A stretch of 63,408 nt of DNA, filler included, from Globobulimina sp. (GCA_003354225.1; 28 parts of 28 records of this genome joined end to end with filler, not necessarily neighbours in it), one strand, 5' to 3'; positions 1 through 63,408 are shown, counted from the first letter of the whole stretch. Made by a program: numbers and translations. Notes: generated by a model not told the origin, from the letters alone.

Positions 1-855
1 CCCTGCTATCACCTCTGGCGCAAACGGAAAGTCGGTACCAAAAAGAATGTGAGATCCGTCCGCCAACTCCTGCAGCGAGCCCAGCGCATGCAAATTTGCC
101 GAAAGGCCCGTATCATAGTAAAAGCGCTTTAAATAATGCATCGCTCCTTTGGGGGCATTTTTCTCCGCATCCGGCAAAACAAAATCCCCAAGTGCCATTC
201 GCCAGGCAATGTAAGGGACTGTACCGCCGGCATGGGCAAAAATCCAGCGGATATTCGGGTAACGTTCTAATACACCCTTATATATCAGATTAAAAATAGC
301 CCGTGTGGTCTCAAACGTTACTTCAATAAGAAAGGTCGGGACCTCTTTTCCCAGAGGATTGGTGAATGGGGGATCTGTCGGGTGAACAAATACCACTGCC
401 TTTCGGCGGTCAAGTTCTGCGTAAACCGCTTCAAATTTTTCATCCCCCGGATACCGGCCTGAAATATTTGAAAGGAGGACAACACCGTCAAGTTTTAAGG
501 TGTCACAGGCATACGCCAGTTCGTGCAGAGACGCATCAATGTCCGGCAAAGGGAGTGTGGCAAACGCACCGATACGATCCGGACAATCGCTGATTAAGCG
601 GGCGGAAATCTCATTGCACGCTCTTGCCAGATTTTTTGCAAAGACCGTATCGTCAAAATAGACACCCGGGCTGGAAATACTCGTTATTGCCGCCTGTATA
701 TGATTTCGGTCCATCATCTCAATCATGGACGCAAAAGACCACTCAGGAAACGAACGCCCCAGGCACCATGCCCTGTCGATTTTTTCAAGTGCTTCTATAT
801 ACTCCGAAGGAACAATGTGCTTATGCACATCAACACGAAACGTTTTTTCTATCAT
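1..855 (-). CDS. Amidohydrolase_2 family metal-dependent hydrolase/decarboxylase (ACMSD / 6-methylsalicylate decarboxylase-like), 3'-truncated, bacterial
   Basis: Manual translation from ATG at 855 is open to the window start: MIEKTFRVDVHKH...SISSPGV...GAFATLPLPD...VFVHP...FAHAGGTVPY...FYYDTG...HILFGTDFPFAP. These are the family motifs. It is absent from the ORF track because no stop codon lies in the window. Confidence 0.9.
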   Translation of the reverse strand, partial: MIEKTFRVDVHKHIVPSEYIEALEKIDRAWCLGRSFPEWSFASMIEMMDRNHIQAAITSISSPGVYFDDTVFAKNLARACNEISARLISDCPDRIGAFATLPLPDIDASLHELAYACDTLKLDGVVLLSNISGRYPGDEKFEAVYAELDRRKAVVFVHPTDPPFTNPLGKEVPTFLIEVTFETTRAIFNLIYKGVLERYPNIRWIFAHAGGTVPYIAWRMALGDFVLPDAEKNAPKGAMHYLKRFYYDTGLSANLHALGSLQELADGSHILFGTDFPFAPEVIAG

Positions 856-1258
856 TTTTCAATTTTTCTCTTTGTAATTATCATTTTTCAATTTGGTTTA
901 CCTTCATAAAAAAACAATTTATACGAACCATCTTCCTGATTAACATCTAATAGCTTATATATCAAGGATTCCGCGTGGTGACCGGGAAAAGACGGGATAT
1001 TAACAGATTAGAGGATTTTTTCGACAAAAAATATCCGTCCCTGGATTGATTAAGAAAGTCTTCCTGATTATTTATATTTTCGGATCTGATCAGTACATAC
1101 GACCAACCTGTACTATATTAAAGTAACCACCACCTGAATCTTCCATTGTATCAAGTGAGATTATAATGATTTATATGCAATCGGGCTGGTTTCTATTTTT
1201 GGCATGATATGACATATGTGATAACAATTTGTCAAAAAAATAAAAAACTGGTTTGAAA

Positions 1259-1886
1259 ATGAAATACAATCCTAAAATACATCATCGACGCTCAATTCGT
1301 TTAAAAAATTATGATTATTCTCGAAGCGGCTTTTATTTTGCCACCATTTGTACGAATAACCGGTTGTGTCTGTTCGGAAAAATTGAACATGGAAAAATGA
1401 CTTTGAATGATTCGGGGAAAAATGATTGAACAACAATGGCTGGCTGTTGCCGATCGCTTCAAAGAAATCAGGTTACATGAATACATCGTCATGCCCAACC
1501 ATTTTCACGGAATAATTGAAATTATCATTGTGGACACCCAAAATGCCGACAAATCCGTAGGGGTGCCCCTTGTGGGTACCCTAAATGACGGTCAACCACA
1601 AGGGATTGCAGAAAAAGGGCAACCACAAGGGATTGCCCCTACGGTTGGTGATGTGGCGGGCGCATATAAATCATTGTCGACCAATGAATACATTCGGAAT
1701 GTCAAACAAAACAATTGGCATCCGTTTGATAAAAAATTGTGGCAACGCAACTATTACAAACATATTATCCGCGATGAAAAATCATATCACAAATTGTCAG
1801 ACTACATTGTCAATAATCCACTGCGTTGGCAAGAGGATAAATATTATGAACAAAATTCCACAACCATCTGCGGGAATCCCGATTAA
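1259..1886 (+). mobile_element. REP-associated tyrosine transposase (RAYT, Y1 HUH family), split by a +1 frameshift at ~1414-1422
   Basis: ATG 1259 gives MKYNPKIHHRRSIRLKNYDYSRSGFYFATICT...LNDSGK, then a stop. The +1 frame continues MIEQQW...MPNHFHGII (HUH)...LWQRNYYKHIIR...YIVNNP. Confidence 0.9.
1555..1644. repeat. GTAG-type REP doublet (REPIN-like inverted pair) inside the RAYT CDS
   Basis: GTAGGGGTGCCCCTTGTGGGTACCC (from 1557) faces GGGCAACCACAAGGGATTGCCCCTAC (1617-1642). There is an extra partial copy at ~1590-1609 and a degenerate piece at ~1528-1544. Confidence 0.8.
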
Positions 1887-2170
1887 TGAGATCCATATAC
1901 TATGTTATTAGTTACGACTATTAATTCCTCGGATAAGTTGCTTTTTGCAGCACATATGTCAGGTTTTAATAGTCCTTCATAACCTTTGCCGGATTTGCAA
2001 AATCCGCCATATTTGTTTTTTTGATAGAATCTGCCTTTAATAATCACCTGACTTTGTTGATAGATTTAAGCTTTTTCTCCGAACAGGATGAAAATTATCT
2101 GAGACCTCAGCACATCGTGTATCTGCCGTAAAATAAATTCTCTGCACATCAAAAAAAAATTCCGCCAGAA

Positions 2171-2270
2171 NNNNNNNNNNNNNNNNNNNNNNNNNNNNNN
2201 NNNNNNNNNNNNNNTTAATTAATTAANNNNNNNNNNNNNNNNNNNNNNNNNNNNNNNNNNNNNNNNNNNN
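2171..2270. other. Artificial contig linker N44-TTAATTAATTAA-N44 (first of 27)
   Basis: The same 100-bp unit, with stops in all six frames, also starts at 4441, 6711, 8981, 11251, 13520, 15789, 18058, 20326, 22594, 24862, 27130, 29398, 31666, 33934, 36202, 38470, 40738, 43006, 45273, 47540, 49807, 52074, 54341, 56608, 58875 and 61142. Confidence 0.99.
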
Positions 2271-2702
2271 GGAGTTGCTCTCGTATCAGTTGCTTATTAT
2301 TATCTTATGCATGGCAATGGCGATGAAGCAACAGGCAGCGATTTTAATTATAATGAGCTTAAAATGGATCTGGAACATCAACGAAAATATTTATCATTCA
2401 AAGGGAGGATAGATTGGAACAAAAGAATCAGTGAAACACAGTATCCTATAAATGAGATTGAGCGTATTTTATGTGAATGGAAAAATGAGAATCAGACGAA
2501 ATGGAGATATGATGTGACGCATTATGATGCAAATAAATCGAAGGGTAGTTATAGTGAGTTGCTACTATATGTGGAGACTGATACGAGCTATGATTTACTT
2601 TGTCAACATTTGGCAAAAAATAAAAATGAAATAATAATAGGACATGATGTTGTGTTACTTGTAGCTGATTTTGATCCATTTAAAGTGAAAAATGCAAATT
2701 AA
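2271..2702 (+). CDS. Hypothetical protein, 3' part
   Basis: Open frame from the contig edge to TAA at 2702, convergent with the next gene. No motif recognised. Confidence 0.5.
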   Translation, partial: GVALVSVAYYYLMHGNGDEATGSDFNYNELKMDLEHQRKYLSFKGRIDWNKRISETQYPINEIERILCEWKNENQTKWRYDVTHYDANKSKGSYSELLLYVETDTSYDLLCQHLAKNKNEIIIGHDVVLLVADFDPFKVKNAN

Positions 2703-2717
2703 TAATGTTTAAGAAAA

Positions 2718-4362
2718 CTAAACTAACTCTTTAAATAATTTAACAACTTCATTACAAAATTGTTTATCATCATTCATTTGTAACAAAACTTTCCATTGAA
2801 ATGCAAACCCGCCACATTCATTTGGTTCGTCATTAATTAACAAAGCACGCACTCCATTTGCAATTGATTTAGTTTCTTCGTCTTCTGTTGATTTATTTTC
2901 ATTTTCATCTATTTGTGGCTTGAAATCTGTCGAATCTTTCATTAATAAATTATTTGTATCAAACTTATTCATCCAACTAACATCAATCCAATCCTTCAAT
3001 GTCGAAACCCAGGCACCTTTAAAAGAAATGCCATGTTTACAACCAATGGCTTTACCATTACCAATATTCAATAACCGTAAAAAATCAGTTTGTGGAATAT
3101 ATGCTTGGAATGGTTTATGTTTCATATTTATGATAGAATGCAAATACTGTTTTAAATTATATGTCAAAACCGGTCCCTCTCTCACCGCATAAACACCAGC
3201 TTTGGGTGGCACATTTGCATCATTTCCATAATCAATTATATTTACACAGTCTCCCGCACCAAATATATTTGCATGCGATATGCTTTGCAAATATTTATTT
3301 ACTTTGATCCAACCATATTCATCTCTCGCTATTGAATGTGTTTTTAATTCGTGTGCTGCGGCGCCTGTGCTCCATATACAAATATCATATTTCATTGTAT
3401 GTTCTTTCTTATTTTGTGATAAATACACATTGTTTTTATCTATCTAAATTATTCATTATTGTACGTACTAAAAAAGCAAAAACATTTACAATTAAATACA
3501 TACAGTACCTTCGTAACACGATGCTTTGTAATGATGTCAATATTTGTTGATTTTAATGCTTCCAACACTGACAATTGCAATGCTTTTGGGTCGAGACACA
3601 ATATTTGTTCCGCGCTGGTAATGATTGTTGATTTAATATTAATGTGTTTAATATTTAATTTATTATTGATTATAAATTGTTTAATATTCGTATTTAAACG
3701 ATGCGTTAAACACATTGTTAACTCACATCCTGCACAGCCACCACCAACGCATACAATATTTAAACATATCTCACGTTGTTCTTTATTATCGTTTTCCGTG
3801 CATTGTCTTTTCAGTTTATTCAATAAAACAGTTTCTGACTCATTCACTTTATCCATTAATAATTTTAATGGCTGTGTATATTGTTATTTTTTTGCGAAGG
3901 GTACAGGTATATTTTACAAAAGAAATTGAAAACAAATCTCCATACTCTGGTTGATATTGCATATTGTTTAACTCCTTCGCATTTATGTAAACCTACATTT
4001 GTAGAGCCAATATCTATGGATAATATGTCGTATTTTATTCTGGTCCCATCCATTGCAATTAATATGTTTTCTTTGTCATTTATTTCAATGATCGTTTTGC
4101 AAATAAATGTCCATCCTAATTTTTTGCAACATTCTAGTAAATCGACACTGAATTGTAATTCCTGATATTGCTGAGCCACACCGCCTGGACACATACCACT
4201 GTAAAGCGATGTATTATAATCTGAAACTAAAATTAATTCCACTATGTCTGCTACATTTGCTTTATGAATATGTTTAATGATTTGAGTGTTGGTGTGTCCG
4301 CCTCCCAATAATACAAATCGAATTTTGTTTATCTTTTCAGCAGTTTCATGTTGCAACGACAT
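2718..4362 (-). CDS. FAD-dependent pyridine nucleotide-disulfide oxidoreductase resembling the N-terminal domain of SelD-fusion proteins; 3 exons
   Basis: Motifs VLLGGGHTN, YSGMCPG, YDILSIDIGS, VGGGCAGCE, IFGAGDC, PKAGVYAVREGP and LKDWIDVSWM. GT-AG introns at 3872-3945 and 3444-3508 join the three listed ORFs in frame (ISTR|PLK and VTK|IDK). Confidence 0.85.
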
Positions 4363-4540
4363 TGTCAGCAAGATGTTTTTCAATAAAACTTGTCACACTC
4401 TGCCAACTACTCAATCATCCTTAAAAACTCTCATAAAATANNNNNNNNNNNNNNNNNNNNNNNNNNNNNNNNNNNNNNNNNNNNTTAATTAATTAANNNN
4501 NNNNNNNNNNNNNNNNNNNNNNNNNNNNNNNNNNNNNNNN

Positions 4541-6345
4541 GATTTAATATCAATATCACTGTTCATGCCATCAACTGCAATTCTGATAATTTTAAATTTC
4601 GTATATTTGCGTGTTTGTAAATGCCTGAATATATTCTCCAAGATATATATTTTCAATTTGATTCTCCATCGGAAATATATATATTCAACATTTGGAAATA
4701 ATACATTCATTAACTCCAAATTGATCCATTCATAATCGTTCTGATAAAATAACTTGTTAACCCAATCCATTTTATTTTTAATTATATCTAAATCCAACCA
4801 TAATTCCTTCTGATTTTCAAAATATTGATTTATTAATTTATGAGCATACTGATCCAGTGCCTCAAATGTCGAATACTTTAATTTTAATCCATTGTCATTC
4901 AATTGTTGGCAAAGACATTTATACGCAATTTTATTATCTGCATCGCACAATGTGTGTTGCAACAATTTATTTCCTGCAAATATATAATTAAATAAATGTA
5001 ACGATTTAATAATGGTTTGATATCCTGTTCCTTCAGAAACACTTACAATGTCTTTAAATAATAACGGCGCCTCACAAGCAATGAACAAACATTCTTGTTC
5101 GTTGGCATAACATGACAGCCAATGCATTGCGAAATATTTAGCAGAGGAATAGATAGAATTCGTGTCGCATAATTCGACGATTAAACCTTTTTTATTTGCA
5201 AAACATGCAGCAACGGAATAATTAGTTGACGTCGACAGTGGACCTGAAAAATATGCAAACGAAGCGGATAAAAAGACAGTTTCTTCAGAGACGCCGTGAT
5301 AAAATACTTGGTTGACATCATTTATTCTGTTACCAAAATAATGCACTGCTTCAACAATATACTTACCCAAATGATAAAACTTACTGTGTCTTTTAGCTAA
5401 TTGCTGGTTACTTTCTTTTGTAGATTGCCGTCTGTACGTTTTACTGAACTCATATTGCAATTTGTCATAATTACAATAGAACATAAGTGCCAATAAATGA
5501 TTAATTTCCAATTCATGTTTAATATCTCCATCTAATGTCTCGTTATATAATCTGTTGCATTTTGAAACAAATGCTTTACAGTAAAATGAATTAAAATGCA
5601 ATTCTGCTTTTTTGTATTGATGGGTCCATTGATTTACACTAATATCTGCCAGTTTGCTTAGAGCGATGATTTCGTGTTTGAAAGTACTGTGTTTCATTGG
5701 TACGTATCTTATGTAATTATGTTTGCCTTTGTTTGCATTATAATCGCCATTCAAATCATATTCGAAACGAACGCCATAGGAATACATTAAAGTTCCTTCG
5801 TCGTTTTTAAGTTTGTGTTTCTCGGTCGTTTTAACGGATATTTTATCTGTGAACTTGCTATTATTTGTCGAGTCTGTTTCAGCATTCACTATTTCCTGAT
5901 ATACCTCATGCGGTTTGCATGTTTGTTCTGTTGTTAATGATCTGAATCTAAAGCCAATATCAAAAGTATGGTTGAAATAACAATGAATTGTATCTAATAT
6001 TTGCATGCAAGTCATTTGATGCGTGTTATCTTCCAAATCCATATCCATTTTGTCATCAGATTCAAAGTAGAATGTATTATTTGGATTCCTTCTCTGTCCA
6101 TAATGTCGATTAAAAATATAACAGAGTCTTATATCACAATATCCAAATGAATCAGCAATAAATTCAAACTCTGGTAATGTGTTATGTTTATGTAATAAAT
6201 GTAAAAAATCATCTAATATTAACTGTATATCCACACAATTAATATCAAAATAATATTCAACGTAATTGACCATGACCCTCTTTAACCGCTGCACTGATTT
6301 GCATTGCTCCGCCAATCCATGGCCACAACATTCATGATAAACCAT
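4541..6345 (-). CDS. Family X protein: His/Cys-rich N-module plus ADP-ribosyltransferase-like core, 3'-truncated
   Basis: Long ORF with FYHG...GPLSTS...LSCYANEQECLF. Paralogous to 22874-24861 and 43176-44834. Confidence 0.75.
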
Positions 6346-6598
6346 CGGGACATCATTGCAGCACTATTTTTTATTGTACTTGTCACACAACAATAATTTA
6401 AGGGAAAATAATATAACATAACATGTTCAAATTGATGCAGTACTGTATTAGCGTGTTCCCAACTGTGTGGTCTGTTGATAGAACGCATTGTTTCTCAAAG
6501 AAATGTAAATTAATGAAAAAAGTTTTGTGTAGTTTAGTAAAAGTACAGCTTTGTTTTGTTCCTTCAATTCTTCACCTTGTTCAATCCAATTAAGTGTA

Positions 6599-6710
6599 AT
6601 GTCTCGACAACACAGTAGGTGCAGACAGAATGATTCATTGAATAATGAGTCATCACAAGAAGAATTAGAGAAATTATTTAGTGCCATTATGCAATGGCGA
6701 GATACATATG
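6599..6710 (+). CDS. 5' end of a hypothetical gene
   Basis: ATG 6599, MSRQHSRCRQNDSLNNESSQEELEKLF..., open to the contig edge. Confidence 0.35.
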
Positions 6711-6825
6711 NNNNNNNNNNNNNNNNNNNNNNNNNNNNNNNNNNNNNNNNNNNNTTAATTAATTAANNNNNNNNNNNNNNNNNNNNNNNNNNNNNNNNNN
6801 NNNNNNNNNNCGACCACGTCAATCA

Positions 6826-8187
6826 TTAATTTAGCAAATATTGCTGAATTTTATAGTTTTTGGCGGCCACATACATTTTATTATTATTGGTAATAACAAA
6901 ATCATTTACTCCAAATTGGTCATTACCTGTCCACTCATTCACTGTACGCACATTATTCATATTAATATCTTTATTTATATCAAATCTCCATTTCCAAATA
7001 CTTCCATAAGAATTACATAATATCAATGCATCATCATTCTCACTATCATAACATTTAATTATTTTCTTAACACATTTTTCATCTCTTTGTATCCTGCCAA
7101 TACAATTAATTTTATTTGCATTCGACTGCAATTTCCGAACATCATACATATAACAAACACCATTATCACTTCCAACAACTATACAATTATTGTTATTTAA
7201 AACACAAAAACATTCAATACTGTCACTATCACCGTCGCACGCCTTCACATTTACAATTTCTTTCCCATTTTTCAGGTCATAAAATCTTAAATAACCATCA
7301 CTGCAAACAGTAGTTAACAAGTTCTCGCTATCCATGACAGCTCCAGACGATATCTGATTAATTGTGGATAAGCCCAATGTACCAAACTGTAAAACTTTTT
7401 TCTGTGTGGAACAATCCCATAAAAGTACAGTGTTATCTGCTGAGCCTGATAATATTTCCGATCCTTTGCCAATAAAATCCACGCAGCTGATATCTCCTTT
7501 ATGTCCTTCAAAAGTCACAGCAGGTTTCCCTTTGGGATCGGCAATGGCATAAATATTTAAAATACCATTTGTATCGCCTGATAATATTAAATCGCCAAAC
7601 GGGAAAAATTTACATTGTGTTATATGAGTATTAGCATTATGTTGATTGTCTGCAGTACAAATCATTTTGAGTTTTGCTGATTCGACATCATAAATATTAA
7701 TTGTGCCATCTTGTAGTCCTGAACAGATATACCACCTCTTAAAGTATGATGATTTGGCAATGTCTAAACAATTTATGGACACTTTCGTGGTGTTAATATC
7801 TGTTATTTCATTGTAAGATGGAATTATAAGACAGTTATTTAAGTTATGTTGAGAGCAGCTTATTTTTGCGTAATATTTTTTATTGTCATCATTGAAAGGT
7901 TGAATGTTTAAATTCCAATCTAAATCATCATTTTCTTTGTTATCAGTATCATTGTTTGTTTTTTTGATTGCCAATTTTGGAATCAATTGATTCTTTTTGT
8001 TAATGTTAATATTAACCATTGCATCCATATAACAACGTTCATTTTGGTTTTTATGGTGTTGAATTAATGCGACCCAAAATTCATTTTCAGTCTTGCCATT
8101 AATTGTTAATGCGCATTCCCAATCATTTTGAATCGCACAAAATGACGGATAATAAATAGTTTCACTCTTTGTTTCTTCTGCCATCAT
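6826..8187 (-). CDS. PAAF1: WD40 protein, proteasomal ATPase-associated factor 1 / Rpn14-like
   Basis: CKFFPFGDLILSG...TFEGHKGDISCVDFIGKGSEILSGSADNTVLLWDC matches the PAAF1/Rpn14 core repeats. Confidence 0.75.
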   Translation of the reverse strand: MMAEETKSETIYYPSFCAIQNDWECALTINGKTENEFWVALIQHHKNQNERCYMDAMVNININKKNQLIPKLAIKKTNNDTDNKENDDLDWNLNIQPFNDDNKKYYAKISCSQHNLNNCLIIPSYNEITDINTTKVSINCLDIAKSSYFKRWYICSGLQDGTINIYDVESAKLKMICTADNQHNANTHITQCKFFPFGDLILSGDTNGILNIYAIADPKGKPAVTFEGHKGDISCVDFIGKGSEILSGSADNTVLLWDCSTQKKVLQFGTLGLSTINQISSGAVMDSENLLTTVCSDGYLRFYDLKNGKEIVNVKACDGDSDSIECFCVLNNNNCIVVGSDNGVCYMYDVRKLQSNANKINCIGRIQRDEKCVKKIIKCYDSENDDALILCNSYGSIWKWRFDINKDINMNNVRTVNEWTGNDQFGVNDFVITNNNKMYVAAKNYKIQQYLLN

Positions 8188-8309
8188 CCAAATTAAACGC
8201 CGTATTTTGGAGGAGTAAGATATTTATCGCTTGGCAAATATTTTCAAATTAAAAAATCTTTTACTTATAAATTTCTGTTAAAACTAAAATTATAAATACT
8301 TTACACTGA

Positions 8310-8941
8310 TCAATATTTCTTTGTAGTTCCTCTTAAATCAGGATACGAAGGCGATATATAATCATTGCTTGGATCAATAATAATATACTCCTGTGGCTGA
8401 ATAGGTCTTTCCTCCAAAAATGCTTCCAATATACTTTTAGTGCCAGCACCATATCTCGCTTGGGCATCCAACGTAGTGCCACTGACATGCGGCGTCATTC
8501 CATGTCTCGGCATCAATCGCCATGGATGAGTCCTTGGCGCCGGCTGTGGGAACCACACATCACCGGCATAGCCACCAATATGTCCACTGTCCACCGCTTC
8601 CGCCAAAGCATTTTCGTCCACAAGTTTGCCTCTCGCCGTATTCACAATAAACGCACCGGGTTTGCATTTCTCTAAAAATTTCCTATCGACCATATATTCC
8701 GTGCCTCCGTGCAACGGGCAATTCAATGTAATAACATCCAAATTCGGTATCATTTCCTCCACAGAGTCGTAATATTTGCATCCCAATTCCTTCTCTTGCT
8801 GTGTACTCAATCTATGAATGTCATAATAACTCAATTCCACATCGAATGGCTTCAACCGCTGCATCACGCGATAACCAATACGGCCCGCTGCGATTGTACC
8901 CACTGCTTTGCCTTCGAGGTCCCATGACCGATCGGCAATTG
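8310..8941 (-). CDS. fdh: NAD-dependent formate dehydrogenase, last exon
   Basis: DLEGKAVGTIAAGRIG, NTARG, YAGDVWFPQPAP and HPWR..P.HGMTPHVSGTTLDAQARY. A splice acceptor (ttctag) lies at 8942-8943. Confidence 0.93.
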
Positions 8942-9080
8942 CTAGAAATTTCATATTGTATTAGATTATATGCATAAATANNNNNNNNNNNNNNNNNNNN
9001 NNNNNNNNNNNNNNNNNNNNNNNNTTAATTAATTAANNNNNNNNNNNNNNNNNNNNNNNNNNNNNNNNNNNNNNNNNNNN

Positions 9081-9990
9081 GGATATGGTTGTGGGCAATT
9101 CCTTGATGATCATCTTTGGATATTTGTATTGCATCTTTACAGAGGACACAATTTTAGTCAATGTCGATGCAGATATCTCAATTTGAGCTGAAGTTATATC
9201 CAAACCAACTTCTGTTATTTTGATCTGCGGTGCTTGCAACTGTTTGGATTTCAAATGTCCACTTTGACGCTGTCCAGGCATAGGACCCTGACCACGACCA
9301 CCACGTCGAGAGGAATATCTATTATACGCAGAAGTTGCCGATGAAGAATCAATAAATCCATTCACAACGTACACACGCTGCGGGAATTCGTTATAACGCA
9401 CAATATCATTGACAATCAAACATTTAATGCCATGATATCGAAAGGGACAATCAAAAAATGAATGTCTGCCAAAACATTCCCGACAACGATGTTTCAACTG
9501 ACAAATCCCATTGAACATATTTGGATTTATGCGCACATTGTTGCTGATATTATCATCCATTAAATGCAAATGATTATCATTCTTGCCATACTTTGCAGGA
9601 CATCCACTCGGTGTATTATACAGCACACAAATCTCTGTAATCGACACCGTTTCGTCCTTTTCTACCGATTTAGCCATAAACGACGTCGGTATGGTCATAG
9701 ACGGCGGAGGGGTTATACTGTCCCTTTTCTTTGACACTGCAATATGCGGAATATGCGGAATATGACCATGTTGTTTCTTATGTTGTGTGCGAGTGTTGCC
9801 ATGATTAAAAGTGCCATTTTCTTCATCTTTTAGGCGTAAATGTTCATATTGTCCAATGGGATTTAAATTTTGTAAATCTCGGATCTTTGTATGTGCTAAG
9901 TTCAAAGATTTACGTTTATTCATTTCAACTTCGCGATGAAACTTCCATTGGCATTGAAACGAATGTCGCATCGGATGGTGGCCGCGGCAA
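9081..9990 (-). CDS. Hypothetical protein with Cys/His (zinc-finger-like) clusters, internal fragment
   Basis: Open ~300 aa frame with CQLKHRCRECFGRHSFFDCPF and an upstream CRGHHPMRHSFQC. It breaks at the apparent junction near 9990. Confidence 0.55.
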
Positions 9991-10262
9991 AATAAACAAA
10001 TATGGCGATCAAATTGGTGGCATTGCCTTAGAAGCCATTCGTAATGTAGATCCTAAGGATAATTTTTTGGAAGTTATAAGAGAGGAGGCAACTAAGTTAA
10101 ATGTACCATTAATTGTTGATGAAGTATCAAGTGGATTCAGGTTAAATACTGGTGGTGCTCATCTTGTTTTGGGACTAGAACCCGATGTTGCTGTATTTGC
10201 AAAAGGCATTAGTAATGGATATCCGATGGGAGTTATTATAGGGAAAGAAAAATTTATGGATC
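9990..10262 (+). other. Internal fragment of a class-III PLP aminotransferase (GSA-aminomutase-like, bacterial type)
   Basis: IALEAIRN...LIVDEVSSGFR...GAHLVLGLEPDVAVFAKGISNGYPMGVIIGK, including the PLP lysine. Both termini are missing. Confidence 0.8.
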
Positions 10263-10765
10263 AATGTATGAGACATTATTTGATTTTGGGCGTAATTATG
10301 TTTTTCATATTCATTGTGTTGCGGGCATTTGATGGGTTTGGTAATTTTGGAGAGCCGTGGCGAGGTCCAAATGCATCCTCGCCATGGTACGGGATTAATT
10401 TCTTTGTCGGTGCAAAATATCCACCATCGTTGACGTTTCTATTATTCTTTATTTCAATTCAAATGTTCATTGTATATGTTGTATATATTTATCATAAACA
10501 TTTTGGTGTAGGTAAATTATCAAAAATTATATTGGTGTATGGCAATACGGCATTGTTTTTTTATGTTTTGCATGTTCTATTATGTAAGATTGTTATCTAT
10601 AAAGTTTTAGAATTGGCAGAAGAATATAAAAGAAGCAGTTGGACAGTGGCTTTATTAGTGTTGCCAGCATGGTTTGGAGTATTATTAGTATGCTATCCGT
10701 GCTGTAAATGGTTTATGAGCTTCAAAAAGAGAAAAAGTGTTAAATCATTGTGGAAGCTATTTTGA
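10262..10765 (+). CDS. C-terminal part of a DUF1624 / HGSNAT-like membrane protein
   Basis: LRAFDGFGN...KYPPSLTFLL...VYGNTALFFYVLH...YPCCKWFMSFKKRK. Confidence 0.7.
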   Translation, partial: QCMRHYLILGVIMFFIFIVLRAFDGFGNFGEPWRGPNASSPWYGINFFVGAKYPPSLTFLLFFISIQMFIVYVVYIYHKHFGVGKLSKIILVYGNTALFFYVLHVLLCKIVIYKVLELAEEYKRSSWTVALLVLPAWFGVLLVCYPCCKWFMSFKKRKSVKSLWKLF

Positions 10766-11130
10766 TTCAATATTTTTATTTTTGCGGAATGTATATATAT
10801 ACAGTTAACAGTTATTTTTTTATAAATGTGCTATAGGTAAATTATAATTTGTATATGTAAATGTAAATGTCATTTGGAATGGAACACCACATACCGCCCT
10901 TAGTTCAATTATTTAACATATACTTTAGAATAGGACCTGTTTGAAACACCGCGTGTTTAAAATCATATGGAGATTTACTAGGACAATGTATACAATTTCA
11001 AAAGAAGAGTGTTTCAAACAGGTCCTATTCTAAAGTAAATCATAAATGCAAGATCATAAAAATGATAAATATTTGCATAATTTGTCGTAATAATCAGAAA
11101 AAGACGGCATCTCCAGTTTCGAGTGGAGTT

Positions 11131-11250
11131 TGTCGAAATAATTATTGCCCACAATTTTTCTTGCATTTTCTTGGCGGATAAACCAAACCGTGAGCCATAC
11201 ATTTGTGCAAAATGAGCCAACGAGAATCCCCGTCCAAAATAGCCAGATCC
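11131..11250 (-). pseudogene. Degenerate elongation factor 2 (EF-2-like) fragment
   Basis: GSGYFGRGFSLAHFAQMYGSRFG...KMQEKLW, then a 1-nt frameshift before NNYFD. The conserved W appears as R, and similarity ends after YFD. Confidence 0.6.
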
Positions 11251-11350
11251 NNNNNNNNNNNNNNNNNNNNNNNNNNNNNNNNNNNNNNNNNNNNTTAATT
11301 AATTAANNNNNNNNNNNNNNNNNNNNNNNNNNNNNNNNNNNNNNNNNNNN

Positions 11351-12819
11351 GCCGTTAATATCAATGTTATCAACAAACTCAATCGGTCGCCCATCTCATC
11401 CGCACTCAAACTAAAACCAGTCAGCGCCAACACGCTGATACAAAACATCATTAATAAGACACTAAAAAAAAATACTTTCCATCTCCGTTTCACTTTTAAT
11501 CGCAACACAATCATTGCGTACGACGACTTACTTCGCGATGCAAAGGGGTCTGCATCGCCAAACTCAAGTATTGCAGTCTCCAAATCCCATTCATCGATCA
11601 CGGAATACCGAGGGTCAATGGAACCAAAATTTGGTTTACGTAGTTCGGGCAAAAATACACAGCGAACACCGCCGGTGGTTCGTTCATGAATAATACACGA
11701 CAAATCTTGACAGTCAAAGGGGAAACTTTGTAATTCCAACTCTTCGGCGAATGTCATTTCGCATTCTTTTTTTACCCGAAGAAATCGCGCCTGTTCACAA
11801 TCAAATTGTCCCTCTGCCACTTTCTCGCCTTTATCTTTTGCAAAATCTTTGAATTGCTGCACACGAAAATACCCCTCTTCAGGATATAACTCCCATTCAT
11901 TGCGATGCTCTTCAATCATATTTTGAAACTCTAAATGTGGATACCATTTTGGCTCCCAATCGGCTAAAATCTGCGGATTATTCTGAGATTCTGCTTCTTT
12001 TTTGGCTCGATAATGGTCCTTATAATCCGCTTCTGTTGGCAGCCAATTAAAGTACATATGAAACCGCATACGAAATGTCTCCGCAATGTTATCCACATCC
12101 GACACTCGTTTCACTTTTAAGGCGACAAATACTTTTCGTGGTGGAATGTTTACTTTTTTCGATTTTAAAGACTCATTCATCTCATTGTAATCGTTTGGAT
12201 ATTCTTCCATGGGAAACCATAACGTTTCCTGTTTGCCATCATAATGTGTAATCTCTCGCAATTCTAAGTCGCCCAAAGTAATGTTGTATTTCCATTTGGG
12301 ATCGACTTTATTTAAATAGGATAGATCAGCGCGTTTTGTGTGTGTTTTTGTGGGTATTCCTTGGTCGCGATCATAGAGTCTTGCGATGACTTTAGATTCA
12401 ACAACAATGTCATCCACATCTAGGCTATGAATAATCCGCTCGACTTTTTCAACACGTTTCTCTTTGTCAATAGTGCCAGGCTGTGCATGTAGTTTGGGTG
12501 CTGTTGCTGAATAATGTGGGCCATATTCTTTACGCGTATCCTCGAGATCCTCTGTATTGGCACGATCAATTTCCCCATCGTCGGTATCTTCTGTGTTCAC
12601 ACGATCGATGTGTAGTTGATATTTTTCTTCTTCTTCTTCTGGTTCTAACAAATTTGAAAATTTTTCAGTTTGACTTTTTATTTTTGGTATTGTTTCGGTT
12701 GTGTCTTCTTCTTCAATTGCAACTTCTTCTGTTGTTTCTTCAACAGTATCCGTGGGCTTCACGGGTTTTGATTCTGGTGATGTTGTTTGTATTTTAACAT
12801 AATCACCGTTGTCTGCCAT
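11351..12819 (-). CDS. Pentameric ligand-gated ion channel subunit (Cys-less / Pro-loop type), 3'-truncated
   Basis: VSDVDNIAETF, WYPHLEFQN, LQSFPFDCQDL, DEWDL, LKVKRRWK + TM1 and DRLSLLITLILT (TM2). Confidence 0.85.
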
Positions 12820-12951
12820 GCAAGGCTGCAGCGTTTTTAGTTTGAAAAAGGATTTTCTTACTTTTCTGACTTAGAAATGATTATACGACAAATTTTCTAA
12901 TAAAAAAGGAAATTTTAGAAATAATTTTCAAATATAATCTAATATTTTGAA

Positions 12952-13098
12952 AAGAGCATCCGGTTTTCAACGTCAGATTATTATTGTTTCTTAGAAACGA
13001 AGGCAAACCTATATAATTTTTGTCTTTGTCAGTCACCAGAAACGGTTTGCATCGACCTTACCCCAATAAAAATCTGACGCTGAAAACCGGATGCTCTT
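12952..13098. mobile_element. MITE-like element A (~35-bp terminal inverted repeats)
   Basis: AAGAGCATCCGGTTTTCAACGTCAGATTATTATTG ... CAATAAAAATCTGACGCTGAAAACCGGATGCTCTT, with 2 mismatches; non-coding. Confidence 0.65.
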
Positions 13099-13242
13099 AT
13101 TTTCTGACTTTTCTGCTGTTTTTCTAATAATTGGAATATCAAAATTAACTAAGAATTCTGATGATTTTGTGGTGACACTGCAATATTTTTACCGCTTTCA
13201 CCTTGCGATCAACGTATGCAAAGTTTAGATATGTAAATATTA

Positions 13243-13459
13243 TACTTTCCCTGTATATTGGTTCAGAGGGTTCAGTTTTGAGATTTTCAGATTTTTAAAA
13301 GTACTCTCAACAGTAACCGTCTCAATTAAAATCCACCCTTATACAAACTCATACAAACCCATACAAACGCCAAATTATACGCGTTTAAAATAAAAAAAAT
13401 CCAAACCATTATACAAAATCTCAAAACCAATCCTTCCAAACCAATCTACAGGGAAAGTA
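13243..13459. mobile_element. MITE-like element B (Tc1/mariner/Stowaway-like, TA-flanked)
   Basis: TA-CTTTCCCTGTA...TACAGGGAAAG-TA. The imperfect inverted repeat extends 45 bp, and ATACAAACNC occurs three times internally at 13341-13370. Confidence 0.65.
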
Positions 13460-13619
13460 CCCCGTAAGTTTATCAATGTAATAAAGCAGCAGTATTTATA
13501 CATGTTCGATTGTATGGTCNNNNNNNNNNNNNNNNNNNNNNNNNNNNNNNNNNNNNNNNNNNNTTAATTAATTAANNNNNNNNNNNNNNNNNNNNNNNNN
13601 NNNNNNNNNNNNNNNNNNN

Positions 13620-14313
13620 TCCGTTCTAATAATCACTATATTAACCTCTGTATTTGCACAATATGGTGTTTATAAATGGGGTTCGACTGCAGAACATATT
13701 GATAGCTTGAAAAGGCAAAACGGTATTTGTTTTTAAGAGGATGACGACCTTTGACCAGAAGTGCGAGGATACAAAAAATAGAACACTTCTGATCAAAGGT
13801 CCTGACGCTCCAATTGGTATATTGTATGTTTGTATATACTCTGTCAACAAAGACGAATTCCAGAAATCCACAGAAACACTACGCGAAAAAACGAATAGAT
13901 TAAAATCCGAAGTAAAATATATCAATGAAAAGGTTATTTCCTTAGAGCATAATGCAAACGAATTAGAAGAGACAGAGGAATCATTTGATGCATTACAAAA
14001 AGAGTTAGCTGGAATATGTGGTGATAACCAGACATTGCATGATATGCTAAATGTATTTGAAACATTGTTCAAAAATGCGCATGACATCACATTGCAGCAT
14101 GAAAGAGCATGGCTGTTATCAACATACTATGAAGTATCGCTGAAAGACAACAGGAAAGGAATGGACAAAAGAGAATATACACATTTTTTATCGAGATTAC
14201 CAAAGAAAATAAGATCAAAATTCAAAAGGAAATTTGAAGTAAATAAAGGTCGCGATGACGAAATAGATTTGCATGAATTTGAAAATATGATAAACACGTT
14301 TTTAAGCTCTTAA
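13620..14313 (+). CDS. Membrane / coiled-coil protein with a C-terminal EF-hand-like motif, 5'-truncated; intron 13723-13852
   Basis: SVLIITILTSVFAQYGVYKW...LKRQN|DEFQKST reads in frame after removing a 130-nt GT-AG intron. It ends RDDEIDLHEFENMIN. Confidence 0.6.
13736..13810 (+). ncRNA. Candidate intronic structured RNA (hairpin with C/D-box-like ends)
   Basis: 17/18-bp stem (13746-13763 with 13784-13801) flanked by ATGACGA and CTGA. Confidence 0.35.
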
Positions 14314-14449
14314 TTGTGTAAACAAATGATTGTGATTTTTTTCTTTTCAATAATCCCATTACAATAAATATTATCAATAAATGAAATTATTAATAATAAA
14401 AATATAATAATTGTAATACAGTACATACTTCACAAAACCATCTTAAATA

Positions 14450-15481
14450 ATGTCTGCGTTTACAGTGTCTGGGCAACTGGCTGTGGTCACTGGTGCGGCC
14501 GATGGAATTGGTAAAGCAATTGCAACTAAATTAGGTTTTGAAGGTTGTAATTTAGCATTGGTGGACATCAGGAAAGAGAAAGTTGATGCTGTAGCCACCA
14601 ACATGCAATCATTATATCCAAATATAAAAGTACATGCGTACGAATGTGATGTTACTGATGTAAAGGCCATGCAATCCGTAGTTCGGCAAATCAAATCCTC
14701 ATTCAATACAAAAACAATCCAATTATTATTTAACAATGTTGGGATTGGCGGTGTTCGTTCCACTTTATATGGTGATGTTACTCTGCTAAGACGTGAATTT
14801 GACATAAATTTATGGAGTATGGTATATGGAACGCGTTTATTTTTGCCAATGTTATTAGCAAATGATGTGAAACAGCAATGTTATATAATTAATACAGGTT
14901 CCATAGCTTCCATCGAAAGTGGCTTCAGTTGGTATTCTGTGAGGTGTGTAGCGTATTAATTTTTTGATTCATAAATGTGCTTTGCACGCGCAAGCAGTGT
15001 GGAGTGTGCATGCTCATCTGATTGGCTTTGGCATTTTGTGATGTGTTTTTACAATGACTACAGTAAACATGCTGTGATTGCGTTCTCTGAGACAGTGAGA
15101 GAGGAATTAAAAAGGTTTCATCCCACACACAACATATTGGTAAGTACATTGGTTCCCGCATTTGTTGCTACAGATATTCGAAAGAATTCCGCAGCACAAT
15201 TGGGACAAAGCAAAGAATGGGATAAAACTTTTAAAGAATGGGAGAAAAGTCGAGAAGGACAAATGATAGAATTGACTGCCATTAATGTGAATGTTGCAGC
15301 AAATATTGTTTATGAAGCGTTAAGGAATAAAAAAGAAGTGATTCCAACGCATTTAGAGTGGCATGAAGCTGTTATCAAAGATAGAATGAATGCGTTGTTG
15401 AATTGTGAAAAGGATAAAAAAAGTAATATGAGGAAAGCTGTAAGAAAGAGAATAGCAAAGGCTAAACAGTCAAAATTATAA
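14450..15481 (+). CDS. Short-chain dehydrogenase/reductase with PTS1 (peroxisomal); intron 14944-15063
   Basis: TGAADGIG, NNVG and NTGS. Splicing restores the catalytic YSVSK (YxxxK). The protein ends QSKL. Confidence 0.9.
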
Positions 15482-15888
15482 GTAAAGTACATGACAATTT
15501 TATTCCTTGCACATTGAATTACAAACTATCAGAAACGCGTTGAGTAATTTCATTTTATGTAAATGCGGTCAGAAAACTTCGTCTGTGAGACCATGTTTCA
15601 CATGAAATGATGAAAAGGAATACCAGTGAGCACCATGATGATATAAACAACAGCACAAATGCCAGCATTGCAAACGAGTATAATTATCCTTGCATATTTC
15701 TATATAGAGCACGTGAAAATATATACAGTAGTGTTCCCGATAAGAGATACGCATATTAGTACTAATATATATATTATACTGCTAATATNNNNNNNNNNNN
15801 NNNNNNNNNNNNNNNNNNNNNNNNNNNNNNNNTTAATTAATTAANNNNNNNNNNNNNNNNNNNNNNNNNNNNNNNNNNNNNNNNNNNN

Positions 15889-17725
15889 GTTGTTTATAAT
15901 CGATGATAATCATGAAATTACTCCGTTTTTTGAAAATATGACTGGAGAACAATGGAATGAATTTATGCAGAAAATATTAAATAATCCCATTGCAAGCACA
16001 AATAATATGAATGAGATGGATAATATGGATAATATTGATAATATTTGTTATGATAACGAGATAACAGACAGTATGGAAGTTTTTGATTCAATGTCTTATA
16101 TTCAACCAAACAATAATAATAATAAAAATAATAATAATTTGTCATTGTTAGCAGTACCAGAAAATGATAATATTTGTGCGATACCACCCATACCGCCAAT
16201 ACCACCGTTACCAACATCGGCATTTCCACACTTATTATCTCGATCCAATTCATTATGTCCAAGTACTTCCATTTCAGCAGAATCCCCATTTATGTTATAT
16301 GCACACAATCAAATGATGAATAATACGCAAATGGACGCAATCACTGCTTTAACTGCGACGAATATAACCAACTCAAACAACTCCAATAATCATTCCAATC
16401 CAGTCAATTATCATGAAAATGAAGTAAAGAATCAATTGCAAAGTAATCAAAATGCTGAAAATGAAAAGAAATTTAAATGGATTTCCGCAATAAATGTAGT
16501 TCAACCGCAAGAAATGCAGTTAGATTCAATGAATATTGCATCATTGCCTCCATTAGAAGTTGCAAAGGAAGGCGAGGCGCCATATTCGCCACCAATGCCT
16601 TGTCGTATTCGTGCTATTCCCATTGAAAAACCAAGACGTGAAATACTTGAAATTGATGATGATGAAGAAAATGATTATGATTATGACGATGGTGATGGTC
16701 ACTATGATGATGAGGATGATGGAGATGGCGATGTTGAGATGGCTATAAAAATTAAAACAGAATATGAAGATGTTCCGTTGTTATTTCTTTGTCAAACCAT
16801 TGATGAAAAAGAAAAAGGTGAGCAAAGAGAGAATAATTTACAGTGTGAATCCACCCAAAACAATACGAATAATAATGAAAATAACAACAATTCGTCAAAT
16901 AATTATGGGAATTCATTCACAAACTATAGAAATTCATCACATTCATCAAATTTATATAATAATAATTCTAATAATTTTTGTTATGGCCCAAATAATTTAA
17001 ATCCTTTTTATTATCCTCATGATAATGGTGGGGATCACCATCCTCATAATAATTCATTGAATAATTCATTATTTGATTGGATTGATCCAGAATTACTAAA
17101 TTCCAATCCATTCCGAGCCGGAACCAGAGCTACAACGGCCACTGCAACAATGCCAGGAATGATTATTCCTTTCCATGGCCATCGTGATTCGCTAAAACCA
17201 GTTCTAAACAGCAATCGTATACGGCGTCAATCGACATCATCCGCCGAATGTGCTTACGGTGAACCTTCCCAATCTCCCATTAGTTGCGTAAATGTCTTTC
17301 ATCTCCGAAAATGTTCAACGAATATCGAGCCAAATGCTAGACTGACTTTTTATGCTATACCATGAGATTAAAAGTTTTGTATATAGTTAGTTTAGTATTT
17401 GTTTCTGAATTTATACATAGACATTATACGAATGGGAGGCACGCCGGCAATGAATGGAGGTCTCGGTTTTGTTGACAATGGATTTAATTATAATGTGTTG
17501 AATATGAATATGAATATTCATCTGGATATAGATATTAATTTAAATGCACAAATGCAAGACAATGATGCATTGGTATCAGTATCAATGGATACAATCGATA
17601 CAATTAATAAAGATGAGGAAGAAGAAGAAAATGGCCAAGAAACAGATGATGATCGAACAATGATTGGAGGAAACTTAAATCAAAGAAGACGCATTTCAAC
17701 CAATCCGCATACAAATAGGAGTTGA
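15889..17725 (+). CDS. Low-complexity Asn/Asp-rich hypothetical protein, 5'-truncated; the 3' structure after 17365 is uncertain
   Basis: A 491-aa ORF plus a similar-composition ORF after a possible acceptor (catag, ~17420). Confidence 0.5.
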
Positions 17726-18157
17726 AAAAAGCACATTCATTTTATTTATATAATTACTTTGCTGTTTACGCTGCTAACTGCAATACTGTACTTATTATAA
17801 TGTAAATATTATATTAACCCCGCATTTAATTAGCAATGTAAAGAGTGGAGCAATGTTCTTCTCTGTTATTGTTTAAATATGATAAATTTCCTCGTTATGT
17901 TCTTTCTTTGCATTTAATGTTTAATAAATTATTAAATTCTACGCAAAATACATAATTATCGGAAAATACATAGTTATTTTCAAACACAGAAACAAGTGTT
18001 TCTTTGCGATGTCCTTGCACTTAAAATGAGTTTTAATTTACCACAATTTAATTTGATNNNNNNNNNNNNNNNNNNNNNNNNNNNNNNNNNNNNNNNNNNN
18101 NTTAATTAATTAANNNNNNNNNNNNNNNNNNNNNNNNNNNNNNNNNNNNNNNNNNNN

Positions 18158-19345
18158 TCCCCGATTGGTCCACTAAAAACACACAACGCCGAGGAAGTTG
18201 GTACACATTCACTGCTCCTTCCTCATCACAGACAGGTTTATTATTAATATTAATATTATCGACATTTGAATCTGTAAATATATCAGAAATGATATGACAA
18301 AATATATTCTTTTTATCATCATATAAAATATTTGATTCATTATGTTCACCGATAACTTTATATCTTAATATTAATTCACTTATTTTATCATTTATATCAT
18401 ATATTACTTTACCAAGAATGTGCGCGCTTGTTTTGCTTATTTCTTTTCCATCAAATACTATTAAATGATTATTATGGTTTGAATTGATATTAATATCATA
18501 AATACCGCTTATATCACGAATGTTAAATGTAAATAAAACTTCTTTGATATTTATGTGCTGTACATTGTGAAAAGTATTTAATATTTCAATATTTAATTCA
18601 TTGTAACTTTGTATCTTTGTCAAATATTGTTCAACTGTGATATTTAATGATGTTTTACTTTGTGGATTGAGATTTATTTGTATTGTAAATACATTTGGTA
18701 TATTTTCATGTGTTTGAAAGATTAAAATGGCGTTTTTTCTCGCTTGTTTTGCTAAATTATATTCTTGTTTTGCTTTGTTTTTTTCTTTTATTTGTCCTAT
18801 AAATATTTCATCGTCGATATTCACAATAAATTTAGATATAAAAGCATCGGAATCAATGGTAATATCAAATTGCAATTCATTATCTAATTTACTATCTTCT
18901 TTGTCATTATTTTCAAAATCAAATTGATATTCAACACTGGCATATCTTTGACTGACTGTGGCTGTAATACCATATCTATTCAATGCAATATTTTTTTCAT
19001 GCTCATCGTTATTATAGTTATAGACATATGGAACAGATATGGATTGGCTGTCAAATCCAGGTGGAATATCCCAGCACGTTTCCATAGTTTTTGTATTTGA
19101 ATAATAGGTTTTATTTGTTGCTGCATCTATTACAGCAATCCACTCACTAGCGACATAATCCATTCCTCCGCTTTCTGCTAATTCGGATGGAATGGTCCAT
19201 GAAGTTTCCTTTGTGTCCACATGATACCTATATATTATATATTAATTACAAACAGCCACACTCTCACAAATTAAACGGACCAGTAATCTTTATTTGAGTT
19301 TGGATCATGAGCTCTTTTCCATTTCTGCGCTTCTGTGGCTGACAT
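18158..19345 (-). CDS. WW-WW-VIT-(VWA) protein, 3'-truncated; intron 19228-19280
   Basis: WKRAHDPNSNKDYW|YHVDTKETSWTIP and WIAVIDAATNKTYYSN...CWDIP (two WW domains). VIT segment AFISKF...G.IKEK..AKQEY. CVFLVDQSG marks the VWA start. Confidence 0.8.
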
Positions 19346-19392
19346 TAATTTTTAGTGACACTTAAGTTTTCCGAAGTTAGTTCTTTTTAATC

Positions 19393-20325
19393 ATGGATAA
19401 AGATTTGGAGATTGAGAAATTAAAAAGCGAATTGGATGCACTCCGACGAGAAAACAGATTGTTAAAAAGTGGTAAAAGTGCAGGTGTTGACGTGAGTCGT
19501 CACAGTGATGAATTTTGGGAGAAAGTGAGAAATGCGTGTCATGACAATACAGATTATGTAAAATCATTAATAAGAAACAAAAGCATCAGAATGGACGATA
19601 TGGATAAAGATAGCCGGACATTATTAATACTTTCCGCACAAAGTGGATCTTATCAGCTTGTACAATTATGCTTAAATTTAGGCGCCGACATTGATCACAA
19701 AGATAAAAATGGCAATACAGCTTTGTCAGAATCTGAAATATTTGCGGACATCAAACAATTATTAGTGTTCAGTCAAATGAATGCGAATCTTGGCAATCGA
19801 ATAAAAGAGACCTCGTATATTATAAACAAACAAAAGGGCTTCATTCAAAATGTAGTACAGGAACTATCCAAATACGATTCAACCACAAAACAATTCTTTC
19901 AAGACACGGTGCTCGATTTGATGACCAATATCATTCGCAATAAATTAGCATTTTCAGACGATTTGTTAGCTTTATGTTGGCAGTTTGAAATAGAGCCTTT
20001 ATCATCAAACTTATGGTCCACATTAAAGAACGTTTGCAGTCAAATAATTAACAACGGCAACAATTTGGATTGGTTCTGGATGAAAACATATATCATTCCT
20101 TCCACCATTTGGTACAATTGCAATATTAATGCAAAGGAAGAGAAACAGAATGAAGTGGACAGATCGTATTTATATTATGAATTATTAAAATTAGTCCAAG
20201 TTCAATCCACCATCGAACTGCAATTATTGGATGAAAATTTGAAAGGTGATATTGAGCGTGATCCAGCAGCTTGGAACAAATTGGTACAATATGAAGTTGA
20301 ACGTGATTATGAATATGATTTAGAT
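19393..20325 (+). CDS. Ankyrin-repeat protein, 3'-truncated
   Basis: SRTLLILSAQSGSYQLVQLCLNLGADIDHKDKNGNTAL. Confidence 0.75.
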
Positions 20326-20425
20326 NNNNNNNNNNNNNNNNNNNNNNNNNNNNNNNNNNNNNNNNNNNNTTAATTAATTAANNNNNNNNNNNNNNNNNNN
20401 NNNNNNNNNNNNNNNNNNNNNNNNN

Positions 20426-22593
20426 ATATGGCGTATGATTATAGAACAAAACTCGAACCATCAAATTGGGGATAAAGACGATGAAAACTGCGATATGTTG
20501 AACGAATTACAAAATATATTCACTTACCTGCAAGAGTCAGATTTGCGGAGTTATGATCCGAGCTCATTTTGCTATGCTTATAAACAGCCCGGCGGCCGGC
20601 CGATGGAGTTACGCGTTCAGATGGATGTGGATGAATTCTTTAACATTTTCACGGATAAATTGGAGAAACAATTACAATTTGATTCGCATAACAATATCAT
20701 TCAATATTTATTTGGCGGCGTATTTGCCACACAAATGATTGGAAGGAAGGATTGCAAGCATTACCGGGAGAAATCCGATCCATTTGTCACGCTAACATTA
20801 GATGTAAAATCTAAGACTGACATAACACAGAGCTTGAACTCCTATGTCCAGGGCGAAGTTATTAGCGATTATCAATGTGATAAATGCAATAAACGCATAG
20901 AAATATTGAAGCGATCATGCATACGGATATTGCCACGGAATTTAGTGATTCATTTGAAACGATTTGATTTTGATATCGAAACGTTAGGCCGTGCCAAAGT
21001 GAATGATATGTTGCGGTTCCCTCCGTATTTGGACATGACTGCGTTTACGAAGGACGGGCTGGAGAATAAGGAACAGAAACGGTATAAAGTGGATGATAAT
21101 GACTTAACGGAGCTGGAGAAAAAAGATCGCGATGTCAATGAACAGAAATATAATGAAACGTATGATTTTAGCTCGAGTAATATGTACAGATTGGTGGGGA
21201 TTATTAACCATTCCGGCGGCACGGAGTCCGGTCATTACACGTCGTATATACGGGAACATAAGAATAGTCACAATGATGGTTTGGGCGAGTTACACCATAA
21301 ATGGTCGTTTGCGAATGATCGCATTCTGAAGGACTGGGAATGTAAGAAAATACAGGATGACTGTTTTGGAGGTCCCCTGCCATATATCCATGCAACCACT
21401 ACGACTGTGACAAATAATACCAGTACGGGGGCGAGTAACAGCAATAATAACTCTGCATCGAACAGCAATAATGGCGGCAATGCCAGTACAGGCACTACGA
21501 CCACCACTACATATTCACAGCCGGCGAATAAAATGTACAGTGCTTATATGTTATTTTATGAACGAGTCTCGGTGGAGGAACAGCAACTGATTAGCAGCAA
21601 AATGCAGAATGGTGCGTTGAGTAAATCGTATTATGATTTGGCAGAGACATTGTTGAAGAATGCAGTGGGTAATAACCACTCCGTTACGCCGCAGGTACAG
21701 GTTGGTGGCAGTAATCATAATGGCCGCCATGGCAAATTAAGTGGACAAAAACGGCATGCTCGCAGTTTCGAGCCTGCATTGGAACCACCACATAAAAAAC
21801 AGAAAATATCGCACGACACTGACACGGATACGGACACTAAAAGTAATATGGATTTTGACGCCGAGGCCACTGCAGCTGAAATATCACGCGATTGTCTGAA
21901 TAAAACTGATCCAAAAGAATTGCCCAAATATTTATCCAAAGCGCAACAATCAATGATATTGGATGCAGCTAAAAAAGAGCGGGTTTGGAATGAAAATAAA
22001 GCTGCGATGATTGAGCGACAGTTGTTGCAGAAACGTTATATTGCAACGTGTTTACACACAGTTTTGTTATCCGTACCAAAGGAAAATGAAACAGTGGATG
22101 AAAATGAACTATTCAATGCGTGTAAGTTAGCGCTGACATTGCTATTTGAGAGCATTGGACATTGCAAGAATTTGAACCAGATAATCTCACGGAAACAGCG
22201 CAATAATATGTGCAAGATATTAGCAGCTTCGCCGTTGGGATGTAAATGGTTTTTACAGAAGTTATTAGCCATAAAAGATAACCATTGGTTGCGCACATTA
22301 TACGATCCCAAATTGAATCATATTTATGGCGAAACTATGGGTGAAGTTGTGCGTGATTTTGTGATTACTGCGTTGAAATGTGTCCGTGCTGAGGAGTGTA
22401 GATATTATAAGTATGTGTTGCAGCTAATGAACAGCGATGAGGATGACATGGAGATTGATATTGATGTGGATATCGGTCGACATTTAATTGTCAAACTAAT
22501 CAAATTGATACTGTCCCAATTTACCTGTATGGATAAAGCAGATTACGCCCATCCTATCTTTGAGATTTTAATGCATTTTGCTCATTTTGGCAA
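20426..22593 (+). CDS. Ubiquitin-specific protease (USP9X/24/34-like), internal fragment
   Basis: QMDVDEFF, YQCDKC, LVIHLKRFDFD, His box NHSGGTESGHYTSY and AYMLFYER. Confidence 0.9.
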
Positions 22594-22873
22594 NNNNNNN
22601 NNNNNNNNNNNNNNNNNNNNNNNNNNNNNNNNNNNNNTTAATTAATTAANNNNNNNNNNNNNNNNNNNNNNNNNNNNNNNNNNNNNNNNNNNNTGACTGA
22701 AGAAACCAATAAAATAAAGATGAACATCTATCCAACATCTACATCACGTTTCACTCGAGTGCACTTGACGAAGAAACGCGTTTTGGATTTCTACACATAA
22801 TATATTAGCTTACGACAACAACAAAAAGCATGCAGCAAAAAAGAAAAACGCAAATAATAAAACAATCATTCCT

Positions 22874-24861
22874 TCAGTTTGTATTTGTAAATAGCCAATT
22901 TCCTTCAGTTTGTATTTGAAACAACCAATTAAACCTCGCAAATTTAGTTACATTTTGCTCAAATAAATTCTCAACAAAGTCAACATAATATTTATTATTT
23001 TCATCCCCAAACAATTGTATTTTATTTAATTTTTGCCCACAATTTATGTCATGATTTTTATCATTCAATATCTGTATTAATTGCAACAAGTTATTACACA
23101 AAAACACATTCAAATCTATATGGTTAATTTCAATATGTTCAACATTTGGAAATAACATGACTGTGTTTATAAAATTAAATGAATGTAATCCCTCTTTTTC
23201 AATTAAAAAATATTGGATTAATTCTTTAATTGTAATATGCTTTAAAAAGCTTTTAATATTCAATCTCAATTTGGTTTTATTTTCCCAATAATGATAACAT
23301 AGTTTCTGCCCAAATTCTAATTTCATAAAATCATTGACTCCGTCATTTTTCTTTATATATGACAATGTATTGCTAATTATCTGCGATAAATAGGTCTGAT
23401 AATTTATATTCTCCTCGTAATTGAAGGATAGTTTATGTCCAATGATCGCATCCATAATGTACATGGCATTGAAATATATCTCATTGTCATAATTATTGAT
23501 GATAATATTGCGGATTTCTAAATGCTGTGAAGGTCCTAATAATATCTCATTTTCATACGGATAATCTGACAACAATGACACGTCAAAATATAATGAGCCT
23601 AATCGCTTTGCGCCAATCACGACCATTATGTCATCATTTTTGCATTCCGAATCACAAAAAGTTATTTGGTCCGAAGTGAGCGAGTATGTACATTCAATAT
23701 AAAAACTTAAATCATTGATTAACAATTTCTGATAATTACCATTGAATTTACAAATAAATTCACAATTTGCTTCAATCGGATCACCAAAATTATCAATCAC
23801 TGAAAATAACATTTTACTGAAATGCCAAAACGATTCGCAATGCGATTTGCGTAATAATTCCATAGCGTTATCATTCAAATTATGACAATGCAAAGTGGAA
23901 CAAAACGCGCGTTGTAAGTCTATGAAATTTGTATAACACATAATGGCAATGATTTGTTGTAAATTTATTTTCTTCCCAAAGAAAATCACCATTTGCTGTC
24001 CAATGAATGTCCGTTGGAATATCTTTGCGCGATATGTAGTATCGGTATATTGATGAATGGATATACCACCAACCAATTTATTATTAATTAACTCGTCTTT
24101 CATAGCGGTGAAAGCCGGCGTAAACGTGCGATCTTTATAACTTATCAACACACCAAAGGATTCCCCATCGTATTCAAATAATTCACCACTGTCATTATTG
24201 CCGATATTCAGTGTAAATTTGTTAGTTTGGCTGCGATTTCGTTGCTTGATTTTAAATTCATTCATATTTTGCTGATCATATTGATTGGCATACATTAAAT
24301 ATGGTTCCTGCGACGAATGAAATATAAAACAATGCAACATGTCACATATTTGCAGCGTTATTATCTCATTGATCTCATACTCACTCAATCCATCATCAGC
24401 CGCCTCATCCGCATTGCCATTGATTTTGAACCATTCCCTCCGTTTTGATAACAACTTACATTGATTTTTAGGTCGATGATATCTGCTATAAATGGTACAA
24501 TGTCGCTTGTGTCCATGTCCATTGCCCGCGGCATCATACACACAATAATTCTCTTCAAAATGTGTGCGACAAAACTCGTACCAACGATTAAAATGTCCGT
24601 GATAGAAACGACAGTGATAAAAATCGTCAATCATACCATGTAAGTCAAATTGTAACTCGTTTCTGAGCACATAATACATGGATATGAACGCATTATTTCT
24701 CTCTGAAATGTCCCACAACGAATGTTGTCGGTCATACATTATGCTTTGATATATTTTCAATATCATTAACAATCTCTGTGTACAGTCACAACTTTCTATC
24801 TTTGCGCATAAAGTCATGCATTGCTCCACGATCTCATTATTGCCAATGGATTGATACGCAT
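22874..24861 (-). CDS. Family X protein (degenerate ART-like core), 5'-truncated
   Basis: DDFYHC..H, DMLHCFIFH, IIAIMCYTN, YFDVSLLSDYPYENEILL, LFPNVEHI and ARFNW. It lacks YHG and STS. Confidence 0.7.
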
Positions 24862-25367
24862 NNNNNNNNNNNNNNNNNNNNNNNNNNNNNNNNNNNNNNN
24901 NNNNNTTAATTAATTAANNNNNNNNNNNNNNNNNNNNNNNNNNNNNNNNNNNNNNNNNNNNAGAAAAATGTGAAAATCAAAGTAACTCGGAAAATGTGTC
25001 AAGATTGTCACGAATTCTTTTGCCAAGTGTCCAAATTTACAAAATATGATATATATAATATTCAATGCATTGATCCAAAAGGAATTCATAATTTTAAAAA
25101 TGGGATTTGTTATTTATGTCAACATTAAAAATGGCATATTATAAAATTCTGTTCTTTATTAATTAAAGCGACACATATTTAACATTATACTTTTTCATAG
25201 ATACATTGTCCTCAAACAAATTGCATGCTTAATTGGGATGCATATAATTATATCAAAACAAAAACATTGATATATATATGCCATCATATATATAATGTGA
25301 CACCACTATTTTTATTTGAGCTTCTCATTTAGCAAGAAAAAAAACATTAATCTTCAGTACTGCCTAA

Positions 25368-27129
25368 ATGACTTCACAAACACAAACTGCAGAAGCAGAA
25401 ATGTCTAACATTGGACAAGCCGGACAAGTTCCAAGCCAACCAGCTGCAGCCTCAAACATTGGCGATATCGGAAAATATGAATATGAATTTGAGTCAGAAT
25501 TAATTGGAAAACTAATAAAATTAAAAAAAATCGATTTCAATGAAAATGAAGGCACGAATACATTTGAAATACAATCAATCCAATCAGCCACAGAAACTTT
25601 ACCGGATTTGATAAATTCATCATCAAATAAATGGCTGCTTTCACAAGATGTTCAACGTAGTAAGGCACATTTTTGTGTAGCATTAATTGTAATAATATTA
25701 CAAATTATAGCGTATATTATATTAACTATATTTATAATATCATCGAGAAAGTTAGATATTGAAGAAAAAAAGGAAAATTGTTTTGGACCAAACTGTGAAA
25801 CCACAGAGCCGCATTGCATGCATATATTAGTAGGGGTTGTTACAATGTTGTTATTGATTGGGTTCTTATTGGCTGATTTTCTAAATACATTTGGCATACT
25901 CTTTGACTGTCGCAGCAACCGTCCACTCATTGGTGCCGTCCTCATTTTGACTGAATTATGTTAAGATTTATCGCTATATTTTTACATGTTTATCGCGCTA
26001 TATTTTACATGTTATCTTTTATTTTTATTTAGCGTTCGCAATGGTATGCGGTGTAGTTGTGGCTATTTATGCAGAATCTGAATTTGATGCAGTGAGTGGT
26101 GCTGTAGGAATTCTTTTTGTCCATGATTTGGATGAAAAGATTTTTTCAGCAATGAATGTAATTGGTATTAACTGGAAGAAATATGGAGCATTGTTGCTGT
26201 GGATATCGGTGGCATTAGTTATTGCTATGTCGTCTGCATGTAACTATAACAATGCTTCTTGGTTTGGTGGATTTAACTGCAAAGAGGGTCAACTTAAATG
26301 TGGTGATGGTACATGTATATGGTATGGGTATTTATGTAACGGAGAAGAAGATTGTAGTGGTGGTACCGATGAATTTGAATGTGATTATTCATTAATCGAC
26401 TGTCCGTCTGATATGTTTATGTGTAAAAGTACAGGTTCGTGTATCGATGACGCCAAACATTGCGATGGAATATTGGACTGTGCAGATGGCAGTGATGAGG
26501 ATCGTTCGCAAAATTGTGCAGAAAAAATAGCGGACATAGTATGCAACGATAATACAATTAATGGATCCCGTTTCCCTGCGTTTGACCTGAAATATTCTGA
26601 TAATGATTGGTATCAGTATGTAACAGAGGGACTGTTTAAATGCAACAATGGGCAGTGTATTGATGCCAAGTATATGTGTGATGGTGTACCGGGTGATTGC
26701 ATTGACGGTAGTGATGAATATCCGTATTTTGAAAAATTGACTGATTGGCCATTTCTAAAAAAATGTCCGTATTCAAAGCTAATTGAATGTGATATTGATA
26801 AAGTTTTATGCAAAATCAGTGGAATATGTGTATCAAAACTAAGATTATGTGATGGTTATCAAGATTGTGCAGACGGACAAGACGAGCTTGCATGTCCCAG
26901 TATTTTTGCAACTTCGTGGGCCGGCTGTCCACCCGGCGCCATGGGTGTCGACTATTTCTTATGTGGGTCGCCAATCGCATGGATTAATGGCACACATTTA
27001 CGCTCATTCGAAGATTATGGACAATCTCTTATTCCTTATGCTGATAAATTCCAGGCATTGAGTTATGTAGAAAATACTACTTCTGGTTTATGTTTGCCAT
27101 GGGAGTATAGATGTGATGGTATTGTTGAT
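25368..27129 (+). CDS. Multi-pass membrane protein with C-terminal LDL-receptor class A repeats, 3'-truncated; intron 25960-26032
   Basis: Several hydrophobic helices, then repeated C.DG..DC.DG.DE units. Splicing gives TEL|SFAMV. Confidence 0.85.
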
Positions 27130-27593
27130 NNNNNNNNNNNNNNNNNNNNNNNNNNNNNNNNNNNNNNNNNNNNTTAATTAATTAANNNNNNNNNNNNNNN
27201 NNNNNNNNNNNNNNNNNNNNNNNNNNNNNATAAATATAGAGTGCCTTTTTGTAATTTATTTAGCCTCAGTTGTTGTGCGATTTTTTTTTTAATTTTGATG
27301 AAAGCAAGTTATATTAATGGAACTTATCCAATTTGAAAGAAACTTTAATTAATTCCCAAACATTCTATCAACACTGAAGGCACAACTTGACCCAATGTGG
27401 TGATCGATCCCTGCGACAATTGAGCTAATTTTCATTGTGGTGGTCGGACTTCAACTTTTGGAGTGATTGATGAACTAAGCACAATTTCCATATTACAGGT
27501 TTAGTGATTATCCGCAGGAAGAAGAGAGACTGTTTTATGGACAGCACAATGAGTTGGAGATAAGCCTTAAATGGATTCAAATTAATAAAATTA

Positions 27594-29066
27594 TCAAGTT
27601 AACATCATTTCAGTCTGTTGTTCCGGTGGTTGGTATCCTCCACTTGATCCAACACAACACCATCCGCAACAATTATCCTTTCCAATTTTAGAATTCCTTG
27701 CATCGATAACATCTGCCATTTTAGCAACATATTGATCACTTGTAACATTCACAGCTGTTTCAATTCTATCCACCAACCAATCCAATACAAATAAAGTCGC
27801 AATCCCTTCGCCTGCATATTCTCCAATGCCCGCCGCTTCAAACAACATTGTTAAATATACCATTCCCACATTAGGAATTGGTGCAGTACCAATTGAAATA
27901 ATCACAGACAGCACGCAAACAACAATGATTTTGCTAAAATCCAACGATATTCCATTCAACTGGGCAATCAAAGCAATCATAATTGGAAAACCAAGAGCAG
28001 TGCCGTCCATATTTATAGCCGCCCCCAATGGAATTATAAAAGAATAAACCTCCTCTCGAATACCAGCTTGTTCCGCAACCTGTAAAGAGCGTGGCAATGT
28101 AGCCGCAGATGACGAGGTAGCAAATGCTAGCAATGGAGCTGGGAAAATTTGAACATAAAATTTATAAGGATTCAGCCGTGTGGTCAACCAAAATAATACT
28201 GGATAAAAGACAAATGTATGTATACTATGACCAACCACCACACACAATAAATAAAAACCTAATGCTGACAGCAAACGTAATAAATCCACAGTGCCTGCTA
28301 TTTTCAATGTGATTAACGATAACATTCCAATCGGTGTAAACCTGACAGAAACACAATTATTTAATACTTTTATTGCGTAAACAGTTATAAGTCACACACC
28401 ATACAATCCAGACAATTGCCAACATACAGCACCTCAAAATGGCATTGGACGCTAATAACACAGTATTACGCTCATCCTTTTTAATGTTTTTATGCCTGAG
28501 TAATATTCCAATGCCTAAGAAGAACACAATGACGCCCAACACAGTTAAATCAGCCATCGCTTTTATTATATTTGGTGGTACGGCATTGTACAACACACCA
28601 AATATAGCATCCGTGATTAATATGTCGCCGCTTCCGGAGCCTGCAGTGCCAATGAAATCCGTCCCCTGGCCCTGTTTGCCGAGATTGCCAGGTTGAATGA
28701 CCCAGGCCCTTTGTTGTGGTATTCAGTTATTTGAATGCAGTATAAATTGATTCCAAAATGATTCGTGTTGTCTTTACAAATAACATACCATATTGTTCCC
28801 TGTATAGCAGCGCAAGTAGATGTTAATAAGTATAATGGAATTGCAATTTTTCCAATAGGTCCAATGTTATCCACCCTCGAAGGCAATACTAACATCATCA
28901 TGGTCACAAGCGGTAATACTAATAATTTCAGTGCAGAGATCCATAATTTACCAGGGAACTCGACCACTGCCAAAGCGTATTTGTTTAAATGTGAATATGG
29001 CTGTTCTTTTGTGATGTTTCTTTCCTCTGTGTAATACAGAACAAATTCGCCATTTATTATCTTCAT
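27594..29066 (-). CDS. SLC1 dicarboxylate/amino acid:cation symporter; introns 28709-28788 and 28342-28399; N-terminus probably missing
   Basis: FPGKLWISALKLLVLPL, AFATSSSAATLP, AINMDGTAL and DWLVDRIETAVNVTSD. Confidence 0.9.
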
Positions 29067-29073
29067 ATCATAG

Positions 29074-29397
29074 TTTAGAAAGCAAAGCGGATGTTACTGA
29101 ATTAGCCGGCGAGTTGGGATTAAAAATTATGAAACGAAAGAAATTTATCAATGCTGTCTGTGCATTAATTGATGCTCCATCAAATGCTACAGGTTATAAA
29201 TAACAGATTATATAATCCACTTACTTTCCTAACATATTTTGCAATCACTAGAAGGGAAAACCGACGATGACGAGCAAAAATATACTATTGCTAAACCAGC
29301 AAAAAAAGCACCAAAGAAAGCACCAAAAAATATGCAAAAAAAGAAGGTATCATTGGTATTTGTTGGAGAAACAGGTGTTGGTAAAACAACGTTATTA
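29074..29397 (+). CDS. Fragment of a SAM-like plus P-loop GTPase gene (probable intron ~29193-29252)
   Basis: LESKADVTELAGELGLKIMKRKKFINAV (SAM-like helix), then LVFVGETGVGKTTLL (Walker A). Confidence 0.55.
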
Positions 29398-29497
29398 NNN
29401 NNNNNNNNNNNNNNNNNNNNNNNNNNNNNNNNNNNNNNNNNTTAATTAATTAANNNNNNNNNNNNNNNNNNNNNNNNNNNNNNNNNNNNNNNNNNNN

Positions 29498-31624
29498 GAA
29501 ATTGATAACAATTCAAAGGATTTAATAATAATTAATAATTTATTACGTTTGTGTTGTTTAAGTAAAGAGCCAGATAAAGCATTAAAAGTATGGCAAGATA
29601 TTAAAAAGTATGAAAAAGAAAAGAAACACTTTAATGATTTTGTGACATCACATTTTTTATTATTACAATGTTGCATAAAATCACGCAAACATAACATGGA
29701 TATGTATTGTATTGATATTTTAAAATATTTAGTATCAAAAACGAGAAAAATGGAATTGAAATTACATGGAAATATTATAAATAAATTAATTAAGAAATGC
29801 AATAATAATTTATCCTCATTACAATATATACATTCATTAATTGATAATAAATATTTTATTGGTGACATGGATATAATTAAAACAGCATTGATCAATGCGT
29901 ATGGTGACTGTTCAGATTGTTTGGATTGTCTTGCTTCAATTTCATTATTTGAATCGATAAATAATTCAAATGATATTATAACAATTGGCTGTATGATGAA
30001 GCTGTTTGTTAAGAATCTATGCTATAAACAAGCATTACAATTATATGATAAAACAAATGACAATAATAATAACAATGCCATTACAAATGTGTTAGCGCTT
30101 AAAGCATGTAAAGGTATTGGTATTACATATTATGATAAAGGTATTCAAATTATACAAGAAAGTTTAATAAAATATCCATTTGATATGTTTATAAAAACAT
30201 CAATTATCGATTTTTATGGGACATTTGATGATATGGAAAATTGTAAAAAAATATTTAAGAGTATTCCTGACAATAAAAAAACAATAGCAATTATTAATTG
30301 CTATTTGAATGTCTTGATTGATCACAATGAGAATGAATATGCATTAGAGATCTATGATAAGTATGCATTGCATTTACATAATGGAATAACAGATCTTTTG
30401 ACAATAAAAGCTTGTAAGAACAGTAATAATTTGGAAAAAGGAGTTAAAATTCATTCACAGTGTGGTAATATTAAAAAGAATATTAAATTAATGAATGGAC
30501 TGATAGATTTTTATGGACATTTTGGTTTAATATGTAAAGCATATTTGATATTTGATTCAATTTCAGATGCAATGAGAGATAATGTATGCATTAGTACAAT
30601 GATGAATGTGTGTATTAATAACAACGAATGTAATGATGCAGTGCGTATATATAAATACAATCAATATTGTAATTCTAATTTGATTGATTCGTTATGTCAT
30701 TTATTCGCAATCAAAGCATGCAGCCATGGTCATTGTGGTGATTATAAAACAGGGCATGATATTATTCAATCCATTAATAATAATAATAATAATATTGATT
30801 TAGTCAATACAATAATACATTTTTATGGCAGTTTTAATGAAATAAAGAAAGCACACGAATGTTTTAAAGCGATTGCAAACAATTTTAAAAATGTGCAAAC
30901 AATTACAGTGATGATGGAAGCATTTTGTAAAAGTGATTGTAATATTGAATGTATCCAACTATTTAATAATATAAATAGAGATTATGCGCAATTTAATAGT
31001 AGATTTTCGGAGAATGTATGGTGTAATATCGCTATTAAAGCATGTACACACGGTACAATGTTGTATGTTGGACAGGAAATACATTCAAATATAACAGAAT
31101 TGCATGCTTATGATATCGATAAAAGTGTACAAATTAACCTAATTAACATGTATGCTAAATGTGGTCGATTAGATATTGCAGAAAATATATTTAACGATAT
31201 CGACATAAATAATAAGGATGTTGAGATTTACAATGCAATGATTCATGGATACGGCAGAAATGGTCAATTAACAAAAGCAATGAAATTATTTGAAAATAAA
31301 TTATTTGAACCAGACAGGAAAACATTTATATTAATTATTAATGCATGTAGCCACTGTGGTGATTATGAGCAAGCAAAATATATTTGGGATGTACTAATTT
31401 GCGATGAAGACATTAAAAAAGATATTTATGTAATGACTGCTTTTATTGATTGTATTTCAAGGAAAGGTCACTTAAAGGAAGCTAAACAAATTATCATTAA
31501 TAATAATTTAAATGAAGAGGTTGCTTGGACTGCTTTGTTAAGTGGATGCACAAAACATAACAATCAAATGACAACTCAAGTATTGGATGAAATGAATCAA
31601 CGATTTAGAGCAAATGTAACATGA
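29498..31624 (+). CDS. Pentatricopeptide repeat (PPR) protein, 5'-truncated
   Basis: Repeats such as LINMYAKCGRLDIAENIF, YNAMIHGYGRNG, TFILIINACSHCG and WTALLSGC. Confidence 0.9.
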   Translation, partial: EIDNNSKDLIIINNLLRLCCLSKEPDKALKVWQDIKKYEKEKKHFNDFVTSHFLLLQCCIKSRKHNMDMYCIDILKYLVSKTRKMELKLHGNIINKLIKKCNNNLSSLQYIHSLIDNKYFIGDMDIIKTALINAYGDCSDCLDCLASISLFESINNSNDIITIGCMMKLFVKNLCYKQALQLYDKTNDNNNNNAITNVLALKACKGIGITYYDKGIQIIQESLIKYPFDMFIKTSIIDFYGTFDDMENCKKIFKSIPDNKKTIAIINCYLNVLIDHNENEYALEIYDKYALHLHNGITDLLTIKACKNSNNLEKGVKIHSQCGNIKKNIKLMNGLIDFYGHFGLICKAYLIFDSISDAMRDNVCISTMMNVCINNNECNDAVRIYKYNQYCNSNLIDSLCHLFAIKACSHGHCGDYKTGHDIIQSINNNNNNIDLVNTIIHFYGSFNEIKKAHECFKAIANNFKNVQTITVMMEAFCKSDCNIECIQLFNNINRDYAQFNSRFSENVWCNIAIKACTHGTMLYVGQEIHSNITELHAYDIDKSVQINLINMYAKCGRLDIAENIFNDIDINNKDVEIYNAMIHGYGRNGQLTKAMKLFENKLFEPDRKTFILIINACSHCGDYEQAKYIWDVLICDEDIKKDIYVMTAFIDCISRKGHLKEAKQIIINNNLNEEVAWTALLSGCTKHNNQMTTQVLDEMNQRFRANVT

Positions 31625-31765
31625 CCTGCAAGTAAGGTTAAACAACATATTCCAAAAGATAACCCNNNNNNNNNNNNNNNNNNNNNNNNNNNNNNNNNNN
31701 NNNNNNNNNTTAATTAATTAANNNNNNNNNNNNNNNNNNNNNNNNNNNNNNNNNNNNNNNNNNNN

Positions 31766-32581
31766 GGGTTCCACTTGTAATTGCCTGGCGACTTCCGACT
31801 TTATTCTTTCCTGTTGCTGATAATTACCGCTATGTAACACCTGTTTTATTTGGTTGTATTGGGGATAGGCAAAGGCTATGCGATCGCTGTTTTGCAAGTA
31901 TGTGCCCATCCATATTATGAACCATATTAAACCAATCGAGGCTAAGACACAAATAATTCTTATTGTGGTCCTCCATGAGAACTCTAAATATAATAAGTAT
32001 CCAATGATTGCTTTGCTGTAAGCAGATCCTAATCGCGATGATATACCCAAACAGGCAAAGGCACAGCAAAATTGTGCTGGACTAAATATTTCATAGATAA
32101 GTTTGCTTAATGCTGGCCATAGCCCGGCCTGCACGAAGGCATTGACACATAGTATGGTACTGAAATGAGAGAAGTCATCGAGGAATGTAAATATTGTCAC
32201 TCCTAAAACAGTCACAATTTGAAATAACACAAAACATTTTATTGGTCCCCATCTATCGATAAATATGCCATCTAACAATTTGCCGACTGAATATCCTAAA
32301 CCTGCAATTACATACATGTCCCCTGCCAGCTTATTATTCGTTAAATTCAACCTTTCATCATTTTTTAAAGCTGGAAAAATGGACGATAAAAACTGTCGCA
32401 ATGGCACAGCTGTTACGTATGTTGAGCAGATTGCAAACAATAATAACTTCTGTCGGGATGTTAAATTTGATGAGCCCAACCTTTTACGATCAATATCTTT
32501 TGATACTCGTGCGTTTGAACTCACCGCGCTTGAGGCAGCAGTCTTCATTAAAAAAGATGCCATTGTCTCAGGCCGTCTCAA
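31766..32581 (-). CDS. MFS transporter (OPA/GlpT-like), N-terminal half
   Basis: YSVGKLLDGIFIDRWGP (motif A), NAFVQAGLWPA and SSRLGS. Confidence 0.8.
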
Positions 32582-32726
32582 CGATATGTAATATTTAAAA
32601 AAATAAGCCCCCCTCCCCTAGATAAGTTGTGCATTTCATTCAGATACAGAGTACAGACATATTATCCCCAAAAAAACAATACATAAAAATATGTGATTAA
32701 ATAAACCAAAAAATGAACACATCAAA

Positions 32727-33933
32727 TCATGTGAATATAAGGTCTCTAATCCATTCAAACGAATCAGAAATAGATTGCAAATTCCGTTTTAATGTTATAT
32801 TTTGTTCAAGTCTTTTCAGAATCTCTTCTTTCGGTAAATTCTTCATTTTTAATAATAATGACAGAGAATGTAACTGTTTAGCACAATTTGCAAAATTCAT
32901 CAAATTATTTTCAAAACAACTCAATAACAATGACGCCTCTTCATCAATTTCGAACTCATTGTTTTCATTATCATTTTTATTTGTTGTTAATTTTATCTTT
33001 TCTTCAGATTCATCATTGCTTTTTTTTAGAACTTTATTTGCATCAATTTCTATTTTAAGTTGTATTGGAAATGTATTTGAACATAATTCCTTTTCTTGAT
33101 TCTCATTATCATTCTCATTCTCATCATTGTTAACTATAATTTTTAAATCGATTATATTCTTTGTATCAAATAACACTGGATTGCTTTCCAATATTTTCAT
33201 TTGTTTCAATATTTCACTCATTCCATCTTTTGAACTATTAACGTTTTTTAATTCTATACTCTGCAATGATGGTATTTCTATGCTTGATGTTACTGATACA
33301 TCGATCAAATATTCCATGATATCATTTTCATCCTTTTTCCATGCTTTTTGTTCAATAAATAATGGTTCATCTATAACATTTTTGCATTTGATTTCGTTGG
33401 ATGTTTTTTCTTTTTCTTTTTCTTTTTTATTGGAGTCAGAGTGTGCGGAGTCAGAGTGCACAGAGTGCACGGAGTCAGAGTGTACGGCGTCAGAGTGGTC
33501 GAAAGAGATATCCTCAAATTCCAAGCCATCATGACCAGGTAATTGCAATTGTATTTGTTTTAACTCATTAAATGAATCTAAGATGATTGAATGAGTTTGA
33601 TTTAATTCACCTTGTCGTTGTTTGATTGCATTCTTTATTTTTGTGGGTAATATCCATTTTGCAATGAGTCCGTCATTGGAGAGTGTTATTAATGAATTCA
33701 AATCAAAACAGAATATCATATCGATAATGGACGACACATGGAACAGTCCCGCATAAATTATGCGTCCTGAAAACCAATCAATAAAATAAATATTATTATC
33801 ACAACAACTGGCAACCAAATATAAACCGGACGAATCAAACATTATTTTATTTGCAATGTGTGGCAATTCATAGGTTCGTGACAAACATCGCTGTTCTATA
33901 TTCCACACAGTTATCTTATTGCTCTTTTCTGAA
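32727..33933 (-). CDS. WD40 protein C-terminus (MAPKBP1/WDR62-like)
   Basis: FDSSGLYLVASCCDNNIYFIDWFSG...LITLSNDGLIAKW.LP, followed by a low-complexity tail. Confidence 0.65.
33432..33498. repeat. Coding minisatellite (GGAGTCAGAGTG(C/T)AC-like units)
   Basis: Encodes HSDAVHSDSVHSVHSDSAHSDS on the minus strand. Confidence 0.75.
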
Positions 33934-34033
33934 NNNNNNNNNNNNNNNNNNNNNNNNNNNNNNNNNNNNNNNNNNNNTTAATTAATTAANNNNNNNNNNN
34001 NNNNNNNNNNNNNNNNNNNNNNNNNNNNNNNNN

Positions 34034-34551
34034 TCTAAATGAAATAAATAAAAATGAATGGTTGAAAATAGGTTAATATAAAAATTATTCTCTGTTTCTC
34101 TTTCAATTCGAAAATGCCTTTGCGTCCATTTACAATCATTTAAACCCGAAACACATTTATTATTATTCTCAAAATTATAATTTTCTATTAAATCCATACT
34201 AATCCGACTTAAATCTCGTGATGACGAATGCGCACAAATTAAATGAATATAATCTGATAAACAAAAGGCATACAATTTGTCTATAAACTCAATGAAAATA
34301 TTATTTCTATCCTTGTTTCCTAATAATAATTCATAATATTTTAAGCCATATGCTATGCGATACAAACTGCTGCAATTCGCAATAATTTCTGTCTCATTCC
34401 CAGTGTTACAGTCTTGTTTATTCTCTAAAAAAATGGCAAAATCAATGCTATCAATTGCTTTCTTTATTGATTGTGATGGATTTTCTTTTGTATCATCCCC
34501 ACAATTACTTAATTGTGATGATTGTTTGGATGCACTTTTCTTATTCTCCAT
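34034..34551 (-). CDS. N-terminus of a protein carrying the Family X His/Cys module
   Basis: CSSLYRIAYGLKYY...SDYIHLICAH...CKWTQRHFR...STIHFYLFH. Confidence 0.65.
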
Positions 34552-34675
34552 TTATGTGTTGACTATTTGCGCGAATTTGCGTCAAAACAAGGCAGTGCTT
34601 TTTGTTCGGATGCTTTATAATAACAAGTTTTGCTCAAAGTTAAAATGAAGTGTGAAGTTGTTGCATTTTTTAACC

Positions 34676-35421
34676 ATGTCTTCCTTCTCACTAATCACAA
34701 TCCTTATATTCGCCACTATTATAACCTTCTGTGTTTGTAAGCATGTCATCCTTCCCTGGTGCAGGACAGCCAGACGAAGAGAACTTTTATCAAAAAAGAA
34801 ATACAAAAAAGTTTCGCAATATCAACCCATCCCATATATGCATTAAAAACCATTTAACAGTTAACTGCAAATCCGAGCCAATCTGTAGTAACAACATACG
34901 ATGATGATGACGATATAAATATCGATGCAGAAAACCAAACGATGCTCAAAGTTATATAATTACATCCATTTATATACAATTTAACAATATATACAAATAA
35001 TTTTAACTAATTTAAGCGTGTTGAATATTCAAGCCGTGAGTTGGAACAATTGAAATTATTGGATGCAGCCATTGACGATGAGGATGATATTTTAGATTCA
35101 GACTCATTGCATTTCCCAGAAAATGATAATATGGAATTAACGGACGAATACGTATCAGTGGAGGAGGCAAACAGTGTCATTTTAAATATTAAGCAAAATG
35201 CACATGAAATTGCTGCAAATCAAGCACAAAAAAGTATATTTGAGAATGATACCGATCGCGAGGATGACCATATTGATAAATTGGTTCTTGTTACAAAACA
35301 ATTAAATGTGAATTCAAACACGATATCGAATGCAAATAATAATGGAGAAAAGAACAATGCGAATAAAAATAACACAAAAACTGTGAGCAATGATAAGACT
35401 GCAATCAACAAAAAGGATTAA
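34676..35421 (+). CDS. Single-pass membrane protein with an acidic tail; introns 34811-34860 and 34951-35016
   Basis: N-terminal hydrophobic anchor. Two GT-AG introns join three exons in frame. Confidence 0.7.
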
Positions 35422-35691
35422 AATTCGTCATATCGATCCAACATATGACTGCTTATCTTTTTTTTGTTGTTGTTGCTGTTAATTACTAGTTTGTTGTGAT
35501 ATTTATAGTATTAAACAACGTCATTTTTTTGAGTTCTTTTTATTATTTGCCTCCTTGCACAACAACACAAAAAGAAACAAATCTTAAGTCGGCAACACGT
35601 GATTTTATGAGGCCGAGTCTGCATTTTCCGATATCATTAAATTCAAAATATTTTGGATCGATGAATAATTAGAATAATTTTGCGACAGTGT

Positions 35692-36201
35692 TTAGTTTTG
35701 AACAAGTTTTTTGAGTGAGTCATGTAGCGATTTGGCACTCCATTTGGATAATGTACAAACACAGAGTGTTGAATCAAAGCAGTTAATGGTTATATTGTTA
35801 TTTGTATTTTGCATTGTAATTTCATGGGATAATATATCAATTAATTTGGTGTTGAATATGATTTCATCATTCATTGTTTTTAGACTCATATCAGTAGCCA
35901 ATCGAGATCCCTTTGATTTTTCGGTTGCAGTTATATCGAATATTATTGGTTGTGGGTAATATATTTGCAATGCTTTGTTGGTTAATCTTAGTTTTGCAGC
36001 TATTCCAGTTTTATAATTTTTGGCTGGAAATTGTTGATTGATGTTGCTTGCGTTTGTAATATAAATTATGGATTTGCTATTCAATGTTTTCGATAATATT
36101 TGTTCCTCAATTTCATTGTCATCCTTTGACCCAATTGTTTGTACATACGTCTCATCTTTAAAAGTGTGTATTAATTCGCCAATCAACAAAAAACAAGCAT
36201 T
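35692..36201 (-). CDS. Hypothetical protein, 3' part
   Basis: Open frame of at least 165 aa from the contig edge to TAA. Confidence 0.55.
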   Translation of the reverse strand, partial: NACFLLIGELIHTFKDETYVQTIGSKDDNEIEEQILSKTLNSKSIIYITNASNINQQFPAKNYKTGIAAKLRLTNKALQIYYPQPIIFDITATEKSKGSRLATDMSLKTMNDEIIFNTKLIDILSHEITMQNTNNNITINCFDSTLCVCTLSKWSAKSLHDSLKKLVQN

Positions 36202-36590
36202 NNNNNNNNNNNNNNNNNNNNNNNNNNNNNNNNNNNNNNNNNNNNTTAATTAATTAANNNNNNNNNNNNNNNNNNNNNNNNNNNNNNNNNNNNNNNNNNN
36301 NTATGTTGTCAAAGGGTTAAATGTTGAGAAAAACAGAAATCCAAGTTTTCACTATCTTTTTGTTCAGAGTACAATTAACATCGAGAGGAAGCGTATTAAA
36401 ACATAAATTTAATTAAAAGTAATACTGTACTAATACAGTAATCAAACACACCAATAAAGCTATAAAAATAGGAAAAAAAAAAAATTTGTATTTAACACAC
36501 TAATATTCTAATAAAACTATAAAGGATTTGTATTTAACATATTATACTTGATATACAACAATGTTATACACATACAGTAAAAAATAAAAT

Positions 36591-38469
36591 TTATATGAAT
36601 TCAATGGTTTTTGGTAATCGTATTAGTTGATATTCATAAACATATTCCAATATAACTCCACCGACATCACGTCCAAAAGAATCCAATACCATAAATTTAA
36701 CATGATTATTTCCAACATATTCTTCCAACGTTTTGTAATATACTTTCAATATTTGTGCAATAATCAAAGCAGCAGAAACCAAATATAATGCATATGACAC
36801 AAGCCATGCATGGCCATCGACAAACACATCGCCAATAATTGCAGGACCAAACAAAGCAATAATTCTAGTAACAGTAAACAAACAGAACTGGATATTTGTA
36901 TTATGTCCACCGATCGCTATCGTTGTTAACTTGGCAATGAATGATTTATTCTGTTTAGCATTCCGAGCAATATTATTAACGCATCTCACCAATCTGCAAC
37001 CCTCTGACAAACAAAATATACTAAAAAATACAAAAAACAATATACTAAATCCTGCAAATGTTTGGTTATACACACATGTCATTGACATGCCATCCGTTGG
37101 TGAAATAGCTTCACCTCCTTCCAGTGCACTGCAATAATAGTCATCGTCACATAACGCTTGCATCGCATCGGATGAATATGGATATTTAGAGCCACAATAC
37201 GTGTTCAAATCATTGATACTTTTTGCAAATGCAATCAGTATATAAACACTAGTAACAAACACCATACATTCTATCATTGCAATATATACCACAAAGAAAG
37301 CTGGAGGTGTTGCTGTCAAATTATATAAACGATATTTCCCTGTCAATCTATAATAACTTGACAATTTTATTGTTACAAATATCATCATAATGACTGAAAA
37401 CACTGCAATTACCACACCACATAGAAATAACGGCGAATTTGGCGCTACATCCAACACAAAACATTCATCATAGTCATCTTCAAACAAAAACATAGTTTCA
37501 TCGCAGCAGGCATTATCCAGACATTTACCAGCGCGAAACTGTGAATATCCGCTATAGTCATCACCACAGTAAAAATCCATACTGCTACACAACAGATTAT
37601 TGTCGCCAGCACATAACTCGCAGGTATCCATTAAAGCAGTAATTGAGTTATTTGTAGAATGTGAATAAACGGATAGATCAACACAGGAGTATGGCCCAAT
37701 GCATTCCATCCAGGTCTCCTGCGACACCCACAATGCGCTGGACATACATGTTTGCATCGCATCGGTATATCCACCGCTACACACAAATGATAACTCATTT
37801 GAATTTGTTGCACGAATAAGTGCCGAGTTCAGAGCGCCGTTACTTGCTGTTGCTGATATAAACAATGCATCGGTTGCTTCGACTAATACATTATCGCACG
37901 CTTCTCCTCCATTACAATTAATTATTACATTTTGTGAGAAGTTTGCCATAATGGTGGCATATTTACAACTGGCATGACCCAAACAATTAATAGTGATATT
38001 CTCGACGTTTGGTGCTTTGATTTGTAGAAACGTGCAACTATGATCTCCCGCACAATCCAGTACTATGTTATCTGTCGAGTTGCCTGTAATCACTGCGTCT
38101 TTGCAACTGTTTTCCATCTGGCAGTTAACCACACAGTCACCATCCGGACAAAAAATAAGAGCTCCTGTATATATATACAAATACAATGCATAACAAAACC
38201 GGATACAAAATGGAAAACAGTTTTTCCGGCATAAATATGAACCATGTTTGGCGGTTCTTGAATGAAGACAATTATGCATTAACCTTCACAATTATGATAG
38301 CGATCGGGATCGGTACAATCAATGTAATTTGCTTGTTGAAGATAATTGCCATTGCAATCATTTGTATCATTGCATTTGATCATACATTGTTTATTGCCAT
38401 TGTCATCTATAAATGTTGAGTTGCATGTAAGCTCTGTAAAGATGGCATTGGAACCTTGTAAACAGAAAA
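36591..38469 (-). CDS. Cys-rich ectodomain multi-pass membrane protein, 5'-truncated; intron 38165-38283
   Basis: Repeated I.C.G..SC units, then about 5-6 TM helices. Splicing gives HNCE|GALIFCP. Confidence 0.75.
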
Positions 38470-38569
38470 NNNNNNNNNNNNNNNNNNNNNNNNNNNNNNN
38501 NNNNNNNNNNNNNTTAATTAATTAANNNNNNNNNNNNNNNNNNNNNNNNNNNNNNNNNNNNNNNNNNNN

Positions 38570-39087
38570 ATGAGACGAGCTTGCATGTGGCAGTGCGAAA
38601 AGGTGATATTGAAGAAATTAAATTGCTGTTAATCTACGGCGGAGACATAAGTTTGTGTTCTATTCAAAGTGAGCAAGGTTATGGCGGTTATGGTGGAACC
38701 GATCGATCTGTTTTGATGAGAAAGTGGTATGATACATTTATGCGAAATTATCGAGAAACCAAAAAGTTAGAAACATATGATTCTGTGAAAGATGTTTATC
38801 AAATATTAAAAGAATCGAAAGTTGACGAGAATGTAAAAAATAAAATTGAGAAAATATTTGTTTCAAAGTCCATTTGGTTCCCAGAAATGTTGCACTTTTA
38901 TCCAAATAATATGGGTCAAGCATTATCTGTTATTACTGGATCGTTATCGGATATAATACCGGTGGAAATTGTGAATATTGTGATTGAATATTTTTATAAT
39001 ATCGTTGAACAAACAGTGAAAGAAGCGGATAAAACAGTTGATATAAAAAACCTCCCCAAATCTCAGAAAAATCGACCATTTATTTGA
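38570..39087 (+). CDS. Ankyrin-repeat protein, 3' part
   Basis: ETSLHVAVRKGDIEEIKLLLIYGGDI. Confidence 0.7.
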
Positions 39088-39206
39088 TGGAATAACATCA
39101 TCAATATCAGAATTAGTATTCGTGCAATCCTGGCAATCCGTAGAAAGTGTCAGTGTAAAATAGTGACTAAAGCTGACTTACTTTTTTTTTTTGCTTAAAT
39201 CTGAAT

Positions 39207-40031
39207 ATGTCAAGATTACGCCAACTTGTTTTATGTGCAAAAGATATTGATTCTGCAGCTACCACCATTTGCAATGAGTTAGATACTTATGTGACATGGC
39301 GAGATCCCCAAATAAAAGCCTTTGGTTTACAAAATGTATTAATACCAATTGGTGGTGAATTTTTAGAGATTGTGGCGCCAATTGTGGAGAATGTGACAGC
39401 TGATAGGTATTTAAAAAAATTTGGAGATGGCGGATATATGGCAATAATACAGTTAAAAGATGCGAATGAATTAAGATTGGTTGAACAGAGAGTTAATGAG
39501 AACAATGTGCGAATAATTCATTATAGCTCAAGAACGGTGCATGATGACAGTCAATTATATGATAATCACAATGGAGTAGGATTTGGCCAGCCAGGCATCG
39601 CAGGAATTCATTTACATCCTCATGATGTTGGATGTATTACGGAAGTGACAAATATGATACCTTCAAATAAATGGTTATGGGCCGGCGTTAAATGGGAATC
39701 ACAAAATGAAGAATTAAGAATATCAAAATCAAAAATCAGAGGATTTGCTGGAGTTACAATTGCTGTCAATAACCCAAGAGAGACATACTTATTATGGAGT
39801 AAATTACTTGGATTCAATGAAAATGTTCAAGTTGAAAACGATTCAATCGATAATTGTATAACGTTGCGAGATGATTCAAAGGTGAGATTTGTAAAAAAGA
39901 GAAATAAAAAAGAAAATGGTGTAATTGGAATTGATGTTTATTCCCTTGCTACAAAATTGAAACATTCAAAGCAACTTTGTGGTGTAATCTTTACTTTTTG
40001 GCCTGTTTATAATATGCTGTCAAAACTATAA
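39207..40031 (+). CDS. Glyoxalase/VOC-like protein with PTS1
   Basis: RLRQLVL...RDP....FGLQN...GGEFLEIVAP...ADRYL..FGDGGYM...IHLHPHDVG. Ends LSKL and has no intron. Confidence 0.75.
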   Translation: MSRLRQLVLCAKDIDSAATTICNELDTYVTWRDPQIKAFGLQNVLIPIGGEFLEIVAPIVENVTADRYLKKFGDGGYMAIIQLKDANELRLVEQRVNENNVRIIHYSSRTVHDDSQLYDNHNGVGFGQPGIAGIHLHPHDVGCITEVTNMIPSNKWLWAGVKWESQNEELRISKSKIRGFAGVTIAVNNPRETYLLWSKLLGFNENVQVENDSIDNCITLRDDSKVRFVKKRNKKENGVIGIDVYSLATKLKHSKQLCGVIFTFWPVYNMLSKL

Positions 40032-40107
40032 TATTGCAGTTTGTTTTTAGTTCGGATTTTTGATCGGAACTCTTTTAGACTTGAGCAATACAGCTGAACA
40101 ATTCAGA

Positions 40108-40737
40108 ATGGATAGGAAAGAAATTAAGGATCCACAAAATAAAATACCTATCGTACAGCAAGTTATATATGTATGATGACAGACAAATGCATAATATTGA
40201 CAAGCACAAACCATTTGTATAGGCATCGCAATATTTAGAAAAACATCAAATATATGAATTACTTTCATCATTGATGTCATCGCTAGCAATAAAACGCCCA
40301 TCCTCTCCAACCCAATATATAATCCAGCAATTAACTTCTGCAGATCCATGCAAAGTTTGTGTAGTTTCAAATAATCCAATTTTATCGGAAAAATGTTGTA
40401 AAATTTTAGAACATAAATTCAAAGCAAAAATATATTCGTTTAATGATGAGCACAAAGACAATGATCATGAAATTGGTCAAATTCATATTTTACAATCTGA
40501 AACAAATTTTATTTTACAAAATTATCCGCAAAATAAAAAACAAGCAATGAATTTGTTGGATTCACGAATTATTCCTGATCGAATATTTTTGATTTCAAAG
40601 TTAAAATCTATTTTGTAAATATACTTTGTAATCCATTTAATAGCCAGACACTACACAGTCAAACTGTCGATACATTGGATCAAGATATCGGAGATAATGA
40701 TTTATTTTCTTTAAGTAATGTATTTTCACACAACACA
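40108..40737 (+). CDS. Dpy-30/RIIa-docking-domain protein with a degenerate adenylate-kinase-like domain (AK8-like), 3'-truncated; introns 40162-40222 and 40600-40643
   Basis: QYLEKHQIYELLSSLMSSLAIKRPSSPTQYIIQQL and FILQNYPQNKKQAMNL...IIPDRIF. Confidence 0.55.
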
Positions 40738-40912
40738 NNNNNNNNNNNNNNNNNNNNNNNNNNNNNNNNNNNNNNNNNNNNTTAATTAATTAANNNNNNN
40801 NNNNNNNNNNNNNNNNNNNNNNNNNNNNNNNNNNNNNTGGGATTAAATTAAATTATTTAAGAATTAATTCTTTTACTCACACAAACAGTGCAAATATTGC
40901 TATTCGCGCCAT

Positions 40913-41965
40913 TCAAATATTGCTAATTCTTTTACTCACTCGATCGATATTCTTTAAAATGAGTTTTCTTTCCATCAAATTTAATCCCACCAATCGTAAA
41001 AGTGAATCATTTCTTAAATAATTTAATTTAATCCCACCAATTGCCTCAATTAATTTTGTATTATTATTAAATTGTCCGTTTTCAATTAACTTGATCCATT
41101 CGATAATATCATTTGAATTCCATTTCGAATATTTATTCTCGTATTTTCTTAATTCATTTTGAACACAATCAAATAAAATAAGAGCATGATTTGTTTCTAA
41201 ATCTTTTTGAATTGTATTTATTTTATTTTTTAAGGAAATAGATTCTGTTTTAAAATCGGTGTTTGATTTTTTAACGATTTCTAATTCCTTTTTCTTTGCA
41301 ATTCTGGACTGATTTGTTTTGTTTTTCTGTTGTTGTAAATCAACAATCAATTGTTGATAATGATAAATTTTTGTATTTAACTTAAATAAACATTCATCAA
41401 TTTCAAATACATCTTTTTGTGCAGCCTCAATATTAAGCTCTACACTTTGTTGTTGCATTGCATTATTTGTAAATATATCATTTAAACAATTTAATTTATC
41501 ATTATTAAGATTACACATTTGTTTATTATAATTATTTTCAATTTCATTATGTATGATATTTAAATCAGAAATAGAGCTCGAACGCAAAATCTTAGTTACA
41601 AATCCATTTTTTAATCCATGTATTAATGTATCAATTTGGTTAATTTTCGTCATTGTTTGCTCATTAGACACAGAAACCGGAAATGAGGCAAAATTACCAC
41701 ATGTTGCATTTAATGTGGATTCCCTTCCAATATGATAAGATTTAACTGTTTTATATGGATATAACATTCTTGATTCGTATGAAAACGTAATTAATTTTGC
41801 TGAAACACCGATTTTTAAGGACAATTTATTTGCAATATCACCAACATAATCATCAACACAAACATTTAATGTAAATGTTTTAAATTGTCTGCCTGTTACA
41901 ATTCGTACAAAAACCTGGAATTGTTTACAAGAGTCATACATTTCAATGTCCTTTTGTTGAGCCAT
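40913..41965 (-). CDS. Ubiquitin-like + coiled-coil + SAM-like protein
   Basis: QVFVRIVTGR..TFTLNV...SYHIGRESTL (Ubl), a heptad region, and WNSNDIIEWI...LRLVGL..MERKLIL (SAM-like). Confidence 0.7.
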   Translation of the reverse strand: MAQQKDIEMYDSCKQFQVFVRIVTGRQFKTFTLNVCVDDYVGDIANKLSLKIGVSAKLITFSYESRMLYPYKTVKSYHIGRESTLNATCGNFASFPVSVSNEQTMTKINQIDTLIHGLKNGFVTKILRSSSISDLNIIHNEIENNYNKQMCNLNNDKLNCLNDIFTNNAMQQQSVELNIEAAQKDVFEIDECLFKLNTKIYHYQQLIVDLQQQKNKTNQSRIAKKKELEIVKKSNTDFKTESISLKNKINTIQKDLETNHALILFDCVQNELRKYENKYSKWNSNDIIEWIKLIENGQFNNNTKLIEAIGGIKLNYLRNDSLLRLVGLNLMERKLILKNIDRVSKRISNI

Positions 41966-42312
41966 GATTCTCTGTCACAGAAAATCTTAAATCTTTTCTT
42001 CAAAACGTTAAAGTGGAGGATATTTAGGACACACGTCACGGATGTTGGATTGACGGAGGAACGGATAGATCGAAATTAAAGATACAATCATGTACATAAT
42101 TGCATAACTACAGCTACATGACCACTACTAGTACATGTGTCATGTTTAGCTCTGTAAGAAAAATGAAATTAAACGATCATTGAACATGTTCACGTAGAAA
42201 AAGTACTGGATCTGTCAACATATTCTTTGTGGTCGTTTTATTGCTGACATTATGGTAGTAATACGATACAAAAATGTCAAATATGTAGCTTCAAATGCAT
42301 ATATTGCTGACA

Positions 42313-42949
42313 TTATTTTCCTATAAAATCTGCAACAATCTTTTGTGCCCTATTTACATATTTTTGTCTTTGTTCTCTGTTCATTTGTTTCCAATTAATT
42401 GCCAATTGATTACATATTTGAATCTCAGACATTGAGCAATTATTTTTCATCATTTCCACTCTTTCTCCTTTACAAAAGCATTGAAATGCAGTAAATATTC
42501 GCTTTTGTTTTTCCTTTTCTGCATTCAATTGAGGTAAACGTATAACAGATTCATCATTATCATCATTACACTTATCATCATCATCAATATCAATATCCTC
42601 ATCAGAATCAGAATCATTGTGATCCAACAAATCAGCATCAAAATACTTATACTTTCTATTGCCTTTAACTGTGTAGACAGTGCAATGTGTTATAATTAGT
42701 GCAAGGATTTGAAATGAATGAAATCAAACTTGATGGATGTTGCGCTACAATCTCTTTTAAGCGTTGTTCGTGTTCGTGTTCGTGTGTTATGTTACTGGTC
42801 ATATCATGTTTGGTTATATCGTCTGAATTATTATTCGGATTTGAACCAATTAAATGAGGATCAATCCGTAATAATGGCGCAGCATTATTGGGATATGATC
42901 GATACATAATATTAGTACTATCTTTATTGGACAATAATTCATTCTTATA
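42313..42949 (-). CDS. HMG-box protein, last two exons; intron 42663-42729
   Basis: KRIFTAFQCFCKGER...EIQICNQLAINWKQMNREQRQKY. Confidence 0.75.
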
Positions 42950-43175
42950 CTGATGTTCGCGGATATGAATAGTGACAAAACATTTTGCAAAGCGAATATA
43001 TAATGNNNNNNNNNNNNNNNNNNNNNNNNNNNNNNNNNNNNNNNNNNNNTTAATTAATTAANNNNNNNNNNNNNNNNNNNNNNNNNNNNNNNNNNNNNNN
43101 NNNNNAAGATATATTAATATACTGTTCATAAAATAACAATATCATAACATTGATATGTATATATTCTATACATAG

Positions 43176-44834
43176 TTGAATGAAACAAATAATAGATATC
43201 CATATTTGATCAGACAGTTTTTATCAGAATTAACCAAACAAAAACGATATCAATTATTGGATGATTTTGACCATATATTACAACACGAAACGTCTATTGC
43301 AAAATGTGCAAAGAGTGAGGAATGTATTCATTTACAAAGAGTTGAAAAAGCCGCAGATATTCACCAAACACTTGAAGAAAAACGAGATTTATTTAATTCA
43401 AATGACTGGAAAGACCATGTATATATTTCTTATTTAGATAAAATACATTGCAGCATTTTACATTCGGCATCGAATATTTCCATTCAATCGGATAAGGAGA
43501 CCATTGATAGGTATTCAAAATTTAAAGTTTACTCAACTGGCGTTTATATCGACCACGCATCGCTATCATCATTGCATGTTAATTTGAAGCAAGAGTTGAT
43601 AAACAACGCAGTTTGTAAAATTAAAGAATCGCAGTTTTGCGACGCAGTAGAAACCGCAAAAAATATCTCTGAAAAAATGGAAGGAGCACAAAAAATGGAA
43701 GCAAAGGAAACCAATGAAATATATGGAATTAAGATTGGTGATCCAATATCCATTGAACATATATTAGTGATATATTTATATTGTTCAAACTCTGAATTAT
43801 GTAAAACATTCCGCGAATCGTACCGAGCGTCGGAATTTGACGACAATAATCAAAATATTCGAGCATATCATATCAATAACTTTTATTGGATGGGTCGATT
43901 TATATTCGCAGCCATTCAATTTTTTGGTGAAAAGCCTGGAACGGGAAAAAAAGACATATTTTATCACGGTCAGAGAAATAAATTTTTGTTTACTGAATTT
44001 TCGACTGTTTTAGAAACGCCAACCTCCACAACCTCTGATTGGAAGATAGCACAGACATATTTTGCTGGCGATAACGGCATTGTGCTGAAGTTGGGAGCCA
44101 AATTTAAAAATGAATTGAATAATAATAAATATTTGAATGTGTCATCAATTTCAAATTATGGGAATGAAGATGAGCGGTTATTTGCTGGTATGACGGTATT
44201 GGCTGTGGTTGACATCGCATTTACAAATGGAAAACATTTCTGTTGGTTAGGAAAATGGGCATTGGCCTTTCTTTATTTTGAGCGCATTGTGGAGCAAACT
44301 ATACATAATAAAGATTATTATAATTATGGATTTATATCAAAGGAACAACAAAGAAAGTATTTATTGCCATTAGTTCAACACCAAATGGATAGAAATGCAA
44401 TTGGCAGAAATGGGGATAATAAAATAATTCCGCGTAACAGCTATAAATTTGATATTAAAAAAAATGATGTCAAGCAACAAAGGCGACCATCGTGGAAACA
44501 ATCGAGTTTTGATCACGAAATGAAAAGCAATGGTACCAATGGCTTGGATGGAATCAATGAGGGTTTGGTTGCGGTGTCGGGCGGTGTGGATGAAAAATTA
44601 AAGGAAAAGGAATATTTATATGCATTATTTGAACATTTTTGTGATTCGAAACGGGATTATATTAATTTAACGTGTATTAATGATGAAAGACAAACAATGC
44701 ATAAGTTATTACGCGATATTTTGTTTACAAATAATAATAATAATGCCTTTGAAATTAATAGTCAATCAATAAAGTTAATATTTCCAAAATTAAAAGGATA
44801 CAAAAATCATTTGGGATATTGGGTTGCAATTTGA
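43176..44834 (+). CDS. Family X protein with ART-like core, last exon (acceptor catag at 43171-43175)
   Basis: LLDDFDHILQH, LDKIHCSILH, EHILVIYLYC, FYHG, TPTSTTS, GIVLKL and ISNYGNEDERLF. Confidence 0.75.
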   Translation: MNETNNRYPYLIRQFLSELTKQKRYQLLDDFDHILQHETSIAKCAKSEECIHLQRVEKAADIHQTLEEKRDLFNSNDWKDHVYISYLDKIHCSILHSASNISIQSDKETIDRYSKFKVYSTGVYIDHASLSSLHVNLKQELINNAVCKIKESQFCDAVETAKNISEKMEGAQKMEAKETNEIYGIKIGDPISIEHILVIYLYCSNSELCKTFRESYRASEFDDNNQNIRAYHINNFYWMGRFIFAAIQFFGEKPGTGKKDIFYHGQRNKFLFTEFSTVLETPTSTTSDWKIAQTYFAGDNGIVLKLGAKFKNELNNNKYLNVSSISNYGNEDERLFAGMTVLAVVDIAFTNGKHFCWLGKWALAFLYFERIVEQTIHNKDYYNYGFISKEQQRKYLLPLVQHQMDRNAIGRNGDNKIIPRNSYKFDIKKNDVKQQRRPSWKQSSFDHEMKSNGTNGLDGINEGLVAVSGGVDEKLKEKEYLYALFEHFCDSKRDYINLTCINDERQTMHKLLRDILFTNNNNNAFEINSQSIKLIFPKLKGYKNHLGYWVAI

Positions 44835-45372
44835 ATGCTTCGTTTTTTTCTTTTAACTAAATATTGATTGTAATATTTCATAGTTGTAAAATATGTTAAC
44901 TTTTGCGTTGCATTCAACGATATTAACCCACAGATATTTCTTGTCCGAAATTCTCAAATTGAGCGGAGTGGATCGCAAATATAAGATTAGTGTTAGGTGG
45001 TGATGGTAAGCAGTTTGGTGATTTGTTTGGTTGGTCCGGCTGGTAATATGTTATGATTTAAATTAAGAGTTAAGTAGTAGAGGTTGACGATATGAATTTG
45101 TTTGTTTGTTTGTTTGTGATTGTGACACATGCTTGTTGATGATTGTAATTGTGAGTGTAGTAGGTCGAGCCTGGTTCTAGGGTTGAACTAAGGGTTTTTT
45201 AGTAAAGTTTTAAAGTAAGGAGTACCTAATAAGTTAGATACAATAAATCAAGAGGATTTAGGATAAAAGGTCNNNNNNNNNNNNNNNNNNNNNNNNNNNN
45301 NNNNNNNNNNNNNNNNTTAATTAATTAANNNNNNNNNNNNNNNNNNNNNNNNNNNNNNNNNNNNNNNNNNNN

Positions 45373-45561
45373 AATGAACATATTGAAAAGGATATTGATG
45401 AATTAGATAATATTGACATTGAAACGGATATTGCCAGATCAAAGATGGAAAAAGCGTCAAATAAATTGAACAAATTATTCAACACAAAAGAGAAGAAATA
45501 TACCATTTTAATCATATTAATAATCGTACTTTTTGTCTTGGTATATTTTTGCTTCAATTGA
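45373..45561 (+). CDS. SNARE (Qc, syntaxin-6/8-like) C-terminus
   Basis: Manual translation: NEHIEKDIDELDNIDIETDIARSKMEKASNKLNKL plus a C-terminal TM (TILIILIIVLFVLVYF). Not in the ORF track. Confidence 0.6.
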   Translation, partial: NEHIEKDIDELDNIDIETDIARSKMEKASNKLNKLFNTKEKKYTILIILIIVLFVLVYFCFN

Positions 45562-45835
45562 ATTGTCAAACATACCAATACAAAATTACAAATACTGCAA
45601 TTCATTTGTTTTTCTTATCAAATTTTATATAATATTGTTGAAAATTAATATCATTTGTGATTTGTTTGCACCAATTGTCTGCACAAGACATTGTGTGTTG
45701 CATCAATTTTGGTTGAAAAATTAATTTATTTTCTATGATATTACGGTGGTCGGAGTCGGACTAGTCACTAAAACACAATTAAATAATTATGCGATTGCAA
45801 AAAACAATTAATGTAAAACCAAAAATCAAAACTCA

Positions 45836-46996
45836 TCAATTCCCTTGACACACCACCTCATGATTAAACAACACATTCCCGACAATCACCAAAGCAAAAC
45901 CAACAAAAAATAACGACGTGAGTTGAGTATCAAAAAAATACCACGAACCAGCAACAATAAATATCAATCCAGTGGTTGAAGCAAATGATTTTGCAATATT
46001 TTCAATATATTTTATAATATACGCCACCATATAACCACCAAAAACGTTCAACACAACCACCATATATGTGATCCGAGTGAAACCATGCAAAAAACCATAT
46101 GGTTGCACAATTTTGCTATAATCGCCAGAAACATAGCTGCTGACCAAACAAGATAAGCCACCAAACATTGCCAATTGGATGTTCTTGACATATAACGACT
46201 GCTTAGATCCTTTCAATTGTATCTCCATAAAAACTCCACTAAATCCCGAGGTAAAACATGCACACAAAACACAGGCCACTCCGAACATTTGATTCCTTTC
46301 TCCATCCACAACGTCAGAACCACTGCCTGACGAAACAATGGATAAGTTAGCAAAAATGGCGACAACTGCAAGACATAAAAACGACAGCCATTGATATTTG
46401 GTGTAACGTCTGTTCATCATCATTGTGGCCAAAATTGCGGCGGAAAACATTTTTAATTGATATACAATTTGATATACGGCGGCGTCCAAATGCTGTAAGG
46501 CTGTGAATAATAAATTATTTTGAATCATGTATAATATTGCTGGTACCGACATTTTTAACACTGTTGCTCGATCGTTAAATACCTCATTCTTTAATAAAAT
46601 CAAAATGTTTTGTTTGGCGGAGTTGTTTAGCTTTGATAGATGATATATTGTCACTACTATGCCAACCAAACATTTTCCTGACTCGGCTAAAAATACAGCA
46701 GAGGTGATCGCGAATGGTGGCATGCCTTCTTCGTGAGGTTCGAGGAGGGAATATCTCATAAGTAAGACCACTGCGGCTGTTTGACAGGTTAATAACAGAA
46801 ATGATAGGATATTGCCAAGATATTGGTCCATTGTTTTTTTTTTAATTTTTGTTTGTTTTTCTGCGTCAAGGTTTGCATTCTTCTCTACATTGTCAATGAT
46901 GAAGGGAATGGATTCTTCCGTGACGTATTGCGCTTTTTGGTCCATGATGTAAGGGGTGTTGGTAAATTGCGTAATTGCGTAATTGAAATTGAGCAC
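45836..46996 (-). CDS. Nucleotide-sugar transporter, SLC35A (UDP-Gal/CMP-Sia/UDP-GlcNAc family); start codon uncertain
   Basis: VPAILYMIQNNL, LDAAVYQIVYQLK, SGFSGVFME, KNIQL and IKYIENIAKSF. Confidence 0.9.
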   Translation of the reverse strand: MLNFNYAITQFTNTPYIMDQKAQYVTEESIPFIIDNVEKNANLDAEKQTKIKKKTMDQYLGNILSFLLLTCQTAAVVLLMRYSLLEPHEEGMPPFAITSAVFLAESGKCLVGIVVTIYHLSKLNNSAKQNILILLKNEVFNDRATVLKMSVPAILYMIQNNLLFTALQHLDAAVYQIVYQLKMFSAAILATMMMNRRYTKYQWLSFLCLAVVAIFANLSIVSSGSGSDVVDGERNQMFGVACVLCACFTSGFSGVFMEIQLKGSKQSLYVKNIQLAMFGGLSCLVSSYVSGDYSKIVQPYGFLHGFTRITYMVVVLNVFGGYMVAYIIKYIENIAKSFASTTGLIFIVAGSWYFFDTQLTSLFFVGFALVIVGNVLFNHEVVCQGN

Positions 46997-47057
46997 TAGT
47001 TAGCTAGGTCCCATTGCAAGTGCAACAAAGGTAATTTGTTAGTGGTTCAGTTGTTGC

Positions 47058-47539
47058 ATGGCAATGGAACCTAAACCATTCGCCAAAATCGATACTGCAT
47101 TGAGCAGATATTATGCAAGTTTAAATCAAGTATATTTTAATGAAGATGGAAAAGGTAAATTCTTATTTTCTTGCGAGGAAGAAGGTTATGAGGAGGATGA
47201 AATTGACGACGAATTAGGTGGTGATGCAGAGCCTGAAAATTGTTCGTATTGTGATTTTGATGCAGATTTTCCATTTGACCATGAAGTTGTTGATCAAATC
47301 AAACAAACAAAAATACATTACATCTTGAAACATTGCTATCAAAATGGAAAAGCCCCATCATTAGAATCAATATTGCAACTCTCTGTTAATATGAATGTAT
47401 TTAAAACCAATGCAGAGCAATGTGATAATTATAAACCAGTCATTGCCAATTGCAGTCATATGAGGAGATTAGCAATGGCCTTGGAATATTATTCATTATT
47501 AACTATAGAAACTAACAAATTGCATGAAAAAATCTTTAA
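47058..47539 (+). CDS. N-terminus of a probable Family X-related protein
   Basis: Acidic N-domain, then CSHMRRLAMALEYY matching the start of the His/Cys module. Confidence 0.55.
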
Positions 47540-47639
47540 NNNNNNNNNNNNNNNNNNNNNNNNNNNNNNNNNNNNNNNNNNNNTTAATTAATTAANNNNN
47601 NNNNNNNNNNNNNNNNNNNNNNNNNNNNNNNNNNNNNNN

Positions 47640-48592
47640 GCTCCACAGTCATGCTGTTGACAGTGGCGGGGACCCAGTTATGATTATCGATTCTGACATT
47701 GAACAGCGAGGCCAGGTTCACATAGCAGCCTTGCGAGATGCTCTCGTTCAGCACGCAGCTCTTGTCCATGGTCCATAGGTGATGCTGATTGATCAACTCC
47801 ACGTCGACAATATCCATGGAACGTGCAATCAGCAACACCACCACAGCACAGATGGTCAGGAAAATGATCAGCAACACCAGACAAATGCATCGCTGTCGCA
47901 CGCGATGCCAACCAGAGTCGTACTTCAATTCCCGCCTAAAATTGGCCACAGCTTCGGTGGTTTTAGCATATACGCCGCCGCAGGGAGTATGGACCAAGCC
48001 GTCGTCGCCAATCCAGGCCATGTTTGCTGTATTTATTGCGATTTTGCGGTGCAAAGTGGTGCAGGAAACACATACGAGTTCCATAGTCGTCTCGGTGTGG
48101 CATTAAATGGTCAAAAGGGTTGATGGGGTATGCGAGATTGGAGGCGTCTTCGCGTTGCGCTTTGTGGTGTTTCTGTGGATCTGAAGTGATTATGTCAGAG
48201 GTCACTATCTCGCCCGCATCGATTAGATTGGCGTTTACCTGCAAATTGTGGCGGGGGATTAGGGCAAACGGAGCGGTTTGAGTTAAACAGGTATTGTCCA
48301 ATGATGTGTATGCGTTTAATGAATGTGCGCCATAGTCATCATTGGGCGGCATTTTTCGGGGGAGCGGTAGTTTGGATTTCGATTTTTTGGAAGATTTGCT
48401 GGGTTTTGATTTTTTGGGTCTTGTAGTGGGATTTGAAAAATTTGAAGCAAGTTCAGCGTTATTTTCTAGTTTTAATTGTGGGTCATATGATTCCTCTTCG
48501 TTGCAATCTTTCTCTTCGTTTAATCCTTCAAATGCTGCGAGATTTTTCTTATATCGTTTGCGTGATTCTGATAGTTCGTAATCTACAGACAT
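47640..48592 (-). CDS. Membrane protein, 3'-truncated; intron 48027-48075
   Basis: A GTATGT...TACAG intron joins the two overlapping ORFs (YGT|PNMAW). TM segment CLVLLIIFLTICAVVVLLIA. Confidence 0.7.
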
Positions 48593-48768
48593 GGTAAAAG
48601 CAGTTTTCTCAGGCAATAATGAGCAGTTAAATTTGGTTTTGCATCATTTTCATATAATGCAATTTTAAATGATTTCGATCTCTAATAAAATTAACAAAAG
48701 TCAACACGAACAAGTCAATACAATGAACATTTTTTTTACAAATCACATGCATTGGAAGGTATATACAG

Positions 48769-49806
48769 TCAAAACATACTATTCAGCAAACTGAAATGTA
48801 CCACTTCATTCTCAGCCGTTTGTTTACGAAGCAACGATGTAAATTTATGAATTGAACTATTAATGCGTGACAACGATATCTCACCAATTTTATGTCTGGT
48901 ATATTCCGAATAAAAACCATAATATTCCTCCACAGTCCGCTCCATGATCCGGACAGATCCTTTTTTTATTTTCTCCTTCAAATTGCGGCCCAAAACCACC
49001 GGATTAAACGTCAAATTCTCGCGATATCTCTCCATTTGTTTCATATATTTATTTCCATCCAGAAAAGCAAGTGGGCCACCATTCGAATTGTCCCATAACC
49101 AGACATGTTTCCTATTATTCATTTTAATAATATCCCTTTGTTTGTTTCTCCACAAATAAACAGAATCAAACAAATCCATTTTATTCTTTCCATCCTTTAT
49201 CACCGGCTGCAACTCACTGAGCTGTCCAGCCGCTGTCTGTCCGTGCCATTCGTACATAAAATCTGTATCTTTCGCACATTTTGGTAATTCAAACCCAATG
49301 GTTTGCGTCTGATTGATTGCATTTATACGCTCAATCCCTGGACCTGTATCAATTCGCAATGCAGTGTCTGCAGCAAACTGCTGATCCGACATTGTTTTTA
49401 TACTTCCACCACTTTGATAATCTGCAGCAAAGTTAACAGAAGTTTTTCAAAGTTTAAATGTGAGTCAATGCTGCAGCCAAAACAGTACATACATTCAACC
49501 CATTTTTGCGATGTCAAATCAAAGGAAGTACCGAAATTATAAACAGCTCTATACGCCCAATCTTTTATTTTGCAGCCCCCGCCCATGACCAGTGTGCGCG
49601 CGGTGGTGTAGCCCCAAAATGCATTATGGAAGGTGTCATATGGCAATATGCAGTGGAAACTTATTTCGTTGTCGGCCGGGAGCTCTCTGAAGGCCTCAAC
49701 GCCAGTTTCCGGATCCGCTCTGATTGCCATAATGTAGGTTTTATCATTGTCGAGGATCTCAAATACAGCCTGTTGTTTTTTTTTGTATTTGTGTTTGCAA
49801 TTTCTG
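48769..49806 (-). CDS. Hypothetical protein, 5'-truncated; intron 49422-49492
   Basis: A GTATGT...TGCAG intron joins the ORFs in frame (WVE|YYQSGG). Confidence 0.65.
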
Positions 49807-50100
49807 NNNNNNNNNNNNNNNNNNNNNNNNNNNNNNNNNNNNNNNNNNNNTTAATTAATTAANNNNNNNNNNNNNNNNNNNNNNNNNNNNNNNNNNNNNN
49901 NNNNNNACCTCCACCAAATTCAAAATAACTGCGTTATCAAATCAGTTCCAATCATATCGGATTCAATGCGAAATACCAAACTCGCCGGTCACAAAATGGG
50001 TATCTCCGCCATTCACCGTAGTGTTAAGTGTTATAATTACTATAATTTAATAAATATTTAAATAGCAATAAAAATAATACACAGTCAATATAAATTTGCA

Positions 50101-51627
50101 ATGATCAAAGAATTAAAATTAATCGAAGGTGACAAATGGTACAAAGACGAAGGCGGCAAAACAAATTTTTTATTTTTCGAGATGGGTTTACATGAAAACA
50201 ACACCAAAACACACGACTTCGTGGTATTAGATCGTGATATTTCCTTCAAATTACAATTGATATATTTCGATGATAAATCCATAGTTTTAAACCAAAACAT
50301 ATTAAAAATCGACGGTGATCAAACCTTTATTTTAGATAAAGACATCGGTAAAATACAAATCCGCTTCAAAATCGAGCAAGTTTCCTCCCATCATCAACGA
50401 CGCAGATTTTCATTGAAAGCAATCCCTACCAACGACCCAACAGTCGGCCCATGTTTCAGCAAACCGATATTAGTGTTATCGAAGCGCAACAAAGCTAAAA
50501 AAACGCCATTCCTCATGTCGCCACAGAAAAGAAAAGAAGTTGCCACCAAAAAGAAAAACAAAAACAAAAAAAGAAAACGCAAATATCACTACAAAGCGCA
50601 GAAAACGTCGCCGATTCCAAAAACATTCATTGTCGATCGCGACGATAATACGCATAAACCCGTTCAAGTGCCATTGCAGAAAAAAAGAAAATTAAACCAT
50701 ACGCCCTCACGTGTTGAAGATGATTATTTTGTGCGCAATAACAATGTGAATAACTTTACTGACAACAAATTATTACAAGTTATCAGCCAAAATGCAACCC
50801 ATTCACATCCAGCACAGCTTAATAACAACAATGCGGCGAACAGTAGCATTCAAAATGAATGTGCACTGCGACAATATTCGTATCCGTCGATAGTGGAATA
50901 TCACAAGAACCCATTGACATATTTTGATCACAGCGATGTGCGGGATATGAAAAAACAAAAACAAAATTTAGTTCGCTGTTTGAGACTCTGTTGTGATACG
51001 TTTCGGGTGCTATCATCGCGCGCAATTTATGAGCCACTGTTTGGTTTTGGAGCTCCGCATTTGAATAATGGACAGGTTGCGTATTACTGTTGTTTTTGCC
51101 ATCGGTTTGCTGCAGCTCCGGATTTGATTGATCATTATGAACATTGTAGGATATTGGCAGTGATTGAGTTGTTGGGTGGTGATGGATGTGATGCTGTACA
51201 TGTTTTGTCTGGTCATTCCAAGCCAGTACCGATTGATAATGGGCCTGATGTTGGATGTGGCAATTCGTTGTCGCCAAAGAAGGAGAAAAGCAAAGATGAG
51301 AGTGATGGCGATGGGAATAGTAACAATGCGATGGTGAATGCACTGTTGCAGAATATACCAACTTCTGCATTTCCAATTAATAATAGCAATAATATTGACA
51401 CGAATAATTTTGCTGCAGCTTTGAATCGATTGTTGCAAAATGCTGTGCCTAGCAATGTATTGGATGTCTTAGGCAAGAATGGTGTGTGTGGCGATCGCGA
51501 TGTGGTTGAAAATAACCATAATGGTGAGAGGAATAATGTGAATGGGAATAGTGGGTTTATATTTGGACGGAATTCTAAAGGGACTGATACATATCCACAA
51601 TTGTTGCGATTCAATAATAAAAAATGA
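50101..51627 (+). CDS. Putative transcription factor with a CudA/CBP60-like Ig-fold DNA-binding domain (an upstream exon probably lies in 49907-50030)
   Basis: IRFKIEQVSSHHQRRRFSL...PCFSKPILVLSKR, an NLS-like KKKRKRK, and a CCFC...HYEHC cluster. Confidence 0.5.
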   Translation: MIKELKLIEGDKWYKDEGGKTNFLFFEMGLHENNTKTHDFVVLDRDISFKLQLIYFDDKSIVLNQNILKIDGDQTFILDKDIGKIQIRFKIEQVSSHHQRRRFSLKAIPTNDPTVGPCFSKPILVLSKRNKAKKTPFLMSPQKRKEVATKKKNKNKKRKRKYHYKAQKTSPIPKTFIVDRDDNTHKPVQVPLQKKRKLNHTPSRVEDDYFVRNNNVNNFTDNKLLQVISQNATHSHPAQLNNNNAANSSIQNECALRQYSYPSIVEYHKNPLTYFDHSDVRDMKKQKQNLVRCLRLCCDTFRVLSSRAIYEPLFGFGAPHLNNGQVAYYCCFCHRFAAAPDLIDHYEHCRILAVIELLGGDGCDAVHVLSGHSKPVPIDNGPDVGCGNSLSPKKEKSKDESDGDGNSNNAMVNALLQNIPTSAFPINNSNNIDTNNFAAALNRLLQNAVPSNVLDVLGKNGVCGDRDVVENNHNGERNNVNGNSGFIFGRNSKGTDTYPQLLRFNNKK

Positions 51628-52173
51628 ATTGGGAAAATGTTATTTGTTTGTTTGTTTTTTTTATACAGTATTAGAAGTTTTTTAAATGTTTGAATATCAA
51701 AATCCTAAATCAGACTTATCAGAGCAATAAAATGCATTTTCAATTTTTCGTGTTTGTCTATGATGATTTCTACAAAGGGTTCAAAGAATATTAAGTCACA
51801 ATGCCTCTTTAGTAGGTTTAGTACCAAGATTAAACAGATCAACACTATAATCTTGTGTTATATTTATTATATTAAGTCACAATGCCAACGCACAAAATTG
51901 AAAAACAAGCAGCACAATAGGGCTCTCCGATTAGTACTGATTTTTTGAAAAACTTTTCGAACACCTCTCATTTCTTCGTTCAGTTCGAAAAGTCAGCAGC
52001 ATGACAAAAAGAAAAGGAAATACAACAGAAACTGATTGTATCATCACATGGATCCACCATCAAAACAACAAGCNNNNNNNNNNNNNNNNNNNNNNNNNNN
52101 NNNNNNNNNNNNNNNNNTTAATTAATTAANNNNNNNNNNNNNNNNNNNNNNNNNNNNNNNNNNNNNNNNNNNN

Positions 52174-54012
52174 AATACAAAACCACAAAGTATGCAGACG
52201 TTAACAACATTGATTAATTTTTATGGACATTTTGCGCAGGTTTCCAATGCATTGAATGTATTTAATTCAATTAACAATGACAGAATAAATAGCATTGTCG
52301 TCAATGCAATGCTGTCATGTTTGAGTAATGCGGGCGAAAATAATGAATGTATAACATTGTATCACAAATATGATAAGTTCCAGGATGCTGTGTCGCATTT
52401 GCTGGCATTGAGAGCTTGTCAAAAGAACAAAGATTTTAGAACCGGAACAGAGATAATTAACAAACATATTAATTTAAATGATATAAATAAAATTAGTATG
52501 GAGGCAATAAACACTTTAATAGATTTTTATGGGGATTCTGATGATTTGGAAAGGGCATTGGATTTATTTCATTGTATACCAGAGTCACAAAAAGATATTG
52601 TTTGTGTCAGTTCGATGATGACTGCATTAATAAAACATAAATATTATGATAAGGCATTGTTAGTATATGATAATTATAAAGATACAAACATTAAAACTGA
52701 CGATATATTACATTTGCTTTGTATTAAAGCGTACAAACACACCTCCAATTTTGCGAAAGGCACACAGCTTTTTGCCGATTTACATTGTGAGAACATTGAA
52801 ATTATGACCAGTCAGATAGATTTTTATGGTCATTTTGGTGAAGTTGAAAAGGCAGTGAACATATTTAATAAAATACCCATTCAGAATAGAAATACGGTTT
52901 GTATCAATGCAATGTTGTCGTGTTTTGTCAATAATAATGAATTTGAGAAAGCATTGTTGTTTTATCATGAATTTAATGCATTGCATAATGACACTGCACA
53001 TGTAATGGCGTTGAAAGCCTGTAAAAATCTGCATGATGTTGAGAGAGGAAAGTATATTGTTAATAAAATGAATATCAGTGACTTACAGAAGCATTCAATC
53101 CAATTATTAACCACTTTAATGGATTTGTATGGTGTGGGTTGTAATGATTTTAATGGAGCTTTGCATATTTTTAATTACTTGATTTGTGGTAACAATACAA
53201 ATAAAATTAATATAGAAACAATTAATACAATGATGAATGTTTATTGCAAGCATGAGATGAATGTAAAATGTCTAGCATTGTTTCAAAATATTGATACGTA
53301 TTATAATTTAACAGCAAATTTAATTTCATATTCAATTGCATTGAAAGCATGTACTCGCTGCGTATGGCTTGATTTTGGTGTGAGCTTACATGAAAAATTA
53401 AAAATGGATCCGGAAAATCAGTGGATTTTGTATGAAACTGCAATACAAATAAATTTGATTCAGATGTATGGTGCCTGCGGTAAGTTAGATGTTTGTAGTG
53501 ATTTGTTCAATGAATGGGAGAAATATTGTAAGGAAGTAAGCATTTGGAATTGTATGGTTAATGTATTTGGTAAATATGGTCATATTGAAAAAGCAATAAA
53601 TATTTATAAGCGGATGTTAGACATTGGAGTCACACCAAATAATAAGACATTTATGATATTGTTTAGTGTTTGTGGGCACAATGGGCATATTGAGGAAGCA
53701 AATAATATTTGGAATAATATGAATGTTAGTATGGATATTAAATATGATAAAGGAGTGATATCTGCATTGCTTGACTGTATGGCAAGGAATGGGAAATTAA
53801 AAGAAGCATACAATTTAATTATGGAGTACGATGACATACGTTGTGCGACTGAGAGTGATGAACAAATGTGGATGAGTCTACTTAGTGGGTGTACAAGTTT
53901 TCAAAACAAAGAAATGACAGACATAATCTATACTGAGTTTAGAAAGAGATTCAACACCAATAAAGCATACATGTCAGCTGCAAATAAGTTGATTATGCGC
54001 TCAAATAACTAG
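52174..54012 (+). CDS. PPR protein, 5'-truncated
   Basis: Repeated TLIDFYG...A...F / NAML / LALKAC units, WNCMVNVFGKYG and WMSLLSGC. Confidence 0.9.
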   Translation, partial: NTKPQSMQTLTTLINFYGHFAQVSNALNVFNSINNDRINSIVVNAMLSCLSNAGENNECITLYHKYDKFQDAVSHLLALRACQKNKDFRTGTEIINKHINLNDINKISMEAINTLIDFYGDSDDLERALDLFHCIPESQKDIVCVSSMMTALIKHKYYDKALLVYDNYKDTNIKTDDILHLLCIKAYKHTSNFAKGTQLFADLHCENIEIMTSQIDFYGHFGEVEKAVNIFNKIPIQNRNTVCINAMLSCFVNNNEFEKALLFYHEFNALHNDTAHVMALKACKNLHDVERGKYIVNKMNISDLQKHSIQLLTTLMDLYGVGCNDFNGALHIFNYLICGNNTNKINIETINTMMNVYCKHEMNVKCLALFQNIDTYYNLTANLISYSIALKACTRCVWLDFGVSLHEKLKMDPENQWILYETAIQINLIQMYGACGKLDVCSDLFNEWEKYCKEVSIWNCMVNVFGKYGHIEKAINIYKRMLDIGVTPNNKTFMILFSVCGHNGHIEEANNIWNNMNVSMDIKYDKGVISALLDCMARNGKLKEAYNLIMEYDDIRCATESDEQMWMSLLSGCTSFQNKEMTDIIYTEFRKRFNTNKAYMSAANKLIMRSNN

Positions 54013-54039
54013 TTTTTGGGAATTTCAGTTGTTTTTGAA

Positions 54040-54340
54040 TTATGATACGAAAGCGATTGAAGGTTTATTATTTGAAATAGTGATTGTATTTTGATATGAT
54101 TCACGTTTCAATTTCCAATTAAATGATTCAAATTGATCCTTATATAAATTAATTATATCAGACAACGTTTGTTCTTGATAATTATTTGCATGAAATACTA
54201 TACTAATTTCATTCCATTTATTTACGGATTTCAAGTGTAATAATATGTACTCAAATAATTTACAATCAACACAATATTCCTCGCAATTACAATCACTAAA
54301 ATTGATAATAAGATCTTTTAACTCCGGAAATAATGATTTA
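54040..54340 (-). CDS. C-terminus of a probable Family X protein
   Basis: IIIPELKDLII...QFESFNWKL resembles the LFPNVEHI...KFARFNWLF end of 22874-24861. Confidence 0.4.
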
Positions 54341-54440
54341 NNNNNNNNNNNNNNNNNNNNNNNNNNNNNNNNNNNNNNNNNNNNTTAATTAATTAANNNN
54401 NNNNNNNNNNNNNNNNNNNNNNNNNNNNNNNNNNNNNNNN

Positions 54441-54800
54441 TTGGCACCTAGTTTAGCACCAAGTTTAGCACCTAGTACTGCACAGAGTTTAGCGCCTACA
54501 CAATCACCTAGTTTAGCTCCAAGTTTAAATCCAACGACATTAAATCCAACAATAAAACACACATTAAATCCAACCACATCAAATCCAACCCTAACAACAT
54601 TAAATCCAACAATAAATCCAACCACATTAAACCCAACAACATTAAATCCGACAACGTTAAATCCAACAACGTTAAGCCCAACAACATTGAATCCAACAAC
54701 ATTATCAAATCCAACCACATCAACATTAAATCCAACAACTACAAATCCAACCACAAGAAATCCAACTACTGCACCAACAATAAATTCACCGACCACAGAT
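54441..54800 (+). repeat. Coding tandem repeats (12-nt APSL and 15-nt TTLNP units)
   Basis: Arrays of TTAGCACC(T/A)AGT and ACAACATTAAATCCA. Confidence 0.9.
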
Positions 54801-56607
54801 CCAACAGGACAGCCAACTTCAATTCAAAACACGCCATCACCAACTGCATCAAATAATTTTTTGAATAATGTGTTGGTAGTATCATTTGAATTTTGTAATT
54901 TACCATCAATACCAACACAATCTGCACTAGATACGGATGTATTAACATTCACTAATTTCTTTAGTACTCAATATAATATCCATCCCGCCTTTATCGTTGT
55001 TACAGTAACACTTGAGAATACATGTTCAACCACAACAATAAGAAGAAGAAGAGCCTTATTATCCAACAGCACCAGCAATAACAAGAACGTTACTAGTGCC
55101 ATATCATTCGGTAATGGTGCAATGGCAGCAAGTAATGCACCCAATGCATGCAATATAATTTCAAATATCTTTGCAAACCTAACAAACTGTAATCACGTAC
55201 TAATGGCAAATCTTCAGATAGCATCAAACTGTGATGAATACGAAGGGATAATAACAGGTCATGACGGTGTATGTATGCCCTGTGAACCAGGATATTTTTC
55301 AGCATCAACATCAAGTGAGTGTAGTGCGTGTCCATCTGGTACCATATCAGCATCACGACAAAGTGGAGAATGTATTGAATGTGGTTTAAATACAGCCGGT
55401 AGAGACGAAACGCGCACATTATGTGAATGTAATATTGGGCACTACATCGATGACTACTCATCAGATTTAGTAAATTGTATTAAATGTCCAGAAGGAGCTG
55501 ATTGTAACTCAATTGGAACTCGTTTGTCATTAATGAGCTCACAAAAAGGTTACTGGCGAAATTCAATTGACAGCATTAATTTTGTAAAGTGTTTTTTTCC
55601 TCATCGCTGTGCTGGTGGTTATTATTCACAATGCGAACATGATGCTTATATTGGTTATACATGCAGTGATTGCAATGATGAACAATATATTCGATCAGGT
55701 ACTTCATGTTGGGAATGTCCACAAAGCAGAGCAGAGACTGGTGTTTACATTTTGTTTAATTGTATGTTTGCTGTAATTCTATTTTTTTTCATTCTTATTG
55801 GAGTGAATGGAACAGCAAAGCGACAATTAAACATCGCCAAACTAAGGGACACAATTAAGACAGTTACAGAGTTTAAAGAGCTTGATGCTAAGATACGGTC
55901 AACGCGAAAGATTACACCTGTTGGAGCTACGCCATACACAGCAAGCACTATGACAAAACTTAAATTGATGATATTAGATTTGCAAGTTATTGCAAAACTT
56001 ACTACACTTTGGTCCCGTGAATGGTCGCCTGCATTCTCACAATTTGGGCAATGGTTAAATATTTTCAATATGGATATATTTGATACAAGCGGAGTTTTAT
56101 GTATCCAGCATGTTTCATATTATAATAGAATATTATTAGCAATATTGCTACCACTAATTACATTGTTATTTATTTTTATATTTTATGTTGTGCCGCGATT
56201 ATATATTCGAGACTCAATTTTACATAGAAAAGAATCGGAAAAGTGGGCGTCAATGAAACATACAAAAAGGAAAACAATACGATTAATAATATTCTTTTCC
56301 TATGTATTGTATATACCAATCACAAGCACAATTTTTCTGATCTATAAATGTATTGAAAAGGAAGATGGATATTATTTATTTTTTGATTTGACAGAGAGAT
56401 GTTATACAAAAGAATGGGTTTCGTGGAATTATATTTGTGGTGTACTTGGAGGTGTGTTCGTATTAGGAATACCGTTATTATTTCAATATATTGCATGGGT
56501 TAAAAAGAGGAAAAATCATTTATCGGAACCAAATGTAATTGTTTCCTATGGCATAATATATGATGGATATGACCATAGTATGATTTATGTTGATTGCATT
56601 GAATTAT
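54441..56607 (+). CDS. Cell-surface protein: mucin-like repeats, furin-like site, Cys-rich (ephrin-receptor-like) domain and multi-TM region; internal fragment
   Basis: APSL/TTLNP repeats, RRRRALL, CMPCEPGYFS...CSACPSG, GYWR and several TM helices. Confidence 0.85.
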
Positions 56608-56707
56608 NNNNNNNNNNNNNNNNNNNNNNNNNNNNNNNNNNNNNNNNNNNNTTAATTAATTAANNNNNNNNNNNNNNNNNNNNNNNNNNNNNNNNNNNNN
56701 NNNNNNN

Positions 56708-56850
56708 CAAGTAAAGTATAATTTAAATTACACTCAATAAACTTGAGATTGATTCTATCTTGCTAGACAACCCATGTGTTGCAGCAATGAAAGCAGAACC
56801 AACGACTAGAATGACAGTCCTATAGTAGGTAGCCCATTATACTTTACTTG
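56708..56850. repeat. 15-bp perfect inverted repeat starting at the contig edge
   Basis: CAAGTAAAGTATAAT (56708-56722) and ATTATACTTTACTTG (56836-56850). Confidence 0.7.
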
Positions 56851-57001
56851 AAAGGTTTTCACAGATGTAAGCTTTTTTTTTTCTGATAGGGTGAGATTTC
56901 ACTGCGTGTACTACCGCGGAGATCGAACCGACTTTTTGTGTTGCGATATCTGTACAATTGATGCCAATAACACAAGCAAAAAAAAAGAATAAACTAAATA
57001 A

Positions 57002-58874
57002 TCAGTCATTGATTGCAATGCATCCAGGACCTGTTCCCCAATCAGTTTTACAATTTGAACATTTTAAACAACATCCATTTGAATCGGATAATCCATCACA
57101 ACACTTATAATATGCCTCACATCCTTGTCCTACACCATTGCAACAATCCCATTTCTGTCTGCAGCCATTTGCACTCACTTCTTTTGCACAGCAGCTCCAT
57201 ATCTCTACATTTTTATTATCGGGACTGCATCCAATCTTATTTGATGAAAGTTTATCACAACATGACCATACTTCTGCGGCATTTATAAATGAACATTCTG
57301 TTGTACTTACATCTTGTTGACAACATTCATATCGTTCACTGCATTCTGCTCCATCTTTATCATATTCATTACAGCATGTCCACCAATATGATAATAATGT
57401 ATTCGTTTTTTTTGAATTAGTCACAGCAACAGCAGCAGGAACAGCAGCAGCAACAACCTTAGAAGTTGCAACCATAGAAGTGATAACAGCAACCATACAA
57501 GAGGCTAGAGCACCAATAATTACAGCAGTTTTAGCAACAGAAGCTATTGAAACTTTTCTTTCTCCGGGATGATATTTTCGAATTATTCCAGAATGTCTTT
57601 TTGTTATATAACCAGTATGTTTACTTTTGATAATGGTTTTTGAACCAATGTTGCCCAAATGGTAAGGAGTTAATATGCCAGTATGTCTAAATGACAATGA
57701 CGTATTATGCAACAACTCCTCTTTTGTATGACATCTTGCATCAATATATCGGGGATCACCTTCAGTTCCGCATTTACTGCATTTCTCGTTTTTAAACCAT
57801 ACTTTAAACGATGCAATTTCTTTCAGTTTATTTTCTATTGCCTCCTTTGCTTGGTTTGCGGAAAAATATCCTAATCTGATAACAATTAATATATTGTTTG
57901 GAATTATTGTTTTTGTAGATAGATAATGTTAACTCGTTTTGTTTGTCTTTTGGAATATATTCCAATTCGTCATATTTATTCCAGTCACTACATCTAAAAC
58001 CAAAGCACTTATCATTGTATATCGTTTTTCTAGATCTGGCTCCATGATCATTGGCAGCGGCAATCACGCCGGCAATATTGTCTTTTTTTGACCCTCCTTC
58101 TTTTTTTATAATAATACAACTATTCCATACTGATGTATACGTACATGTTGACTCATTATTTTCTGCATTGTCATGATCATCATTATTTATTTCTAATTTA
58201 GAGATGAATTCTGCTTTTTGGCTAAAATGTGCTTCTTTTCGTGTTGTATCACCTTTTACACACCAGATTATTTTGACATTACTGAGACTGTTCAAAGATA
58301 AATATTTAAATGCCATTTTTAATATTTGTGCATCATTTTGCGTTCGTTTAGAATCTCCAGTCCCTACAGTGTCTAAGAAATATGTATTTGCATCAAATGT
58401 GCTCGGTATTAATGATATATTCGCAGTGTCAGAGTGAACGCCATCCGACGTTTTGACATTTTTATTTCCAGATAATAACTTAATTAGCGATGATTTGCCA
58501 CTTGCTGTGCTTCCAATAAATACAATACAACACTATAAATATTCAATTAACATATCACAATGTTCAGTATTTTAGTGTATACATATTGTAGATACATAAC
58601 TTTTTGTTGCGGCAATGATTTATGTTGCACGAATAATTTAAAATCATTGCCGTTTTCATTATATTCTAAAAACGATTGTAAGTCATCAGCATCTTCAACA
58701 AATATAATTGAATTGGATTTTTCTTCTCTTTCGTATAATAATACTTTTTCTGTATCTTGAGTTATGTGATATTTTTGCACAACAAAACCTGATATCACTG
58801 AGTCTGCCAACGCATTGTCCATAACAATTGCATTAGAACATACAAATAGAAAATATTTATTCCAATCTTCCACC
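57002..58874 (-). CDS. PB1-like + P-loop GTPase + His-Gly repeats + W-x-CC Cys-rich repeats, 5'-truncated; introns 58533-58600 and 57876-57933
   Basis: Splicing joins three listed ORFs. Motifs IFVEDADDL, FIGSTASGKSS (G1), FLDTVG (G3), CSKCG..GDPR, HTG/HLG/HSG/HPG, and WTCC/WSCC/WDCC. Confidence 0.8.
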
Positions 58875-58974
58875 NNNNNNNNNNNNNNNNNNNNNNNNNN
58901 NNNNNNNNNNNNNNNNNNTTAATTAATTAANNNNNNNNNNNNNNNNNNNNNNNNNNNNNNNNNNNNNNNNNNNN

Positions 58975-60340
58975 CATGGATGATTTAAAACAAATCGAGT
59001 TTGACACATTCACCCCAAACTTACTTATTTTTGATCTATATCACATTAGTTATCGTATGACAGATATCACAGTGGCTTACTGCAGATTGCTAAAGAATTC
59101 ATTTTATACATTTCAAATTAATCCGGACCATCAGTGGTTCCATCAAACACGTGCTTTGGATGCAGCTCAAGAAAATATGGATGGCTTTTATGAGAATGTG
59201 TCGCTTTTTTATAATCGAACAGTTCATGCATATGTTAGATATACTGGATGTAGGGTAAAATTAGAAACAATTGTTTCTCGAATTCAATCATTGCACAACC
59301 TGTATATATATAGCAATGTACTGAATGTAGCGACTGATCCAATAACATTTATTGATAAATTAACATCAGGGATTAGCTTGAAAACAAACAAAAGATCGTG
59401 GAGTGCCACTTTGAGGATGAGAATATCGGAGGAATTATTGAGAGGCATTGTGGACTGTACTAATATTGAATTATTTACTTGTAACTCTTTACGGAGAATT
59501 CCATGGAATGCACCATTACTTAATTATGACCCATACAATATTAATTTCCAAATTGTAAAGTATAATACATCACAAATTCAGGATAATGAAAGAATTTATC
59601 AGATAAAAATTCATCAACAAGAACAAGCTCCGTATCCTATTCACAAACCAGCTGAAAGAGTCACAATTAAATATAAGAAAGAGTTCATTGTGAAAGACTG
59701 TATAAATCATGTATTAGGCTCAAGAGATACAGCCAACGCAAATGAATGTAAAATAAATGACAGCATATCATATATATTATCACGGTATGCTTTAGGTCAA
59801 CGTAGACGGAGAGCTAATATTCAGATAGAAACAGCTGCATATTTAATGGAAACAGCTGCAATTCCAAGGTTGTCCAGACACGAAAATATTAAAATAATTT
59901 TGTTTGATTTATTTATGATTGAGACCAAAAGATCTGATCAAGCGTCTGGTAATAAATTGAAATTAAAAATTAAATTTATGATCAAATCATCAATATATTT
60001 CCCGGAAAATCAAGGATTTAATGCAAAAACGAATGTTGCTGAAATTGATAATTTTAAGTATGTTGGAATGCCATTGATTATATGGGTTGGTAAGAAAGAC
60101 TCATTGCAAGATATTATTGATGAATATGTTCATCGCGAAGCACGTGAAAGTGTTCAATTTTCTTATCGGGTAAAGTTGAATGATAAAATTGTGTCAATTG
60201 CCAAAGGACAGCGGAACAAATGTTTTCCGTATCGGTTTTTACAACAGAATCCAAATGATTTTATTATTGTTTCTTTAGCAAAGATTCAAGAAACACAGTT
60301 TTGGATACCATCATTTCCAAACTGGGTTTATAATCTGTAA
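58975..60340 (+). CDS. Hypothetical protein, 3' part; weak resemblance to USP7 C-terminal Ubl domains
   Basis: 454-aa ORF. VGMPLIIWV...SLQDII resembles the last USP7 Ubl domain. Confidence 0.45.
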
Positions 60341-60432
60341 ATTAATATAATTAAATCACGTGAATTAAATTGCATGTATTTTCTATAATTTTTCTCTATG
60401 ATCTAAGAAGAAAAACGTTTTAGTTTTTTAAA

Positions 60433-61141
60433 ATGCAAGATGCGCTCTCTGAGTTTGAAGGGACAATTTACACAATCAATGATCAGAATAAAGTATTAAG
60501 AATAACACAACAGCTTTTCCGTGCATGCACTTTGTATAAAATGTTTCCAATCGAAATCATACATTTAATAATATCATATTCTATATGTCCTTTACATTAT
60601 GCTGAATTTTCATTGATTCGTGACGACCAACAAATTCCTGCTATTTCTACATTGACAGATAAAAAAAAGATCAAAAAACAAGCATTATTAAAAAAATTGC
60701 AGGCTTTATCAGTAATATTAACACAACAAAAATCATATTTAAATCGGTTTAATGATGATAGTCATAATTCATATGAAAATATAAAAAGAATAACCGAAAA
60801 TATAAAGCAATATCAAAGTGAATTATATGATAAATGTCGTCTAATAAAAGAAAATATGATTAAAGATATAATATCCGCAGCAAATGACAATCAAATTACG
60901 TTAGACATTGAAATATATGATGCTATGATAAATTGCATATTTACTAATTTATCCATTCAATTCCAAACAAGTCAGGGATTTTGCTCAAATTCATTAGAAA
61001 ATGAAACAAAATATGATTGGGAACAACTAGCAAATGGAAGAGAAGATGTATTGCACGAAAACTTATTAAATATGAAAAAAGAAAGGAAATCAAACTTTGC
61101 ATTACAAATATTAGAATTATGGCATTGGATTTATAATCATG
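60433..61141 (+). CDS. Hypothetical coiled-coil protein, 3'-truncated
   Basis: Open from ATG to the contig edge; includes FPIEIIHLIISY. Confidence 0.6.
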
Positions 61142-61241
61142 NNNNNNNNNNNNNNNNNNNNNNNNNNNNNNNNNNNNNNNNNNNNTTAATTAATTAANNN
61201 NNNNNNNNNNNNNNNNNNNNNNNNNNNNNNNNNNNNNNNNN

Positions 61242-61446
61242 AGGTCGGATTTTCATTGATCGACTGTTGATAATATTTTTTGGCATTTTTATATTCACCT
61301 AATTCTACGCATACATCAGCCAAACGACACAACGATTCGTAATGCCCGTCGCTTGCGTCGACTATCTCTAATAAGACTTGTTTGCAATCAGAAAATTGTT
61401 TATTGCGAAACAATTGTTTTGCTCGTTGTTTTTTGGAACCATTCAT
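61242..61446 (-). CDS. TPR protein N-terminus
   Basis: SLCRLADVCVELGEYKNAKKYYQQSINENP. Confidence 0.75.
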
Positions 61447-61500
61447 CCAACAAAAAATGTGTGCAAAACTTTTGAACTAAACAAAACTTTTGATCACATA

Positions 61501-62997
61501 ATGCTGCGTTATTTTCGTAAAATGGGCAGCATGGAACAAATATTTACCATGTTCAATGACGATAAAATTGCAGGATGGGGTCCAATGGCGGGAGTTGATA
61601 AAATTAATGGTTTGTCGCAAATTCCATTGAAAACAATACAAATGGACTGGAATAGAATACATTTAAAATATGAATCATTTCAATGTCAAATTTTAACCAC
61701 ACCGAATGTAAACGAATACGATGATGTACTTATTGGTTGTTTACCATTTCAAATTCTAAAATGTGATGGAAAAGATCGTGATCAATTACTTTTACATGAA
61801 CTCAATCATCGTTTTTTATTATTAAATGATTTCAATTTATCACACAAAGATATACAAAATAAAAATTACAATATAAATGATATTGCGCCATTATATCGTA
61901 TATTTATTATCGATGATTGGCTCTTAATCAATTTTAACCACTGTCTGCTTGATGGCATATCGTGCATTGCCGTGTTAAATGATTTTTTATCCCTATTAAA
62001 TAATGACACATTCAATGAGACAAAAATCCCATATTCCACCATTGAACAATGTATTAAACCAAATCTATCCTCATCCAAAATGCAACGAAAAATAAATAAC
62101 TTAATTCCCACAAATTGGGCACTTAAATTTGGTAAATTCTATGCAAACAATTATTATTTAAGCAAATATAATCCACTCAATTTGCATCGTGACGATATCT
62201 TACGTTTTCAATATTATTTTGATCCGAAATTATTAACATTTCCATTGAAAGAATTTGATAAAAAAGATTATAGAGTTAATTTTTTATCATTTGTTTTATC
62301 TAAAAACACGGGATTTGGACTTCGAAAACAATGTAAATTGAATAAAGTTCATATATCCTCTTTATTGCAATACTTAGCGACCGAAACAATGATTGAGTGT
62401 CATGATAGTTTGCAGGAGGAATATTATAAAACAATGGTAAACAATGTATTTAGCACAATTCCAATGTACAAAGATGCAGCAAAAATATATCTTGGCATTC
62501 ATGCTTCGTCGTTTATGACAGTTGTTGAGTATTATAAGAATCTTAAAATTGGATCGGACAGATTTTGGCAAATTATCCGCAAAATAGATGAACAAGTATT
62601 GAATGATAATATGGTTTCGAAAGTATTTAAGAATAAATTTCCATATATGAATCTTAAAAAATTTATGCGATTTGTATTGGATGCCAAGAATGATATATTT
62701 GAAGGAAAAGGAATTGGAGCACCAACCATTACAAATCCAGGGTTGATGAGAATAAATAAAAAAGAGTGGAAATATAAAATCACAGAATCCATTGGCGGGG
62801 CCAATCCTGGCGTTGGAATGGGTGCAATGTATCTTTTGGGTGGAACTACGATCAAAGGAATTGATGAAATGAGAATGGGAATGATTTATGGCGTACAGCA
62901 TTTAACACAACAACTGGCACAAGAATTTATGCTCAAATTACAAGCAAAATTACAACTCATTGGATCTTCAAACCCTAATTATCGATCAAAATTGTGA
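61501..62997 (+). CDS. Condensation-fold / alcohol-acetyltransferase-like CoA-dependent acyltransferase with PTS1
   Basis: PLYRIFI...FNHCLLDGISC (HxxxDG) and TITNPG; ends RSKL. ATG 61501 is preferred because the longer ORF overlaps the TPR gene. Confidence 0.8.
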   Translation: MLRYFRKMGSMEQIFTMFNDDKIAGWGPMAGVDKINGLSQIPLKTIQMDWNRIHLKYESFQCQILTTPNVNEYDDVLIGCLPFQILKCDGKDRDQLLLHELNHRFLLLNDFNLSHKDIQNKNYNINDIAPLYRIFIIDDWLLINFNHCLLDGISCIAVLNDFLSLLNNDTFNETKIPYSTIEQCIKPNLSSSKMQRKINNLIPTNWALKFGKFYANNYYLSKYNPLNLHRDDILRFQYYFDPKLLTFPLKEFDKKDYRVNFLSFVLSKNTGFGLRKQCKLNKVHISSLLQYLATETMIECHDSLQEEYYKTMVNNVFSTIPMYKDAAKIYLGIHASSFMTVVEYYKNLKIGSDRFWQIIRKIDEQVLNDNMVSKVFKNKFPYMNLKKFMRFVLDAKNDIFEGKGIGAPTITNPGLMRINKKEWKYKITESIGGANPGVGMGAMYLLGGTTIKGIDEMRMGMIYGVQHLTQQLAQEFMLKLQAKLQLIGSSNPNYRSKL

Positions 62998-63162
62998 GCT
63001 GTAAATCATGATTTATTATAATAACCTGTAATTCTAATTTTTATATCTACTCCTACTCTCTCTTGAACTTATTCATATGGCAGTGTCCATAAGGGGTTCT
63101 TATGGCACATAGTTTTTCCTGTAGTTTTTTTTCGAGTTCTGGAAGCTTTAGATGACAGAACC

Positions 63163-63408
63163 ATGACTGTTTTCTGGATTTTGTTGCTTTCAACAACGTG
63201 TAATACACAATATACTGACATAACTGGTTTGTGGAATGATGATTATATGGCCACCTCTAACGTAGCAACCCCTGGATGGGAATATCATGATGGTGGTATA
63301 ATAGATGGTACTAACCATTCCTATCATGGTTATTATCTTGGAGCTGGAGGTGGAATCTCTGGGCCTTTATTGTCCTTCCGAGAGAATTATGAGATTGAAC
63401 GCATGTTT
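63163..63408 (+). CDS. 5' end of a secreted protein
   Basis: MTVFWILLLSTTCNT signal-like start, open to the window end. Confidence 0.5.
   Translation, partial: MTVFWILLLSTTCNTQYTDITGLWNDDYMATSNVATPGWEYHDGGIIDGTNHSYHGYYLGAGGGISGPLLSFRENYEIERMF

What the first reader, a model, noticed from the sequence alone, without database searches (positions are those of the whole stretch)
4541..44834. Expanded family with an ADP-ribosyltransferase-like core carrying a hybrid H-STS-ExE signature
Three unlinked contigs encode paralogues with colinear motifs. 4541-6345: HLLALMFYC...FYHG...PLSTS..SVA..F...GLIVEL...LSCYANEQECLF. 43176-44834: HILVIYLYC...FYHG...PTSTT...IA..F...GIVLKL...ISNYGNEDERLF. 22874-24861 is degenerate and keeps only LSDYPYENEILL. 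This order mirrors cholera-toxin-like R-S-E ARTs (YRG...STS...S.y..ExE.L), but the first strand has His, as in H-Y-E/PARP enzymes. Three copies in 27 random 2-kb contigs imply a very large, divergent family with probable active and inactive members. Inference: a lineage-specific NAD+-using signalling or defence system. This is the best novelty candidate in the window.
Basis: partly seen in the sequence, partly recalled or inferred. Interest (0 to 1): 0.78.

Follow-up and report, generated by a model that had tools for sequence, protein, structure and literature searches.

The report
Foraminiferal ADP-ribosyltransferase-like family with histidine
Three genes in this window belong to a very large protein family of foraminifera whose central domain folds like an arginine-type ADP-ribosyltransferase but carries a histidine where those enzymes have their NAD-binding arginine, and whose relatives are often fused to ubiquitin-system domains.

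Summary
Three unlinked contigs encode divergent paralogues (20-25% identity in the core) with colinear motifs. A fourth contig holds a C-terminal piece and a fifth a weak remnant.

The predicted core (pLDDT 87.6) is an ADP-ribosyltransferase (ART) fold. The best match is rat ART2.2 (Z 13.4, 193 residues aligned). All top matches are R-S-E-class enzymes; diphtheria toxin and the PARPs score far lower.

Profile-profile alignment to a bacterial arginine-ART family places H350, S371 and E416/E418 on its invariant R, S and E-x-E. Of 162 aligned family proteins, 154 have His at that position and 3 have Arg. S371 is kept in 160, E416 in 160 and E418 in 159.

A profile search finds 6450 representative proteins. 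All 27 named ones of 30 looked up come from the foraminifera Bolivina and Nonionella. Of 159 relatives, 35 carry PUB, UBA, PITH, USP, Skp1, RING or CUE domains.

One window gene has a spliced 59-nt GT..AG intron, and 24 of its 30 listed differences from a related strain fall at third codon positions.

Best reading: these are divergent, probably active, NAD-dependent mono-ARTs, with one likely inactive copy. Enzyme activity, target and any defence role are untested. This is a new variant of a known kind.

The parts
4541..6363 (-). P0001, exon 2 of paralogue 1. The ORF is open from the intron boundary at 6363, with an internal ATG at 6345. It runs off the contig end at 4541, so roughly the last 40 residues are missing.
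6364..6422 (-). 59-nt GT..AG intron of paralogue 1, skipped in assembled contigs of runs X3 and X7.
6423..6488 (-). Exon 1 coding part of paralogue 1. An upstream in-frame ATG at 6486-6488 adds 28 codons before the ATG at 6345.
5866..6345 (-). N-terminal all-helical Cys/His-rich module of P0001 (residues 1-160). Conserved residues: C15, H49, H54, C70, C75, H121, C122, H126. No known family found.
5023..5790 (-). ART-fold core of P0001 (residues 186-441). H350 codon 5296-5298, S371 codon 5233-5235, E416 codon 5098-5100, E418 codon 5092-5094.
4543..5019 (-). C-terminal alpha/beta module of P0001 (residues 443-601, truncated by the contig end). No known family found.
43176..44834 (+). P0003, paralogue 2 (552 codons plus stop). 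There is no ATG at its start. The ORF begins right after a ...catag, a possible 3' splice site, so a first exon probably lies off the contig (inferred). It has a short, divergent C-terminus.
43524..44258 (+). ART-fold core of P0003 (residues 117-361): Y-H-G, S-T-T and E-D-E all kept.
22874..24861 (-). P0002, paralogue 3 (661 residues, 5' end open at the contig end). Intact ORF with a degenerate catalytic signature.
23486..24178 (-). ART-fold core of P0002 (residues 228-458). It has F-N-G in place of Y-H-G and S-L-T in place of S-T-S; E-N-E is kept.
54043..54340 (-). C-terminal module of a fourth family member. The rest of the gene lies beyond the contig end.
   Evidence: E 4.6e-8 among 607 ORFs
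27479..27688 (+). Weak remnant matching only the E-x-E strand region (SDYPQEEERLF). Possibly a decayed fragment. It lies downstream of a symporter gene on the other strand.
   Evidence: E 1e-4

Best explanation
The three ORFs are paralogues of a very large, probably Foraminifera-specific family of intracellular multi-domain proteins. Each has an N-terminal helical Cys/His-rich module, a central divergent ADP-ribosyltransferase domain of the cholera-toxin-like (ARTC, R-S-E) class, and a C-terminal alpha/beta module. The ART domain is closest to vertebrate ecto-ARTs and to HopU1, XopAI, ExoS and Tre1. In this family the NAD-binding Arg of strand beta-1 is replaced by His (Y-H-G), while S-T-S on beta-2 and E-x-E before beta-5 are kept. 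Most likely P0001 and P0003 are active NAD+-dependent mono-ADP-ribosyltransferases. In that reading His350 takes the adenosine-ribose/phosphate contact and Glu418 is the catalytic residue. Glu416 would bias the target towards arginine-like acceptors. P0002 would be an inactive paralogue. Because relatives are often fused to PUB, UBA, PITH, USP, Skp1 and RING domains, the family probably acts on or beside the ubiquitin/proteasome/p97 machinery. Shown here: paralogy, fold, residue equivalence, conservation, family size, splicing and selection. Inferred: NAD+ use, catalysis, arginine preference and the ubiquitin link.
For: **Fold.**
- The core model has pLDDT 87.6 and pTM 0.88. The full-length model has pLDDT 88.4 and pTM 0.90.
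- Foldseek's 8 hits with E<=0.001 are all R-S-E ARTs.
- VIA-align gives ART2.2 Z 13.4 (rmsd 3.5, 193 aligned), XopAI 11.6, ExoS 11.3, HopU1 11.1 and Tre1 11.0.
- A Foldseek-independent search of 48,161 chains puts ART2.2 first at Z 13.2. Diphtheria toxin scores 7.3 and the PARPs 4.2-4.4.

**Strand positions.**
- FYHGV lies on the strand at 348-352.
- LSTS lies on 370-373, followed by a helix.
- E416/E418 lie at the start of the strand at 418-421.

**Sequence links.**
- PF01129 (ART) is the only family that recurs on the core: 7 of 159 relatives, E 1.4e-4 to 4e-3, all below the gathering score.
- In the language-model feature search, 20 of 30 hits carry PF01129 or PF03496.
- hhalign of the family against a bacterial arginine-ART family gives E 0.0014 over 133 columns. 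It pairs H350 with R183, S371 with S211, E416/E418 with E247/E249, and Y304-R305 with Y140-R141. All of these are invariant in that family.

**Conservation in 162 aligned proteins**.
- Position 350 is His in 154 and Arg in 3.
- G351 is kept in 160, S371 in 160, T372 in 158, E416 in 160 and E418 in 159.
- The three Arg-bearing members are scattered in a midpoint-rooted tree.

**A real, expressed, constrained gene**.
- The intron is spliced in contigs of two runs.
- 24 of 30 listed differences in a roughly 95%-identical relative fall at codon position 3.
- All indels are of 3 nt.

**Ubiquitin theme.** 35 of 159 relatives carry PUB (18), UBA (12), PITH (6), UCH, Skp1_POZ, RING or CUE.
Against: - No biochemical evidence exists.
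- None of the three window proteins hits any Pfam ART model even at E<=10. Family profiles find no PDB sequence at E<=10.
- The hhalign probability is only 17.6%. The single-sequence comparison gave E 0.099.
- The beta-1 Arg, which R-S-E enzymes use for NAD+ binding, is missing. The family consensus also shows no Arg after the STS motif where some R-S-E enzymes have an 'aliph-R' (motif definitions from PMC6829252, passages read).
- XopAI, the second-best structural match, has an altered arom-R and STS, does not bind NAD+ and binds an arginine peptide instead (PMC6829252). An ART fold with an altered beta-1 motif can therefore be non-catalytic.
- The conservation counts come from the 150 best profile hits plus word-search hits, which is the most canonical part of the family.
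- 16 of the 18 PUB hits are below Pfam's gathering score. The relatives come from transcriptome assemblies, which can be chimeric.
- None of the three window copies carries a ubiquitin-system domain.
Confidence: 0.58

Rival explanations
1. Non-catalytic ART-fold module. The family has lost NAD+ chemistry with the beta-1 Arg. It uses the old cleft, with its acidic E-x-E loop, to bind a ligand such as an arginine-containing peptide or an ADP-ribosylated protein, acting as an adaptor in ubiquitin/proteasome pathways.
For: XopAI is the second-best structural neighbour (Z 11.4-11.6). It is an ART fold with a changed arom-R motif that cannot bind NAD+ and captures an Arg peptide (PMC6829252, passages read). 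Both arginines that R-S-E enzymes use for the NAD+ phosphates appear absent from the usual places. Many relatives carry pure binding domains such as UBA, PUB and PITH.
Against: XopAI has also lost STS (AAS). Here S-T-S is kept in 158-160 of 162 proteins, together with both Glu and the Tyr-His-Gly. That pattern fits selection on catalysis better than selection on binding. Three members carry Arg at the His position, which suggests the position still does the same job. The one window copy that has drifted (P0002) changed exactly these residues, so in the other members these residues appear to be held by selection.
Confidence: 0.25
2. NAD+-consuming signalling or defence enzymes. On this view the domain mainly hydrolyses or rearranges NAD+ (NADase or signal generator) in a diversified immune-like system. 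The huge, divergent paralogue set would then reflect an arms race.
For: The family is very large and divergent: 6450 representatives at E<=0.001, with 20-25% core identity between paralogues in one window. R-S-E enzymes commonly have NADase side activity (general knowledge). The best language-model feature hit is an unnamed cluster that is mostly giant-virus proteins (score 0.96).
Against: No defence-associated domain was seen among 159 relatives. A scan of viral contigs found no relative. The accessory domains point to ubiquitin and chromatin readers, not to immune modules. Each window copy fills nearly all of its roughly 2.2-kb contig, so gene neighbourhood gives almost no information.
Confidence: 0.1
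3. A PARP/diphtheria-toxin-class (H-Y-E) enzyme rather than an R-S-E derivative.
For: His on beta-1 followed by Gly, as in H-G-[ST] of the PARPs (motif table in PMC7955679, passages read). Range arithmetic on the structural alignments puts H350 opposite the start-of-strand His of diphtheria toxin, PARP1 and PARP16. Those residue numbers are recalled, and only the first and last aligned residues are given.
Against: The beta-2 residue is Ser within S-T-S, not Tyr. Structural matches to diphtheria toxin (Z 7.3, 97 aligned) and the PARPs (Z 4.2-4.4) are far weaker than to ART2.2 (Z 13.2, 195 aligned). Sub-threshold Pfam hits go to PF01129, never to PARP. The long N-terminal helical part of the domain aligns with ART2.2, HopU1 and the HopO1-like family.
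Confidence: 0.02

Closest known systems
Vertebrate ecto-mono-ADP-ribosyltransferases (Pfam PF01129 'ART'; rat ART2.2, PDB 1GXY/1OG3)
   Same: This is the best structural match: Z 13.2-13.4 with 193-195 residues aligned, including the N-terminal helical part. It is the only Pfam family that recurs on the core of relatives (7 of 159, sub-threshold). The motif order is the same: aromatic-X-G-[IV] on beta-1, S-x-S on beta-2, E-x-E before beta-5.
   Different: His replaces the beta-1 Arg. No member reaches the Pfam gathering score. The proteins are embedded between an N-terminal Cys/His helical module and a C-terminal alpha/beta module, often with cytosolic or nuclear accessory domains. They are not short secreted or GPI-anchored ectoenzymes; that description of the ecto-ARTs comes from PMC7955679 Table 1.
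Bacterial type III/VI effector ARTs HopU1/HopO1-like, ExoS and Tre1
   Same: Z 10.4-11.3. hhalign to a HopO1-like family (annotated as NAD+-protein-arginine ADP-ribosyltransferase, PF03496+PF01129) gives E 0.0014. All signature residues pair up, and so does a Y-R in the helical part.
   Different: Those families keep the beta-1 Arg (invariant R183 in alignment A4). They are small secreted effectors. Sequence identity is about 12-16%.
XopAI (Xanthomonas), an ART-fold protein that does not bind NAD+
   Same: Z 11.3-11.6. The beta-1 arom-R motif is altered and the E-x-E loop is kept.
   Different: XopAI has also lost STS (AAS) and has Thr, not His, at the Arg position (PMC6829252). Here STS is nearly invariant.
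Ubiquitin-directed ARTs of bacteria: SidE/SdeA mART domain, CteC
   Same: They are R-S-E-type ART domains acting on ubiquitin. SidE appears among the structural matches (Z 7.1-7.7). CteC ADP-ribosylates ubiquitin Thr66 (PMC10810742; abstract seen in the listing). This is an analogy suggested only by the UBA, PUB, PITH and USP fusions of the family's relatives.
   Different: No evidence that the foraminiferal proteins touch ubiquitin. They are endogenous eukaryotic proteins, not effectors. Their structural similarity to SidE is lower than to ART2.2.
PARP and diphtheria-toxin class (H-Y-E)
   Same: His-Gly on beta-1 and a Glu before beta-5.
   Different: Ser, not Tyr, on beta-2. The structural match is much weaker (Z 4.2-7.3).

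Membership tests
ADP-ribosyltransferase superfamily (fold level) | Split beta-sheet ART core with flanking helices | tested here: met
   Models have pLDDT 87.6 and 88.4. All top matches in Foldseek, VIA re-alignment and the Foldseek-independent VIA search of 48,161 chains are ARTs, with best Z 13.2-13.4.
R-S-E (ARTC, cholera-toxin-like) class | Aromatic-Arg motif on strand beta-1 | tested here: not met
   P0001 and P0003 have Y-H-G and P0002 has F-N-G. In 162 aligned proteins the position is His in 154, Arg in 3, other in 3 and a gap in 2. hhalign pairs this His with the invariant Arg of an arginine-ART family.
R-S-E (ARTC, cholera-toxin-like) class | S-[TS]-[STQ] motif on the next strand | tested here: met
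   P0001 has S-T-S and P0003 has S-T-T. P0002 has S-L-T, which meets it only partly. The first Ser is kept in 160 of 162 and the Thr in 158 of 162. It lies on strand 370-373, followed by a helix.
R-S-E (ARTC, cholera-toxin-like) class | [QE]-x-E at the end of the ARTT loop, before beta-5 | tested here: met
   E-x-E is present in all three window copies. E416 is kept in 160 of 162 and E418 in 159 of 162. It lies at the start of strand 418-421 and pairs with invariant E247/E249 of the HopO1-like family.
R-S-E (ARTC, cholera-toxin-like) class | NAD+ binding and ADP-ribose transfer | not testable with these tools
   Needs biochemistry.
Pfam PF01129 (ART, NAD:arginine ADP-ribosyltransferase) | Score at or above the curated gathering cut-off (22.3 bits) | tested here: not met
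   0 of 3 window proteins hit at E<=10. 7 of 159 relatives hit at 16.9-21.7 bits, all below the cut-off.
H-Y-E (ARTD; PARP/diphtheria-toxin-like) class | His on beta-1, Tyr on beta-2, Glu on beta-5 | tested here: not met
   His and Glu are present, but the beta-2 residue is Ser. Structural matches are weak: diphtheria toxin Z 7.3, PARPs 4.2-4.4.
XopAI-like NAD-non-binding ART fold | Loss of both arom-R and STS with E-x-E retained | tested here: not met
   arom-R is changed, but STS is retained in P0001 and P0003 and in 158-160 of 162 proteins. Motif definitions are from PMC6829252. P0002 comes closest to this pattern.

The most novel reading that the evidence does not exclude
Foraminifera run an endogenous, massively diversified ADP-ribosylation system built on an 'H-S-ExE' variant of the arginine-ART domain. 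It would be wired into the ubiquitin/proteasome/p97 machinery. For example, it might ADP-ribosylate ubiquitin, ubiquitin chains or their handlers. That would make it a eukaryotic counterpart of the SidE and CteC effector chemistry. Thousands of paralogues would provide target diversity, and degenerate copies such as P0002 would act as regulators or decoys.
Probability: 0.2. Interest if true: 0.85.

Novelty: new variant of a known kind. Interest (0 to 1): 0.62.

Why it matters
Arginine-type (R-S-ExE) ARTs are known from phages, bacteria and vertebrates. A 2010 review stated that they seemed to be lacking in unicellular eukaryotes (PMC3102197, passages read).

Here a protist lineage holds what may be one of the largest ART-fold expansions anywhere. 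Its nearly fixed Arg-to-His change sits between the two classical active-site classes.

If the proteins are active, three things follow:
- They show that a beta-1 His can serve an otherwise R-S-E-type site.
- They give a natural His/Arg swap series for studying NAD+ binding.
- They open the question of what thousands of such enzymes do in giant single-celled organisms. Ubiquitin-system crosstalk is a concrete, testable lead.

If they are inactive, they would form an unusually large pseudo-enzyme family.

I found no description in print. Full-text searches for Reticulomyxa or foraminifera with ADP-ribosyl terms, and for an 'H-S-E' ART, returned nothing relevant. Subscription-only literature was not searchable, including the main comparative surveys of the ART superfamily.

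Tried and rejected
**Sequence and profile searches with no result**
- Pfam on the three window proteins found no ART hit at E<=10, only chance-level hits in P0003.
- The PDB sequence search found nothing relevant with the family profile (0 hits at E<=10). With member P0079 it gave one chance hit, a nanobody at E 1.9.
- hhalign of the family against a single HopO1-like sequence gave E 0.099 and probability 0.6%. It paired only the STS-to-ExE stretch, so it was replaced by the profile-profile run.

**Scans of other collections**
- Viral contigs: 68 pattern matches, none confirmed.
- Metagenome contigs: 110 pattern matches, none confirmed.
- Prokaryotic genome contigs: the call returned an error because the alignment had no stretch conserved enough.

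**Terminal modules**
- The language-model atlas gave no usable hit for the N-terminal module.
- In the full-length structural search the N-terminal module matched at best Z 5.3 and the C-terminal module at best Z 4.3. I therefore do not claim that either is a new fold.

**Resources not available**
- No whole genome is held for this window, so copies in the organism's own assembly could not be counted.
- Earlier findings of the scan returned nothing in three look-ups.
- One review, requested by a recalled PMC id, is not held.
- A literature search for ART2.2 catalytic residue numbers found nothing useful.

**Expression**
- No RNA holder is listed among the sequencing runs. That X3 and X7 contain RNA-derived contigs is inferred only from the intron-skipping joint.

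**Step considered and not run**
- A complex prediction of the core with ubiquitin was considered. Enzyme-substrate pairs are a poor use of that tool, and the link is only a lead.

Full report
**What the window is.** The 63,408 bases are 28 contigs of 2167-2170 bp, joined by spacers of 44 N, 12 bases and 44 N. G+C is 26-42%, and Pfam families on the long ORFs look eukaryotic. The finding concerns three of these contigs.

**Observation.**
  - P0001 is 4541-6345 (minus), 601 residues, and runs off the contig at its C-terminus.
  - P0003 is 43176-44834 (plus), 552 residues.
  - P0002 is 22874-24861 (minus), 661 residues, open at the 5' contig end.
- The quoted motifs are present.
- They are homologous well beyond chance:
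  - P0001/P0003: BLASTP 3e-16, 28% identity over the 160-residue core.
  - P0003/P0002: 5e-13.
  - P0001/P0002: 5e-8 over 581 residues.
- Core identities between the three are only 20-25%.
- An HMM of the family finds two more pieces in the window's six-frame ORFs:
  - a C-terminal module at 54043-54340 (minus, E 4.6e-8);
  - a weak remnant of the E-x-E strand at 27479-27688 (plus, E 1e-4).
- P0002 is less degenerate than described. It keeps the full architecture, the first Ser of STS, Gly351 and both Glu. It has changed Tyr-His to Phe-Asn and the STS Thr to Leu.

**A real, expressed, constrained gene.**
- Assembled contigs of public runs were laid on the P0001 contig. In two runs from different studies (X3 about 99% identical, X7 about 95%), a contig skips 59 nt between 6363 and 6423. 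On the gene's strand the skipped piece starts GT and ends AG.
- Run X1 reads straight through that stretch.
- This is a spliced intron 18 nt upstream of the ATG at 6345. In the spliced form the frame stays open to an ATG at 6486-6488, adding 28 codons. The true start is therefore probably in exon 1.
- None of these runs is on record as RNA. That the joined contigs derive from RNA is my inference from the joint.
- Of the 30 listed differences shown by the 95%-identical X7 contigs, 24 fall at third codon positions. The three indels are each 3 nt.
- P0003 has no ATG at its start. It begins right after a ...catag, so a first exon probably lies off the contig (inferred).

**Family and range.**
- A word-indexed search with the P0001 core found 23 relatives, the best at 60-68% identity.
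- A full-library profile search with alignment A1 found 6450 representatives (one per 50%-identity cluster) at E<=0.001, 4593 at <=1e-10 and 2457 at <=1e-30. The best 150 mostly match nearly the whole profile.
- Because the profile is full-length, weak hits may match only a terminal module.
- Of 30 hits looked up by name, 24 are Bolivina argentea, 3 are Nonionella stella and 3 are unnamed metagenome or run assemblies. Both species are Foraminifera.
- A second word-indexed search with 101 sequences again returned only EukProt and unnamed entries.
- Scans of viral and metagenome contigs confirmed no relative. The prokaryotic scan could not be run.
- The family is foraminiferal as far as tested, but its true range is not fixed.

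**Architecture.**
- The alignments (A1 with 23 sequences, A3 with 101) and the full-length model (pLDDT 88.4, pTM 0.90) show three parts.
- The first part is an all-helical N-terminal module (residues about 1-160). It has eight conserved Cys/His: C15, H49, H54, C70, C75, H121, C122 and H126.
- The second part is the core (about 186-441).
- The third part is a C-terminal alpha/beta module (443-601+), which is duplicated in some relatives.
- Neither terminal module matched anything informative, but neither was folded alone.

**The core is an ART fold of the R-S-E class.**
- The core model (pLDDT 87.6, pTM 0.88) was searched three ways.
- Foldseek against the PDB gave 8 hits at E<=0.001: rat ART2.2, XopAI and ExoS. 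HopU1, Vis, C3, Tre1 and Certhrax followed.
- VIA re-alignment gave ART2.2 Z 13.4 (rmsd 3.5, 193 aligned, model 1-257 of 270), XopAI 11.6, ExoS 11.3, HopU1 11.1, Tre1 11.0 and the C3 family about 8.
- A search of 48,161 chains that does not depend on Foldseek, run with the full-length model, put ART2.2 first at Z 13.2 (195 aligned, residues 185-441). The following ranks are almost entirely ARTs. Diphtheria toxin reaches Z 7.3 over 97 residues and PARP16, PARP1 and PARP10 reach 4.2-4.4.

**Residue equivalence.**
- In the models, F348-Y-H-G-V352 is a strand. L370-S-T-S373 is the next conserved strand, followed by a helix. E416-x-E418 sits at the start of strand 418-421, after a loop.
- This is the canonical layout: beta-1, beta-2, and the ARTT loop leading into beta-5. 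The motif definitions come from PMC6829252, PMC3102197 and PMC7955679 (passages read).
- For a residue-level test I fetched a natural bacterial arginine-ART effector gene from plasmid pDC3000A and collected its homologues. All carry PF03496+PF01129, and named sources call them NAD+-protein-arginine ADP-ribosyltransferases. I aligned ten of them (A4).
- hhalign of A3 against A4 gives E 0.0014 over 133 columns; the probability is only 17.6%. It pairs H350 with R183, S371 with S211, E416/E418 with E247/E249, and also Y304-R305 with Y140-R141. All of these are invariant in A4.
- Independent sequence hints agree:
  - PF01129 is the only family that recurs on the core of relatives: 7 of 159, at 16.9-21.7 bits against a cut-off of 22.3.
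  - In the language-model feature search, 20 of 30 hits carry PF01129 or PF03496.
- The first aligned residues are also consistent with H350 lying opposite the beta-1 Arg of heat-labile enterotoxin and pertussis toxin, and opposite the His of diphtheria toxin and PARP1. That rests on recalled residue numbers and on range ends only, so I give it little weight.

**Conservation.**
- In an HMM alignment of 162 proteins (3 from the window, 159 relatives, two of which lack the core), position 350 is His in 154, Arg in 3, and Asn, Thr or Asp in one each.
- G351 is kept in 160, S371 in 160, T372 in 158, E416 in 160 and E418 in 159. R305 is kept in 152 and H320 in 158.
- The three Arg-bearing members have a complete F-Y-R-G / S-T-S / E-x-E signature. 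They are scattered in a midpoint-rooted FastTree of 160 cores; branch support was not assessed.
- This is natural evidence that His and Arg are interchangeable at this site.
- The sample is biased towards the best-scoring family members.

**Function.**
- Near-invariance of exactly the catalytic positions across paralogues of 20-30% identity argues for a maintained enzymatic site, as does their decay in P0002.
- E-x-E, rather than Q-x-E, is the arginine-specificity signature in R-S-E enzymes (PMC3102197).
- The missing beta-1 Arg is the main doubt. In XopAI a changed arom-R, together with a lost STS, abolishes NAD+ binding (PMC6829252).
- Here STS is kept, and His is the residue that H-Y-E enzymes use at the same strand position to hold the adenosine ribose (PMC7955679).
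- The near-invariant R305, paired with an invariant Arg of the bacterial family, might supply the phosphate contact. This is an inference.

**Accessory domains.** Pfam was run on all 159 relatives at E<=0.01.

| Domain | Relatives with it | Above Pfam's cut-off |
|---|---|---|
| PUB | 18 | 2 |
| UBA | 12 | 7 |
| PITH | 6 | 6 |
| UCH/USP | 1 | 1 |
| Skp1_POZ | 1 | 1 |
| RING | 1 | 1 |
| CUE | 1 | 0 (weak hit) |
| RanBP2-type zinc finger | 5 | 1 |
| YEATS | 2 | 2 |
| Bromodomain | 1 | 1 |

- 35 of 159 proteins carry at least one ubiquitin-system domain (the first seven rows of the table).
- MYND, CCCH, RhoGEF, ankyrin, Kelch and EGF domains also occur, once each.
- This is a coherent ubiquitin/proteasome/p97 theme. 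It comes from transcriptome assemblies, and none of the three window copies has such a domain.

**Comparison and novelty.**
- The domain works like, and descends from, R-S-E ARTs. It fails one defining feature of that class (the Arg) and fails the Pfam threshold.
- I therefore file it as a new variant (H-S-ExE) within the ART superfamily, not as a member of PF01129.
- It is not an H-Y-E enzyme.
- I found no description in the searchable literature. Subscription-only surveys could not be checked.

**Verdict.**

| Claim | Judgement |
|---|---|
| Observation | confirmed |
| ART-fold, hybrid-signature, expanded-family interpretation | supported |
| NAD+ use | plausible but untested |
| Defence role | unsupported |
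| Ubiquitin link | a new lead |
| Confidence in fold and family | about 0.95 |
| Confidence in catalytic activity | about 0.55-0.6 |

Noticed in passing
window 1-63408: The window is a concatenation of 28 contigs of almost identical length (2167-2170 bp), in descending length order. They are separated by spacers of 44 N, a 12-base G+C-free piece and 44 N. Gene neighbourhood therefore carries almost no information here.
   Followed up: yes
window 6585-6710: The last ~125 bases of the P0001 contig have summed contig word depths of about 2000-3500 in run X3 and 70-315 in X6 and X7, against about 15-70 over the gene. This looks like a high-copy repeat or a very abundant sequence at the contig end.
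   Followed up: no
window 20426-22593 (+): An ORF with a ubiquitin carboxyl-terminal hydrolase (USP) domain (PF00443, E 1.2e-30), on a contig separate from the ART-like genes. Relative P0155 fuses a USP domain to the ART-like architecture, but no link to this gene was tested.
   Followed up: no
window 40913-41974 (-): An ORF of 353 codons with a weak ubiquitin-family domain (PF00240, E 5e-6, 26.6 bits) at its N-terminus.
   Followed up: no
window 29498-31624 (+) and 52174-54012 (+): Two long ORFs with pentatricopeptide (PPR) repeats, on two different contigs (E 2e-26 and 6e-34). The second lies convergent to the C-terminal fragment of the fourth ART-like gene.
   Followed up: no
window 27594-28391 (-): A sodium:dicarboxylate symporter family ORF (PF00375, E 2e-54). 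The weak ART-like E-x-E remnant lies just downstream of it on the other strand.
   Followed up: partly
relatives P0078 and P0014/P0061 (not in the window): One Bolivina relative combines pyruvate:ferredoxin oxidoreductase domains, the ART-like architecture and a C-terminal RING finger, and may be a chimeric transcript. Two relatives end in YEATS domains and one carries a bromodomain, so part of the family may read chromatin marks.
   Followed up: no
window 9081-10052, 11351-12870, 15890-17365, 36591-38285, 50062-51627, 58976-60340, 61375-62997: Seven ORFs of 324-564 codons have no Pfam hit at E<=0.001. They did not match the ART-like family HMM either.
   Followed up: partly
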